Part shown: positions 1 to 46,383 of the stretch, in pieces | Position numbering within the stretch: position 1 is the stretch's first letter | Layout of the letters: every line of letters starts with the position of its first letter | NCBI GenBank assembly: GCA_001871445.1 | Contig: MNVD01000022.1 | Span: 1-46,383, forward strand | DNA from: Candidatus Magasanikbacteria bacterium CG1_02_41_34 | GTDB lineage: Bacteria > Patescibacteriota > Patescibacteriia > Magasanikbacterales > UBA922 | Reading direction: 5' to 3' | DNA length: 46,383 nt | Program-made: the position numbers and the translations under genes | The notes under the pieces: generated by a model | What the model was told of the DNA's origin: nothing | What the model saw: only the letters and a program-made list of their open reading frames with translations | Databases searched by the model: none

Positions 1-2
1 CA

Positions 3-230
3 CCAAGCAAGATAGCACAAATAACAAAAAGTATCACAGCACGAGAGATATTTAGAAAACACCCAGGCGTAAAGACGATGTTGTGGGGAGGAACATTTTG
101 GAGTAGTAGTTACTATTTGAATACGGTGGGCGCCTATGCAAACGAGACCGTAATAAAGAATTACGTAAAAAACCAAGGAAAAACGTATCAAGAGATACAT
201 CGTGAAAAGCAGCTTAAACTACTTATGTAA
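3..230 (+). mobile_element. tnpA: IS200/IS605-family Y1 transposase TnpA, 3' part (cut by window edge)
   Basis: Manual translation of frame 3: PSKIAQITKSITAREIFRKHPGVKTMLWGGTFWSSSYYLNTVGAYANETVIKNYVKNQGK...LM*. Matches the TnpA C-terminal pattern K..TAR, LWGG.FW...Y and the catalytic Y..NQ helix. Not in the ORF track. Confidence 0.92.
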
Positions 231-238
231 GTGATGAG

Positions 239-267
239 ACCCCGTCAGCTTGCTGCGGGGTAATTCA
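239..267 (+). mobile_element. IS200/IS605 right-end subterminal hairpin ending in TTCA
   Basis: ACCCCGTCAGC-TT-GCTGCGGGGT imperfect hairpin 8 nt after the tnpA stop, followed by AATTCA. Confidence 0.75.
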
Positions 268-270
268 TTA

Positions 271-299
271 AAAAAACTCACCAAATAGGTGAGTTTTTT
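271..299. terminator. Bidirectional intrinsic terminator
   Basis: AAAAAACTCACC-AAATA-GGTGAGTTTTTT between convergent tnpA and ahcY. Confidence 0.8.
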
Positions 300-331
300 G
301 TATTGCTTGCATTGTTTGTTGGTTGACTGCA

Positions 332-365
332 ACCTCACCTTAACCCTTCCTTTAGTAAAGGAAGG
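332..365. repeat. REP-like palindromic element
   Basis: ACCTCACCTTAAC followed by hairpin CCTTCCTTT-AGT-AAAGGAAGG. Same layout as the units at 45679-45775. Confidence 0.55.
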
Positions 366-372
366 AAACTTT

Positions 373-1782
373 TTAATATCTATAATGATCTGGCTTGTAA
401 GGACCATCTTTTTCTACACCAAGGTATGATGCTTGCTCGTCTGTGAGTGTTGTGAGTTTCGCGCCGATTTTTTCTAGGTGGAGGCGAGCAACTTCTTCGT
501 CCAGATGTTTTGGTAGTGTATACACACCTATTTCATACTCATTTTTCCAGAGTTCGAGCTGTGCCAGTGTTTGATTTGCAAAGCTATTACTCATGACAAA
601 ACTTGGGTGGCCAGTCGCACAGCCAAGGTTCATGAGGCGTCCTTCTGCGAGGAGATAGATGGCATTGCCATTTGCAAATGTATATTTATCAACTTGGGGT
701 TTGATGTTTTCATGTATAATATCTGTACTTTTTTGGAGTGGTTCTACTTGGATTTCATTGTCAAAGTGGCCAATGTTGCAAACGATTGCTTGATCCTTCA
801 TCTTCTTCATGTGGTCGAGTGTGATGATATCTTTGTTTCCTGTTGCTGTCACATAGATATCGGCTCGTCCAAGTGTATCTTCGACAGTGGTGACTTCATA
901 TCCTTCCATCATTGCTTGCAGTGCACAGATAGGATCGACTTCTGTCACGATGACACGCGCGCCTTGTCCTGCGAGTGCTTGGGCACATCCTTTGCCCACA
1001 TCACCGTAGCCACAGACAACAACAGTTTTTCCTCCGATCATGACGTCCATTGCACGGTTGAGTCCGTCAATAATAGAATGACGACAGCCATAGACATTAT
1101 CAAATTTTGATTTTGTGACAGAGTCATTAACATTGATTGCTGGGAAGAGAAGTTTTCCTTCTTTGTGTAGTTGATAGAGGCGATGTACACCTGTGGTTGT
1201 TTCTTCGCTCACTCCTTTTACATTTTTTGCTACTTCTTGCCAACGTGTTGGTTGTGCGTCATATACTTCTTTCATTTTTTTCATGAAGATCTGCATTTCT
1301 GCTGATTCGTCAGAAAAATCTTTTTCAAGCATGCTTGGATCTTTTTCAATTTCCACCCCTTTGTGAATCATCATGGTGGCGTCGCCTCCATCGTCTACGA
1401 TCATCTGTGGTCCTTTGCCATTGCCAAAGTCGAGTGCACGTTCGGTGCACCACCAGTATTCTTCGAGTGTTTCACCCTTCCATGCAAAGACAGGGGTGCC
1501 AGCTTCAGCAATCGCTGCGGCAGCTTCATCTTGGGTAGAAAAAATATTGCAGCTTGCCCAGCGGACATTGGCACCGAGGGCTACAAGTGTCTCAATCAAG
1601 ACTGCTGTCTGAACGGTCATGTGAAGACTTCCCATGATGTTGACGCCAGCGAGAGGTTTTTCTGTAGCGTGTTTGTCACGGATTGCTATCAGACCTGGCA
1701 TTTCTTTTTCTGCAATTTCAATTTGCTTTCTGCCGAGTTCAGCAAGTGTGATATCGGCTACTTTGTAGTCATTATTGGACAT
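373..1782 (-). CDS. ahcY: Adenosylhomocysteinase (SAH hydrolase)
   Basis: Motifs [48 protein letters not shown] and C-terminal [10 protein letters not shown]. Start taken at [11 protein letters not shown] (1782). Confidence 0.97.
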
Positions 1783-1856
1783 ACATATAATTTTAAGTGG
1801 ATTCACCCTATCACAGTATAGGTGTTTTGTTAAGATGCTGGTATGGGAGGACGCTG

Positions 1857-2843
1857 TTACTTACAATATAACGGAAGGCATTCTGGAGCAATAACCAAAA
1901 AACCAAGATATCCAAGATAGAGAAAGAAAAAGACATATCCATGCCATTTTTCGATACGATGTTTTCCTATAATTACTGCTATGAACAAAAGGAGTGCTGC
2001 AAATGCTGAAAAAATAGCATCAACATTGATAGAAGCATTGAAGGGTATTGGTTTTATAATAGAGGTAATGCCTAAAATCCAAAATACATTAAAAATATTT
2101 GATCCGACAATGTTTCCAATGGCGAGATCTGCTTTTTTATTCATTGCTGCGACCACAGACGTTGCAAGTTCTGGAAGTGATGTCCCAATGGCGACAATGG
2201 TAAGACCAATGATCCTATCCGAAAGACCTGCGTATACGGCAAGGTTGGAAGCGTGACGAACGATTAATTCTCCACCAATGGTAAGGCCGATAATTCCGCC
2301 GAGTGCCAGCCCCATAGATGTTATCCATGAGTATTCGTCTATGTGTTCTTTTTCTCCTTTTATTTTACTGATACCGTAGGTGTAGTACAAAAATATGACG
2401 AACAATGCGAGAAAGGCAAAACCATCTGTTCTTGTAATAGCATTGAACGAATTTCCATCAAAAAAAGAATCATTTCCAAAGAGGATTACCAATACTGCGG
2501 CAAGCATGGCAAAGGGAATTTCTTTGAATGTTGTATTTTTTTTTACTGCAAGAGGAGTGATGATTGTGGTAATACCAAGGATGAGAAGAATGTTTGCGGT
2601 ATTGCTCCCAATGATATTGCCAATGGCAAGATCCGTATTTCCATGAAATGCCGAAATAAGGTTTACCAAAAATTCTGGAGCGGATGTCCCAAATGATACG
2701 ACGGTAAGACCTATGACCAAGCTGGATATGCCCCATTTTTTTGCTATGGAAGATGATCCTGAGACGAGCCAGTTTGCACTTTTTACTAAGATCCCAAGAC
2801 CCAAGATAAGAAGTCCTAAGGAGATAAGTGGAGACGTAAGCAT
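1857..2843 (-). CDS. Calcium/sodium antiporter (YrbG/CaCA family)
   Basis: Two alpha repeats (GTSAPE...GNIIGSN and GTSLPE...[10 protein letters not shown]) and about 10 hydrophobic helices. Confidence 0.93.
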
Positions 2844-2910
2844 AGACGTATATTAGAATGGGCGTAGTATGCATGAGAATCGTCTTTTTTTCAAGGAATT
2901 TCTGTACATA

Positions 2911-2939
2911 AAAAAATCACCGTTGCATGGTGATTTTTT
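2911..2939 (-). terminator. Intrinsic terminator after the HD gene
   Basis: AAAAAATCACC-GTTGCAT-GGTGATTTTTT. Confidence 0.75.
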
Positions 2940-2950
2940 GTTGTTACATA

Positions 2951-3726
2951 TTATTTTTCTCGTTGTTCTGTCAACATTTCAACACCCCATTCACCACCAT
3001 ACTTTTGTGTGATGTCTCGCCACGCGTCGTAATGTACAACGCCAGTTTTTTCTTGAATTGATTTGGCTGTGTGTGGAGTGCCCTGTGCGACGGTGTCTGA
3101 TACGTCCAGTGGTTCAGGGAGTGAAAAGAGTGGATGATATACATTCCTTACTTTTGCAAAAAGAGGAAAGGCTTCTTCAAAATTTTTCAAGATTGGAGGA
3201 TATACATCTGTTGGAGTGGTGTGGCAAACATATTGTTCCCAGCAAACAATTCATGCAATGCTTCACAATAGCCATCCATCTTGTCGCAATATTTTACTAT
3301 GACAGCTTCAACATCGTTTACATCTATTTGGTTGTATCTTTTGAGAAGGTCTTTGTAAGAATAGGTTTCAATCTGTTCAGGAAAACGTCTAGCGATTTCG
3401 TCCATGGCATTGTTCTCCGTTTGATCAAGTGCATTTTTTTCTTCTGAAGTCATGGCGAGTTTATCATTGAGTTGGATATCGCCCATGACAATTTCTAGAT
3501 CATCATGAATGAGCGTCATGAGTTGTGCTGCTTTTTTATCAAAATTTGGGAATACTGTTTGTATGAGTGGAAATAATTCTTCAATCATCCACATGAGACG
3601 ATGCCCGTGCATCCAGAGATTTGTCCGATAGAACATTGGTTTGTATGGATGATAACGGATGACGTCTTGAAGTGATTCTTTGCGTCCTTTGAAACCTGGT
3701 AAGTCAATTGTCAGAGGAGTTTGCAT
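2951..3726 (-). pseudogene. HD-domain (YfbR-like) phosphohydrolase split by an apparent frameshift (ORFs 3187-3726 and 2951-3190)
   Basis: ORF1 has H...HD..E...GDI and KYCDKMD motifs. The -1 frame is open across the junction (TTPTDVYPPILKNFEEAFPL) and continues as ORF2, which has only a TTG start. Confidence 0.6.
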
Positions 3727-3732
3727 ATCGTT

Positions 3733-3813
3733 AATTTCAAATTAAAAATTTCTAATAAAATGTTCAAATATTTGTCATTTTATTTTTGAATTGTGAACTA
3801 GAAATTTGTAATT
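3733..3813. repeat. Inverted pair of degenerate AATTTCA-type heptamer arrays
   Basis: AATTTCA AATTAAA AATTTCT AATAAAATG versus the reverse complement of 3776-3813, AATTACA AATTTCT AGTTCAC AATTCAA AAATAAAATG. Confidence 0.55.
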
Positions 3814-4762
3814 ACTCCTTTTTTCCAAACACACTTTCATATCTTTCCTCAAACTCTGCAACGGTAAATACATGATTTTGTGTGCCATATTTTTCAATAG
3901 CATACAGCGCTGCGATTGCACCTGTTTGTCCGCAGGTTTTCAGATCTTTTCCTTCTGCATATGATGAAAAGAATCCTGCACGATACGCATCGCCAGCACC
4001 TGTTGGATCTTCGACTGATTGTGCAGATGGTGCTGGGATTTCTATCATGTCGTCTTTTGTCGCGATGACAGAACCTTTGCTTCCAAGTGTTGTTATGAGC
4101 ACTTCCACATGGTTCATCAGCTCTCGTCCATCCCATCTTGTTTTTTCTTCCATCAATTTCATTTCATAATCATTGCCGATCAGCATTGTTGCTTGGCCAA
4201 TGATTGCCATGAGTTCCTGCGGTGAGAGTGTGGTGATTTGTTGGCCTGGATCAAAACAAAATGGAATGCCTGCTTCATAACATTCTTTTGCATGTTGTAC
4301 CATCACTTCTTTGGCACTTGGTCCAATGATGGCAAACGTTGGTTTTTCCGTCACATCTGCTACATGAAGTTCTGTTGATTCACTCCCAGCTCCTGGATAG
4401 AAGGCGGTAATCTGGTTGTCATCTTTATCTGTTGTAATGTATGCAGAAGAAGTAAAAAGTTCTTTGCTTGTGCGAATATAGGAAGTATTCATGTCGAGCT
4501 TTTTGAAATGATCTAGGTATGTATCTGCATCTTTGCCAAGTGCAGCAAAAACAATAGGGTCGGCACCAAGCAGTTTCATTGTGTAGCCGATATTTCCCGC
4601 AGTTCCACCAAAGTTTTTTTCGAGAGTATTAACGACAAAACTGACATTCAGCATATGAATGTGATCTGGGAGGATGTGGTTTTTGAAGCTGTCTGGAAAG
4701 TCCATAATGTAGTCGTATGCAAGGGAGCCTGAGACGAGAATCGGTGAAAAAGATGCATGCAT
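3812..4762 (-). CDS. PfkB-family carbohydrate/nucleoside kinase (adenosine kinase-like)
   Basis: GSLAYD, FGGTAGNI, DPGQQ, NDYE and DPTGAGDAYRAG motifs. Confidence 0.9.
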   Translation of the reverse strand: MHASFSPILVSGSLAYDYIMDFPDSFKNHILPDHIHMLNVSFVVNTLEKNFGGTAGNIGYTMKLLGADPIVFAALGKDADTYLDHFKKLDMNTSYIRTSKELFTSSAYITTDKDDNQITAFYPGAGSESTELHVADVTEKPTFAIIGPSAKEVMVQHAKECYEAGIPFCFDPGQQITTLSPQELMAIIGQATMLIGNDYEMKLMEEKTRWDGRELMNHVEVLITTLGSKGSVIATKDDMIEIPAPSAQSVEDPTGAGDAYRAGFFSSYAEGKDLKTCGQTGAIAALYAIEKYGTQNHVFTVAEFEERYESVFGKKE

Positions 4763-4895
4763 AGGTGAAAAAATATGTTGATTAAGCTATAATAGTAACA
4801 ATGTTGGATTGAATACGTCTTCTATAATAGAATGATTACCTCTTCTCTACAAGTATTGGCGAACCCGCCTAGGTATTGAGGGCGGTTTTCTGTTT

Positions 4896-6662
4896 ATGAA
4901 ACGAGTCACAAAACGAACATATCAAATATTTTGGCAACATGCGATACGGTATCCTGTGGCTTTTTTTGTCGTTATTTTTGGGGTGATCGCTGGATCGGTG
5001 GTCAATATGATACCACCGTTATTGTATCGAGATTTTTTCAATGTATTGCAAGTAACTGGCACGCCAAATGCGGACGTCGCGCATCAGTTGATTCAGATTC
5101 TTATAAAAATTCTTGGTGTGTTTGGGCTCAGTTGGGTGATTTGGAGAACCCTTCTTTTTACGAATAATTATTTTCAGCCACGCGTGATGCGAGATTTGTC
5201 GAACACGTGTTTTGCGTACATACACAAACATGCACCATCATTTTTTCACAATAATTTTGTCGGTTCATTGGTGAAGCGTGTAAATAAATTTTCTCGCTCA
5301 TTTGAAGGTATCGCTGATTTACTTACGTTCAATTTTATTCGTATTTTTGTCGATATCACTGTGGTGATGACCGTGTTATCGATGAACAATATCGTTTTTG
5401 GTGTGGCACTCGGCGTGTGGGTGGCTATTTTTCTCATCATGAATTATTTTTGGAGCATGTATAAGCTCAAATATGATGTGATGCGCAGTGGACAAGAATC
5501 AAAAGTTGTTGCAGTGCTTGCTGATACTATAACCAATCATGAAAATGTAAAGTTTTTGAATGGATATGCACGAGAGAAAACATATTTTGGTGTGGTCACA
5601 GAGCGTCTTCGATATCTCAATACACTGACATGGAATCTTGGACAAATATTTGAAACAGTGCAAGTATTACTTATGTTCCTTCTTGAATTTGTCATGATGT
5701 ATCTGGCTGTTGGATTTTGGCAAAAAGGACAATTGACTATTGGAGACTTTGTGTTGATCCAAGCGTACGTCATTACGACATTTGATAAACTGTGGGATGT
5801 GGGGAGATATATCAAAAATTATTATGAACACATTGCCGATGCAGAAGAGATGACATCAATTTTTGAAACGCCACACGAGATACAAGATATTCCAACGGCA
5901 ACTCCACTTGTTGTGTCAAAAGGAGAAATTGTGTTTGACAACGTGTCTTTTTATTACAACAAAACACGTTCTATCATGAAAAAGTTTTGTTTGACTATTT
6001 CATCTGGTCAGCGTATTGCCCTTGTAGGACACTCTGGTGCTGGGAAGTCCACGATTGTAAAGTTACTTCTCCGAACACACGATGTTACGCGTGGCAATCT
6101 CACCATTGATGGACAAAACATATCAGATGTGACGCTCGAAAGTTTGTGGCAGCATGTGAGTTATGTACCACAAGATCCTATTTTGTTTCACCGATCTATT
6201 ATTGATAACATTCGCTATGGGCGACCAGAAGCCACAGATGAAGAAGTCCATGATGCGGCGCGACTTGCGCATGCGCATCAATTCATCGAAAGTTTTCCAG
6301 AGAAATACGATACGTTTGTCGGAGAGCGTGGTGTGAAATTGTCTGGTGGAGAACGACAACGAGTTGCGATTGCGCGTGCGATTCTCAAAAACGCACCGAT
6401 TCTTATTCTCGACGAAGCAACATCCAGTCTTGATTCTGAATCAGAAAAATTGATTCAAGATGCGTTGCACAATTTGATGAAAGGTAAAACGGTTATTGTC
6501 ATTGCACATCGATTGTCGACGATTATGTCGATGGATCGTATTCTTGTTATAGAAGATGGAGAGATTGTTGAAGATGGAACACACAAACAACTTCTGAGAA
6601 AGAGTAAAGGGTTTTATCGAAGGCTCTGGGATTTACAGGCAGGTACATTTATTGGAGAATAA
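4896..6662 (+). CDS. ABC exporter, fused TMD-NBD (MsbA/MdlB-like)
   Basis: N-terminal TM helices, Walker A GHSGAGKS, signature LSGGERQR, ILILDEATS, IAHRLST. Confidence 0.95.
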   Translation: MKRVTKRTYQIFWQHAIRYPVAFFVVIFGVIAGSVVNMIPPLLYRDFFNVLQVTGTPNADVAHQLIQILIKILGVFGLSWVIWRTLLFTNNYFQPRVMRDLSNTCFAYIHKHAPSFFHNNFVGSLVKRVNKFSRSFEGIADLLTFNFIRIFVDITVVMTVLSMNNIVFGVALGVWVAIFLIMNYFWSMYKLKYDVMRSGQESKVVAVLADTITNHENVKFLNGYAREKTYFGVVTERLRYLNTLTWNLGQIFETVQVLLMFLLEFVMMYLAVGFWQKGQLTIGDFVLIQAYVITTFDKLWDVGRYIKNYYEHIADAEEMTSIFETPHEIQDIPTATPLVVSKGEIVFDNVSFYYNKTRSIMKKFCLTISSGQRIALVGHSGAGKSTIVKLLLRTHDVTRGNLTIDGQNISDVTLESLWQHVSYVPQDPILFHRSIIDNIRYGRPEATDEEVHDAARLAHAHQFIESFPEKYDTFVGERGVKLSGGERQRVAIARAILKNAPILILDEATSSLDSESEKLIQDALHNLMKGKTVIVIAHRLSTIMSMDRILVIEDGEIVEDGTHKQLLRKSKGFYRRLWDLQAGTFIGE

Positions 6663-6678
6663 TTCTCATGGAACACGT

Positions 6679-6716
6679 AACAAAAAACCACCAGCGTATG
6701 CTCGTGGTTTTTTGTT
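6679..6716. terminator. Bidirectional intrinsic terminator
   Basis: AACAAAAAACCAC-C-AGC-GTAT-GCT-C-GTGGTTTTTTGTT between convergent genes. Confidence 0.8.
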
Positions 6717-6720
6717 TGCA

Positions 6721-6756
6721 GACGACCGGCGGAGCGAGTGCTCTACGCCGGTCGTC
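6721..6756. other. GC-rich hairpin 3' of ORFan
   Basis: GACGACCGGCG-GAGC-GAGT-GCTC-TA-CGCCGGTCGTC, about 25 nt downstream of the stop at 6782. Confidence 0.7.
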
Positions 6757-6781
6757 AGAAGACGTCTTCCATGAGTCTTCG

Positions 6782-7225
6782 CTACATCACGATCTTCTCG
6801 AATTCGGCGAGGAACATCTGGATGTTCTTACTAAGTTCCTCCCTCCTACTGTCCTCATTCTCAGATTTGAGAAGGATTTGTAGCTCCGGCGAGGAACCAT
6901 CCTTACTCTTGAGTAGATCAACCATGTCGCGGATAGCCTGTTCTGGATCCTCACGTTCGTGTTGGGTTTTGATGAACGTTGTACCCCATTTGGCAAACAC
7001 GATGTGGCAGGTCCAGAGTGATGGCTGGGAATCATCCCACTCAGCACTTTCCATCAAACGGTCGGCAAGCGTGACAAAGACCAGGAACATCCATTCCCAG
7101 CCATGCTCTGGATTCCTTGTACCAAAGGTACGGTAGTAGCTCGGTTGGTTACCTTGCATTGCCTCGAAGGCGAGGTTAAAGATCTGTATGTCAGGGCGAT
7201 GGCGTACTCGCTGAAGCTTTTTCAT
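6782..7225 (-). CDS. Hypothetical protein (GC-rich ORFan)
   Basis: Open frame with SD GGGAGG 4 nt before the ATG at 7225 (MKKLQRVRH...). No recognisable domain. About 50% GC by spot count. Confidence 0.65.
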   Translation of the reverse strand: MKKLQRVRHRPDIQIFNLAFEAMQGNQPSYYRTFGTRNPEHGWEWMFLVFVTLADRLMESAEWDDSQPSLWTCHIVFAKWGTTFIKTQHEREDPEQAIRDMVDLLKSKDGSSPELQILLKSENEDSRREELSKNIQMFLAEFEKIVM

Positions 7226-7315
7226 GTGTCCTCCCGTGTGAGTTCTCTTCACAAGATGTATCAAATAAATGATGGGTTGTCAATGCTAGACGAAAGAATG
7301 TACAATGAAATAACT

Positions 7316-7777
7316 ATGATAACACCACACCCAGAAACAGAACTCGAACGTCGATCTCGGCGTGAACAAGAACCGTCGCGAGAATCTCGTGAACGGTTTG
7401 AAATGGATGCACAGGCAGAAGTGGCTGCTGCAATGGAGCGAGCCGATATGATTGTCAAAGATGTACAGTCGAGCAAACAACAAATGAAAAATATTGTGAT
7501 AAATATGCATCTTGTGAAACAGCAAATTCAACAATTAAGACAATTATTGCAACTCGCAGATAGCGATGATGCGAATTCATTGCACCAAGATCAAAAGGCT
7601 GTTGATGAATTGAAACAGAAAATTTCAGGACATCAACAAGAGTTGCTTGCTATGCGTGAAGATTTGATTCGAGAGCAAAAGGAAGAATTGATTGAACAAA
7701 AATTTGTGGGTGATGTTCAGAATCAAGCAGAGAAAATGATTGATCAGATGATTGGCGATGTGATGGCTGTTGCCTAA
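7316..7777 (+). CDS. Hypothetical coiled-coil protein
   Basis: Q/E/K-rich helical ORF. Start moved to MITPHPE (7316), just after TTGTCA-18-TACAAT, which removes the overlap with the ORFan. Confidence 0.7.
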   Translation: MITPHPETELERRSRREQEPSRESRERFEMDAQAEVAAAMERADMIVKDVQSSKQQMKNIVINMHLVKQQIQQLRQLLQLADSDDANSLHQDQKAVDELKQKISGHQQELLAMREDLIREQKEELIEQKFVGDVQNQAEKMIDQMIGDVMAVA

Positions 7778-7794
7778 TATGTTTTGCACTGTAT

Positions 7795-7821
7795 AAAAAC
7801 TCCCTTGATTGGGAGTTTTTT
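7795..7821 (+). terminator. Intrinsic terminator
   Basis: AAAAACTCCC-TTGATT-GGGAGTTTTTT. Confidence 0.75.
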
Positions 7822-7829
7822 GGTATACT
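7821..7829 (+). promoter_or_regulatory. Extended -10 promoter for the prepilin operon
   Basis: TGGTATACT (TGnTATACT). Similar motifs occur at 11991 and 26315. Confidence 0.55.
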
Positions 7830-7833
7830 CTCA

Positions 7834-7899
7834 TCACGAAATACATAGTATGTAGCATATAACATTTTTGTTACGTGTTACATGCTATGTGTTTCGTGA
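7834..7899. repeat. Heptamer-array hairpin (TAGCACG family), 31-bp stem
   Basis: TCACGAAATACATAGTATGTAGCATATAACA-TTTT-TGTTACGTGTTACATGCTATGTGTTTCGTGA: 26 Watson-Crick pairs, 4 G-U pairs, 1 mismatch. Confidence 0.85.
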
Positions 7900-7905
7900 A
7901 AATCA

Positions 7906-9867
7906 ATGCCTGTCATGAAAAACTTTCACCACACAATGCATGCATCGCAGCAACGAAAGCACGGCTTCAGTCTCCTTGAGATTGTGGTGGCTGTTGGTAT
8001 TTTTGCCATCTTTGTCATTGGAATTTATTCTGGTATCCAGTTTGTGTTCAAACTTGTGTACAATTCTCGAGTACGTATCATCGAAACGTCACTCCTCAAT
8101 GAACAAATTGAGGGTATTCGGAATATGTCATTTTATGATGTGGGTATTGTGAATGGAAGTCCTTCTGGTTTGCTCGAGCGTACTGTCACGACAACACGTA
8201 ATAATATTGATTTTGAAATCACGAGAACTATTCGAAATATTGATGATCCGTTTGATGGTGTTATTGATCCTGGTGGAGGAAGCAGTGGTGGAGAGTGTCA
8301 ACAATCACAAACTGAATTGTGTCACGACGGGAGCACCCTCTGTGTGGGGCAAAATGCTGTGCAAGGGCATTTGAATCATGGTGATACAGAAGGTGCATGT
8401 GGTGCAGATGACCCTGTTTTTGACAATCAACCATCAGATTACAAGTTCGTAGATGTAGAGATTCTATGTACATCGTGCAACCAGCAAGTGCCAGTATCGA
8501 TGTCTACATACCTTGCTCCAAAATTTTTGGAAGGTGATCCTACGCATGGTGCTTTATTTATTCATGTTATAAATGCAAGCGGACAGATAGTACAAGGAGC
8601 GACAGTTCATGTTGTTTCAACAATAACAAATCCAACATATAATTTTTATGACACCACAGATAATGATGGTAAACTTGCCGTGGTAGATCTTGCTGCCGGT
8701 ATCGCAGCCTATGATATTACCGTGACAAAAAATGGATATACCACAGATCAAACAGTATCCTCAACGGTGTCAAATCCAAATCCTACAAAACCATTTGGTA
8801 CGGTTATCGCACAAGATCTGACTGAACTTTATTTTACGATTGATGCCATTTCTGAAATGAGTGTACAAACACTCAATGCTTATTGTACTCCGATTGGATC
8901 GACAGGTATATCCCTTGTAGGGACAAAAAAAATAGGAACATCTCCAGATGTTCTCCTGACCGATCTTAGTGTCACAACAAATGGAAGTGGACAATATACC
9001 TTTAGTGATCTGGTGTGGGATACGTATCAGTTTGATGTATCTGGCTATGATATTATAGGATCTATTCCAAATGAACGTATTGATTTACTTCCTGGTGTAA
9101 CACAACCAGTGAGTCTTATCCTGGGTTCTGTATCTACCAATGCACTTCGTGTTGATGTGGTCGACAGCGTGACGGGGCAGCCAATTGCGGATGCAACTGT
9201 TCTTGTTACTTCGACGAGCTTTAGTCAAGAAAAAATTACCGGCGTTGGAACTGTTGGTCAGACCGATTGGTTTGGTGGGTCTGGTCAGGAAACAATTGGT
9301 GATGATGCACGATTTTTTGATGATGATAGTAATGTTGATGTACTTACTTCTGCAGGAAATATTACGTTGCGTGATATGTTGGGACAGTATGCAGCGAGTG
9401 GTTGGCTTGAATCGTCAACGTTTGATCTTGGTCTCAATGCTACATATCAAAATATTATTTGGGAGCCACTCAGTCAGCCAAGTGAAACAGGACTGAATTC
9501 GGTTCGTTTTCAAATTGCTACTGCAAATTCGACTTCTCCTAGCTCATGGAGTTACCTTGGGCCAGATGGTACGACTGGGTCATATTATACTACCATTGAT
9601 ACTGTTATTTCAGACGCCCACGATGGTGATAGATATATACGCTATATGGCATATATGAGTACGGCGTCGACAACATATACTCCAACTCTCTCAAACGTGT
9701 CATTCACCTATACAAATAGTTGCACACCACCAGGGCAGACATACTTTGGTGGATTATCTGCAACAGACTATACCGTAACGGTGAGTGCTACAGGATACGA
9801 ATCAGAGAGTAGTAATGTGACTGTTGGCGGATATACGAAATTAACGGTGTCATTGCAAGGATCATAA
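7906..9867 (+). CDS. Type IV prepilin-like protein with long beta-sandwich (carboxypeptidase-regulatory-like) C-terminal domains
   Basis: Prepilin site KHG|FSLLEIVVAVGIF; T/S-rich beta repeats such as TTDNDG, YDITVTKNGY and YTVTVSATGY. Exact start uncertain (7906, 7915 or 7936). Confidence 0.85.
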   Translation: MPVMKNFHHTMHASQQRKHGFSLLEIVVAVGIFAIFVIGIYSGIQFVFKLVYNSRVRIIETSLLNEQIEGIRNMSFYDVGIVNGSPSGLLERTVTTTRNNIDFEITRTIRNIDDPFDGVIDPGGGSSGGECQQSQTELCHDGSTLCVGQNAVQGHLNHGDTEGACGADDPVFDNQPSDYKFVDVEILCTSCNQQVPVSMSTYLAPKFLEGDPTHGALFIHVINASGQIVQGATVHVVSTITNPTYNFYDTTDNDGKLAVVDLAAGIAAYDITVTKNGYTTDQTVSSTVSNPNPTKPFGTVIAQDLTELYFTIDAISEMSVQTLNAYCTPIGSTGISLVGTKKIGTSPDVLLTDLSVTTNGSGQYTFSDLVWDTYQFDVSGYDIIGSIPNERIDLLPGVTQPVSLILGSVSTNALRVDVVDSVTGQPIADATVLVTSTSFSQEKITGVGTVGQTDWFGGSGQETIGDDARFFDDDSNVDVLTSAGNITLRDMLGQYAASGWLESSTFDLGLNATYQNIIWEPLSQPSETGLNSVRFQIATANSTSPSSWSYLGPDGTTGSYYTTIDTVISDAHDGDRYIRYMAYMSTASTTYTPTLSNVSFTYTNSCTPPGQTYFGGLSATDYTVTVSATGYESESSNVTVGGYTKLTVSLQGS

Positions 9868-9868
9868 T

Positions 9869-10483
9869 ATGCATATTGAAATATTTTCAAAAAAAGGATT
9901 TACGCTTATGGAAGTTATGGTCGCCATCGGTATGTTTGCTATTATTTCTGTTGCCGTGGGATGGATTTTGATTCACAGTGTCAGATCAACAGATATTATT
10001 TGGGAGCAACTCGCCACGCAAAATGATGGGCGAGCAGCAGTGCAGCAATTTGTCGATGATGTCCGTCGTGCCGAAACTTCAAGTATAGGGAGTTATCCTA
10101 TATCTGATGCATCAAGTACATCCTTTGTTTTTTATGCAAATGTAGATAATGATAATAGTAGAGAAAAAGTACGTTTTTGGATTGATGGGACGGATTTGAA
10201 AAAAGGTGTGATCCAGCCAAGTGGGAATCCATTGAATTATGATGGAGAAGAATCCGTTATTACGATTGCAGAGTCAGTTGTAAATATTGCAAAAGGTATT
10301 GCACTTTTTGAATATTACGATAATACATATCCCGTTACATCAACACCACTGACAGTGCCTGATGCCCTGACGGATATTCGTATCATTCGTATGCAGCTAG
10401 AGCTAGAAAAAGATCCAACTGCGACACCAGTACCATTGCATGTAGAAGCGGTGGTGAATATACGAAATTTGAAAGATAACTAG
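9869..10483 (+). CDS. Type IV minor pilin (PilW/PulJ-like)
   Basis: KKG|FTLMEVMVAIGMF N-terminal methylation motif; ends VNIRNLKDN. Confidence 0.88.
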   Translation: MHIEIFSKKGFTLMEVMVAIGMFAIISVAVGWILIHSVRSTDIIWEQLATQNDGRAAVQQFVDDVRRAETSSIGSYPISDASSTSFVFYANVDNDNSREKVRFWIDGTDLKKGVIQPSGNPLNYDGEESVITIAESVVNIAKGIALFEYYDNTYPVTSTPLTVPDALTDIRIIRMQLELEKDPTATPVPLHVEAVVNIRNLKDN

Positions 10484-10484
10484 T

Positions 10485-10510
10485 CATGTTACGTGTTGTA
10501 TGTTTTTTGT
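10485..10510 (-). repeat. Short reverse heptamer array (TAGCACG family)
   Basis: CATGTTA CGTGTTG TATGTTT fills the spacer between stop 10483 and ATG 10511. Confidence 0.55.
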
Positions 10511-11902
10511 ATGAAGCTATTTCCACTGCACAACACAAAAAAGTTTTTGCATGATAAACGAGGTAACTTGTTATTATTTGTCATGATCTTTGGGTCGCTT
10601 GCATTCACTATGATTGTCATGGGCGTATCAAGTTATGCCTTATTTGAAAATCAAGCATCGAATAGAAAACAGTCTCGTGATTTGTCTTTTCATATTGCAG
10701 AAGCTGGTATCAATTATTATCGTTGGCATCTCGCACATAGCCCTGAAGATTATCAAGATGGAACAGGTGTAGCAGGACCGTATGTACACGCATTTGAAGA
10801 TAAAAATGGCGATGTCATTGGATATTTTTCTCTTGATATAGACGCACCACTCGCCGGTACTACGATTGTAAATTTTCGTTCCACAGGTTGGACTATCGCG
10901 CAACCACAAAATACGAGAACTATTGGTGTTCGTGTCGGATATCCTGCACTCACAGATTTTTCTTTTGTGGAAAATTCTGACATGAGTTTTAGTTATACGA
11001 CAGAAGTGCATGGAAAGATCCATTCAAATGGCGGAATAGAATTTAATGGGACCACCGATTCTATTTTGCAAAGTGCAAAAGAAATCTATGATCCTGTTGG
11101 TGGTCCAGTAAATAGTCCTGGTATCTGGGGAAATGGTGGACCAACCACATTTTGGGATTTCCCTGTGCCCCCAAAGGATTTCAATGCTATTACTACTGAT
11201 TTGGCTGGTATTCGTGATGCATCAGATGCTGGAGGCTTGCATTTTTATTCGTCTGGATCAGAAGGATACCATATGATTTTTCAGGCAGATGGAACATTCA
11301 AACTATACACCGTGACAAAACGTCAAAAATATACAGATTATTGCAAAACTGTATACAATGGATATTGTTATTCTGGAAATGTGTATTATGACATTCAAAA
11401 TGAAACATATGATGCGACGTATACAATACCCGCAAATGGTGCCATTTTTGTAGAAGATGATATCTGGGTAGAAGGAGTGGTCAATGGACATGTGTCCGTA
11501 GGTGCTGGGAGATTTCCTGTGCTTGAAAGTACGTATCAAGAAATTTATCCGATAGGAAATATTACACTCCTCGCAAAAGAATCTACCAATGTGATAGGAC
11601 TGATTGCACAGGGGGATATTGTATATCCATACAATGTTCCAAATGATATGGTTGTGGAGGCTGCATTGCTTTCTCAATTCAAAAAAATTTATAGACCATA
11701 TTTTTCAAACACAAAGAATTCTCTTACTATTTTCGGATCACAAATTTCCTATGCTGGTGGCGGTGTCAAATGGGGGAATCCTGTCGTGAGTGGATTTATC
11801 AATACCATATATATTTATGATGGAAATCTTCGGTATCTTGTGCCACCTGGTTTTCCAGTTGAGCCGACGTATGAGTTGATTTCTTGGGAAGAAATAGAGT
11901 AA
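10511..11902 (+). CDS. PilX-like minor pilin
   Basis: KRG|NLLLFVMIF lacking Glu5, followed by SFHIAEAGINY (PilX N-terminal pattern); ends ISWEEIE. Start taken at MKLFP. Confidence 0.8.
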   Translation: MKLFPLHNTKKFLHDKRGNLLLFVMIFGSLAFTMIVMGVSSYALFENQASNRKQSRDLSFHIAEAGINYYRWHLAHSPEDYQDGTGVAGPYVHAFEDKNGDVIGYFSLDIDAPLAGTTIVNFRSTGWTIAQPQNTRTIGVRVGYPALTDFSFVENSDMSFSYTTEVHGKIHSNGGIEFNGTTDSILQSAKEIYDPVGGPVNSPGIWGNGGPTTFWDFPVPPKDFNAITTDLAGIRDASDAGGLHFYSSGSEGYHMIFQADGTFKLYTVTKRQKYTDYCKTVYNGYCYSGNVYYDIQNETYDATYTIPANGAIFVEDDIWVEGVVNGHVSVGAGRFPVLESTYQEIYPIGNITLLAKESTNVIGLIAQGDIVYPYNVPNDMVVEAALLSQFKKIYRPYFSNTKNSLTIFGSQISYAGGGVKWGNPVVSGFINTIYIYDGNLRYLVPPGFPVEPTYELISWEEIE

Positions 11903-11970
11903 CAAAAAAACTAAAAAACGTTTGCGTAGTCCAGCATGTCTCTGCCCCAAGTTCTATATCTGACAAAATA

Positions 11971-11999
11971 TGGCAAATCACACAACACTTTGCTATACT
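11971..11999 (+). promoter_or_regulatory. Sigma70-type promoter for galU
   Basis: TGGCAA-17 nt-TATACT with extended TG. Confidence 0.55.
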
Positions 12000-12024
12000 A
12001 CAAATAACCTAAATACACGAAGTT

Positions 12025-12897
12025 ATGTCAAAAAAACCACAGGTACGAAAAGGAGTGATTATTGTTGCAGGGCTTGGAACCCGTTTTCTTCCTGCCACAA
12101 AGGCGATGCCAAAAGAAATGCTTCCTATACTCGATAAGCCTGTCGTGCAATATATTGTCGAAGAAATGGTCGCGAGTGGGATCAGAGAAATTATTTTTGT
12201 TACGAGTTGGAACAAACGTTCTATCGAGGATCATTTTGATAGAAATCATGATCAAGAGTTTTTTCTCAAAGAACGTGGCAAGTATGATCGCATCGAAGCC
12301 CTCGTAGAACTTACCAAAAAAGTACAGTTTTTTTATACTCGACAATCTTCCCCAAAGGGGAATGGTGACGCCCTCCTCTGTGCAAAAGAATTTGTGGGCG
12401 ATGAGCCATTTGCATTTTCGGATGGTGATAGTGTAATTGATGCTAAAGTACCGGTTATTAAGCAACTGTTGAAAGTGTTTGATAAAAAGCAGGCATCTGT
12501 GATCGGTGCACAGCGACTCACTGATAAAGAAGCCATGACAAAATATGGCAATATCTATGGCAAACCTACTGGTGAAGATCGTATCTATCGAGTATCAAAA
12601 TTTGAAGAAAAACCTGACATTGAACATGTGTCCCCAGAAGGATTGATTGTTGGTGGCATGCGATATATTTTTACAAAAGATATCTGGCCATTTCTAGAAA
12701 AAGTTCGAAAAGGGAAAGATGGTGAACTTTGGGTAGCCGACGCTGCACACGCACTCGCACAAAAGAAAAAGTTTTTTGCCTACGAATACAATGGTCAGTA
12801 TTTTGATACTGGTGACAAACTGTCTCTCCTCAAAGCAACCCTTCATTTTGCGATGAAAGATGATGAAATACGAGAAGAACTTGGTGCATTTTTGTAA
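12025..12897 (+). CDS. galU: UTP--glucose-1-phosphate uridylyltransferase
   Basis: AGLGTRFLPATKAMPKEMLPI.DKP, SIEDHFD, FEEKP and DTGDK motifs. Confidence 0.92.
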   Translation: MSKKPQVRKGVIIVAGLGTRFLPATKAMPKEMLPILDKPVVQYIVEEMVASGIREIIFVTSWNKRSIEDHFDRNHDQEFFLKERGKYDRIEALVELTKKVQFFYTRQSSPKGNGDALLCAKEFVGDEPFAFSDGDSVIDAKVPVIKQLLKVFDKKQASVIGAQRLTDKEAMTKYGNIYGKPTGEDRIYRVSKFEEKPDIEHVSPEGLIVGGMRYIFTKDIWPFLEKVRKGKDGELWVADAAHALAQKKKFFAYEYNGQYFDTGDKLSLLKATLHFAMKDDEIREELGAFL

Positions 12898-12904
12898 TAG
12901 CTCT

Positions 12905-13777
12905 ATGGAAAACTGGTCCTGTCAATCAAAAAAAATATATTCATTTCAGAAAGTTTATTTTTTGGTTGTTGGATTCCTCTTTGCATGTTTTGCACTGCCT
13001 GGTATTGCTCATGCCGCAGTACTGGATTGGAATTGTGATCCGGGAAAAGAAATATGCTATATATTTCCTACTGCAGATGCAACAGAAAAGTCTGAGGAGT
13101 GTTTTGATAAAGCTGTCTCCAAGGCGTGGGGAACGCAAGATGCTCTACAAGAGGGGGAATTACTTCATTTTGAAATACCGATAGAAAATACTGGTGCAGT
13201 ACCACCTGTGTTTGCATGTTCAAATTGTGGCACTGAGGGATCGGTTTATAGATTTTATACTGAAGATAATACGGGGATTTTTGAAATAAATTTGGAGCAA
13301 AAAATTCTTAGAGATACACGAGCTGCAGTAGGGACAAGTCCGTATTATTACGCCAGATTTTTGTTGTCTGCGACAGTAACCAATACTGTCGCTGGAGTTG
13401 AAACTTCTGAAACGATATATGCAAATCTTTGTGCTGTGGTAAAAAAACCCGCACAAGTTGCTCCGCCAACTCAGCCGACAACAAAAGCACCTGTTGTTGA
13501 CGTAAAGTCTACCTTTCCTTCTATTACAGATTTGAACCCACTGAGGGCCACGTCTGTTCCGACCCTTTTTGGTCGTGGTATAACTATTTTGCTTGGTGTA
13601 CTTGGGAGTATTGCTATTCTCATTTTTATCTATGGTGGTATGCTCTGGATGACATCAATGGGGAATGCAGACCAAGCAGGAAAAGCATTGAAGACGATTG
13701 TCTGGGGAGCTATGGGCGTATTTGTTATATTTGCAAGTTATGCGGTTGTACAGTTTGTGCTGGATGCATTTAAATAG
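12905..13777 (+). CDS. VirB2/TrbC-like pilin-domain protein with N-terminal extracellular domain
   Basis: Signal peptide (..IAHA) and C-terminal IYGGMLWMTSMGNADQAGKALKTIVWGAMG two-TM hairpin. Confidence 0.8.
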   Translation: MENWSCQSKKIYSFQKVYFLVVGFLFACFALPGIAHAAVLDWNCDPGKEICYIFPTADATEKSEECFDKAVSKAWGTQDALQEGELLHFEIPIENTGAVPPVFACSNCGTEGSVYRFYTEDNTGIFEINLEQKILRDTRAAVGTSPYYYARFLLSATVTNTVAGVETSETIYANLCAVVKKPAQVAPPTQPTTKAPVVDVKSTFPSITDLNPLRATSVPTLFGRGITILLGVLGSIAILIFIYGGMLWMTSMGNADQAGKALKTIVWGAMGVFVIFASYAVVQFVLDAFK

Positions 13778-13816
13778 CACGTAACACATAGCACGTAGCA
13801 CGTAGCACGTAACACA
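13775..13816 (+). repeat. Tandem heptamer array, 6 units
   Basis: TAGCACG TAACACA TAGCACG TAGCACG TAGCACG TAACACA. The first TAG is the pilin stop codon. Confidence 0.95.
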
Positions 13817-13823
13817 TTTTTGC

Positions 13824-13898
13824 ATGATGAATACGAGAAATGCATTTCATGATAAACTAAAGAAGTTGATACAATTTCACGTAACACATATCACGTAG
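13824..13898 (+). pseudogene. Truncated 5' remnant of a four-helix-bundle gene
   Basis: MMNTRNAFHDKLKKLIQ versus MGEGFHEKLKRLIH of the downstream gene; 23/29 nt identical; runs into the repeat array and stops. Confidence 0.75.
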
Positions 13899-13944
13899 CA
13901 CATAGCACGTAACATGTAGCACGTAGCATGTAACATATAACAAA
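13875..13944 (+). repeat. Tandem heptamer array, 10 units
   Basis: TTTCACG TAACACA TATCACG TAGCACA TAGCACG TAACATG TAGCACG TAGCATG TAACATA TAACAAA. Confidence 0.95.
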
Positions 13945-13947
13945 AAT

Positions 13948-14313
13948 ATGGGGGAGGGGTTTCATGAAAAGTTAAAAAGGTTGATTCATGAATATATACG
14001 TTTGAGCTATGTTCATACCAAAAAGTATCCAGCAGATGAGAGGTTTGGACTTACATCACAAGATAGAAGAGCCGCTGTATCAGTGATGTCAAATTATGTA
14101 GAAGGGCACGGAAGAATAAAGATTGGATCCAAACAGAATTTTTATGAAATATCATTTGCATCACTAAAAGAATCCATTTATTGTAGATTTTTAGCACAAG
14201 AGCTTTTGTATATAACGAAAGAGGAATACACAAAAGCGTTTGCTCTAAAAGACGAGATAGCGGCCATGCTGTATACTACGATTAAGGGATTAGAAAAAGA
14301 CAAAAGTACATAG
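13948..14313 (+). CDS. Four-helix-bundle protein (23S rRNA IVP / bAvd-like family)
   Basis: TKKYPADERFGLTSQDRRAAVSVMSNYVEGHGR...FYEISFASLKE matches the family pattern FP..E.YGL.SQ.RRAA.S...NIAEG. Confidence 0.92.
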   Translation: MGEGFHEKLKRLIHEYIRLSYVHTKKYPADERFGLTSQDRRAAVSVMSNYVEGHGRIKIGSKQNFYEISFASLKESIYCRFLAQELLYITKEEYTKAFALKDEIAAMLYTTIKGLEKDKST

Positions 14314-14416
14314 AACACATAACACGAAACACATAACAACACGAAACACATATCACGTAGCACGTAACACGGTGCCACAAGAAGTGTTATGTGTTATGTG
14401 TTACGTGCTACGTGAA
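14313..14416. repeat. Forward plus reverse heptamer arrays forming a hairpin
   Basis: Forward array 14313-14371 and reverse array 14384-14416. Perfect 18-bp inverted repeat TCACGTAGCACGTAACAC (14353-14370) / GTGTTACGTGCTACGTGA (14398-14415). Confidence 0.93.
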
Positions 14417-14422
14417 TATCCT

Positions 14423-15802
14423 ATGAGAACGAAATACCTCACAATACTTCTTACCATGCTTAGCATAACCGCCCTGGCTGGTTTCGGTTGCAAAGGACTT
14501 TCTCAAACAGAGCAAGCATCTATCAAACCAATCACGCTGACATACTGGACAGTCTTCGATGATGTTGGACAGCTCCAAAAATTTGCAGCAGCCTACAAGA
14601 AAACACGTCCATACGTGACAGTAAATATCCGACAGATTCGCTACGAAGAATTTGATGATTTGTTTACCAATGCGCTGGCAGATGATATCGGGCCAGATGT
14701 TGTGTCCATGCATGTGCGCTGGCTTGGCAAGTATGAGGCACGTCTCGATCCGATGCCTGCGTCCGTCAATGTATCTGATGTAGAGATCACTGGTAGTCAA
14801 TTTTCAGAGCAGATCATCGTCACGCCACGAACCAATCCTATGCCAAGTATTCGTGGGCTTGAGTCCAATTTTATTGGGACAGTGGCGAGTGATGTGGTCA
14901 TCCGAAATCAGATCTATGGTCTTCCACTTGCACTTGATACACTCGCATTATATTACAATAAAAAAATTCTCGATAAAGCTGGTATCGCAGAGCCACCAAC
15001 ATCGTGGACAACGTTTCTCGATGATGTAAAAAAAATTACACGTGTAAATGGAGTAGGAGATATTATTCAGTCTGGTGTACCGATGGGGACAGGGAATAAT
15101 ATCGACAATGCTACAGATATTTTTGCACTGCTTCTCTTGCAAAATGGGGTGGATGTGGTCAAAGATGGTACTGTTGTATTTGCTGGTGGCATAGACCGAG
15201 CAGCGTCAAATCATCCGACACTCGAGGCATTACGATTTTATACTGATTTTGCCCGTCCGACAAAAGAAGTCTATAGTTGGAATGAAAAACAAACAGATGC
15301 ATTTACCGCCTTTACGCAAGGAAGAGCGGGATTTTTCTTTGGCTTTGCATACGATTTTCCTCGCATAAAAAGTCGTGCCCCACAGCTCGCTATTGAAGTG
15401 ATCCCTGTGCCTCAGCTCAATGACAATGCACCGGTAAATGTAGCAAATTATTGGGTGGAGAGTGTTGTAAAGAAAACAAAGCATCGAGACGAAGCGTGGG
15501 ATTTTATCCGTTTTATGACGACGCCTGAGAATATCAAAATATATACAGACGCGACAAAGCAGCCGTCGCCGCTCAGGGCGCATGTCGCTGCGCAGCAAGA
15601 AGATCCGGAGCTTGGTCCGTTTGTGCAGGGTATCCTTACGGCGAAAAACTGGTATACTGGGAGAGATATAGATAAAGCAAATATTGCGATTGAAAACCTT
15701 ATGTTGCAGTATCTTTTGCCGTATGCAGATGGGCAAAATGCATTGAAAAGAGATGCCCAGCTTATCATTAATGCTGCGACAATAGTACAGCAAACGTTGT
15801 AG
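14423..15802 (+). CDS. Extracellular solute-binding lipoprotein (family 1, sugar-binding-like)
   Basis: Lipoprotein-like signal ..ALAGFGC; GPDV, IYGLPL..DTLALYYNK, PPTSW and AWDFIRF motifs. Upstream GTG extension is only repeat sequence. Confidence 0.88.
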   Translation: MRTKYLTILLTMLSITALAGFGCKGLSQTEQASIKPITLTYWTVFDDVGQLQKFAAAYKKTRPYVTVNIRQIRYEEFDDLFTNALADDIGPDVVSMHVRWLGKYEARLDPMPASVNVSDVEITGSQFSEQIIVTPRTNPMPSIRGLESNFIGTVASDVVIRNQIYGLPLALDTLALYYNKKILDKAGIAEPPTSWTTFLDDVKKITRVNGVGDIIQSGVPMGTGNNIDNATDIFALLLLQNGVDVVKDGTVVFAGGIDRAASNHPTLEALRFYTDFARPTKEVYSWNEKQTDAFTAFTQGRAGFFFGFAYDFPRIKSRAPQLAIEVIPVPQLNDNAPVNVANYWVESVVKKTKHRDEAWDFIRFMTTPENIKIYTDATKQPSPLRAHVAAQQEDPELGPFVQGILTAKNWYTGRDIDKANIAIENLMLQYLLPYADGQNALKRDAQLIINAATIVQQTL

Positions 15803-15805
15803 AAT

Positions 15806-17224
15806 ATGAGAATATCGAATTTATCAATAAATAAAAGTAGATTACTTTGGGTAAGTATATTAGGATTTTTTTTGTTTTTTCCCTCTGATGATGCTCGAGC
15901 TTTGGCAAGCATTCCAACGACCTGTAAAAATATCCCAGGACAAAGTTCTGATGTACAAATAGGGCATTATTTTGCTTTTATCAATCAACCAATTACACTT
16001 CAAGAAAGAGAACAATTTTTAAATACAGATGGTGCAGATATTCCACCTATAAAATATGTAGATAGTTTTGATTGTATATACAAAGCTAATACATCAGGAT
16101 ATATAACTTTTGCTGATCTATTGAGCTCACATTTAATACCAATGGATTGGCAACAAAATCACCCAAATTTTTTAACAAATTATTATTGGCCTGAGTTGAG
16201 AACGGGCAAGTATGGTGTTAATGATCCTGATCATCAGTTTGAGTTATTGTTATCTACTTATTTTAATATCAAACCTCCTGTTGCCCCTGCAGCTGGAGTC
16301 AATGATGCCATCAAAGCTCGGATTTTTTATACTATTAGAGATGGTAATCAAGAGAAAGGATATTTATTTTTTCTTGGAGATACAGAACACCAAGTAGCTA
16401 TTTCTCTTGGAACATGGAGTGGTAAAGTGATAACCATCTCAAAAGGAGAAAAAAAGACTTTTAAGGTGGAACTAACTACGGATGTTACCGGAGTAAAAAT
16501 TACGTGTGAAAATTGTGCTGATCAGGCTATTATTATTTCACCTTCATCAGAAAACACTCCGAATGTTGTTCTTTTAACATTGGATGAAACAAAAATAAAA
16601 ACTCCTTTGATCATTCTAAAAGCTCAAAAAGGAGCTTTTGTTGACCAATATTCTTTAACCGTGAATATAGTCGATGTTGAATGCAGCGCTCTCTCTGAAG
16701 GAGAATGTGCAACAAATAGCTTTTGTTTCTCTTTTGAGAAAGAATGTATTGCTAAAACAAGAAATATCGAATGTGTGAAAGTCCCAAAAGCTCTTTGTGG
16801 TACAAAAGAAGGGTCTTCATATTGTACATATCTCGAAGCAACAAATACGTGTACAGACTATCTCAGTAGTGCATATCAAAGTTCGTATAAACCACCCAAC
16901 GCAGGTGATTACAAAGGGCCGCTCCCTCCTTGTGCGTTTGATGGAAGCTGTCGGAATGTCAATGATCTCATCCAACTGTTTATCAATTTTGGAAAGATGA
17001 CACTTGGAATTGTTGGTTCTGCTGCATTGATATTTTTTGTATACGGTGGTTTCATGATGATCATTTCTGCTGGAAATGCGGAGCGTGTGAAAAAGGGAAG
17101 GGATATTCTCGTTGCAGCAATTGTCGGCATTGTGATCGCATTTAGTGCGTATGCCCTTATCAACTTTGTCCTCGATGCACTGAACGTATCGGAGGATTTT
17201 CGTGTGATTGAAGAAATCAAATAA
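15806..17224 (+). CDS. Large VirB2-like pilin-domain protein with Cys-rich region
   Basis: Signal peptide, Cys-rich stretch, C-terminal FVYGGFMMIISAGNAERVKKGRDILVAAIVG. Confidence 0.8.
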   Translation: MRISNLSINKSRLLWVSILGFFLFFPSDDARALASIPTTCKNIPGQSSDVQIGHYFAFINQPITLQEREQFLNTDGADIPPIKYVDSFDCIYKANTSGYITFADLLSSHLIPMDWQQNHPNFLTNYYWPELRTGKYGVNDPDHQFELLLSTYFNIKPPVAPAAGVNDAIKARIFYTIRDGNQEKGYLFFLGDTEHQVAISLGTWSGKVITISKGEKKTFKVELTTDVTGVKITCENCADQAIIISPSSENTPNVVLLTLDETKIKTPLIILKAQKGAFVDQYSLTVNIVDVECSALSEGECATNSFCFSFEKECIAKTRNIECVKVPKALCGTKEGSSYCTYLEATNTCTDYLSSAYQSSYKPPNAGDYKGPLPPCAFDGSCRNVNDLIQLFINFGKMTLGIVGSAALIFFVYGGFMMIISAGNAERVKKGRDILVAAIVGIVIAFSAYALINFVLDALNVSEDFRVIEEIK

Positions 17225-17228
17225 TATA

Positions 17229-17378
17229 TATCACGAAACACATAGCACGTAACACGTAACAAAAAAAGTGTTGAAGATAGATTTTTGTGATAACATAAGA
17301 ATGTCGGTTTTTAAAATTAACTTTGATACGTACATACATAGTGCATGAAGAAGTGATATGTGTTACGTGCTACGTGAA
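17229..17378. repeat. Forward and reverse heptamer arrays with about 90-nt spacer
   Basis: TATCACG AAACACA TAGCACG TAACACG TAACAAA (17229-17263) ... GTGATA TGTGTTA CGTGCTA CGTGAA (17353-17378). Confidence 0.9.
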
Positions 17379-17383
17379 AAAAT

Positions 17384-19093
17384 ATGACGCCAAACTTTAT
17401 AAACACAAAACAATCATTCATCTACGCACTTCTTGTCTTCGGATTGTTTTTGTTTCCGCAGCGTGTTTTTACTGCACTGCCAACGCCAGTGACGACGACC
17501 CCGGAATCCAAGTACACGTTCTATACATATATCTCAACCTGTAGCGATACGGACAAAGTATTTCCTGGTGAGTTTACAGGTAACAAGGCTAGTCAAAGTA
17601 AAAAAGTGGGTATTGTCGTTCCTAGGAGTATACCTCACAGCGAAATTACGTATATTTATTTTCATGGGAATGATGAGTTACCTGTTGAAGATATCTGTAA
17701 TGGATCACGATATAAGATATGTGATACTGCTGTTGCATTGGGAGCCCCGATGATTATTCCACAAACTGCGGTAAATGGTTCTTCAAAAAAAACAACGCGT
17801 ACTACCAAAGAAGAATTCGAATGTGTTATGAATGAAGCATACGATGTCTTGGTTTCAAAAGGTATTTCTTCACAAAAAAATTATATTGTGGCAGGGCATA
17901 GTGGTGGTGCATTTACGATGAGTAGTTATTTTATTGCAGGTTTGATAGCGCAAAAGGCGATTGTACTAGATGGATGTTATGTGACAGATCCTCCAAATCC
18001 AAATCCACCGGCAAATTTCTGTCAGGATATTATTGCCAATTTTGCTGGTCCTGTAGATTTTTATTATCAGACCCTTTCTAGTTCTGGTGAAACAGCTGGG
18101 ACACGAGTTGAAACTCTAAAAACTGTTGCCATAGCACACCCTGGTGGAGCTCTCACTGCAAAAAAAGTAAACCTTACACATTATCAACTTCCTACTGCCT
18201 GTCTCAAAGACGCTACTACTTGTGAAAATCATGTAGTAGTGGACAGTGGTACTAGTGGTGGTGACACTTCTTCTGGGGGGGCATCGGGTGGAACATCTTC
18301 TGGTGGCACGACGGCACCAAAAGGACCAACGTACACAGGCAACGAGCTTCCTATTCATACGGTTGAGCTTGTCAATCCTATAAAAGGAAATGTTACAGAT
18401 TTCCGTATTATTTTTGGAAATGTTGTTCAAAAGCTCATGGCAATTATTGGAGCTGTTACACTGGTCGTCTTCATCATTGGTGGTGCATATTGGCTCCTCT
18501 CTGCCGGCAATCCAGAGCGCGTCAAAAAGGGTACCGAAACTATGGTCTGGGCTGCGATAGGATTGTTTGTTGTCTTTGGGGCGTATGGAATTTTGAGTGC
18601 AGTGATTGGAGGGTTGACGGGGAGATCTGTAGTGGATAGTGGTGCGCCGACAAATTCGAGTGATGTTCATCTCATCACTGGGTATGTAAAAATTATCAAT
18701 CAAAAAACCCTTATCATGTCTGAACCAAAATCAAATGTCACGGCAAAGGGAACATTGAATCCTAATACGGATTGTGTGCCCGTAACAGGAAAAAAACAAA
18801 ATGGGTTTTCAGAAGTAAGAGATCCAAAAAATCTTGCATTGTATGGCTGGGTACTCGATGGATCTATTGTACAAACAACAGCTCAATGTGGAGGAGATCA
18901 GTCTACCGCTCCTTCTCAAGATACACAAAATACAGGAAAGTGCGTCTGCACTATCAAAGATGATACGACGGGTGATACCTCACAAACAGCTATTCCAAAT
19001 GTAGATAGTCCAGCAGAATGTGTAACTACATCATTGCAAAGTCCTATTGTTGGAACAAGTATTAGTGGTTGTTCTTGGCAAACAACAAATTAA
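17384..19093 (+). CDS. Pilin-domain fusion: alpha/beta-hydrolase-like domain, G/S linker, VirB2-like pilin, C-terminal domain
   Basis: IYFHG, VAGHSGGA nucleophile elbow and VLDG; then FIIGGAYWLLSAGNPERVKKGTETMVWAAIG. Confidence 0.75.
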   Translation: MTPNFINTKQSFIYALLVFGLFLFPQRVFTALPTPVTTTPESKYTFYTYISTCSDTDKVFPGEFTGNKASQSKKVGIVVPRSIPHSEITYIYFHGNDELPVEDICNGSRYKICDTAVALGAPMIIPQTAVNGSSKKTTRTTKEEFECVMNEAYDVLVSKGISSQKNYIVAGHSGGAFTMSSYFIAGLIAQKAIVLDGCYVTDPPNPNPPANFCQDIIANFAGPVDFYYQTLSSSGETAGTRVETLKTVAIAHPGGALTAKKVNLTHYQLPTACLKDATTCENHVVVDSGTSGGDTSSGGASGGTSSGGTTAPKGPTYTGNELPIHTVELVNPIKGNVTDFRIIFGNVVQKLMAIIGAVTLVVFIIGGAYWLLSAGNPERVKKGTETMVWAAIGLFVVFGAYGILSAVIGGLTGRSVVDSGAPTNSSDVHLITGYVKIINQKTLIMSEPKSNVTAKGTLNPNTDCVPVTGKKQNGFSEVRDPKNLALYGWVLDGSIVQTTAQCGGDQSTAPSQDTQNTGKCVCTIKDDTTGDTSQTAIPNVDSPAECVTTSLQSPIVGTSISGCSWQTTN

Positions 19094-19196
19094 TATACCC
19101 ATGTGGAAAACAATGTGACAGTACCTGCGAATACTGATACAATACTGTTACACGAATGTGTATCCTTATCTTAATGACAGAAAGGAGGTGACACTC

Positions 19197-19640
19197 ATGA
19201 AAAAAATTATTGTAAAACTTTCACAGTATAGAACAACATTGATGCTTGCAGCTGCAGTATTGATGTCATTTGCGTTCTTGCCATCTATGGCATCTGCAAA
19301 TGGTGTATCTCCACTCGCAGCAAGTTCAAGTTTTGGTCTTGGTCAGAATGACCCTGCTGCTAGCCTTGGTCTTGGTACAACTGCACTTGACGATGCTGTC
19401 GTAGGTCTTATCAATGTAATGCTCGGATTTCTTGGTTTGATTGCTGTTGTCATCATCCTGATCGGTGGTTTCCGTTGGATGACTGCTGGTGGAAATGAAG
19501 ACAAAGTTGGTCAAGCACGAAAAACGATCTTTGCAGGTATTATTGGTCTCGCGATCATTCTCTTTGCTTGGGGTATTACGATTTTTGTTGTCCAGCAACT
19601 TGGAAAAGCTTCTGGAGCTGAAGAATTCCAAACTCTTTAG
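19197..19640 (+). CDS. VirB2/TrbC-like pilin (probable major subunit)
   Basis: Full SD GAAAGGAGGTGA at 19180-19191; signal ..MASA; LIGGFRWMTAGGNEDKVGQARKTIFAGIIG. Confidence 0.88.
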   Translation: MKKIIVKLSQYRTTLMLAAAVLMSFAFLPSMASANGVSPLAASSSFGLGQNDPAASLGLGTTALDDAVVGLINVMLGFLGLIAVVIILIGGFRWMTAGGNEDKVGQARKTIFAGIIGLAIILFAWGITIFVVQQLGKASGAEEFQTL

Positions 19641-19652
19641 TACTATATTGCC

Positions 19653-19686
19653 TATACGAGACCTTGCGTGTGCAGGGTCTCGTATA
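19653..19686 (+). other. 15-bp hairpin after the probable major pilin, no U tract
   Basis: TATACGAGACCTTGC-GTGT-GCAGGGTCTCGTATA. Confidence 0.75.
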
Positions 19687-19747
19687 CCGCAAGGTTGTAC
19701 ATTTTCCCGTGAATAGTATTCAAAAGAAAGTGTATAATCATCTTTTT

Positions 19748-20134
19748 ATGAAACGAACTCTTGTCTTTCTCACTCTCCTTATTGTTGGATTTTTTGGACT
19801 TATGCATGCATTTCCTGTGTTTGCTGCTGACCCACTGGGTGTCAATTATGGTGCAGCCAGTGGACTCTCTGGTCAGGACCTTCGTGTGAGTATCGCACGG
19901 GTGATCAAGTTTATATTGAGTTTTCTTGGTATTATTTTTGTCATCCTCACACTCTATGCAGGCTTCATGTGGATGACATCTGCCGGCAATGAAGATAGAG
20001 TTGGTACAGCAAAGAAAATTCTCTGGGGCGCGATTATCGGCCTGGCTATCATATTGTTTTCCTATGCGATCACCCAGTTTGTGATTACAAATTTGTACGA
20101 AGTGTCGACAAGTCAGTCGTATACTACACCATAA
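19748..20134 (+). CDS. VirB2/TrbC-like pilin
   Basis: Signal ..PVFA; LYAGFMWMTSAGNEDRVGTAKKILWGAIIG. Confidence 0.85.
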   Translation: MKRTLVFLTLLIVGFFGLMHAFPVFAADPLGVNYGAASGLSGQDLRVSIARVIKFILSFLGIIFVILTLYAGFMWMTSAGNEDRVGTAKKILWGAIIGLAIILFSYAITQFVITNLYEVSTSQSYTTP

Positions 20135-20172
20135 ACAATAAGCAATAAACAATTTTCTTATTACGTATTACA
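20132..20172 (+). repeat. Short heptamer arrays (TAAACAA and TATTACG types)
   Basis: TAAACAA TAAGCAA TAAACAA begins at the stop codon; TATTACG TATTACA lies just before ATG 20178. Confidence 0.55.
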
Positions 20173-20177
20173 AATTT

Positions 20178-20936
20178 ATGAAACGCCTGTTATCTTTTTC
20201 CATGTTTCTCTTTGGTGCAGTGATGCTGCTTTCTCCAACACTTGTTTTTGGGGTTGATGATTCATATGGACTCAATGCAACTGCCGAGGCAGCACATCTC
20301 ACAAAATATGGCAAAGACGTGCCGGCACTTATCGGAAATGTTATTGGTACATTGTTGTCACTTGTGTCTGTCATCTTTTTTATTCTCATGATCTATGGTG
20401 GTCTCAGATGGATGCTGTCACGTGGAAATGAAGACCAGAGCAAAAAAGCACTTGATACGATTATTGCCGCAATTATTGGTATTATCATCGTCCTCGCATC
20501 CTACGCGATTACCACGTTTGTGTTCAATAGTGTGGGATCTGCTGCCGCTGGTGGTGGTGGGCCTAAGCCTCCACCTGGACTCACGTGGTGTTTGACTGCA
20601 GAAAATCAGTGTGTTCAGGGAAATGGAGGCGGGTGTACAAATCCACAACCTTCTGAGACTGCTTGTTTGGCTGCAAAAGCACAAGCAAAAACGCCGATTG
20701 GGGGAACGTGTGGAGCGGCGACAGAGTGTACGTCTGAAGTGTGTACTGGTGGAGTGTGTGTGGCAGCTGTCGATGCAAGTATCTGTACTAATGGTGGAAC
20801 AGTATGTCCAACTGGACAAACGTGTAATACCGTTACAAAAGAATGTTTGTTAGACAGTCAGATAGATTGTACGCAGCCAGGATTATCTTGTCCATCTGGA
20901 AAAACGTGTGATTTGGCTACAAAAGCGTGTGTATAA
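20178..20936 (+). CDS. VirB2-like pilin with Cys-rich C-terminal repeats
   Basis: IYGGLRWMLSRGNEDQSKKA core followed by repeated C..C modules (CPTGQTC, CPSGKTC). Confidence 0.85.
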   Translation: MKRLLSFSMFLFGAVMLLSPTLVFGVDDSYGLNATAEAAHLTKYGKDVPALIGNVIGTLLSLVSVIFFILMIYGGLRWMLSRGNEDQSKKALDTIIAAIIGIIIVLASYAITTFVFNSVGSAAAGGGGPKPPPGLTWCLTAENQCVQGNGGGCTNPQPSETACLAAKAQAKTPIGGTCGAATECTSEVCTGGVCVAAVDASICTNGGTVCPTGQTCNTVTKECLLDSQIDCTQPGLSCPSGKTCDLATKACV

Positions 20937-20960
20937 AATTGGGCGATAAATACGTAATAC

Positions 20961-21629
20961 ATGAATTTCCATATTAAAAAAATTTCTTTTTTTCTCGTCA
21001 TTTTCTTTTTTTGTCTTCCGAGTATTGTTTATGCCAAAAAAACAGTCGATGATGCACCTACCCTCCTCAACGCTGTAGCAGGCAAAGTCGGTGTAGAACA
21101 AACAACCGTACCCTTATATGTAGGGACAATTATTCAAACTATCCTAGTGTTTAGTGGCATACTGTTTTTTGTGCTCATGGTATATGCTGGATTTCGGTGG
21201 ATGACTGCGCGTGGAGAAGAAGAAAAAATTACCAAAGCAAAGCGTACACTCATCGGCGCTATCATTGGTCTTGCTATTCTGGTCTCATCATACGCGCTGA
21301 CCAACTTCATTACGACACGAATCATTGAGGGAACACCAAATGTAGGCGGAGATATCAATTTTGAAAATGTAGATTTTACAACACTCGGGTGTTGTTTTGA
21401 TAAAGTGCAACATCCTTCGGGATCTGGTTTGGAAGTGCGTGCCACGACTTGGGCATGGCGTGTCACCTCACAGGGAGATTGCCAAGAAGAAGGAGAGCGT
21501 GTCAGTTCTATTGATGCTATAGCCGGACCTGGTTTGTGGAAGTTCACGCCCGTAGATTCAAAACAACAATGTGAAGCACTGTATACCACCTTTTGTGAGA
21601 CGGAAGATTGCTATGATTTGGGATTTTGA
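20961..21629 (+). CDS. VirB2-like pilin with C-terminal Cys-containing domain
   Basis: VYAGFRWMTARGEEEKITKAKRTLIGAIIG. Confidence 0.85.
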   Translation: MNFHIKKISFFLVIFFFCLPSIVYAKKTVDDAPTLLNAVAGKVGVEQTTVPLYVGTIIQTILVFSGILFFVLMVYAGFRWMTARGEEEKITKAKRTLIGAIIGLAILVSSYALTNFITTRIIEGTPNVGGDINFENVDFTTLGCCFDKVQHPSGSGLEVRATTWAWRVTSQGDCQEEGERVSSIDAIAGPGLWKFTPVDSKQQCEALYTTFCETEDCYDLGF

Positions 21630-21727
21630 GAATGAGTGAATTTGGGGTATACTTGTTGTACTGTACAAATTACAAATATCGTTGGTAACGAGCTTACGTT
21701 CATCACCCTTTTCTTACTTGGTTTGTT

Positions 21728-22093
21728 ATGAAGTATACAAAAACATTTCTTACAGCTCCTTTGCTCTCTTTATTTACGGCACTCCCAGCATACGCACAGG
21801 GGAGTCTCAAAGATGCAGGAAAAAATCTTGGCATAGTCTCTACAAAAGCTGGTACATCAGAATCTGATATTGGGAGTGTGGTTGGTATTGTTATCAACGC
21901 CGCTTTGACACTTGTTGGACTCATTTTTCTTGCTCTCATGGTCTATGCTGGGTATCTCTGGATGACTGCGCGTGGAGAAAGTGAGCCTGTCGACAAAGCA
22001 AAAAAAATCATTGCCGGATCAATCATTGGGCTTGTGATTGTGATGAGTGCGTATGCAATTACAGTCTTTGTAACCACAGGATTTACAAAATAA
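21728..22093 (+). CDS. VirB2/TrbC-like pilin
   Basis: Signal ..PAYA; VYAGYLWMTARGESEPVDKAKKII. Confidence 0.87.
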   Translation: MKYTKTFLTAPLLSLFTALPAYAQGSLKDAGKNLGIVSTKAGTSESDIGSVVGIVINAALTLVGLIFLALMVYAGYLWMTARGESEPVDKAKKIIAGSIIGLVIVMSAYAITVFVTTGFTK

Positions 22094-22097
22094 TACT

Positions 22098-22478
22098 ATG
22101 AAACGTTTTATTGTCTTTACTGTCTCGCTCGCGTTTTTTCTCGGTGTTGTTTCAAATGCCTATGCGATAGATCTTGGAAATAATTATGTGAACTCTGCGG
22201 CAAATAAAGCTGGGTATGCTTCAAATACAGACCAAACCACACTTGCAGCAACACTTGGTACTGTCGTCAAAACAGCATTATCTTTTGTTGGAATAATTTT
22301 TCTTTCGCTCATGGTCTATGCTGGATTTCTTTGGATGACCGCACGTGGAGAAAGCGAGCCTGTCGACAAAGCGAAAAAAATTATTATTCAGTCGATCATT
22401 GGTCTGGCTATTACTGTCGGAGCATACAGTATTACAGCATTTGTCGTCCCTGCTGTATTGTCACGAACTGCACAGTAA
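22098..22478 (+). CDS. VirB2/TrbC-like pilin
   Basis: Signal ..NAYA; VYAGFLWMTARGESEPVDKAKKII. Confidence 0.87.
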   Translation: MKRFIVFTVSLAFFLGVVSNAYAIDLGNNYVNSAANKAGYASNTDQTTLAATLGTVVKTALSFVGIIFLSLMVYAGFLWMTARGESEPVDKAKKIIIQSIIGLAITVGAYSITAFVVPAVLSRTAQ

Positions 22479-22532
22479 TACCCTACTACAGGTAGGCTTT
22501 CCTGTACATGAGATGATGAGTCCTTTTGACAT

Positions 22533-23006
22533 ATGCGTAACATCTTAGCAAAACATATCTTGATTAAAAGTCTTCTACTCGTTGGCATGTTTTCTCTGTA
22601 TGTTGGCTCTCCCGTATTTGCCCAGACACTTAGCAAAGATATTACTACTCAGATAGATGCAGCAGGCCATAAGGCTGGCATTTATACAACATCTACTCCA
22701 GCAGAATTTTTTGGCTCTTTTATTCAAATTATACTGAGCATTACTGGAATGCTCTTTTTTGTACTGCTCATCTATGGCGGATATGTGAGGATGACTGCTC
22801 ACGGAGAAGACGATCGTTTGAAAAAATCTACAAAGACTATGGTGGCAGCACTGCTCGGACTTACGATTGTGTTACTTTCCTATGCAATTACAAAATTTGT
22901 GCTCCCTCGTATCTACAACGCATCAAGGGTTGAACCTGTATATCAAGAAAACAATGATTCACCAAATACGATATACCAAAAAAGTATTGATATAAAACTT
23001 TTCTAG
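22533..23006 (+). CDS. VirB2/TrbC-like pilin
   Basis: Signal ..PVFA; IYGGYVRMTAHGEDDRLKKSTKTMVAALLG. Confidence 0.83.
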   Translation: MRNILAKHILIKSLLLVGMFSLYVGSPVFAQTLSKDITTQIDAAGHKAGIYTTSTPAEFFGSFIQIILSITGMLFFVLLIYGGYVRMTAHGEDDRLKKSTKTMVAALLGLTIVLLSYAITKFVLPRIYNASRVEPVYQENNDSPNTIYQKSIDIKLF

Positions 23007-23010
23007 TTAT

Positions 23011-23532
23011 ATGAAAATTCGGTTTATTGCCTTTGCATGTATTGTTGCGACTATGGGAAGTATTCCTTTTTTTGTGTATGCTGCTCCTGCATCAGATGCA
23101 TTCCTGATGGAAGGACAAGTGGACTTTAATAATACTGAGGTCAATAAACAAACACAGGCATTCACAGGAACAAAAGGTGCTGATCTTGGACGTGTCAGTG
23201 ATATCCGCATCGTGATTGCCTCGACGATCCAAAAATTTCTTGTGGTACTTGGGACGCTCTTTCTGGTCTATATGATTTATGCTGGGTACCTGATTTTGAC
23301 CTCAGCGGGGATAGAGGAACGAGTAGAAAAAGGAAAAAGTATATTGCGAAATGCAATTATTGGACTTATCATTATTTTGTTTTCGTACGCGGCGACATGG
23401 TTTGTGCGCTGGCTCTTTCTTGCAACTGGGGATGAGGCGTATAAAAATTGTGTTCCCTATACGATTGATTATAATGGTGATCCACTTGATGCAAGTGGCA
23501 ATCTTATTGATAATCCACAAAATGGTTGTTAA
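23011..23532 (+). CDS. VirB2/TrbC-like pilin
   Basis: Signal ..FVYA; IYAGYLILTSAGIEERVEKGKSILRNAIIG. Confidence 0.83.
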   Translation: MKIRFIAFACIVATMGSIPFFVYAAPASDAFLMEGQVDFNNTEVNKQTQAFTGTKGADLGRVSDIRIVIASTIQKFLVVLGTLFLVYMIYAGYLILTSAGIEERVEKGKSILRNAIIGLIIILFSYAATWFVRWLFLATGDEAYKNCVPYTIDYNGDPLDASGNLIDNPQNGC

Positions 23533-23601
23533 CACACATACATTGATTGACGAAGACAGGATGGTACTATATCCTGTCTTTTGTATGCAAGTATCTTTCT
23601 T

Positions 23602-24363
23602 ATGAAAACGTTCAATTCACATATCGATGTTTCTATTGTCATCCCTGCGCGAAACGAGGAGGAATTTTTGCCGGCGTGTCTTGCTGCAATTGATGTTCAA
23701 GAAACGGATGCACAACTTGAAATAATTGTTGTTGATAATGGATCAACGGACAAAACAGCACTCATCGCAGAAGGGCATGGTATACAGGTAATATATGAAC
23801 CAATCGCGGGAGTAGGGCGTGCTCGTGCGCATGGTACGCGTGTTGCTCGTGGAACGTATGTGTTGCATATTGATGCCGATACAAGACTCCCAAAGATATA
23901 TATAAAAGAGGCACTTACACGTTTTTCTACAGATGCATCCCTTGTGTGTCTGGGAGGAAGAATGCGCTGGTATGATGCAGGAAAGATGTACAATGCGGTA
24001 TGTTGGTCGTTTCACATGGTATTTGCCCCTATCGTTCGCTTTTTGACACGTGGTGCGCTTGGTCCTATTGGCAACAATATGATGTTTCTAAAGCGTGTGT
24101 ATGACAAAACGACAGGCTTTGATACCGAAGTAAACTTTGGGGAAGATGCTGATATTGCCAAAAAGCTTCATGCATATGGGAAAGTACGTCTAGATTTGTC
24201 ACTTGTCTGTGATACGTCTTCCCGAAGATTCCGGACATTCAGGGATATTGCTAGACATATCATTAATACTACGTATTTGTGTTTGAATAAAGCTATTCCC
24301 TACAATTATCTTTCTCCTTCGACATGGCGCAAAGCAAAAAAGACATCCTCCATTGACAAATAG
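23602..24363 (+). CDS. Glycosyltransferase family 2
   Basis: SIVIPARNEE, VVDNGSTD, DAD and GED motifs. Start taken at MKTF. Confidence 0.92.
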   Translation: MKTFNSHIDVSIVIPARNEEEFLPACLAAIDVQETDAQLEIIVVDNGSTDKTALIAEGHGIQVIYEPIAGVGRARAHGTRVARGTYVLHIDADTRLPKIYIKEALTRFSTDASLVCLGGRMRWYDAGKMYNAVCWSFHMVFAPIVRFLTRGALGPIGNNMMFLKRVYDKTTGFDTEVNFGEDADIAKKLHAYGKVRLDLSLVCDTSSRRFRTFRDIARHIINTTYLCLNKAIPYNYLSPSTWRKAKKTSSIDK

Positions 24364-24381
24364 CGTATCTGTGCTTATACT
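24353..24381 (+). promoter_or_regulatory. Sigma70 promoter for ftsH
   Basis: TTGACA-17 nt-TATACT. Confidence 0.75.
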
Positions 24382-24412
24382 AACATAACTGTTTTTTGAC
24401 CATTCATTTTAT

Positions 24413-26251
24413 ATGAAACAGCTTTTGAAGAATTTTGCCCTTGTTTTCCTTGTGTTGTTTATTGCAGCAGGTCTCTGGGGTTTTGCCGAATATGGTAAAA
24501 CAAAACTGGAAACCGTAGGGATCAATCGTCTCGTTACTGAGATAAAAAATGATCAGGTATCCAAGATAGAAGTACAAGGGAGTACTATCCATGCGACGCT
24601 GGACAATTCGGAGGAAACACAACTTGAAGTACGAAAAGAATCAGGACAACCTTTCTCTGAACTCATGCAAACATATGGTGTGACCGCAGAGGAGCTTGCC
24701 ATGATTGGTGATGTACAGATAAAAGAACAATCAGGCTTTCTTTTTTGGATAGCCATGCTTGCACCATATCTATTGCCATTGCTTCTTATTATTGGTCTTC
24801 TCTTTTTCATGACACGTCAGGCGAGCGGTATGAACAATAAGGCAATGGGATTTGGGCAAAGTAGTGCTCGACAGGCAAAACCGGATGACAAAGACAAAAA
24901 AACATTCAAAGATGTAGCAGGAGCTGCAGAAGCAAAAGAAGAACTTGAAGAAATTGTAGATTTTCTCAAGGACCCAAAGAAATTTGCAGACATGGGAGCA
25001 AAAATTCCAAAAGGCGTGCTCCTCATGGGGGCTCCTGGAACAGGAAAAACACTTTTGGCAAAAGCAGTGGCTGGTGAAGCTGGTGTACCATTTTTTCATA
25101 TCTCTGGTTCTGAATTTGTAGAAATGTTTGTTGGTGTTGGTGCATCTCGTGTGCGAGATCTTTTTAGTAAAGCAAAAAAAGAAGCACCAGCAATTATTTT
25201 TGTAGATGAAATTGATGCTGTTGGCCGAAAACGAGGATCAGGACTTGGAGGATCTCATGATGAACGAGAACAAACACTCAATCAAATTCTCGTTGAGATG
25301 GATGGATTTGATCCAAATATTGGTGTCATTGTTATGGCTGCTACGAATAGACCTGATGTTCTTGATTCAGCATTGCTCAGACCTGGTCGATTTGATCGAC
25401 GGGTGACGATCAGCAAGCCTGATATCAAAGATCGTGAAGCAATATTACAAGTGCATGCTGCCAACAAGCCATTTGAAAAAGATGTAGACCTCAAAAATTT
25501 GGCAGAGCGAACTCCTGGATTTACTGGAGCAGATCTTGCAAATCTTCTCAACGAAGCAGCCATTTATGCAGTAAGAAAACAAAAAAAGACGATCAATCAA
25601 GATGATATTTTGGAAAGTATTGAAAAAGTATTGCTTGGTCCGCAAAAACGATCGAGGGTAATGAGCAAAAAAGAACGTGAGATGACAGCGTATCATGAGG
25701 CAGGGCATGCTATTGTTGGACATTTTCTCGAGCATGCGGATCCTATTCGAAAAGTTTCTATTATTGGTCGTGGTACAGCAGGAGGGTATACACTTTCGAT
25801 GCCGACAGAAGATATTAGCTACAAAACAATTGCTATGTTCAAAGATGATATGGCAATGGCGATGGGTGGATTTGTGGCAGAGCGGATGATCTATGGACAT
25901 GAGTCTCTCAGTACTGGCCCAAGTAGTGATCTGAAGAGTGCTACACAGTCAGCAAAAGCGATGGTCCTTCGGTACGGTATGAGTGACAAGCTTGGACCAC
26001 GCGATTTTGGACAAAATGAAGAAATGATTTTCTTGGCGCAAGAAATTCATGAACAAAAAAATTATAGTGAAAAAACAGCTGAACTTATTGATAATGAAAT
26101 CAGTGCATTACTCACAGAAGCACGTGAGCGAGCAGAGCAGACGCTGACAGATAAGCGAGATAAAATGGAGGCACTTGTACAACTATTGCTCGAAAAGGAA
26201 ACTGTTGAGGAAGAAGATTTTCGTGCTATCATGGAAGGAAAAAAAGTTTAA
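24413..26251 (+). CDS. ftsH: ATP-dependent zinc metalloprotease FtsH
   Basis: Two TM helices, [23 protein letters not shown] and HEAGH. Confidence 0.97.
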
Positions 26252-26266
26252 TAGATATTAACACAT

Positions 26267-26300
26267 AAAAACACCTCGTCATATCAACGAGGTGTTTTTT
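26267..26300 (+). terminator. Intrinsic terminator
   Basis: AAAAACACCTCGT-loop-ACGAGGTGTTTTTT. Confidence 0.8.
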
Positions 26301-26346
26301 CGTTTTTGGTTCTATGCTATACTTGGTCTATAGTATATTTCATCTT

Positions 26347-27309
26347 ATGAAACCACCACTCTATAGAGAAGCACTCGCACACAGCTGGCATCTTGCTTGG
26401 AAAGAACATAGTCTTTGGCCTTTTGGTATGTTTGCTGCTGCCCTTGGACAGATGGGCATTATTGATGCACTAGTACAGCTTTGGTTTACTGCACGTGGAT
26501 ATCGTCCAGGATCTGGTTTTTTGACACTGTATGATCTTTTTCATGCAGGATTTTCTGGAACTCCTATTCCACATGGATTGATTGGGTGGATTGCCTTTCT
26601 TTGTATTGTGTTTATCGGATTTGGTATAGTTATGACATTTATTGCTGTGGTTTCGCAAGGAGCTCTCGTGCAAAGCACGGCACATAGTGTACACCACAAG
26701 CGTTTGCCAGAGGCAGGGATCTCATGGGACATTGGAGTAGCTTCCTTTTGGAGGGTATTTGCTGTTAACGTACTAAAAAAGGTGATGTTGTGTGTGGTCG
26801 GACTTCTCATCGCCCTGGTTTCTTGGCCGATTCTTTTTTCACTCGGTGGCTCCCCTGTATTGTTTCTTGTTGTGTTTTTACTTGCTGCTGCTATATCTCT
26901 GGTCGTTTCTGTTGTGTCTGTTTATGCGATTGGGTATGTTGTGATTGAAGATTATGATTTTCTTCAAGCAGTAGTAACAGGCTGGAAACTTTTTACAGAA
27001 CATTGGCTCGTATCTCTTGAAGTAGGAATGGTCATCTTTGTTTTTGATCTTGCTGTTTCTTTCTTTTTTGTGACAATATTTTTTGTGTCTTTGTTGCCAG
27101 CATTTGTAGCATATTTATTTGCGCTTTTGTTTTCTTCGACATTACTTTTTTCTCTTGGTGTTGCTGTGTCAGCAACTCTCTTTCTTATTTTACTTTTTCT
27201 TGTGGCGGCTATGTTTTCAACATTTACGATTGCTACATGGACATATTTGTTTATGCAGATGCATAAGACAGGTCTCAAGAGCCACGTGCTTCATTGGCTA
27301 GGTCGGTAG
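26347..27309 (+). CDS. Multi-pass membrane protein, unknown function
   Basis: Highly hydrophobic ORF. Start moved to MKPP, downstream of TGCTATACT at 26315. Confidence 0.8.
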   Translation: MKPPLYREALAHSWHLAWKEHSLWPFGMFAAALGQMGIIDALVQLWFTARGYRPGSGFLTLYDLFHAGFSGTPIPHGLIGWIAFLCIVFIGFGIVMTFIAVVSQGALVQSTAHSVHHKRLPEAGISWDIGVASFWRVFAVNVLKKVMLCVVGLLIALVSWPILFSLGGSPVLFLVVFLLAAAISLVVSVVSVYAIGYVVIEDYDFLQAVVTGWKLFTEHWLVSLEVGMVIFVFDLAVSFFFVTIFFVSLLPAFVAYLFALLFSSTLLFSLGVAVSATLFLILLFLVAAMFSTFTIATWTYLFMQMHKTGLKSHVLHWLGR

Positions 27310-27339
27310 AAATTCGTTATTTTGTTAGTTTCAACTTTT

Positions 27340-29106
27340 ATGAGTGACCTTCCTTCAATTAACGATTTGCTTCCTTCAAAAAATCAATCACAACCTGACG
27401 CCGCAGAAGTGTCTTCTTTTCAATCTTCATCCCAATCTTCTCTTCATGTTGCTTCTGATGAAACAGAAGAGAAGTTTACAAAAAAAATGGAGAAAGTTGG
27501 TATAAAAGAAAAAGAAGTAGAAATTCAGCGACAGGCAAGTATGCTAGGGTTTCCTCATATCGATTTGTCTGCATTTCCAATCAGTCATGAGGCCCTCAAA
27601 CAAATTTCACAGAAAGATGCCGTTCGTCTGAATGTTGTCTGTTTTTTTGTCAATCAAGAAGAAATTCGTCTTGGTGCACTGAATCCTCGGTCTGAGGAAA
27701 TTCAGGCATTTTTGAAAGAAATAGAAAAACGTACATATACAAATGGAAGTATTTACATGATTTCGGAGCATAGTTTGCAACGAGTATTTGATTTGTATAA
27801 TACTCTTCCACATATATTACCAATATCAAAAAATGTTGAAATTGATACTGAGGATCTTGAAAAAGTTCAAGCTGATGTGCATGATTTCCGGAGTCTGCAA
27901 GAGAGTATTGAGCGTGTGAGCACCACTGACCTCGTCACGTTTCTTCTTGGGGCAGGGCTCAAGCTCAATGCATCCGATGTACATATTGAGCCAGAAGAAG
28001 ATCACACAGTCATTCGTCTGCGGCTTGATGGGATGCTCCATGATGCTGCAACACTGCCAAAAGAGGCGTATCACAAATTAGTTTCTCGCATAAAATTACT
28101 CTCTTCTCTCAAGATAAACATTATAGACAAGCCACAAGATGGACGGTTTACAATCAATGTTCCTACTGGCGGAGTAGATGTTCGTGTATCTGTTATGCCG
28201 ACTGTTTATGGTGAAGGTATTGTTATGCGTTTGTTGATCCAAAATCGTGAAGGACTTACTCTCGAAAGTTTAGGACTTCATGGTGAAGCCTACAAGGTGT
28301 TACTTTCTGAAATTGCTCGTCCAAATGGTATGATCATTACCACCGGACCAACAGGAAGTGGAAAAACAACAACGCTCTATGCGATTATGCAATTGCTTAA
28401 CAAGTCGGATGTCAAAATTATCACACTTGAAGACCCTGTTGAATACAAAATGCCTGGGATAAACCAAAGTCAAATTGATCATGCAAAAGATTATACGTTT
28501 GCAAAAGGATTGAAATCCATTTTGCGTCAGGATCCTGACATTGCAATGGTGGGAGAAATTCGTGATATTGAGACTGCGGATACTGTTATTCAGGCAGCGT
28601 TGACAGGTCATCTTATTCTTTCTACCTTGCATACCAATAGTGCTGCGGGCGCAATTCCACGTTTTCTTGCTATGGGCGTTAAACCATTTTTGTTGGCACC
28701 TGCCCTCAATGCTGTGATAGGACAGCGACTCGTGCGCAAGCTTTCTGATACTGCCAAGGTGGAAGCGACCTTGACGCCTGAACAGCAACAAAAAGTAGAT
28801 GCAATCATTGCGACTCTTCCTCCAAAAATTCTTGAAAAAGTACAGAGCAAAAAACAAACGTTTTATACTGCTCCTGAGTTTACATCTGGCGGAGAGTTGG
28901 GGTATAAAGGAAGAATCGGTATATACGAAATTTTTACTATGAGTGATGCTATCGAAGAATCAATCATGTCAAATAAAATTTCAGAATACGATATAGAGAA
29001 GCTTGCTCGCGAACAGGGTATGATTACGATGGCGCAAGATGGTGTATTGAAGGCTCTCGATGGTTTAACGTCTCTAGAAGAAGTCTTTCGCGTTACAGAA
29101 CAATAA
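27340..29106 (+). CDS. pilB: GspE/PilB-family pilus assembly ATPase
   Basis: ASDVHIEP, PQDGR, GPTGSGKTTT, TLEDPVE, LRQDPD..MVGEIRD and TGHLILSTLHTN. Confidence 0.9.
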   Translation: MSDLPSINDLLPSKNQSQPDAAEVSSFQSSSQSSLHVASDETEEKFTKKMEKVGIKEKEVEIQRQASMLGFPHIDLSAFPISHEALKQISQKDAVRLNVVCFFVNQEEIRLGALNPRSEEIQAFLKEIEKRTYTNGSIYMISEHSLQRVFDLYNTLPHILPISKNVEIDTEDLEKVQADVHDFRSLQESIERVSTTDLVTFLLGAGLKLNASDVHIEPEEDHTVIRLRLDGMLHDAATLPKEAYHKLVSRIKLLSSLKINIIDKPQDGRFTINVPTGGVDVRVSVMPTVYGEGIVMRLLIQNREGLTLESLGLHGEAYKVLLSEIARPNGMIITTGPTGSGKTTTLYAIMQLLNKSDVKIITLEDPVEYKMPGINQSQIDHAKDYTFAKGLKSILRQDPDIAMVGEIRDIETADTVIQAALTGHLILSTLHTNSAAGAIPRFLAMGVKPFLLAPALNAVIGQRLVRKLSDTAKVEATLTPEQQQKVDAIIATLPPKILEKVQSKKQTFYTAPEFTSGGELGYKGRIGIYEIFTMSDAIEESIMSNKISEYDIEKLAREQGMITMAQDGVLKALDGLTSLEEVFRVTEQ

Positions 29107-29145
29107 AAATGTGGTAGTATACTTTACAGAGTTTTCACGTTATAT

Positions 29146-30288
29146 ATGGTTGCACGTAGACAGCAAACAACTCAATCAAGTCAATCCGTAGGATTTTATA
29201 AATTTGTTGCGTTGATTTTTTTGGCTATTACCCTGATTTTGTTTGGGGTAATTGTATTTATGTCTTCAAAGCGCGCTGTGATTACGATTACTACACGCCC
29301 AGAGCCTGTAGATATTACCACCACCATTGGTGTGAACTCGGATAGTGCTCGCACTATCTCTGGGAGAGTCGTTACTACTACTCTAAGTGGCACAAACACA
29401 TATTATCCGACAGGAAATAAAGAAGAACTGGGAGTATCACAAGGTACAATGACAATTCACAATGAAACATCTCTTGATCAACCGCTTATTGCGACGACAA
29501 GATTGTTGTCTTCAGACGGTGTCCTGTTTCGTCTCAAAGAGCGTGTGCTGGTCCCAGCAGGTGACACAGTAAAAGCAAGTGTGTATGCAGATCAAGAGGG
29601 ATCCAGAAGCGATATTGGTCCTACAAAATTTACTATTCCTGGGTTGAATGACGCAAAGCAGTCTGTTATCTATGGAACCAGTGATACTGCTATGTCTGGT
29701 GGTATTCGCAAGATAGGATCTGTGAGTCAGGATGATGTTGATAAAGCAAAAAAATTATTAGCTGAAGAGTTGAAAGATGATGCAAAAGCATCTCTTGCAG
29801 AACAAGTAGACAGTGAGTTATCTCTTGCTGTGTACGATGTTTCTGATCCTACGTATACAGTTGGGGCGACGATAGGAGAAGAAGTAAGTGAATTTACCCT
29901 CTCTGCAAAAATGACAGTTGTTGGGGTGTTCTTTTTACCAGATGACGTACAAACACTTGCAAGCGATGTCCTCATGAGTCGAGCAATTGACGATGCTGAA
30001 TATATAGAGCCAAGTGATGCTGCACCTGTTGTAACTCTTAAATCTTATGACCTTGTGCGTGAAGAAGCAGAGCTCGATGTTACCTATACTGGGAGAGCAA
30101 CAATAAATCCAGAAAGTCGTCAACTTTCAAAAATTGCTTTTTACGGGAAAACAAAAGATGAAGTACGTCGATATTTACTCTCACTCGATCATGTCTATGG
30201 TGTAGATGTGCATTTCAGACCAGCATGGACGCAGACGATCCCACACGTAGCAGATCATGTTGATATTGTAGTGAAGCAGGTGGAGTAG
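29146..30288 (+). CDS. Single-TM protein with baseplate-J-like domain (CPR type)
   Basis: N-terminal TM; GTMTIHN..DQPLIATTRL, VYADQEG..DIGP..FTIPGL and MSGG pattern recalled from CPR baseplate-J-like proteins. Confidence 0.65.
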   Translation: MVARRQQTTQSSQSVGFYKFVALIFLAITLILFGVIVFMSSKRAVITITTRPEPVDITTTIGVNSDSARTISGRVVTTTLSGTNTYYPTGNKEELGVSQGTMTIHNETSLDQPLIATTRLLSSDGVLFRLKERVLVPAGDTVKASVYADQEGSRSDIGPTKFTIPGLNDAKQSVIYGTSDTAMSGGIRKIGSVSQDDVDKAKKLLAEELKDDAKASLAEQVDSELSLAVYDVSDPTYTVGATIGEEVSEFTLSAKMTVVGVFFLPDDVQTLASDVLMSRAIDDAEYIEPSDAAPVVTLKSYDLVREEAELDVTYTGRATINPESRQLSKIAFYGKTKDEVRRYLLSLDHVYGVDVHFRPAWTQTIPHVADHVDIVVKQVE

Positions 30289-30329
30289 AGTTTTAGATAT
30301 TTACAGTGTTAGGTAATTAGAGTATTAGA
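30289..30329 (+). repeat. Degenerate octamer array (GTATTAGA type)
   Basis: GTTTTAGA TATTTACA GTGTTAGG TAATTAGA GTATTAGA begins right after stop 30288. Confidence 0.6.
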
Positions 30330-30336
30330 ATAATAT

Positions 30337-30362
30337 AAAAACACACGGTTTGTGTGTTTTTT
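30337..30362. terminator. Bidirectional intrinsic terminator
   Basis: AAAAACACAC-GGTTT-GTGTGTTTTTT. Confidence 0.7.
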
Positions 30363-30385
30363 CTTTTTTTGAATTATAGAAGTGT

Positions 30386-30413
30386 CGACGCAGGCACCGT
30401 GGTGCCTGCGTCG
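30386..30413. other. GC-rich hairpin 3' of ORFan
   Basis: CGACGCAGGCAC-CGTG-GTGCCTGCGTCG, 27 nt downstream of the stop at 30441. Confidence 0.75.
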
Positions 30414-30440
30414 CTGGATGTTTGTCGCTGGCGTCTTACG

Positions 30441-30785
30441 TCAGCGACCGTTGTTGAGCTGGTCGAGGTCCTTCATGATCTTTCCCAGTTCCTTGTGAAT
30501 GTCCGGGTAGTCGTGTGTGACACCGTCGATTTGATCTTGGGTGATGCGCCTCCCCAGATCTGCCAGCAAGGCAACAGACTGGTACAGCTTCTTCTTGATA
30601 TGGAGATCCTTCTCCGTGCTCAACACCTGTATCACGGCGGTGATGGTGTCGTTCACGTGCTGGATCATCTCCGCATTTCCTGTAGCTCTCGAGGAACCGG
30701 CGTATGCACTGTCGGTGCTGTCGTTGACGTTGAAGCCGACAACGAAGAAAGTGAACACCAGAGCGAGAATGAGCGAATGATGCAT
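30441..30785 (-). CDS. Hypothetical secreted helical protein (GC-rich ORFan)
   Basis: SD GGAG before MHHSLILALVFTFFVVG (signal-like, AYA site); own promoter upstream; 50-53% GC by spot count. Confidence 0.65.
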   Translation of the reverse strand: MHHSLILALVFTFFVVGFNVNDSTDSAYAGSSRATGNAEMIQHVNDTITAVIQVLSTEKDLHIKKKLYQSVALLADLGRRITQDQIDGVTHDYPDIHKELGKIMKDLDQLNNGR

Positions 30786-30900
30786 GGGTTTCTCCATGGA
30801 ACGCGTCTCGGGAAAATTTGCCTAAACCTGCTCTCCCGAAAGCATGGCCAGGGGAAAAGACTTGTGAGAGTGCTTTCCTCTGTACATGCATTGATAGCAG

Positions 30901-30929
30901 AATATAGCAGTGTTATATAGTTTTGTCAA
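30901..30929 (-). promoter_or_regulatory. Sigma70 promoter for the ORFan
   Basis: Minus strand TTGACA-17 nt-TATATT with extended TG. Confidence 0.65.
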
Positions 30930-30937
30930 TGCATCTC

Positions 30938-30966
30938 TTGACAAGGTTTATGCTTCTCAGTAAGAT
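30938..30966 (+). promoter_or_regulatory. Sigma70 promoter for the thrS leader
   Basis: TTGACA-17 nt-TAAGAT. Confidence 0.65.
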
Positions 30967-30991
30967 GATTCTATACAGAGTATTCAATACG

Positions 30992-31176
30992 CATGTTGGT
31001 AGGACCTGAAAGAGAGAGGAAGCCTTGGCTGGAAGCTTCCTTCAGGAACACCCCATTCATGTACCAAGGATACGCGCCGTACGACAATTTTGATGAGTAC
31101 AATCTCGGGTGGAACCGTCCTATTATATATAGTAGGGCCCCGGCAAATGTCAGTATTGATGTTGTGCCGTTTTTTT
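30992..31176 (+). promoter_or_regulatory. T-box riboswitch (Thr specifier)
   Basis: Stem I (CATG/CATG, TGG/CCA, CCTGAA/TTCAGG) with AGAGA and GCTG boxes; specifier loop GAACACC with ACC = Thr (31050-31052); T-box GGGTGGAACCG (31107-31117); terminator CGGCA...TGCCG-T7. Confidence 0.85.
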
Positions 31177-31188
31177 ATTTTTACTCGA

Positions 31189-31257
31189 GTCTTAGGGTTT
31201 TAGAGGATTAGGTATTTGATTATTCCTAACGCTCTAATACTCTAACATCTAACATCT
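31189..31257. repeat. Inverted octamer arrays (hairpin) before thrS
   Basis: GTCTTAGG GTTTTAGA GGATTAGG ... CCTAACGC TCTAATAC TCTAACA TCTAACATCT. Confidence 0.7.
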
Positions 31258-31263
31258 GTACAT

Positions 31264-33000
31264 ATGAATACCGAACACCTCCGCCACAGTGCAGCACATC
31301 TCCTTGCCGCCGCAGTCTTGGAGTTATATCCAGACGTAAAATTAACTCTTGGTCCTGCGATTGAGAATGGTTTTTATTATGACATTGACTTTGGTGACGT
31401 CACGTTGTCAGTTGAAGATTTACCTGCAATTGAAAAGAAAATGAAAGATCTTGTGAATGATTGGAAAGAATTTTCACACAAGGAAGTGTCATTAGAAGAA
31501 GCAAAAGAAGTGTATGCAGGTAATGAATACAAACTTGAAATGATTTATGATATTGCCGAAAAAGGAGAAACAATAACACTCTATACCTGTGGCAATTTTA
31601 CAGATCTTTGTCGTGGTGGACATGTCGACGAACCAAGAAAATCACTTCGTGCATTCAAACTCATGAGCGTCGCAGGTGCCTACTGGCGAGGTGATGAAAA
31701 AAAACCAATGCTCACACGTATTTATGGTACAGCCTTTGAAACAAAAGAAGAACTGAAGGCGCATCTAGAGATGCTCGAAGAAGCAAAGAAGCGAGATCAT
31801 CGAAAAATTGGAAAAGAACAGAAGCTCTATTTTATCGATGACATGGTTGGCAAAGGACTCGTGATGTGGCTCCCAAATGGAGTGACAATTCGAGATGAAA
31901 TAGAAAAGCTCGCAAGAGAAAAAGAAGCTGCAGGTGGGTATGTGCGTGTTGTCACGCCACATATCGCAAAGCAAGAATTATTTTTGACATCAGGACATTT
32001 GCCATATTATGAAAAGGACATGTATCCAAAGATGGAGATGGATGATGGGACATATTATATGAAAGCCATGAATTGTCCACATCACCATCGTATTTATCAG
32101 TACGAGCCACATAGTTACCGTGATCTTCCGCTTCGTTTAGCTGAGTATGGAACAGTGTATCGCAATGAATTGTCTGGAACCTTGGCAGGACTTTTGCGTG
32201 TGAGGGGCATGGCAATGAATGATGCACACATGTATTGTCGAAAAGATCAGATCAAGGATGAGTTCAAGGCTGTGATGAAACTCACCATGGAGTATTTTAA
32301 GATTTTTGGATTTGAAAAGTATTGGTTTCGTTTGTCAAAGTGGAGCCCAGATCATACGGAAAAATATATCAATGAGCCAGAGAATTGGACCTATAGCCAA
32401 GACGTTCTCCGTGAAGTGCTAGAAGAAATGAATGTGGAATTTGTAGAGGTAGATGATGAAGCCGCTTTTTATGGACCAAAGGTAGATGTACAGGTGCGTT
32501 CAGTGATTGGGCGAGAAGAGACGATGTCCACGATTCAGCTCGACTTTTTGGCAAAGAGTAGATTTGGTTTGTCTTACACCGATGAAGAAGGAAGTGAAAA
32601 TAACGAAGTCTTTGTGATTCATCGCGCACCACTCTCTGTACATGAGCGTTTCCTTGCATTTCTCATCGAGCATTATGCTGGTGTCTGGCCAGTATGGATG
32701 TCTCCTGTCCAAGTACACATTGTACCAGTATCAGAAAAGCATGTGGATGGTGCACGTGCTATGGTAGCAGAGTTTATTGCGGCCGGTATTCGTGTCAGTA
32801 TTGATGAAGCCGATGAAACGGTCGGCAAGAAAATACGCAATGCGACAAAGCAGAAACATCCCTATATCCTCGTAGTCGGTGACAAAGAATTGTCTGGAGA
32901 AGACCTCATGATTCGAGTGCGAGGACAGGAAGAACAAGAGTCAATGTCAAAGGAAGCCTTTATCGAAAAAGTGAAGAAGGAGATCGCAATTCGTGCGTAA
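31264..33000 (+). CDS. thrS: Threonine--tRNA ligase
   Basis: LRHSAAHLLA, DLCRGGH, RDHRKIG, MNCPHH, YRNE.SG.L.GL.RVR, AAFYGPK and VIHRA motifs. Confidence 0.97.
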   Translation: MNTEHLRHSAAHLLAAAVLELYPDVKLTLGPAIENGFYYDIDFGDVTLSVEDLPAIEKKMKDLVNDWKEFSHKEVSLEEAKEVYAGNEYKLEMIYDIAEKGETITLYTCGNFTDLCRGGHVDEPRKSLRAFKLMSVAGAYWRGDEKKPMLTRIYGTAFETKEELKAHLEMLEEAKKRDHRKIGKEQKLYFIDDMVGKGLVMWLPNGVTIRDEIEKLAREKEAAGGYVRVVTPHIAKQELFLTSGHLPYYEKDMYPKMEMDDGTYYMKAMNCPHHHRIYQYEPHSYRDLPLRLAEYGTVYRNELSGTLAGLLRVRGMAMNDAHMYCRKDQIKDEFKAVMKLTMEYFKIFGFEKYWFRLSKWSPDHTEKYINEPENWTYSQDVLREVLEEMNVEFVEVDDEAAFYGPKVDVQVRSVIGREETMSTIQLDFLAKSRFGLSYTDEEGSENNEVFVIHRAPLSVHERFLAFLIEHYAGVWPVWMSPVQVHIVPVSEKHVDGARAMVAEFIAAGIRVSIDEADETVGKKIRNATKQKHPYILVVGDKELSGEDLMIRVRGQEEQESMSKEAFIEKVKKEIAIRA

Positions 33001-33009
33001 AATATGGGA

Positions 33010-33040
33010 AAGAAAAACCGCCATCACGGCGGTTTTTCTT
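33010..33040. terminator. Bidirectional intrinsic terminator
   Basis: AAGAAAAACCGCC-ATCAC-GGCGGTTTTTCTT between convergent genes. Confidence 0.85.
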
Positions 33041-33047
33041 GTTTTCT

Positions 33048-34259
33048 CTAGGTTCTGCCTAATATTCTTTTCCAAAAACTTGGATTTTTCTTTGGTGCTT
33101 GTGTAGTATTATCCTCTTCAGGAAGTGTTATTGTTTTTCCTTCAAAGATTGCTTTTTCACCTGCATTGAGTATTTTACCAAGTCCATCTCCTACTGCTTC
33201 AACAGCTGTTATTGCTGGGCTCTTTGGCAGCGTTATTGTTTCTGAATCTTGATCGAATCCCTCTTGGTGAATTTGTTTGCGTAAACGATCTGTTTCTTTT
33301 GCGTCTCTTTTTGCAGTTTTTGAAGTAAGAGCCTCATCCTCTCCACTATTTATTTTGTCTGCTGTTTTTGCCCACTTTCCTTTTTCAGTTGCCACCGTTT
33401 TTCCTCTGTACATTGTATTCGTGACTGCGTCGGCTGTATTAGTCAATATGTTTCCTACCCCTTCGGCTACTTGTTTTCCTAGCCCGTGCTTTAATTTACC
33501 AGTTTCAGATGCTACATCATACCCTTTCTTTGCAATTTTTTTGTCTATACGTTCTTGCTCCTCTGGCACATATGCTGCTTCTTCAATAGCGTTATTTTCT
33601 TCGAGAATTTGTTCGTCTTCTAGTACTTGATCTGAAAGTTTGATAGAGTTTTTTGTTTTTGGTGGTAGTTTTCTTTTTACATGAACTGTTGTATTTTTGG
33701 AACCTGAAATGATTGGAAGAATTTCCATTTCTTTTATAACTTTTTGTTGATGTGCAATGGCATCAACTCTTTCCTGGGGATCTTCGTTAAGGTCAGGGAG
33801 CAGCGCTGCAGATTCGTCATCAGGCAGGGTAAGTTTTTCTCCGTGTTTTTCGAGTTCATTCCTCCTTTGTATATCCCCTGGGTCCTCGTCAAAATTTGGT
33901 GTAAATTTTTGATTAAAATCTTCCGTTTCTTCAGCAGTAAACTCACCTATATTATGATTCGTCTCGGTTCGTTCAAGTATTCCTTTGAATCCTACGGAAA
34001 AGACTTTTCCTGTTTTTTCGTCTTGAAGTGACACTGAGGAACCATCTTGACTTGAAAGATCTTCTCTTACCATACAATTCATCTTTTTCCCTCCTTTTGT
34101 TTCGTATGTAAGGTGAACGGTTCCATCCACATTACGAAGAAATTGTATCGTTTGTAGTCCGTCACTGAGAATGAGAGGCTCATTTTTTGGTTGCTCACGT
34201 TTCATGAGTTTTAGAATTTCATGGTGTGGCAATGATGATGCATCTGGGTTTCCTGTCAT
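33048..34259 (-). CDS. Hypothetical charged, low-complexity protein
   Basis: 403-aa E/K/D-rich ORF ending FWKRILGRT; promoter TTGACC-17-TATAGT at 34315-34287. Confidence 0.75.
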   Translation of the reverse strand: MTGNPDASSLPHHEILKLMKREQPKNEPLILSDGLQTIQFLRNVDGTVHLTYETKGGKKMNCMVREDLSSQDGSSVSLQDEKTGKVFSVGFKGILERTETNHNIGEFTAEETEDFNQKFTPNFDEDPGDIQRRNELEKHGEKLTLPDDESAALLPDLNEDPQERVDAIAHQQKVIKEMEILPIISGSKNTTVHVKRKLPPKTKNSIKLSDQVLEDEQILEENNAIEEAAYVPEEQERIDKKIAKKGYDVASETGKLKHGLGKQVAEGVGNILTNTADAVTNTMYRGKTVATEKGKWAKTADKINSGEDEALTSKTAKRDAKETDRLRKQIHQEGFDQDSETITLPKSPAITAVEAVGDGLGKILNAGEKAIFEGKTITLPEEDNTTQAPKKNPSFWKRILGRT

Positions 34260-34409
34260 ATAAAATTACATTAAGTCTTTTCATATACTATACCGTATGT
34301 CTAGTATTGGGTCAATTTATTTTGCCTCAACCTATTGATATTTCTCAAATTCTTTGCTATAATCCTACCCCGTTGCTATAGTAGCCTTGAAAGCAACTGA
34401 TATATTGAT

Positions 34410-35351
34410 ATGGAAAAAGAGCATAAAGAATTGCCAAAATTGATCGTAATCCTCGGGCCTACTGCGGCTGGAAAAACGACCTGGGGTCTTACTCTAGCAA
34501 AAAAGTACAATGGTGAGATTATTGGTGCAGATTCAAGACAGATTTATAAAAAATTGGATATTGGTACTGCGAAGCCCGTAGGGGAATGGAGGAGAAATGG
34601 GCTGCGACGGTCGTACATGGTTGAGGATATTCCTCATCATATTATCGATATTATCGATCCTGGCAAACGTTTTAGTGTTGCAGAGTTTCGAGATAAAGCC
34701 GTGAAGTACGTAAAATTGATTCACAAAAATAACAAAATTCCTATTGTCGTGGGTGGTACTGGATTGTATATTTCTTCCCTTGTTGACAATTTTCATATTC
34801 CGCACGTGAGTCCAAATAAAAAGCTCAGACAAAGCTTGGAGGAAAAACCTATGGACGAATTATTTGTCCTTTTTCAGCGTATGGATCCAGAAGGAGCAAA
34901 AGTCATAGATAAACAGAATAAAAGACGGTTGCTTCGTGCTCTTGAAGTATGTATTCTTTCGGGTGAACCGTTTTCTCAACAAAAGAAAAAAGGGGAGCCA
35001 CTGTTTGACATTCTCCAGATAGGTATTACTGTACCAAGAGAAGAATTGCATACACGTATAGATGCGCGAGTTGATCAGATGATAAAACTTGGATTGGTAA
35101 AAGAGGTTGACTTGCTTCTTAAGCAAAAATATTCATGGGAACTTCCTAGCATGAGCGGTGTTGGATATCGACAATTTCAAGAATATTTTGAAAAAGTAAA
35201 AAGTCTTGATGAATGTATTGACCTTTTGAAAAGAGATACTCGCCGTTTTGCCCGTCGTCAATTGACATGGTTTCGCCGCGATTCCAGTATCAAGTGGTGT
35301 ACATCACTTGAAGAAGCAGATGTGTTGGTACAGTCTTTTCTTCAAGAATGA
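34410..35351 (+). CDS. miaA: tRNA dimethylallyltransferase
   Basis: GPTAAGKT, DSRQIY..LDIGTAKP, VGGTGLY and FARRQLTWFR. Confidence 0.96.
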   Translation: MEKEHKELPKLIVILGPTAAGKTTWGLTLAKKYNGEIIGADSRQIYKKLDIGTAKPVGEWRRNGLRRSYMVEDIPHHIIDIIDPGKRFSVAEFRDKAVKYVKLIHKNNKIPIVVGGTGLYISSLVDNFHIPHVSPNKKLRQSLEEKPMDELFVLFQRMDPEGAKVIDKQNKRRLLRALEVCILSGEPFSQQKKKGEPLFDILQIGITVPREELHTRIDARVDQMIKLGLVKEVDLLLKQKYSWELPSMSGVGYRQFQEYFEKVKSLDECIDLLKRDTRRFARRQLTWFRRDSSIKWCTSLEEADVLVQSFLQE

Positions 35352-35373
35352 AATAATGGTATAGTATATATCT

Positions 35374-36042
35374 ATGCCAAACAATCTTCCTTCAATGCTC
35401 GGACGTGTAGGAATGAGTCATGCGACTCCTCAGATTAGTGCGCATGCACAAAATTTTGCGACGTCAAAACTCAATCAGCAAAAAGAACGTGATGCTGCGA
35501 GTGTCTCAATGGGGCGAGTGATCCAAAAAAAAGAATACGGTGAATCAGGAGGACCTTCGACGTCTATTGATCACATTATTCAGGGTTTACCAAACCATGG
35601 AGATGCGTATAAAGGGTATACCGATGAAGAACGTGATGAAATACGGACACGACTTCGATATCAGCATATTCGAAAGATGAATGAAGAAAAAAAAGTTGCC
35701 GCAGATGCTGTCGCCCTTAAAAAATCTCAAGAAGAACAGGGAGGTCTTCATATCAAAACAGGTGGCACCTACAGTTCTTCTGGATGGGGAGGTACACAAA
35801 AAATACTCAAAAAAGAATTTAAAAAAGGAAAGTATTCTACGTATAGAAATTTGTCAGGATCTGATAAAAAACATCTTGAAGATATTATCAAAGAACATAG
35901 TGTGCATGGGTATATCGGTGGAGGACATTCATATAGTACAAAAAAATCTATGGGACAAGCCTCATGGAAAAAGTACAAAGAAGGACAGATCACGAAAGAA
36001 GATTACAAAGATTTCAAACGTATTATTCGAGATATGGAGTAG
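35374..36042 (+). CDS. Hypothetical basic protein
   Basis: 222-aa open frame with K-rich C-terminal half; TGGTATAGT upstream. Confidence 0.7.
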   Translation: MPNNLPSMLGRVGMSHATPQISAHAQNFATSKLNQQKERDAASVSMGRVIQKKEYGESGGPSTSIDHIIQGLPNHGDAYKGYTDEERDEIRTRLRYQHIRKMNEEKKVAADAVALKKSQEEQGGLHIKTGGTYSSSGWGGTQKILKKEFKKGKYSTYRNLSGSDKKHLEDIIKEHSVHGYIGGGHSYSTKKSMGQASWKKYKEGQITKEDYKDFKRIIRDME

Positions 36043-36822
36043 TCAGATTTTTATCACTCTTAATCTATTAGAGTAGGCTTCCCAGCCTGCTTTTTTATAT
36101 GCCTGCGCAGCTTCGAGAGGGTCATGAGCTTCATAGATTCCACGACCTACGATGATCACATCACTTCCTTTTTCACCAATAATATATTGTGGTGTGTTGT
36201 ATCGTTGTCCGAGTGTCTCATCCGTATTGTTCATCTTTACTCCTGGCGTCATATGAATCATCCTTGGATTTTCTGATAGTTTTTGTTGAGAAATAAAACC
36301 AATCACAAAGTCATTATATTCTTCTCCTAGTGCAACTGCTTTCGTAGTGTATGCTCCCGTTGCCATAGATCCAGCAGAACTCATTTCAGCGAGGAGGAGA
36401 AGTCCTCTTTGTTGTTTCATACCCACTTCGCGAAGTCCTTCAATAATTCCAGGACCGGGCAAAATGTGGGCGTTGGTGATATCTGCCCAGCCGGCGATAT
36501 GGTAGATGCCACCTTGGTATTGATGTGTTACCGTATTGCCGATGTCTGCAAATTTTCTATCTTCAAAAATGAGAAAATTGTGTTTTTCTGAGAGCTGTTG
36601 AAGCTGTACAATTAGTTCTTGATCGAAATCTTCAACAATATCAATGTGTGTTTTGAAAATACAAATTTCAGGACCAATCGTATCAGCAAGTTGGAGAAGT
36701 GATTGTTTTGATGTGACATCTGCTGAAAGACAAAGATTTGTGTGTTTTTCATCCATAAGCAAAAACAACTTCTTTGCTGTTTTATTTTCTGTATATTGTG
36801 CACGTTTTGTATATGAAAGCAT
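36043..36822 (-). CDS. pyrF: Orotidine-5'-phosphate decarboxylase (Ura3-like)
   Basis: NLCLSADV, KTHIDI, FEDRKFADIGNT, LLLAEMSS, MTPGV and IIVGRGI. Confidence 0.95.
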   Translation of the reverse strand: MLSYTKRAQYTENKTAKKLFLLMDEKHTNLCLSADVTSKQSLLQLADTIGPEICIFKTHIDIVEDFDQELIVQLQQLSEKHNFLIFEDRKFADIGNTVTHQYQGGIYHIAGWADITNAHILPGPGIIEGLREVGMKQQRGLLLLAEMSSAGSMATGAYTTKAVALGEEYNDFVIGFISQQKLSENPRMIHMTPGVKMNNTDETLGQRYNTPQYIIGEKGSDVIIVGRGIYEAHDPLEAAQAYKKAGWEAYSNRLRVIKI

Positions 36823-36825
36823 ATT

Positions 36826-37443
36826 TTATTTTTTGGAGTCTACAAATTTCTTTCCATGACCGATCGTTGTGTTTATTGGTATCCCTTGTTCGCAGAGTGG
36901 GCAAGCATCAGCAGTATAAAGTGACATGTTTATGTTGGCGAGTGGAGTAAATGGTACACCAAATGTTTTAGCTGTTACCTCTGGGTTTTTGTTTACCATG
37001 ACCGATGCTGCAATCACATTTCCTCCGCATAATTGCACAGCATCTATTACTTGTCTGAGTGATCCTCCTGTACTGGTCAAATCTTCCACTACGAGAACGT
37101 TTTTCCCAGTAATAAGTTTGTCATACCCACGTGTGAGTGTGAGTCCTCCATCTTTTTTTTCTGCATAGATACTCAAGATTTCTTTCCCCAGTATTTCGGA
37201 CAAATGATATGCCGTCCATTGCGAAAGAATAATACCACCGAGTGCTGGACCAGCGATGATATCGATAGGCAGATGCTTGTGCGCTTCGGCAAATGCTTTG
37301 CCAACACTGCTCACCTCGGCAATATGTGGGTAGAGGGTGTCTTTATTAATATAGGTATCAAAATGTGCACCAGACGTGCCGACAAAGTGATCGTTGTCGA
37401 GAAAGGCATTGACGTCTTTGAGTGTTTGGAGGATATCAATCAT
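36826..37443 (-). CDS. pyrE: Orotate phosphoribosyltransferase
   Basis: HF..TSG.H..TYINK, GPALGGI and PRPP motif VLVVEDLTSTGGS. Confidence 0.9.
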   Translation of the reverse strand: MIDILQTLKDVNAFLDNDHFVGTSGAHFDTYINKDTLYPHIAEVSSVGKAFAEAHKHLPIDIIAGPALGGIILSQWTAYHLSEILGKEILSIYAEKKDGGLTLTRGYDKLITGKNVLVVEDLTSTGGSLRQVIDAVQLCGGNVIAASVMVNKNPEVTAKTFGVPFTPLANINMSLYTADACPLCEQGIPINTTIGHGKKFVDSKK

Positions 37444-38548
37444 ATATTATTACGTTATGCATCTCATGCCACCTCATAGCGAGGTATGGATTCCACATCA
37501 TGCCAGTCGCACTCATGGCAATGTCTGCACCAGCAGAGAGATATTCATCAAAGTGTTCTGGTTTCACGACTCCACCCACACCGAGGAGTGTCAGTCCAAG
37601 TGCTTCTGTAACGATAATATCTCGTGCATTTTTTACAAATTCCAGTCCATAACTACGAATCGGACCGCCACAGATACCACTTGTTTCTCTTCCTACTCCG
37701 AGCGCTGGTGCACCAGATGCATTTGTTACTTTTCTCCCAATGGTATTTATACCACAGACACCTCGTGCGCCTGCTCGTGCTATAGAGGTTAATACATCTG
37801 TGAGTCGTGCACGATCCTCCATGTAGCCAAGTTTCACAACGAGTGGTACGTCGCCAATCGTTTTGACAATACGCGTTGCAATATCACCAGACGTTTTTGG
37901 ATCCATATAAATACTTCCTTCAGTATGTTTGCCAACATTTGGGCAAGAGAAGTTTACCGTGATGATATCTGCACCGGCCTCTTTTGCAAGGAGTGCTGTT
38001 TTAACAAAGTCTTTTATAAAATCTTCTCCTGGTCGTTGTGTTCCTACGACTGATACATTCAGTACCTGTCCGTCTATGAGCGATGCTTTTGCTTTTGCGA
38101 TATCTTTGAGCAGATACTTTGGGTCATAGCAGCCCATGCCAAATGAATTTGTCACAGCAAGATGTTCCATATCGTGTGGTTGTTTGTTTGTTTGGTGGAG
38201 TGTTGATTCGTTGCGAGGGAGCTGTCCGTTTACGTCAATATAAATCATGTTTGGTACAGAATGGGTTTCATGCGCAGCACTCCGTATTGTTTTGTAGGTA
38301 AGTACATCAAATCCGAGTTTTGATGCAAGTGCAATATACTTGCTGTTTAAAAGTGGGCCTGCTGGTACACCGAGTGGACTCATGATCTTGTGTCCGAGAA
38401 AATCGACCCATTTTTCTTTTGGGGGAAGTGTTCGTTCTGGGTATGCTCCATCAAAAAATGGTCCTTCTTCTGCATTGTCCATATACGATTTTTGTATATC
38501 GTATATAGGAGGATGGTCTGGAAACCAGAGAGGAAGTGAAGATGCCAT
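37436..38548 (-). CDS. pyrD: Dihydroorotate dehydrogenase-like flavoprotein
   Basis: PLGVPAGP, TYKT, TNSFG, VNFSCPN, VVKL, INT and GVGGV motifs; operon context. Confidence 0.8.
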   Translation of the reverse strand: MASSLPLWFPDHPPIYDIQKSYMDNAEEGPFFDGAYPERTLPPKEKWVDFLGHKIMSPLGVPAGPLLNSKYIALASKLGFDVLTYKTIRSAAHETHSVPNMIYIDVNGQLPRNESTLHQTNKQPHDMEHLAVTNSFGMGCYDPKYLLKDIAKAKASLIDGQVLNVSVVGTQRPGEDFIKDFVKTALLAKEAGADIITVNFSCPNVGKHTEGSIYMDPKTSGDIATRIVKTIGDVPLVVKLGYMEDRARLTDVLTSIARAGARGVCGINTIGRKVTNASGAPALGVGRETSGICGGPIRSYGLEFVKNARDIIVTEALGLTLLGVGGVVKPEHFDEYLSAGADIAMSATGMMWNPYLAMRWHEMHNVIIYD

Positions 38549-38577
38549 ATATATCAGCGTATCATAGTGAAGAAGAG

Positions 38578-39534
38578 TTATACTACCTCATGTTCTTTTT
38601 CAAGAAGCCAAAGCATAATGGCTTTTTGCATGTGCATCCTATTTTCTGCTTGGTCAAAAATAATAGCGTTGGGGTGATCAACGGCATCTCGAGAAATTTC
38701 ATATCCAATGTGGCACGGCATACAATGCATGATTTTTGCTTGTGGTGCATAGTGGTCAATCAACGTAGCATTGAGTTGAAATGGCATGAACAGTTGTTTT
38801 CGTCGGTCGTATTCTTGTTGAAATTGTGGTTTGACATGCCCATTTTCAAAAAATTCCATATTCATCCATGTGTCTGTATGCACATAATCTGTATGTTTCA
38901 ATGCTTCTTCGAGATTTGTTGTACGTGTTACCTTTCCCGTGTGTTCTGCCATGCGGTTTAGTGCATCGTCGACACTGTCTCTGTCGACTTCTGGTGTGGC
39001 AATAGCAACTTCTATCCCTAGTTTTGCACACGCAAGCATGAGCGTATTGGACACATTGTTTTCAATACCAAGCCACGTGATTTTTTTCACATGTTCGATG
39101 CCACCACTCTTTTCATCCATTGTGAGGAGATCACTGAGTGCCTGCGCTGGATGATATTTTTCACTACATGCATCGATGACTGGGATACGATTGATCGATG
39201 CCGCAAGTTCCACATCGGATGCATGTCCTGCACGAAACATGAGGACACTGCCATATCTCATGACCGCCTGTATTTCATCTTTGAAATCTGTGAGTGAAAA
39301 TTGTGTTGTTTTTTTATCAAGAAAAATGGCATGTCCACCGAGTTCTGTCATGCCAGCTTCAAAGGAAAGACGTGTTCGTGTCGATGATTTTTCAAACAAC
39401 ATGATGAGTGTTTTGTTTTCAAGATATGTTGTTGGGATATCTTGTGAACGTTTTTGCTTCAATTTTTTTGCGAGAGCAATCATGGACAGAATATCTTCTC
39501 TTGATTGTTCTTTGAGCGAAATCAGATGACGCAT
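38578..39534 (-). CDS. argF: Ornithine carbamoyltransferase-family transcarbamylase
   Basis: STRTR, HPAQ, HTDTW, MHCMP and FDQAENRMH; variant DTWMNME in place of the usual DxWxSMG. Confidence 0.75.
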   Translation of the reverse strand: MRHLISLKEQSREDILSMIALAKKLKQKRSQDIPTTYLENKTLIMLFEKSSTRTRLSFEAGMTELGGHAIFLDKKTTQFSLTDFKDEIQAVMRYGSVLMFRAGHASDVELAASINRIPVIDACSEKYHPAQALSDLLTMDEKSGGIEHVKKITWLGIENNVSNTLMLACAKLGIEVAIATPEVDRDSVDDALNRMAEHTGKVTRTTNLEEALKHTDYVHTDTWMNMEFFENGHVKPQFQQEYDRRKQLFMPFQLNATLIDHYAPQAKIMHCMPCHIGYEISRDAVDHPNAIIFDQAENRMHMQKAIMLWLLEKEHEVV

Positions 39535-39537
39535 AGA

Positions 39538-40737
39538 TTATGTATGTGAAGGATAATATATATTGTTGATGACTACGCCGAGTGGCCAGCCTTTCAGTTC
39601 ACGCCCTGCAAAAGGTGACCATCCACACTTTGTGTACATGTCTTGATCACGTACTGTTTTTATGAGATCGAGATCCACAATGATCCATGTTTCTTTTGGT
39701 ATGTATGAAAAAATCTTTGTACTATTTGTGTGCATAATGTCGACAATACGTTCGAGTGTAATTGTTCCTTTGTTGTATGCATCGATCATAAGTGAAAGAG
39801 CTGTTTCAATACCAGGAACTCCGGATGGCGCTTGGCCATAGGGGAGTGCTTTTTGTTCGAGTGTATGCGGTGCGTGGTCTGTTCCAATTGTATCGATCGT
39901 CCCATCCAATATTTCTTGCCACAGTGCTTTTTGGTCTTCTTCTGTACGAAGTGGAGGATTCATCTGTGCTTTCGTACCAAGTGTGTCATAGTCTTTTTCA
40001 GATAAAAATAGATGGTGAGGAGTTACTTCTGCATATACGGTAATACCATCATTTTTTGCTTGTCGGATCAATGCAACTTCTTCAGCAGTACTCACGTGAA
40101 GAAGATAGAGTTTTGTGTGATATTTTTTTGCCAGCGTTATTGCATGTGATACTGCTTTTATCGCAGCGTTGCGGTCACGAATTTTTGAATGGTCATGTAC
40201 ATCGGTTGTTTCTGGATATTTCTCTTTTCCTTTTTTTAGTTCTTCTTCATCTTCTGCATGAGTCCCTATGACAATGTTGTGTTCACCCGCCATTTTGAAC
40301 AGTGCTTTTTGCATCTCAGGATTATCCATGAGCAATGTTCCCGTGCTTGCCCCCATGAATACTTTGATGCCGATGATATCTTTTTTCAGTTCAGGTATTT
40401 TTTCAATATTTTCTTTTGTGGCGCCGATCCATAGTTTGAATGCAAGAGGCGAGTGTACTTCATCAAGCATGCGTTCTATGAGTGTTGTTTTTTCTTGCAG
40501 TGTTGTCTTGTTGATACAAGGTGGTGTGTTGTTTGGCATGTCAAAGACACTTGTATATCCACCAGCAATTGCTGCCTTACTGCCCGTTTTCCAATCTTCT
40601 TTTTCTTCTGTACCTGGGATTCGAAAATGTACATGTGGGTCGATGAGTCCTGGAAGTGCTACTATATTTTTTTGTGCTCCATATGTGTCAGGAAGCGGAA
40701 GATCAATATATTGATTGTCCCATGTACGGATCTTCAT
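39538..40737 (-). CDS. pyrC: Dihydroorotase
   Basis: PGLIDPHVHFR, DMPNN.P, EVTPHHL, MNPPLR and GTDHAPH. Start taken at MKIRTW, just after the pyrI stop. Confidence 0.93.
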   Translation of the reverse strand: MKIRTWDNQYIDLPLPDTYGAQKNIVALPGLIDPHVHFRIPGTEEKEDWKTGSKAAIAGGYTSVFDMPNNTPPCINKTTLQEKTTLIERMLDEVHSPLAFKLWIGATKENIEKIPELKKDIIGIKVFMGASTGTLLMDNPEMQKALFKMAGEHNIVIGTHAEDEEELKKGKEKYPETTDVHDHSKIRDRNAAIKAVSHAITLAKKYHTKLYLLHVSTAEEVALIRQAKNDGITVYAEVTPHHLFLSEKDYDTLGTKAQMNPPLRTEEDQKALWQEILDGTIDTIGTDHAPHTLEQKALPYGQAPSGVPGIETALSLMIDAYNKGTITLERIVDIMHTNSTKIFSYIPKETWIIVDLDLIKTVRDQDMYTKCGWSPFAGRELKGWPLGVVINNIYYPSHT

Positions 40738-40738
40738 A

Positions 40739-41236
40739 TTATGAATAACGATATTCGAGGATGTCATCATGTTGGAATTTCTTTTCACAATAGTGACAGG
40801 TGAATTTGAGATGTGCACCACCATTGCTCACATGAAACAGTGTATTCATGTGTTCTGCATTAGTAATACAGCTTGGATTTGGACAGACAATGAGTCGCTC
40901 TATTGATGTTGGAACAGTGACCGAAAATTTATCTGTGACTTCATAATTGTGTATGATATTGATTGACGAGTGTGGTGCAAAAATGGCTACCTTATTTGCT
41001 TCTTCTGGTGTCAGGTTTCTGAATTCTACTTTGATAAGATCTTTGTGTCCCAATTTTTTGCTTGGCAAATTTAATCCTACTGTGACGATTGTATCATCGC
41101 TTGCCAAGTTGAGTACACGAATGATATTGAGTGCCTGTCCAGCATCGATATGATCGATGACAGTTCCTTCTTCAATCGTAAATACTTTGAATGAGCGAAG
41201 ATCCTTTGTTGGGTGTGAGAATGTTGTCATATTCAT
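40739..41236 (-). CDS. pyrI: Aspartate carbamoyltransferase regulatory subunit
   Basis: GTVIDHI, KDLIKVE, CPNPSCIT and CHYCE. Confidence 0.95.
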   Translation of the reverse strand: MNMTTFSHPTKDLRSFKVFTIEEGTVIDHIDAGQALNIIRVLNLASDDTIVTVGLNLPSKKLGHKDLIKVEFRNLTPEEANKVAIFAPHSSINIIHNYEVTDKFSVTVPTSIERLIVCPNPSCITNAEHMNTLFHVSNGGAHLKFTCHYCEKKFQHDDILEYRYS

Positions 41237-41242
41237 ATAAAA

Positions 41243-42277
41243 TTAGGCGTGTAATGCACCAAGGACAAGTCCAAGTAGTGCTTGCCGTACATACAGACCG
41301 TTGTGTGCTTGTTCAAAATAATATGCATGTGGCGTTGGATCTATTTCTTCTTTCAATTCATTCACACGAGGCAGTGGGTGCATGATGCGCATCGAGGGTT
41401 TTGCTGGTGCGAGCATATCTTTTGTCAGTACATACACATCTTTGACTCGTTCATATTCCATTTTGTCTGGGAATCGCTCTCCTTGGATACGAGTCATATA
41501 AATAATGTCTGCTTGTGACATGACATCCTCAATGCGTTCATAAAACGAGTATGAAATGTTATGTGCGTTGAGATCTTCACAAATGTATGATGGCATTTGT
41601 AGACTTTCTGGTGCGACAAAGGAAAGCGTTGGATTGAAGTGGATGAGTGCCTGTGCCAGTGAATGGACTGTTCGACCATATTTCAAATCACCAATAAGCG
41701 CAATGTTGAGTCCATCAAGTGTGCCCTGGCATTCTTGAATAGTGAAGAGATCGAGGAGTGTTTGGGTAGGATGTTGATTTGCACCATCACCTCCGTTCAA
41801 TATTGGTTTGTCAGTTGCTTCTGCTGCACGTCGTGCAGCTCCTTCTGCAGGATGTCGCATCGCAATAACGTCGGCATACTGTCCAATAATTTTCATGGAG
41901 TCGTAGAGGGTTTCTTTTTTCTTTGTCGATGTGACGCCTGCATCTGCAAATCCCATCACGCCTCCACCAAGTCTTGTCATGGCTGTTTCAAATGATAATC
42001 GTGTTCTTGTCGAGGGTTCAAAAAAACAGCTTGCCATAACTTTATGTTTGAGCAGTTCTGGCTGTGGTGTTTGTTTCAGTGACTTTGCATGATTGAGAAC
42101 TGTGATAATTTGCTCTCGAGACAGTTCTTTGATAGAAATAATGTCTTTGCCCAAAAAAGGAGATTGGGGTGGTGCAGACATTATTTTTGTTTTCAATTCT
42201 TCGAGAATGTCTTCTCGAGTAAGCGTCGACATACGATCGATATCTTCTTTTGAAAGTGCTGACATATGGTGTGTCAT
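41243..42277 (-). CDS. pyrB: Aspartate carbamoyltransferase catalytic subunit
   Basis: FFEPSTRTRLSF, HPTQTLLD, GDLKYGRTVHS and MHPLPR. Start uncertain (42277, 42265 or 42181). Confidence 0.95.
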   Translation of the reverse strand: MTHHMSALSKEDIDRMSTLTREDILEELKTKIMSAPPQSPFLGKDIISIKELSREQIITVLNHAKSLKQTPQPELLKHKVMASCFFEPSTRTRLSFETAMTRLGGGVMGFADAGVTSTKKKETLYDSMKIIGQYADVIAMRHPAEGAARRAAEATDKPILNGGDGANQHPTQTLLDLFTIQECQGTLDGLNIALIGDLKYGRTVHSLAQALIHFNPTLSFVAPESLQMPSYICEDLNAHNISYSFYERIEDVMSQADIIYMTRIQGERFPDKMEYERVKDVYVLTKDMLAPAKPSMRIMHPLPRVNELKEEIDPTPHAYYFEQAHNGLYVRQALLGLVLGALHA

Positions 42278-42288
42278 GACAAATGAAT

Positions 42289-42412
42289 AAAAAAAAGACC
42301 ACTCAATGATTGAGTGGTCTGGTGTTTTCAGATTGTGGTCCTCCAGTATATTGTGTCGCGGTAGCGATATACATACTTCAGACACTGTATCATGGCTTTG
42401 TATCCATGACAA
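42289..42412 (-). promoter_or_regulatory. pyr operon promoter, leader ORF and attenuator-like terminator
   Basis: TTGTCA-17-TACAGT (42412-42384); 23-aa ORF 42374-42303; hairpin AGACCACTCAA-TCA-TTGAGTGGTCT with T tract (42320-42289). Confidence 0.65.
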
Positions 42413-42423
42413 GTGGATTGTTT

Positions 42424-43980
42424 TTATGACAAAGATAATTTCTCTCTCAGTAATTTTTCAATCACTTCTGGATCTGCACTTCCTTCAGTAGCACGCATAC
42501 ACATGCCGATGAGGAATTTGATGGTGGTTTCTTTGCCGGATGTAAATTCTGCTGCTTGGGTAGGATTGTCGGCGATAATACGGTCGACTATGGCACCAAG
42601 TTGTATTTCATCGGACACCTGGCCCCAACCTTTTTCTTCCATGATATGCGTTGGATCTTTATCAACGTTGAGGCCTACCATGATGAGGAGAATTTTGTGT
42701 GCATTCGTAGCGTTTACTCGTCCAGTATAAATAAGTGCAATGAGCTCAGCAAAGTTTTCTGCTGAACAGGCTACATCGGCAAGTCCAATTTGTTTTTCAT
42801 TCAAAATACCCCCGAGTTTACTCGTAATCCATCCACTCGCGAGGCGAGCAACTTTATTTTTCTTTTGATCTATGATGTCATCGCTATCTCCTTTTACCTC
42901 TGGCAGGGCATGAAGCCATTCAAACAATTCGCTCATTGTTTGATCGGTAAAATTTGTCCAGATTTTATCTTCTGAAAGAAAGCGAGCATCTGCATAGGAT
43001 AGGCCGTATTCGGCGTGAAATCGCGCTCTGGTGGCTTGTGGCAGCTCCGGGAGGGATATATGCCCTGCGATAGATATTGGATGAAATGGAGGTATATCTG
43101 GGTCAGGGAAGTATCGATAATCAGCGGCATTTTCTTTGATTCTTTGGAGAACGGTTTCTCCTTTGTCTTCATCCCATCCACGTGTTTGTTGAATCCAGGT
43201 TTCCCCCTTTTCTATCATGTTGGTTTGGCGAACAATTTCGTACTGAATACCTCGTTCAACCGCTTTGAACGAGTTGAGATTTTTTAATTCTACTTTTGCA
43301 TTGAGGGTATGACCATCGAGTGGTTTTACTACGCCATCCACAATTTCAAATGTACCTGCTTCTTGTACAGAAATATTTGCTTCACATCGCATATGGCCTT
43401 TTTCCATATCGGCATCACTCACTTCTAGTGCTCGAAAGAGTATTCGTAATTCTTGGCAATACATTTTTGCTTCAGTTGCAGAGAGAAAATCTGGATCGGT
43501 GACAATCTCGACAAGTGGTGTCCCTGCTCTATTAAAATCAACGAGTGTACTGCCACTGTCGTCATGTAGGAGTTTTGCGGTGTCTTCTTCGAGATGGGCG
43601 CGGGTAATGCCAATGTCTGCAACATCTCTGATATTATCTTCTAGTACAAATTCAAGACGCACCTTGCCGTGTTCTGCAATCGGTTCATCGTATTGTGAGA
43701 TTTGATAACCTTTTGGAAGATCTGGATAAAAGTAATGTTTGCGATCAAATTTTGAAAGTTCTCGAATAGAACAGCCAAGTGCTTTTCCAATCTTCACTGT
43801 CCATTCGATTGCTTTCTTGTTTGGCACGGGGAGCGTTCCTGGTTGGGCAGTACAAATTTCGCAAATATTCTTGTTTGGTTCGTTTTCGTCTGGATCATTT
43901 TTGCATGAACAAAACATTTTCGAAGCAGTTTTGAGCTCGACATGGACTTCCATTCCAATCACGGGTATGTATTCTGGCAT
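42424..43980 (-). CDS. gatB: Asp/Glu-tRNA amidotransferase subunit B
   Basis: IGMEVHVEL, FDRKHYFYPDLPKGYQISQ, HLEEDTAK, MRCEANIS and DYRYFPDPD. Confidence 0.97.
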   Translation of the reverse strand: MPEYIPVIGMEVHVELKTASKMFCSCKNDPDENEPNKNICEICTAQPGTLPVPNKKAIEWTVKIGKALGCSIRELSKFDRKHYFYPDLPKGYQISQYDEPIAEHGKVRLEFVLEDNIRDVADIGITRAHLEEDTAKLLHDDSGSTLVDFNRAGTPLVEIVTDPDFLSATEAKMYCQELRILFRALEVSDADMEKGHMRCEANISVQEAGTFEIVDGVVKPLDGHTLNAKVELKNLNSFKAVERGIQYEIVRQTNMIEKGETWIQQTRGWDEDKGETVLQRIKENAADYRYFPDPDIPPFHPISIAGHISLPELPQATRARFHAEYGLSYADARFLSEDKIWTNFTDQTMSELFEWLHALPEVKGDSDDIIDQKKNKVARLASGWITSKLGGILNEKQIGLADVACSAENFAELIALIYTGRVNATNAHKILLIMVGLNVDKDPTHIMEEKGWGQVSDEIQLGAIVDRIIADNPTQAAEFTSGKETTIKFLIGMCMRATEGSADPEVIEKLLREKLSLS

Positions 43981-44031
43981 AGGGGTTGAAGAGGTTAACA
44001 ACCCTTAGCTTACCAAGAGAACGTGAATTTG

Positions 44032-44066
44032 AAAAGACCCCCAGCATGGTTGATAGGGGTCTTTTT
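44032..44066. terminator. Intrinsic terminator
   Basis: AAAAGACCCC-loop-GGGGTCTTTTT. Confidence 0.65.
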
Positions 44067-44074
44067 CTAAGGGA

Positions 44075-44896
44075 TTATATGTTTTTTGTAGGAGGGGATA
44101 GAGGTGTGGAGGTTTTTGCTTCTGCCATTTGTGGTACCACGGCCCCCTGGGGATCCTTTTTTAATTCAAAGTAGAGGACCACCATAGCTATTGTAGTAAG
44201 TGGGGTGAAAATTGCTGTTGTAAATGAGTCAATGATTTTTGCCAAAAGTGACCATGTTGCAAACAATGAAGACGTTGGTGCTGTGTTTTTGAGAATATAC
44301 GTGAGTGGCATCTCGACAATATTTGCTGCAATGACTGCGACGATGCCAAATACTACTGTTGGAAAGAATAAACGCCATAATACCTTCCACCATCGACCAT
44401 CCACGAGGGCTTTACTCTTGTGCATGCCGTCCATAACATTAGTATTGTCAATCGTGACGCTAGCATATGAAAAGGCAAACCAGAGCATAAAGATAATTCC
44501 TGGTATAATGAGGAGAATCATACCTCCCAGGACTGCCAAGACAGTGAGGATTGTGACACCTATTGCTGGCCAGAAAATTTTTGTTGCGCTACTAAGTTCT
44601 GTCCCCACTGAGCTTGATACTTGTCCTGTATACGCGTGAGCAATAACACGAATAAAGGCCACATTGCACCAAAAACTGATAGCACTAAGAAGTAATGCGA
44701 CTATTAAAAAAACAAGATATGACAAACCGAGTCCACCCAATGTTTTTCCAGAAAAAAAATTGGTGAGTAAAAATTTTGAGATGATGACGAGCGCTCCAGG
44801 CACAAATGTGAGAACCATAAATACAAAAAACCGCTTGAAATTGTTTTTGTAGAGTTTGAAACTCTCTACGATGATATCTGTGATACTCATGAGCAT
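44075..44896 (-). CDS. Multi-pass membrane protein, unknown function
   Basis: About 6 TM helices; LLIIPGII...SKALVDGRWWKV...LYFELK pattern. Confidence 0.8.
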   Translation of the reverse strand: MLMSITDIIVESFKLYKNNFKRFFVFMVLTFVPGALVIISKFLLTNFFSGKTLGGLGLSYLVFLIVALLLSAISFWCNVAFIRVIAHAYTGQVSSSVGTELSSATKIFWPAIGVTILTVLAVLGGMILLIIPGIIFMLWFAFSYASVTIDNTNVMDGMHKSKALVDGRWWKVLWRLFFPTVVFGIVAVIAANIVEMPLTYILKNTAPTSSLFATWSLLAKIIDSFTTAIFTPLTTIAMVVLYFELKKDPQGAVVPQMAEAKTSTPLSPPTKNI

Positions 44897-44924
44897 AGAG
44901 TAAGAATGTTGGTGAATAAAAAGG

Positions 44925-45650
44925 TTATATTAATTTTGGTAGAATAGTATCCCAAATGCTTGTGTGAATTTTCTCCGGTGGAAGAATATCATCTCCTTCA
45001 ACACATTCCAGTAAGGTAAATTCTGGGAATTTTTTTGCGATATCGAGATAGGCACGTTCTGCATTTCTCAGATGATTGAGATCGTTTTCGTGAATATCTC
45101 GTGTTTTTCCTTCTGTCAGATATGCCCGTTCATCTTTTTTGTCTACTAGACGTTGTGAAATTTCTGGGGTGACATGAAGAATAATGTTTATATCCGGTCG
45201 TGGAATATCAAAAATAGTATACTCCAAATGGTAATTCCAATCAAAATATTTCTGTCGCTGAACAGGATCTGCGATCTTTCCACCTTGGTGTCCCATGTTT
45301 GATGCGACATATCTATTTGCTATCACAATCTTTCCAGCATTGAGCCAAGATTCGATTTTTTCCTTTGCGGCATACCGGTCTACAGCGTAGAGCACTGATG
45401 CGCGATAGGGGCCAACTTCGTCTGCCGTGCCAAATTTTCCATTGAGATAATCTTCGACCAGTGCAGCACTTTTTTCACCATACTGTGGAAAGCTAATTTG
45501 TTCGACATCGTGTCCTTCTTCTTTGAGTTTTTTTACCAGCAGTTCTGTCTGTGTTGTTTTGCCAGATCCATCGGTGCCTTCGAGCATGATGAATAAACCC
45601 GTAGAGTTCGGGGTTCGGGGTTCTTGGGGGGAAGTAGGATTTGGGGACAT
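44925..45650 (-). CDS. tmk: Thymidylate kinase
   Basis: FIMLEGTDGSGKTTQ, FPQY, NRYVASN.GHQG and PRPD. Confidence 0.93.
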   Translation of the reverse strand: MSPNPTSPQEPRTPNSTGLFIMLEGTDGSGKTTQTELLVKKLKEEGHDVEQISFPQYGEKSAALVEDYLNGKFGTADEVGPYRASVLYAVDRYAAKEKIESWLNAGKIVIANRYVASNMGHQGGKIADPVQRQKYFDWNYHLEYTIFDIPRPDINIILHVTPEISQRLVDKKDERAYLTEGKTRDIHENDLNHLRNAERAYLDIAKKFPEFTLLECVEGDDILPPEKIHTSIWDTILPKLI

Positions 45651-45678
45651 AGGTAAAAAAAGGAAAAAGTGAGAATGC

Positions 45679-45775
45679 TTCCTCCCCTATGAGGGGAGGT
45701 TAGGAGGGGTCTTTAGTAATATGAACATTCGTACTGTCTGCAGACCCCCTCCAGCTCCCCCTGATAGGGGGAGAG
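45679..45775. repeat. Inverted pair of REP-like palindromic units
   Basis: CCTCCCCT-ATG-AGGGGAGG-TTAGGAGGGGTCT and AGACCCCCTCCAG-CTCCCCCT-GAT-AGGGGGAG, separated by about 29 nt. Confidence 0.75.
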
Positions 45776-45780
45776 ATGTG

Positions 45781-46260
45781 CTAATCTTTTCTTTCATACC
45801 TGACAAACGAAAATCCATCATGATCTTCTCGCCAGACTTCTTTCCAAATGTGTAGATCAATCACAGGAAAAAAGGCATCACACGCTTTCACCTCACCGTC
45901 AACATGGGTGATCTCGAGTGCATCGGCATACGCAATCATTTCTTTGAACACTCCTTCTCCACCAAAGCTGACAATCTCTTTGCCTTTATGTGCATCGACT
46001 GCTTCTTGAATAGAAGAAAAGCGTTCCACGCCAGCAGGGAATTCATATGATTCATTTCGTGTAATAACAACATTCGTGCGATCTGGAAGCGGACGGCGAT
46101 GTGGTGGAATAGACTCCCACGTATTGCGTCCCATGATCAGTACTTTTTTTCGTGTTATTTCCCGCATACGTTTCATATCTTCTGGAATATGCCAAGGCAG
46201 ATCGCCTTTTACGCCGATGCAATTATTTTTTGAAATGGCTGCTACTAATGTTATGGACAT
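45781..46260 (-). CDS. folA: Dihydrofolate reductase
   Basis: IG..GDLPWHIPED, IMGRNTWESI, PLPDR.NVVITR and CDAFFP. Confidence 0.95.
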   Translation of the reverse strand: MSITLVAAISKNNCIGVKGDLPWHIPEDMKRMREITRKKVLIMGRNTWESIPPHRRPLPDRTNVVITRNESYEFPAGVERFSSIQEAVDAHKGKEIVSFGGEGVFKEMIAYADALEITHVDGEVKACDAFFPVIDLHIWKEVWREDHDGFSFVRYERKD

Positions 46261-46263
46261 ACA

Positions 46264-46383
46264 TCAAACAGCAATTGGAAATGAAATCTTCTCATAACTT
46301 TCATATCCTTTCTTTTTTGTGTCATTCGCGTTCCAGTCAAAGATTGATGTAAAATTTCCTGTTTCTATTGTACAGAGTTTGTG
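46264..46383 (-). CDS. thyA: Thymidylate synthase, C-terminal end (cut by window edge)
   Basis: Manual translation ...FTSIFDWNANDTKKKGYESYEKISFPIAV* matches the ThyA C-terminus (SIFD...GY...I..PIAV); lies directly upstream of folA. Confidence 0.75.
   Translation of the reverse strand, partial: HKLCTIETGNFTSIFDWNANDTKKKGYESYEKISFPIAV

Follow-up and report, generated by a model that had tools for sequence, protein, structure and literature searches.

Periodic repeat arrays at open reading frame borders in Candidatus Magasanikbacteria bacterium CG1_02_41_34 and their possible origin from intervening-sequence-like elements

Much of the positional rule described here has already been published, both for the heptamers TAACTGA and GGGAATC and in relation to REP elements. 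TAACTGA direct repeats are found in marine Beggiatoaceae, Cyanobacteria and Bacteroidetes (MacGregor 2015, PMC4679880), and the portion of that paper drawn on here describes features shared with the present arrays: intergenic tandem 7-nt units, most of which end close to a start codon, a few nucleotides (mode 1 nt) ahead of it, some overlapping the end of the upstream ORF, with forward repeats that stop three frames, SD motifs that are rare downstream, and indels in 7-nt steps. According to the same portion, that system has one unit, direct repeats, no predicted structure except in one inverted case, no cargo, and hosts in other phyla, whereas the present arrays belong to a CPR genome, comprise many unit families, mostly as inverted pairs with long stems, and are linked to PF05635 cassettes. 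[quoted passage not shown] The IVS with S23p of Coxiella burnetii (Warrier et al. 2016, PMC4990558) resembles the elements reported here in carrying a PF05635-family ORF between complementary termini and tandem heptamers (GACAGAT) of variable copy number in the stem region, and is described as selfish in the excerpted account; it resides in helix 45 of 23S rRNA, with excision by RNase III shown there, whereas the present elements lie between or before protein genes and their processing is putative. [quoted passage not shown] A REP/REPIN-RAYT system, with a single-copy Y1 transposase and cognate REPs, was not recognized: the 27 partial PF01797 matches, nearly all at contig ends, represent a multi-copy IS200-like element, whose terminal hairpins are GC-rich, lack periodicity and have no relation to the arrays. 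The unit TAACTGA was absent among the TRF and lag-7 consensus units, although TAACTGA-type properties (heptamers by the start, three-frame stops, no SD) are found in single arrays at 20132, 30286, C28:33773, C18:15087, C1:26263 and others. A literature search, with supplementary tables outside its scope, returned no description of inverted periodic arrays or of these cassettes in CPR.

The stretch of DNA analysed (the window, 46,383 nt) contains the features listed in Table 1. An earlier note on this window had proposed that periodic repeat hairpins run from a stop codon to just before the next start codon, covering the initiation region; the observation of arrays at ORF borders was confirmed in the window and genome-wide, and the interpretation as a whole is partly supported. 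All 12 of the array, stop and start coordinates that it cited were correct on the sequence. The stops at 13775-77 (TAG), 14311-13, 17222-24, 20132-34, 30286-88 and 3814-3812 (minus strand) lie within an array or 0-4 nt 5' of one, array ends lie 0-8 nt upstream of the ATG codons at 7906, 10511, 14423, 17384, 31264 and 3726, and the last nucleotides before these starts are indeed occupied. Genes were called with a home-made hexamer caller, taking the first in-frame ATG as start, and ATG 14423 and ATG 17384 are backed by congeners with empty sites, which retain that N-terminus 7-15 nt past the upstream stop. The lack of an SD motif is true of these genes but not specific to them, being the norm genome-wide: GGAG or GAGG was found at -18..-4 in 18 of 634 genes (2.8%) vs 25 of 634 in a control window.

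Table 1 Repeat arrays and associated features of the window
Feature	Position	Strand	Remarks
AU-rich array pair, units AATTTCN	3727..3811	-	Fills stop 3814-3812 to ATG 3726; TRF
Family-A (CACRTAR) heptamer hairpin, near-perfect 30 bp	7834..7899	+	Leader of pilin-like gene 7906-9867
Reverse-type family-A remnant, ~3 units	10484..10510	+	Between stop 10481-83 and ATG 10511; no hairpin
Forward array F1	13775..13817	+	Starts with TAG, the stop codon of gene 12860-13777
Forward array F2	13878..13942	+	Cassette arm
Cargo gene, PF05635 23S rRNA-intervening-sequence protein (four-helix bundle), 121 aa	13948..14313	+	Pfam
Forward array F3	14314..14371	+	Begins directly after cargo stop
Reverse array R	14384..14414	+	Ends 8 nt upstream of ATG 14423 (solute-binding-protein gene)
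Gene-less element	17229..17378	+	Arms 17229-17262 (forward) and 17353-17378 (reverse) around a 90-nt core
Single forward array TAAACAA TAAGCAA TAAACAA	20132..20153	+	Includes stop of gene 19664-20134; no hairpin; TRF
Single array, units TAGAGTN/TTAGATN	30286..30334	+	Opens with stop TAG 30286-88
Family-B hairpin 31187-31249 and CTAACAT array	31187..31257	+	Ends 6 nt upstream of thrS ATG 31264

The 7-nt periodicity is real, with 75 lag-7 segments (42 intergenic) vs 9-31 for lags of 4, 5, 8, 10 and 11, and the family-A motif is present in 27 copies in the window vs 0.24 expected. In relatives, arm periods span 7 to 10 nt. One array copy was found in frame within mnmA, where MnmA gains 11 residues; this copy survives because the only unit placed to terminate that frame has the sequence CACGAAT. 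Boundary hugging was defined as a distance of -25..+10 nt between an element end and an ORF boundary and assessed with a conservative sliding null, by which 30 of 39 elements hug a boundary genome-wide vs 19.5 expected (P 5e-6). The earlier note had allowed that short spacers could yield part of the pattern, and this is so for 13 of the 39 elements, whose null probability is already >=0.55; among co-directional spacers 42% measure <=20 nt, and only 1.6% of array-free intergenic insertion points fall in spacers of <=20 nt. That short spacers or chance produce the whole pattern is disfavoured and very improbable, because in the comparison of distances with the spacer-length null 17 of the 26 elements with slack >60 nt hug a boundary vs 7.0 expected (P 1.5e-5), and the pattern is replicated in 22 cassettes of other genomes and, more weakly, in genome G062 of another family (18 of 33 elements at boundaries vs 10.9 expected, P 0.006).

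Folding bore out the description of the cited sites as hairpins in four cases, which are strong: 7834-7899 (-41.8 kcal/mol, z -11.9), 14353-14415 (z -4.2), 17243-17372 (z -3.9) and 31187-31249 (-21.1 kcal/mol, z -3.0). The fold of 3733-3813 is weak (-11.8 kcal/mol, z -2.0), and the three sites at 30286 (z -0.3), 20132 (z -0.8) and 10485 (z +1.2), where folding gave no hairpin, are single arrays or remnants. Stems are 19-30 bp long, and the sequences 3' of hairpins read AAAATCA, AATATCC and AAAAAT. No call resembling an intrinsic terminator, with a T-run directly behind a GC-rich stem, was obtained for 7834-7899; this hairpin has no preceding stop and is itself preceded by an inverted repeat with a T-run and by a TGGTATACT box. 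A terminator-like stem at 30337-30361 is separate from, and 3' of, the single array there. An Rfam scan of the whole window gave no family at gathering score and no rRNA, and a T-box leader upstream of thrS was rejected (RF00230, 15.1 bits vs gathering 93, E 0.35).

In the four-helix-bundle cassette at 13775-14414 (J14), the cargo matches the S23p/23S_rRNA_IVP family PF05635 with 75.6 bits (cut-off 33.8, E 4.3e-21). F1 is predicted to pair with 14376-14418 (-49.0 kcal/mol) and F2 with the reverse arm (-48.6 kcal/mol) over 30-35 bp, giving complementary termini that could enclose the cargo ORF in a long stem, as in an IVS. An IVS location within an rRNA helix was not found, the cassette being flanked by the protein genes 12860-13777 and 14423-15802. 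In-frame GTG/ATG codons inside the reverse array misled ORF callers, which placed the start at 14372. The whole cassette is missing from G001 and G002, where the native spacers are 14 and 15 nt, respectively.

Comparison with congeners shows that the elements are insertions or deletions in operon spacers of 4-15 nt: one congener has an element that another lacks, and the genes on either side are intact in both. Junction J22 has a 4-nt spacer in G000 vs a 119-nt hairpin in G003; J10, J11 and J19 carry cassettes in G002 or G003 only, and at J11 and J19 of G003 the stop is supplied by the array, one codon late. The junction of the 10484..10510 remnant holds a 388-nt four-helix-bundle cassette in G002 and a 59-nt element in G003, that of the single array at 20132 a 573-nt four-helix-bundle cassette in G003, and that of the AU-rich pair a related element in G002. 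The gene-less element (J16), between stop 17222-24 and ATG 17384, is empty in G001, with a 7-nt spacer (TAA GTGACGT atg); the region 17220-17460 is >=95% identical between G000 and G003 vs 65-90% and 25-55% in the flanks, which could reflect constraint. Three occupied/empty pairs revealed no target motif and no target-site duplication. Clear inverted arms (score >=15) were found in 22 of 28 cassettes from 15 other genomes, and in these armed cassettes, with a range of -25..+20 nt applied to either side, a same-strand stop accompanies the 5' arm in 16 and a same-strand ATG the 3' arm in 15; 11 show both. Single arrays might also have been born in situ, by polymerase slippage of a heptamer containing the native stop or pre-start nucleotides, which would place them necessarily at ORF borders; the many locus-specific units with a local stop (TAAACAA/TAAGCAA at 20132, AACCTAG/AATCTAG at C34:87109), the difference in copy number at the same locus between G000 and G003 and the slippage cited for heptamer excess in the sections used of PMC4692102 are in keeping with this. 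Slippage offers no route to gene cargo, to cores of 90 nt or to arms in inverted orientation, and >=9 loci share family A; such an origin is considered quite improbable.

The preferred reading, which is judged about as likely to be right as wrong, is that these are selfish, IVS-like repeat elements that persist only where a gene border is permissive and that are, by analogy, probably cut by RNase III. The arrays would be arms or arm remnants of such elements, of which some have a four-helix-bundle gene, others are gene-less hairpins and others single arrays, with gains and losses even among close relatives. Where the genome is streamlined and makes no use of SD motifs, they would survive only at or over a stop codon or a few nucleotides before a start. 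Two properties would render these places harmless. The first is that TAA or TAG is present in the unit nearest the stop and that, 7 being coprime to 3, the array closes every frame within 21 nt, so that an insert on a stop costs <= about 7 codons. Consistent with this, all three frames are closed, in gene sense, in 17 of 22 stop-adjacent arrays, which have 0.83 stop triplets per 7 nt in sense vs 0.34 in antisense and in 11 cases contain the gene's own stop; the asymmetry in G000 leans on many non-independent family-A copies, and in independent cassettes the 5' arm is the stop-rich one in 14 vs 6 cases, which is not significant (Wilcoxon P 0.17). The second is that the complementary arms would pair in the transcript (modelled pairing -30 to -49 kcal/mol) and loop the insert out, so keeping the stop-start distance at about 6-14 nt, as at empty sites, and offering a long stem to RNase III. 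On this reading the positional rule is the footprint of where inserts are tolerated or targeted, and the rule does not constitute evidence for a dedicated translational switch.

The earlier note had suggested that the hairpins could act as translational-coupling switches, processing sites or protein-binding operators, and had named an equal frequency of arrays between convergent genes among the outcomes that would speak against its rule. Translational coupling fails on this point: occupancy at convergent junctions (8 of 81) is no lower than at co-directional ones (30 of 700), with 1 of 89 divergent junctions occupied, and G062 behaves likewise. Arrays or hairpins before starts may nevertheless serve SD-independent initiation or preserve termination-reinitiation coupling, either through a stem that brings the upstream stop beside the AUG or through a repeat-binding protein that recruits or blocks ribosomes. 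This is rather unlikely, but the SD-less genome, the residual stop-to-start distance that is equal at occupied co-directional and empty sites, the J8 leader hairpin of the pilin-like gene at the same place in three congeners (of the same family in G003, a different hairpin in G001) and the same proposal for TAACTGA repeats in the portion drawn on of PMC4679880 point towards it. Array ends also hug start codons in long spacers in eight cases (the first in-frame ATG follows at -1 to +9 nt), which fits an initiation role as well as tolerance. Apart from the convergent junctions, a translation function is opposed by elements adjoining tRNA genes or lying behind promoter-like boxes, by stop-only cases, by C32:21306-21556, where the stops of both genes lie 1 nt from an arm, by congeners that keep the same genes without the element, and by the absence of a sense-strand bias (G.U vs A.C arm mismatches 35 vs 34; sense more stable in 10 of 16).

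The arrays as processing sites, also suggested in the earlier note, are plausible only by analogy. By analogy with rRNA intervening sequences, RNase III might cut the stems so that operon mRNA is split into units of differing stability or cargo mRNA is released; stems of 19-30 bp located exactly between ORFs, an rnc gene in the genome (134 bits) and the excision of the Coxiella IVS at the first heptamer repeat by RNase III, as given in the excerpt of PMC4990558, agree with such punctuation. The single or weak arrays at 3733-3813, 20132 and 30286 cannot be substrates, yet occupy the same positions, and the sense/antisense mismatch test was neutral; as the explanation of the rule, punctuation by RNase III appears unlikely. 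A broader proposal, that in SD-less CPR periodic arms are operon punctuation on which translation depends, is put forward as similarly speculative: loop-out or RNase III cleavage would set the AUG 6-14 nt from a terminating ribosome or new 5' end, SD pairing would give way to reinitiation or short-leader initiation, and four-helix-bundle cassettes would be the mobile source seeding these signals.

The preferred reading of tolerated IVS-like inserts joins three separate literatures, on heptamer SSR excess, on REP-like stop hairpins and on the intervening sequences of rRNA, including the orphan four-helix-bundle protein that they encode. Junctions J14, J16 and J22 provide matched occupied and empty alleles suited to direct study of RNase III cleavage and translation effects. 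For annotation, in-frame GTG/ATG codons in reverse arms extend ORF calls (14372 vs true 14423; C36:80396 vs 80504), and forward arms replace native stops, changing C-termini. The tested regularity is that periodic arrays of Patescibacteria mark ORF borders whatever the unit sequence or, in relatives, the exact period (7 to 10 nt).

The tandem arrays that the earlier note had described as running from a stop codon to just before the next start codon have periods of 7, 14 and 21 nt at the positions where it had placed them (TRF, with direct inspection of the sequence), and all six stop positions and all six pairs of array end and ATG agreed with the window sequence. For the two-unit motif of family A, 0.24 occurrences would be expected in the window and 27 were counted. 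The description of the sites as repeat hairpins was borne out in part, since folding gave four strong hairpins, a weak pair at the family C site, and no hairpin for the arrays at 30286 (z -0.3), 20132 (z -0.8) and 10485 (z +1.2).

Repeat arrays, predicted structures, junction states and associated motifs. Positions are in the window unless a contig (C), sequence stretch (L) or genome (G) is named; G000 is the genome of the window, G001-G003 are same-genus genomes and J numbers denote gene junctions.
Feature	Position	Description	Other state
Family A arrays	7834-7899, 13775-13817, 13878-13942, 14314-14371, 14384-14414, 17229-17262, 17353-17378	units CACGTAA, CACGTAG, CACATAG	
Family B arrays	30286-30334, 31187-31257	units TTAGAGN; other arm CTAAYAY	
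Family C array	3733-3813	units AATTTCN	
Strong hairpin (J8)	7834-7899	-41.8 kcal/mol, z -11.9 (folding)	
Strong hairpin	14353-14415	-35.5 kcal/mol, z -4.2 (folding)	
Strong hairpin	17243-17372	-38.4 kcal/mol, z -3.9 (folding)	
Strong hairpin	31187-31249	-21.1 kcal/mol, z -3.0 (folding)	
Weak pair	3733-3813	z -2.0 (folding)	
TGgTATACT-like box	7825-7833, 12000-12010, 21650-21660, 24385-24395, 29120-29130	approximate positions	
Junction J14		~640-nt cassette in G000, G003	G001 'TAG + 14 nt + ATG AGA AAG AAA TAC'; G002 15 nt
Junction J16		~160-nt element in G000, G003	G001 empty: 'TAA GTGACGT atg'
Junction J22		G003: 119-nt hairpin, unit GTAATTN	G000: 'TAA TACT atg'
Junction J19		G003: 573-nt cassette	G000: 3-unit array; G002: 14-nt spacer
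Junction J10		G002: 388-nt cassette; G003: 59-nt element	G000: reverse-arm remnant
Junction J11		G003: 516-nt cassette	G000: none
GGAGTGACGAACGCAAGTTCGTT hairpin repeat	G000:C36:73010-73090; L014 ~4525-4611; G003 junction 21 (L022)		
AAGATTG/CAATCTT family	G000:C28:5040-5290; G000:C32:21340-21520; L022 8084-8218		

The array-flanked ORF at 13948-14313 encodes a PF05635 23S rRNA-intervening-sequence (IVS) protein (75.6 bits), a four-helix bundle; arrays enclosing such a gene are termed a cassette. A Shine-Dalgarno (SD) sequence of its own was ruled out for this gene, as GGGGGAGGGG at 13950-59 falls within the ORF, and SD-like sequence precedes the cassette gene only at J11 of G003 (AAGGAGG) and on contig C30 (AAGGGGG). 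Between forward arrays F1 and F2, the translation of 13842-13883 resembles residues 4-17 of the four-helix-bundle protein (7/14 identical, E 0.005 in a tiny database), and may represent the remains of an earlier cassette that a more recent one interrupted. What precedes the J8 hairpin is an inverted repeat bearing a T-run, together with a TGGTATACT box (the box being our own reading), which places the hairpin in a leader rather than behind a stop; a promoter scan with the sigma-70 consensus found no sigma-70-type site near 7834. At this position G003 carries the same repeat family and G001 a different hairpin. An extended -10-like box resembling TGgTATACT recurs in window spacers and is conserved in the congeners, with the sigma-70 consensus scan silent. 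The structured-looking thrS leader (30990-31140) was not recognised as a T-box (15.1 bits vs a gathering score of 93), and no Rfam family reached its gathering score across the whole window.

The genome comprises 1.04 Mb in 36 contigs, of which C5 corresponds in full to the window, with a GC content of about 41 %, and a home-made hexamer-based caller gave 985 genes at a coding density of 88 %. Lag-7 self-similar segments numbered 75 genome-wide, 42 of them intergenic; lags 4, 5, 8, 10 and 11 gave 13, 13, 31, 15 and 9 segments, and lags 6, 9 and 12 mostly reflected coding periodicity. Merging lag-7 segments with TRF rows produced 89 arrays, and the 56 not deep within ORFs occupy 43 of 870 gene junctions. 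Start codons were taken as the first in-frame ATG of each stop-to-stop ORF, independently of the arrays; refinement of starts with the hexamer model was discarded as unreliable, with an overshoot of 30-90 nt (14372 to 14456, where homology supports 14423).

Array placement was compared with a conservative sliding null in which each element was moved across its full spacer plus 25 nt of each flanking ORF, a boundary match being an element end within -25 to +10 nt of an ORF boundary, with four in-ORF cases removed beforehand. Boundaries were hugged by 30 of 39 elements vs 19.5 expected (P 5e-6). The excess over this spacer-length null persists where a spacer leaves more than 60 nt of slack (17/26 vs 7.0 expected, P 1.5e-5); there, 9 elements hug a stop and 8 a start, and 14 of 18 elements of at least 25 nt in such spacers hug a boundary vs 5.3 expected. 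Among co-directional spacers that lack arrays, the median length is 38 nt and 42 % do not exceed 20 nt. When every intergenic position free of arrays is counted as a possible insertion point, only 1.6 % belong to spacers that short, and an insert placed uniformly would come to lie within 10 nt of a boundary in 11 % of cases. Short spacers, which the earlier note had suspected of producing part of the pattern, do account for part of it (13 of the 39 elements have a null probability of at least 0.55) and not for the whole. A trivial consequence of spacing, or chance, is scarcely credible. The placement of arrays at ORF boundaries is a real, statistically supported regularity.

The same excess was seen in a 400-kb sample of a genome from a different family (G062, 37 % GC), where, with more than 60 nt of slack, 8 of 14 elements of period 7 (4.5 expected, P 0.04) and 18 of 33 of periods 7-10 (10.9 expected, P 0.006) hugged a boundary; control periods 5 and 11 gave 4/6 vs 2.2 expected (P 0.11, small n). 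Among 28 PF05635 cassettes from 15 other genomes of the order, strict local alignment identified clear inverted periodic arms in 22, with a period of 7 nt in 12, 8 in 5, 9 in 3 and 10 in 2. A same-strand upstream stop lies within -25 to +20 nt of the 5' arm in 16 of these 22 (inside the arm in 9), a same-strand first ATG lies within the same range of the 3' arm end in 15, and 11 have both; neighbours are convergent in 3 (one at +1 nt) and divergent upstream in 4. Four further cassettes of the window's genome (contigs C30, C7, C26 and C18) also extend from stop to ATG, the C30 arms having a period of about 9 nt.

The units themselves close reading frames. Among 22 stop-adjacent arrays, all three frames are closed in the sense of the adjacent gene in 17, with a mean of 2.64 frames closed in sense vs 1.0 in antisense and 0.83 vs 0.34 stop triplets per 7 nt, and in 11 the array contains the stop of the gene itself. 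The stop-carrying units are unrelated in sequence (CACGTAA, ATAGCAN, TAGGTNT, AATAAAC, GTAGAAT, TGATYAG). As 7 shares no factor with 3, three consecutive units suffice to close every frame, and the start of an array at a stop is therefore partly automatic; the same all-frame-stop point is made by MacGregor for TAACTGA repeats (PMC4679880). In 16 start-adjacent arrays, ATG, GTG or TTG triplets number 0.74 per 7 nt in sense vs 0.19 in antisense, and ORF finders over-extend genes into such arrays because of these triplets. The stop-bearing arm is on the 5' side in 9/9 family-A hairpins, on both strands alike, these being copies of one family; across the 22 independent cassettes the stop-richer arm was 5' in 14 and 3' in 6 (0.70 vs 0.49), which is not significant (P 0.17). 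A stop-rich 5' arm is a tendency, not a general rule.

G001-G003 are syntenic with the window at 70-85 % nucleotide identity, and comparison of junctions anchored on flanking proteins shows that the elements are mobile as insertions or deletions between congeners. At J11 and J19 in G003 the native stop is shifted by one codon and the array supplies the stop ('gag ACA TAA CAC' vs 'gag TAA'). Neither a duplicated target site nor a target motif could be seen in the occupied and empty junction pairs of the congeners. Slippage in situ is another way in which arrays could appear, confined to single arrays and very unlikely. Gene-less element cores were considered as decayed four-helix-bundle genes, and those at J16 and on contigs C36, C32 and C25 gave no tblastn match at E <=10. 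A Y1 transposase was rejected as mobiliser of the arrays, the ends of its element being unrelated hairpins.

That multi-copy IS200/IS605-like element (PF01797 Y1 transposase) lies at window 3-267 and at 26 other contig-end sites; it accounts for 27 partial PF01797 matches and breaks the assembly. Its copies immediately follow '...TTTT(T)ATTC', with terminator-like stems coming shortly before, and its GC-rich end hairpins show no relation to the heptamer arrays. G000 and G003 share 95-100 % identity over window 17220-17460, which comprises the whole J16 element and the first ~25 codons of the pilin-like gene, against 65-90 % upstream and 25-55 % over the next 150 nt; a tract of recombination, or constraint on a 5' region, could underlie this stretch. 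A GC-rich hairpin repeat of a separate type (GGAGTGACGAACGCAAGTTCGTT...) recurs in G000, G002 and G003, either within heptamer elements or next to them. A further periodic family, with AAGATTG/CAATCTT arms flanking a conserved core, occurs nested within the heptamer element on C32 and also at junction 27 in G002 and G003, where the window is without it.

The mnmA gene harbours one family-A hairpin in frame (C28:43060-43136; stretch L056, ORF L056:104-1228, minus strand; PF03054, 252 bits), adding 11 residues to a variable loop relative to five relatives. The frame stays open because the would-be stop unit reads CACGAAT, and this copy is an argument that insertion also happens at other places, with selection acting as the filter. 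Among the congeners, a heptamer period in this MnmA loop is clear only in G000; in G001 and G002 it looks weak, ranks among the top 3-4 % of windows and involves other units, and in G003 to G005 it is absent.

The earlier note's observation that array-adjoining genes show no SD motif is true of them and not specific to them: GGAG or GAGG at -18 to -4 precedes 18 of 634 genes (2.8 %) vs 25 of 634 in a control window, the absence being genome-wide. At 634 ATG starts, A (0.04) and G (0.02) hardly ever occupy base -1, and A is over-represented from -14 to -4, a start context unlike that of SD-using bacteria. Arrays occupy 30 of 700 co-directional, 8 of 81 convergent and 1 of 89 divergent junctions in G000, and 44/273, 9/39 and 9/38, respectively, in G062 (periods 7-10). 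Because convergent sites are not depleted, both convergent genes at C32:21306-21556 end 1 nt from an arm, and some elements adjoin tRNA genes, the proposal of translational-coupling switches falls on the note's own terms and the positional rule stands. A role for the arrays in SD-independent initiation or coupling is unlikely.

An rnc gene, encoding RNase III, is present (C36:30314-31075, minus), and an ATAGCNN heptamer array follows 6 nt past its stop (C36:30282-30307). As a sign of selection at the RNA level, mismatches of the G.U vs A.C type in the arms were neutral, numbering 35 in sense vs 34 in antisense; the sense fold is more stable in 10/16 elements, by 12-13 kcal/mol in the window's own elements, and at C36:80.4k the antisense fold is favoured by 21. 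The Coxiella IVS is cut by RNase III at the first GACAGAT heptamer (PMC4990558), and by analogy the stems here may be cleaved by RNase III, provided that they fold in vivo, as we infer. Service of the arrays as functional processing punctuation would draw on the same cleavage and is quite unlikely.

The core of the positional rule is already in print for other taxa: TAACTGA repeats, which occur without SD, overlap upstream stops, terminate all frames and end ~1 nt before starts (PMC4679880); GGGAATC-type heptamers show a strand-dependent placement 0-50 bp from the end of an ORF (PMC4692102); translation is affected by REP hairpins closer than 16 nt to a stop (PMC12306157); and heptamers lie within an RNase III-cut IVS stem (PMC4990558). 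In a literature search of main texts, stop-to-start inverted arrays or PF05635 cassettes in CPR were not found described. New here are inverted arrays bridging stop to start in a CPR genome, obedience to the rule by many unit families and periods, the tie of arrays to PF05635 cassettes, and the existence of matched empty sites.

The reading that we favour, at about even chances, is that the arrays are IVS-like periodic-repeat elements that come and go and are kept only where harmless in a packed, SD-less genome. Their boundary bias would come from targeting or from selection. Stop-bearing units would allow an element to lie across a stop codon, and the arms would pair, loop the insert out and probably offer an RNase III site.

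What the first reader, a model, noticed from the sequence alone, without database searches (positions are those of the whole stretch)
13775..14416. Four-helix-bundle (bAvd-like) gene wrapped in heptamer arrays: candidate repeat-plus-protein system inside the pilin locus
Seen: TA(G/A)CAC(G/A) arrays of 6, 10 and about 8 units, then an inverted array, surround the 121-aa gene. The same repeat family recurs without the gene at 7834, 10485, 17229 and weakly at 6671. Known: this fold family includes 23S rRNA intervening-sequence proteins and the DGR accessory protein Avd, a nucleic-acid-binding pentamer; the function of stand-alone copies is not established. Inference: gene plus repeats form one unit. 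It may be a minimal mobile or recombining cassette with gene-less derivatives, or a protein that binds repeat RNA/DNA hairpins to regulate surface-structure genes. No reverse transcriptase or recombinase is adjacent.
Basis: partly seen in the sequence, partly recalled or inferred. Interest (0 to 1): 0.85.

Follow-up and report, generated by a model that had tools for sequence, protein, structure and literature searches.

The report
Gene cassette bracketed by inverted heptamer arrays
A small four-helix-bundle gene of the kind first found inside ribosomal RNA genes sits here between two ordinary genes, enclosed by inverted runs of 7-base repeats, and gene plus repeats come and go as one unit in related genomes, an arrangement that recurs around this gene family in many bacterial phyla.

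Summary
Four TA(G/A)CAC(G/A) heptamer arrays surround a 121-aa PF05635/TIGR02436 gene at 13948-14313. The 14-base double unit occurs 16 times in the window against 0.05 expected.

They pair into a long stem that encloses the gene, like the terminal stem of 23S rRNA intervening sequences.

This holds well beyond the window.
- Cognate flanks are at least 14/16 complementary for 22/31 copies in this genome and relatives, and for 51/79 copies from many phyla. Non-cognate pairs reach this in 2/155 and 13/395.
- Repeat units are mostly 7-8 nt and differ from locus to locus.
- GxxExxY (PF13366) genes have the same bracket, 20/25.
- Cassettes fill operon spacers and point the same way as both neighbours in 77/106 cases.
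- Within the genus, cassette and arrays are present or absent together at clean sites.
- Period-7 arrays occur in 6/6 sampled genomes that carry the gene and in 0/7 that lack it.

Best reading: a mobile, IVS-type intergenic cassette with gene-less hairpin derivatives. Processing of the stem by RNase III is inferred, not shown. What the protein does is open. I rate it a new variant of a known kind, of high interest.

The parts
12860..13777 (+). Upstream host gene (pilin-like, C-terminal T4SS_pilin-like segment). Its TAG stop at 13775-13777 is the first unit of array 1.
   Evidence: ORF. PF18895 at 24.8 bits, just under the cut-off of 26.6. (sequence).
13775..13817 (+). Array 1: about 6 units of TAGCACG/TAACACA. 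It is the 5' arm of the outer stem.
   Evidence: In the minimum-free-energy fold it pairs with array 4.
13827..13898 (+). Remnant of a second four-helix-bundle gene: 23 codons, N-terminus only, running into array 2. It is conserved in the sister genome G003.
   Evidence: 7/14 identical to residues 4-17 of the gene, E 5e-4 for that single comparison; the same remnant is present in G003.
13878..13944 (+). Array 2: about 8-9.5 heptamer units, ending 3 nt before the start codon.
13948..14313 (+). Cargo gene: a 121-aa four-helix-bundle protein (PF05635 / TIGR02436, '23S rRNA intervening sequence protein'). It carries the conserved R41, S45, N49, E52 and G53.
   Evidence: invariant columns. PDB 2gsc XCC0516, E 4.7e-8.
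14314..14371 (+). Array 3: about 8 degenerate units in the same orientation as arrays 1 and 2. With array 4 it can also form a local hairpin.
   Evidence: The sequence is shown.
14384..14410 (+). Array 4: about 4 units of the reverse complement (GTGTTAT/GTGCTAC). It is the 3' arm of the stem and ends 12 nt before the ATG of the next gene.
   Evidence: (matches on the minus strand).
14423..15802 (+). Downstream host gene, an extracellular solute-binding protein. The start is taken as the ATG at 14423.
   Evidence: PF01547, E 5.3e-33; orthologues in 5 of 5 relatives searched.
7834..7907 (.). Gene-less hairpin of the same heptamer family, with a 5-nt loop. Present in G000 and G003; G001 has an unrelated hairpin at this place.
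   Evidence: junction J1.
17229..17377 (.). Gene-less element of the same family: two inverted arms around an 85-nt loop. Present in G000 and G003; G001 has a 10-nt spacer here.
   Evidence: junction J5.
10485..10502 (.). Stub of about 2 units of the family. G003 has a full hairpin at this junction and G001 has none.
   Evidence: junction J2.

Best explanation
The feature is an intervening-sequence-type intergenic cassette. A PF05635 four-helix-bundle gene is bracketed by inverted tandem arrays of a locus-specific heptamer. The whole unit is inserted exactly between the stop codon of one host gene and the start codon of the next, in the host genes' orientation.

Shown: gene and arrays are gained or lost together. 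The architecture recurs around this gene family in many phyla and around GxxExxY nuclease genes. Gene-less hairpins of the same repeat family are scattered through the genome. Heptamer arrays were found only in genomes that carry the genes.

Inferred: the cassette has no promoter of its own and is transcribed with the host operon. In the transcript the two arms pair into a stem of about 30 bp. RNase III, which this genome encodes, cuts that stem and releases the cargo RNA, as published for 23S rRNA intervening sequences that carry the same gene family. This would make the insertion tolerable inside essential operons.

Inferred with less support: the arms stay complementary and change quickly through slippage and template switching between them. 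Spread and cargo exchange happen by recombination at the arrays.

Unknown: the transposition chemistry and the activity of the protein.
For: Anatomy. The arrays are real. The minimum-free-energy fold of 13765-14420 pairs array 1 with array 4 around the whole cassette (-158 kcal/mol, z -4.6, 0 of 20 shuffles as good). No sigma-70-like promoter was found in 13400-14700 (0 found, 3.6 expected).

Generality.
- All 5 PF05635 loci of this genome are flanked by inverted arrays, each with its own unit.
- Flank self-identity at lag 7 is 0.40 upstream and 0.36 downstream, against 0.25 in controls, for 32 genes.
- An array of period 6-9 is present upstream of 75/112 genes and downstream of 63/112, against 7/214 control windows.
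- Cognate flanks are at least 14/16 complementary in 22/31, 51/79 and 20/25 (GxxExxY) genes, against 2/155, 13/395 and 8/125 non-cognate pairs.

Context. Both neighbours are co-oriented with the gene in 77/106 cases and both opposite in 5/106. 47/65 upstream arrays begin no more than 10 nt after the upstream stop codon. 36/50 downstream arrays end no more than 15 nt before the next ATG.

Unit gained or lost whole.
- Pilin-SBP junction: filled in G000 and G003; clean empty sites in G001, G002 and G015.
- pheS-pheT and frr-dtd: filled in G000, G002 and G003; empty in G001, where pheS and pheT overlap as TAATATG.
- A further cassette is present only in G003, and the gene-less hairpins are polymorphic too.
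- The gene tree conflicts with the flanks at pheS-pheT.

Genome level. Period-7 arrays occur in 6/6 sampled PF05635-positive genomes (77 arrays in 1840 kb) and in 0/7 negative genomes (829 kb).

Strand-specific function. Upstream arms are purine-rich on the gene strand in 57 arrays against 12, and downstream arms mirror this.

RNase III is encoded at G000:C36:30611-31006.

Published, passages read in PMC4990558: an intervening sequence with this ORF has a 28-bp terminal stem that RNase III cleaves in vitro, and tandem heptamers upstream of the ORF whose number differs between strains.
Against: - No RNA data exist for this organism, so co-transcription, stem formation and cleavage are untested.
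- Duplex energies do not favour the sense transcript over the antisense one (60 against 51 genes, p 0.18).
- No transposase, target-site duplication or other mobility signature was found.
- Array 3 with array 4 can form a competing local hairpin.
- By my thresholds 37/112 upstream and 49/112 downstream flanks have no array, and about a third of genes lack a 14/16 inverted match.
- The 80 loci from other phyla are the best matches to a single query, not a random sample of the family.
- The genome-level comparison rests on 13 related genomes, and the stretches from positive genomes were taken from contigs chosen because they had hits.
- The reason for a 7-8 nt period is unexplained.
Confidence: 0.6

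Rival explanations
1. A repeat-plus-associated-protein system like REPIN-RAYT. The four-helix-bundle protein (and the GxxExxY nuclease) binds its own heptamer arrays as RNA or single-stranded DNA and maintains, copies or spreads them. The gene-less hairpins would depend on the protein acting in trans. This overlaps with the best explanation and is not exclusive of it.
For: Each gene has its own unit. In G000, 17 of 38 gene-less period-7 arrays fall in the family of a resident gene (12 with the window's gene, 5 with the C18 gene), against 15% under a permuted null. Arrays are absent from 7/7 gene-free genomes. All 11 PF13366-positive genomes are among the 22 PF05635-positive genomes of 41. Relatives of the protein (Avd, XCC0516) are pentameric; Avd's binding to nucleic acid is recalled, not checked. 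Passages on homology were read in PMC10053308 and PMC3936711.
Against: No binding data exist. 21 of 38 gene-less arrays have no resident cognate gene. Proteins share repeat 6-mers only above about 60% identity and at chance level below 50%. Several copies are pseudogenes, yet their arrays persist. A 120-aa helical bundle has no known catalytic activity.
Confidence: 0.3
2. A domesticated regulator. The protein binds the arrays next to it and at other junctions to control the flanking operons, here the pilin and transporter genes.
For: The arrays sit exactly at gene boundaries inside operons. The same repeat family occurs at several pilin-gene junctions in the window.
Against: The sites are insertion polymorphisms among close relatives. 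Copies sit in unrelated housekeeping operons (pheST, frr-dtd, a conserved operon junction in Bacteroidales, cas operons). Many copies are broken. At the same junction different genomes carry different cargo.
Confidence: 0.08
3. The hairpins are ordinary slippage-prone intergenic stem-loops (terminators or stabilisers) unrelated to the gene, and the gene merely tends to insert into them.
For: Gene-less hairpins are more numerous than cassettes. In cyanobacteria such 7-bp repeat hairpins have been discussed as possible transcript stabilisers (passage in PMC2670836).
Against: Empty orthologous sites have no arrays at all. Genomes without the genes had 0 period-7 arrays in 829 kb. No other period from 5 to 11 shows long arrays in this genome (11 against 0).
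Confidence: 0.05
4. A spare Avd that serves the genome's diversity-generating retroelement in trans.
For: The genome has an RT (C16:19713-20816). The fold family is shared with Avd.
Against: That RT has its own adjacent bAvd (PF22296, 48.3 bits against a cut-off of 40), which has no heptamer flanks. The window protein scores below the Avd cut-offs (18.5 against 80, and 21.4 against 40).
Confidence: 0.02

Closest known systems
23S rRNA intervening sequences that carry a PF05635 ORF (Leptospira recalled; Coxiella passages read, PMC4990558)
   Same: The same gene family sits in the loop. Terminal inverted repeats form a long stem. There are tandem heptamers upstream of the ORF whose copy number varies. 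The element lies inside a host transcript in the host's orientation. In that system RNase III cuts the stem.
   Different: This cassette lies between protein-coding genes, not in rRNA helix 25 or 45. Both arms are made of tandem heptamer arrays. A gene remnant and an extra direct array are present. Cleavage is not shown here.
Cyanobacterial STRR sequences (short tandemly repeated repetitive heptamers)
   Same: Both are tandem 7-bp units in intergenic spacers of operons that can form hairpins, with function described as unknown (passage in PMC2670836). Four-helix-bundle genes on Nostoc, Anabaena and Pseudanabaena plasmids are flanked by such arrays in the 6 loci inspected.
   Different: STRR were described as repeats alone, in heterocyst-forming cyanobacteria. 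I found no paper linking them to PF05635 genes. The organism here is a small-genome groundwater bacterium.
REP/REPIN sequences with their RAYT transposase (recalled, not read here)
   Same: A single gene is flanked by inverted copies of a repeat. Many gene-less copies of the repeat lie in intergenic regions. There are gene-specific repeat families. The repeats are missing from genomes without the gene.
   Different: The proteins here are a four-helix bundle and a small PD-(D/E)XK protein, not a HUH tyrosine transposase. The repeats are tandem heptamer arrays, not a fixed palindrome.
DGR accessory protein Avd
   Same: Homologous four-helix-bundle fold (weak HMM matches; passage on homology in PMC10053308).
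   Different: The window protein scores below the Avd cut-offs and has no adjacent RT, template repeat or variable repeat. The genome's true bAvd lies elsewhere and has no heptamer arrays.
MITEs and free-standing homing-endonuclease genes
   Same: They are short elements with inverted ends, or small selfish genes, inserted precisely between host genes and variably present among close relatives.
   Different: No target-site duplication is visible at filled against empty sites. No transposase is known. The inverted ends are tandem arrays whose sequence differs from copy to copy.

Membership tests
PF05635 / TIGR02436 four-helix-bundle protein | HMM score above the curated cut-off | tested here: met
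   PF05635 scores 75.6 bits against a cut-off of 33.8. TIGR02436 scores 75.5 bits against 24.
PF05635 / TIGR02436 four-helix-bundle protein | Conserved R...S...N..EG motif (reported as GxxRxxxSxxxNxxE in PMC3936711) | tested here: met
   R41, S45, N49, E52 and G53 are present. These are invariant columns in the 25-sequence alignment A2 (motif passage).
PF05635 / TIGR02436 four-helix-bundle protein | Sequence relative with a solved four-helix-bundle structure | tested here: met
   2gsc (XCC0516), E 4.7e-8, over residues 13-96. No structure was predicted here.
DGR Avd (NF033474 / PF22296) | HMM score above the cut-off | tested here: not met
   NF033474 scores 18.5 bits against 80. PF22296 scores 21.4 bits against 40.
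DGR Avd (NF033474 / PF22296) | Adjacent reverse transcriptase | tested here: not met
   The only RVT_1 match in the genome is on contig C16, with its own bAvd.
23S rRNA intervening sequence element | Located in a 23S rRNA helix | tested here: not met
   The cassette lies between a pilin-like gene and a solute-binding-protein gene. There is no Rfam match in 13000-15000 apart from a chance miRNA hairpin hit far below its threshold.
23S rRNA intervening sequence element | Terminal inverted repeats that form a long stem around the ORF | tested here: met
   Predicted only: arrays 1 and 4 pair in the minimum-free-energy fold and in the centroid structure.
23S rRNA intervening sequence element | Excision by RNase III | not testable with these tools
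   An RNase III gene is present. No RNA run holds the locus.
REPIN-RAYT-type repeat system | Gene flanked by inverted repeats of a family that also has dispersed gene-less copies | tested here: met
   12 gene-less arrays belong to the window gene's family.
REPIN-RAYT-type repeat system | Associated protein is a HUH (Y1) transposase | tested here: not met
   The protein is PF05635. The sister cargo is PF13366, a PD-(D/E)XK family.
STRR heptamer repeats | Tandem 7-bp units in intergenic regions that can form hairpins | tested here: met
   The definition comes from the passage in PMC2670836.
MITE | Target-site duplication flanking the inverted ends | tested here: not met
   No duplicated bases are visible at filled against empty junctions. 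This was judged by eye on 5 junctions.

The most novel reading that the evidence does not exclude
Short-period (7-9 nt) tandem arrays in bacterial intergenic spacers, including the cyanobacterial STRR repeats that have been unexplained since 1990, are not passive slippage products. They are the nucleic-acid half of a widespread repeat-plus-protein system. Its protein half is the '23S rRNA intervening sequence' four-helix-bundle family, together with GxxExxY nucleases. The protein recognises its own array and maintains or spreads it. rRNA intervening sequences are then just the copies that landed in rRNA.
Probability: 0.3. Interest if true: 0.9.

Novelty: new variant of a known kind. Interest (0 to 1): 0.78.

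Why it matters
PF05635 is a large family annotated only as 'four helix bundle protein'. It is known from rRNA intervening sequences and through its relative Avd, and no function has been established for the stand-alone copies.

This work gives the family a defining genomic signature: an inverted bracket of locus-specific 7-8 nt tandem arrays. It shows that rRNA intervening sequences are one case of a general cassette that colonises operon spacers. It ties a second unexplained family (GxxExxY) to the same architecture.

It also offers a concrete lead on the origin of heptamer repeat arrays, which here occur only in genomes that carry these genes. It may explain why these genes were reported as 'CRISPR-associated': they sit between cas genes as inserted cassettes.

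The predictions can be tested directly in culturable Bacteroides and Nostoc: RNase III cuts within the arrays, the protein binds its cognate array, and alleles are either filled or empty.

Tried and rejected
1. Stop codons in all three frames as the reason for a period not divisible by three. Rejected: 26/75 upstream arrays have stops in all frames, against a permuted-unit null mean of 36. Only a strand bias of TAG was seen (28 sense against 4 antisense).

2. A G-U wobble signature for the sense RNA. Sense and antisense duplex energies do not differ (60 against 51 genes, Wilcoxon p 0.18). With 130-nt flanks this measure is noisy.

3. Protein subfamily determines repeat sequence. This holds only for close relatives: 14/14 pairs share a 6-mer at 70% identity or more, 19/32 at 60-70%, and about 8% (chance level) below 50%.

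4. Rfam. No family matched in 13000-15000 except a chance miRNA-hairpin hit at 27.9 bits against a threshold of 100. Nothing matched in L003 or L121.

5. Expression. No RNA holder was listed among 24 runs, all groundwater or aquifer DNA.

6. Read laying on 4 DNA runs. Contigs break at the arrays. The 'joints' have sides under 31 letters at 85% likeness and probably come from other copies of the repeat family. I draw no conclusion on empty alleles or array length.

7. Role as a DGR accessory protein: see the rival explanations.

8. Literature. The searches found no paper that describes heptamer-array brackets as a general property of PF05635 or GxxExxY genes. Only the single-species note in PMC4990558 came close. 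Subscription journals, curated family annotations and supplements were not visible. Ralph & McClelland 1993 is not held.

10. No structure or complex was predicted. The fold assignment rests on HMM matches and the PDB sequence match.

Rows dropped.
- L004 (pseudogene), L011 (duplicate of L001) and hits with E above 1e-10 were left out, which leaves 31 genes plus the window copy.
- 2 of 30 GxxExxY loci (L147 and L150, both with stops) were not found by phmmer.
- genes with a flank shorter than 100 nt were left out (1 of 32, 1 of 80, 3 of 28).
Full report
**1. The observation**

The window is contig C5 of a 1.04-Mb, 36-contig genome of about 41% G+C. It comes from groundwater-type metagenomes.

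Tandem Repeats Finder confirms four heptamer arrays around the ORF 13948-14313:
- 13775-13815, 5.9 copies
- 13878-13932, 7.9 copies, running on to about 13944
- 14314-14370, 7.7 copies, degenerate, same orientation
- 14384-14407, 3.4 copies of the reverse complement

The double unit TARCAYRTARCAYR occurs 16 times in the window. Shuffles give a mean of 0.05 and a largest value of 1.

The ORF is a clear member of PF05635 and TIGR02436. It scores below the cut-offs for the DGR protein Avd. Its closest solved relative by sequence is XCC0516 (2gsc, E 4.7e-8).

- The TAG stop of the upstream pilin-like gene is the first repeat unit.
- Between arrays 1 and 2 lies a 23-codon remnant of a second gene of the same family. 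The sister genome G003 has the same remnant.

**2. The arms are inverted and enclose the gene**

An RNA fold of 13765-14420 pairs array 1 with array 4 in a long stem around the whole cassette. This holds in both the minimum-free-energy and the centroid structure (-158 kcal/mol, z -4.6). No sigma-70-like promoter was found in 13400-14700.

The genome has five PF05635 loci, one of them frameshifted. Each is flanked by an upstream array and a downstream inverted array, and each has a different unit. Two copies sit between pheS and pheT and between frr and dtd. The pilin context is therefore incidental.

Long arrays (at least 6 units) exist in this genome only for period 7: 11 arrays, against 0 for periods 5, 6 and 8-11.

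**3. Generality**

PF05635 matches occur in 22 of 41 related genomes, often in many copies, up to 18. I analysed 31 genes from this genome and its relatives plus the window copy. I also analysed the 80 best of 587 confirmed loci found across the species-genome collection with one query protein. By record title these loci come from candidate-phyla groups, Bacteroidota, Planctomycetota, Acidobacteriota, Nitrospirota, Chloroflexi, Atribacterota, Desulfobacterota, Clostridia and others.

| Measure | Result | Control |
|---|---|---|
| Mean lag-7 self-identity of 80-nt flanks (32 genes) | 0.40 upstream, 0.36 downstream | 0.25 |
| Array of period 6-9 upstream | 75/112 genes (period 7: 42; period 8: 26) | 7/214 control windows |
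| Array of period 6-9 downstream | 63/112 genes | 7/214 control windows |
| Cognate flanks at least 14/16 complementary, G000 and relatives | 22/31 | 2/155 non-cognate pairs |
| Cognate flanks at least 14/16 complementary, 80 loci | 51/79 | 13/395 non-cognate pairs |

- The unit sequence differs between loci. It is shared only by proteins more than about 60% identical.
- At one conserved operon junction in Bacteroidales the gene is kept while the repeat unit differs between genera (by eye). What is conserved is the form, periodic and complementary, not the sequence.
- Six four-helix-bundle genes on Nostoc, Anabaena and Pseudanabaena plasmids also carry heptamer arrays. Two of them lie between cas6 and cas4.

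**4. Context**

- Both neighbours are co-oriented with the gene in 77/106 cases and both opposite in 5/106.
- The arrays abut the host genes. 47/65 upstream arrays begin no more than 10 nt after the upstream stop. 36/50 downstream arrays end no more than 15 nt before the next ATG.
- On the gene strand the upstream arm is purine-rich in 57 arrays against 12 (G 0.29, C 0.14). The downstream arm mirrors this. This argues for a strand-specific role, in RNA or single-stranded DNA.

**5. One unit, gained or lost whole**

| Junction | Filled | Empty or different |
|---|---|---|
| Pilin-SBP (the window's site) | G000 and G003. G003 has the same layout with fewer units per array; its protein is 76% identical. 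| G001 (20-nt spacer), G002 and G015. None has any heptamer. |
| pheS-pheT | G000, G002, G003 | G001 empty, with overlapping TAATATG. G007 carries a GxxExxY gene (PF13366/TIGR04256) bracketed by inverted CACAGAT arrays. G015 carries a weak 2H-phosphoesterase-like gene. |
| frr-dtd | G000, G003, G002 (frameshifted) | G001 and G015 empty |
| 11900-12024 (window coordinates) | G003 only, a broken cassette | G000 and G001 |

The gene-less hairpins at 7834 and 17229 are present in G000 and G003 but not in G001.

At pheS-pheT the flanks place G002 and G003 closest (0.88-0.91 DNA identity). The cargo gene instead places G000 with G002 (0.91, against 0.79 for G002-G003). The cargo has therefore been exchanged independently of its flanks.

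**6. A second cargo family, and the genome-level link**

GxxExxY genes occur in 11 of the 41 genomes, and all 11 are among the 22 that carry PF05635. Their flanks are inverted arrays of 8-9 nt units in 20/25 cases at 14/16 or better.

| Genomes sampled | Period-7 arrays (at least 4 units, at least 80% self-identity) | Sequence sampled |
|---|---|---|
| PF05635-positive: G000 (whole), G015, G002, G016, G029, G036 | 28, 12, 11, 6, 18 and 2; total 77 | 1840 kb |
| PF05635-negative: G026, G012, G005, G027, G004, G031, G006 | 0 in every one | 829 kb |

Three caveats apply. The genomes are kin. The stretches from positive genomes came from contigs known to hold hits. The sample is 13 genomes.

In G000, 17 of 38 gene-less period-7 arrays fall in the repeat family of a resident cargo gene. 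The permuted null gives 15%.

**7. How it most likely works**

Shown: the architecture, its generality, the co-orientation, the exact filling of operon spacers, the polymorphism of the whole unit, the exchange of cargo, and the genome-level co-occurrence.

Inferred from published work on rRNA intervening sequences with this ORF: these have a 28-bp terminal stem that RNase III cleaves in vitro, and tandem heptamers upstream of the ORF that vary between strains (passages of PMC4990558). By analogy the cassette is read through from the host operon. Its arms pair in the transcript. RNase III, encoded in this genome, releases the cargo RNA. This limits harm to the host operon.

On this view the rRNA intervening sequences are the copies of a general operon-spacer cassette that landed in rRNA. 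ORFs of this family are reported in 16S and 23S insertions of candidate-phyla bacteria (passage in bioRxiv 10.1101/2024.02.27.582315).

Less supported: concerted evolution of the two arms by slippage and template switching, and spread by recombination at the arrays.

Open: the protein's activity, the mobility chemistry, and why the period is 7-8.

**8. Comparison with what is known**

Closest are the rRNA intervening sequences: same cargo, a stem, heptamers. Next are cyanobacterial STRR heptamer hairpins, whose function is described as unknown (passage in PMC2670836). The logic resembles REPIN-RAYT systems (recalled, not read).

It is not a DGR Avd. The genome's RT has its own bAvd, and that gene has no heptamer flanks.

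Earlier reports counted these genes as cas-locus or CRISPR-linked (passages in PMC3936711, and PMC10910872). Cassette insertion between cas genes explains those reports more simply.

I found no paper that states the general bracket architecture. Subscription papers, curated family notes and supplements were out of reach.

**9. Verdict**

The interpretation that gene plus repeats form one mobile or recombining unit with gene-less derivatives is supported. The link to pilin regulation is not. I rate it a new variant of a known kind (intervening-sequence elements), with high interest. It gives an uncharacterised, widespread gene family a defining signature and links it to heptamer repeat arrays. 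That link can be tested in culturable bacteria.

Noticed in passing
G000 contig C16:19713-21093 (locus L121:6714-8091): A diversity-generating-retroelement-like pair lies here: a reverse transcriptase (RVT_1, E 7e-25) next to a divergent bAvd-like gene (PF22296, 48.3 bits). The bAvd has no heptamer arrays around it.
   Followed up: partly
G000 contig C28:43058-43136: A hairpin of the TAACACG family appears to lie in frame inside a long reverse-strand ORF, so it would add about 27 codons to a protein. This was read by eye. The ORF's identity was not tested.
   Followed up: no
G000 contig C18:15085-15154 (locus L003:3086-3155): The longest perfect array in the genome (GTTAGGT, about 8-10 units) stands alone. 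It lies next to a G+C-rich stretch with several hairpins. Rfam found nothing there at gathering thresholds.
   Followed up: partly
L125 (G015:C3), rc 780-1439, between pheS and pheT: The junction that holds a four-helix-bundle cassette in G000 holds, in G015, a 220-aa gene with weak 2H-phosphoesterase / 2',3'-cyclic phosphodiesterase matches (TIGR02258, 33 bits, below cut-off). A heptamer array (ATGTTAC) follows it.
   Followed up: partly
L259 (Anabaena sp. 90 plasmid pANA02) and L260 (Pseudanabaena galeata plasmid): Four-helix-bundle genes sit between cas6 and cas4 inside very long heptamer arrays (GGTGACA/GGGAACA, and AAAGCTA about 17 times). Such arrays and insertions may explain why the family was scored as CRISPR-linked in two papers.
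   Followed up: partly
window 12860-19093: There are three consecutive genes with a C-terminal T4SS_pilin-like segment (PF18895; 24.8, 29.2 and 36.1 bits). Elements of the same heptamer family lie at two of the gene junctions in this stretch (13775-14410 and 17229-17377).
   Followed up: no
L002/L122/L123 compared with window/L115/L117: Relationships among the four genomes of the genus are mosaic. By the solute-binding protein G003 is closest to G000 (92% aa) and G002 is far (70%). By pheS/pheT DNA, G002 and G003 are closest to each other (0.88-0.91).
   Followed up: no
G000 contig C28:33768-33828: A solitary direct array (AATTGTT, about 8 units) with no inverted partner fills the spacer between two co-oriented ORFs. 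Its unit matches the flank of the pheS-pheT cassette on C7.
   Followed up: no
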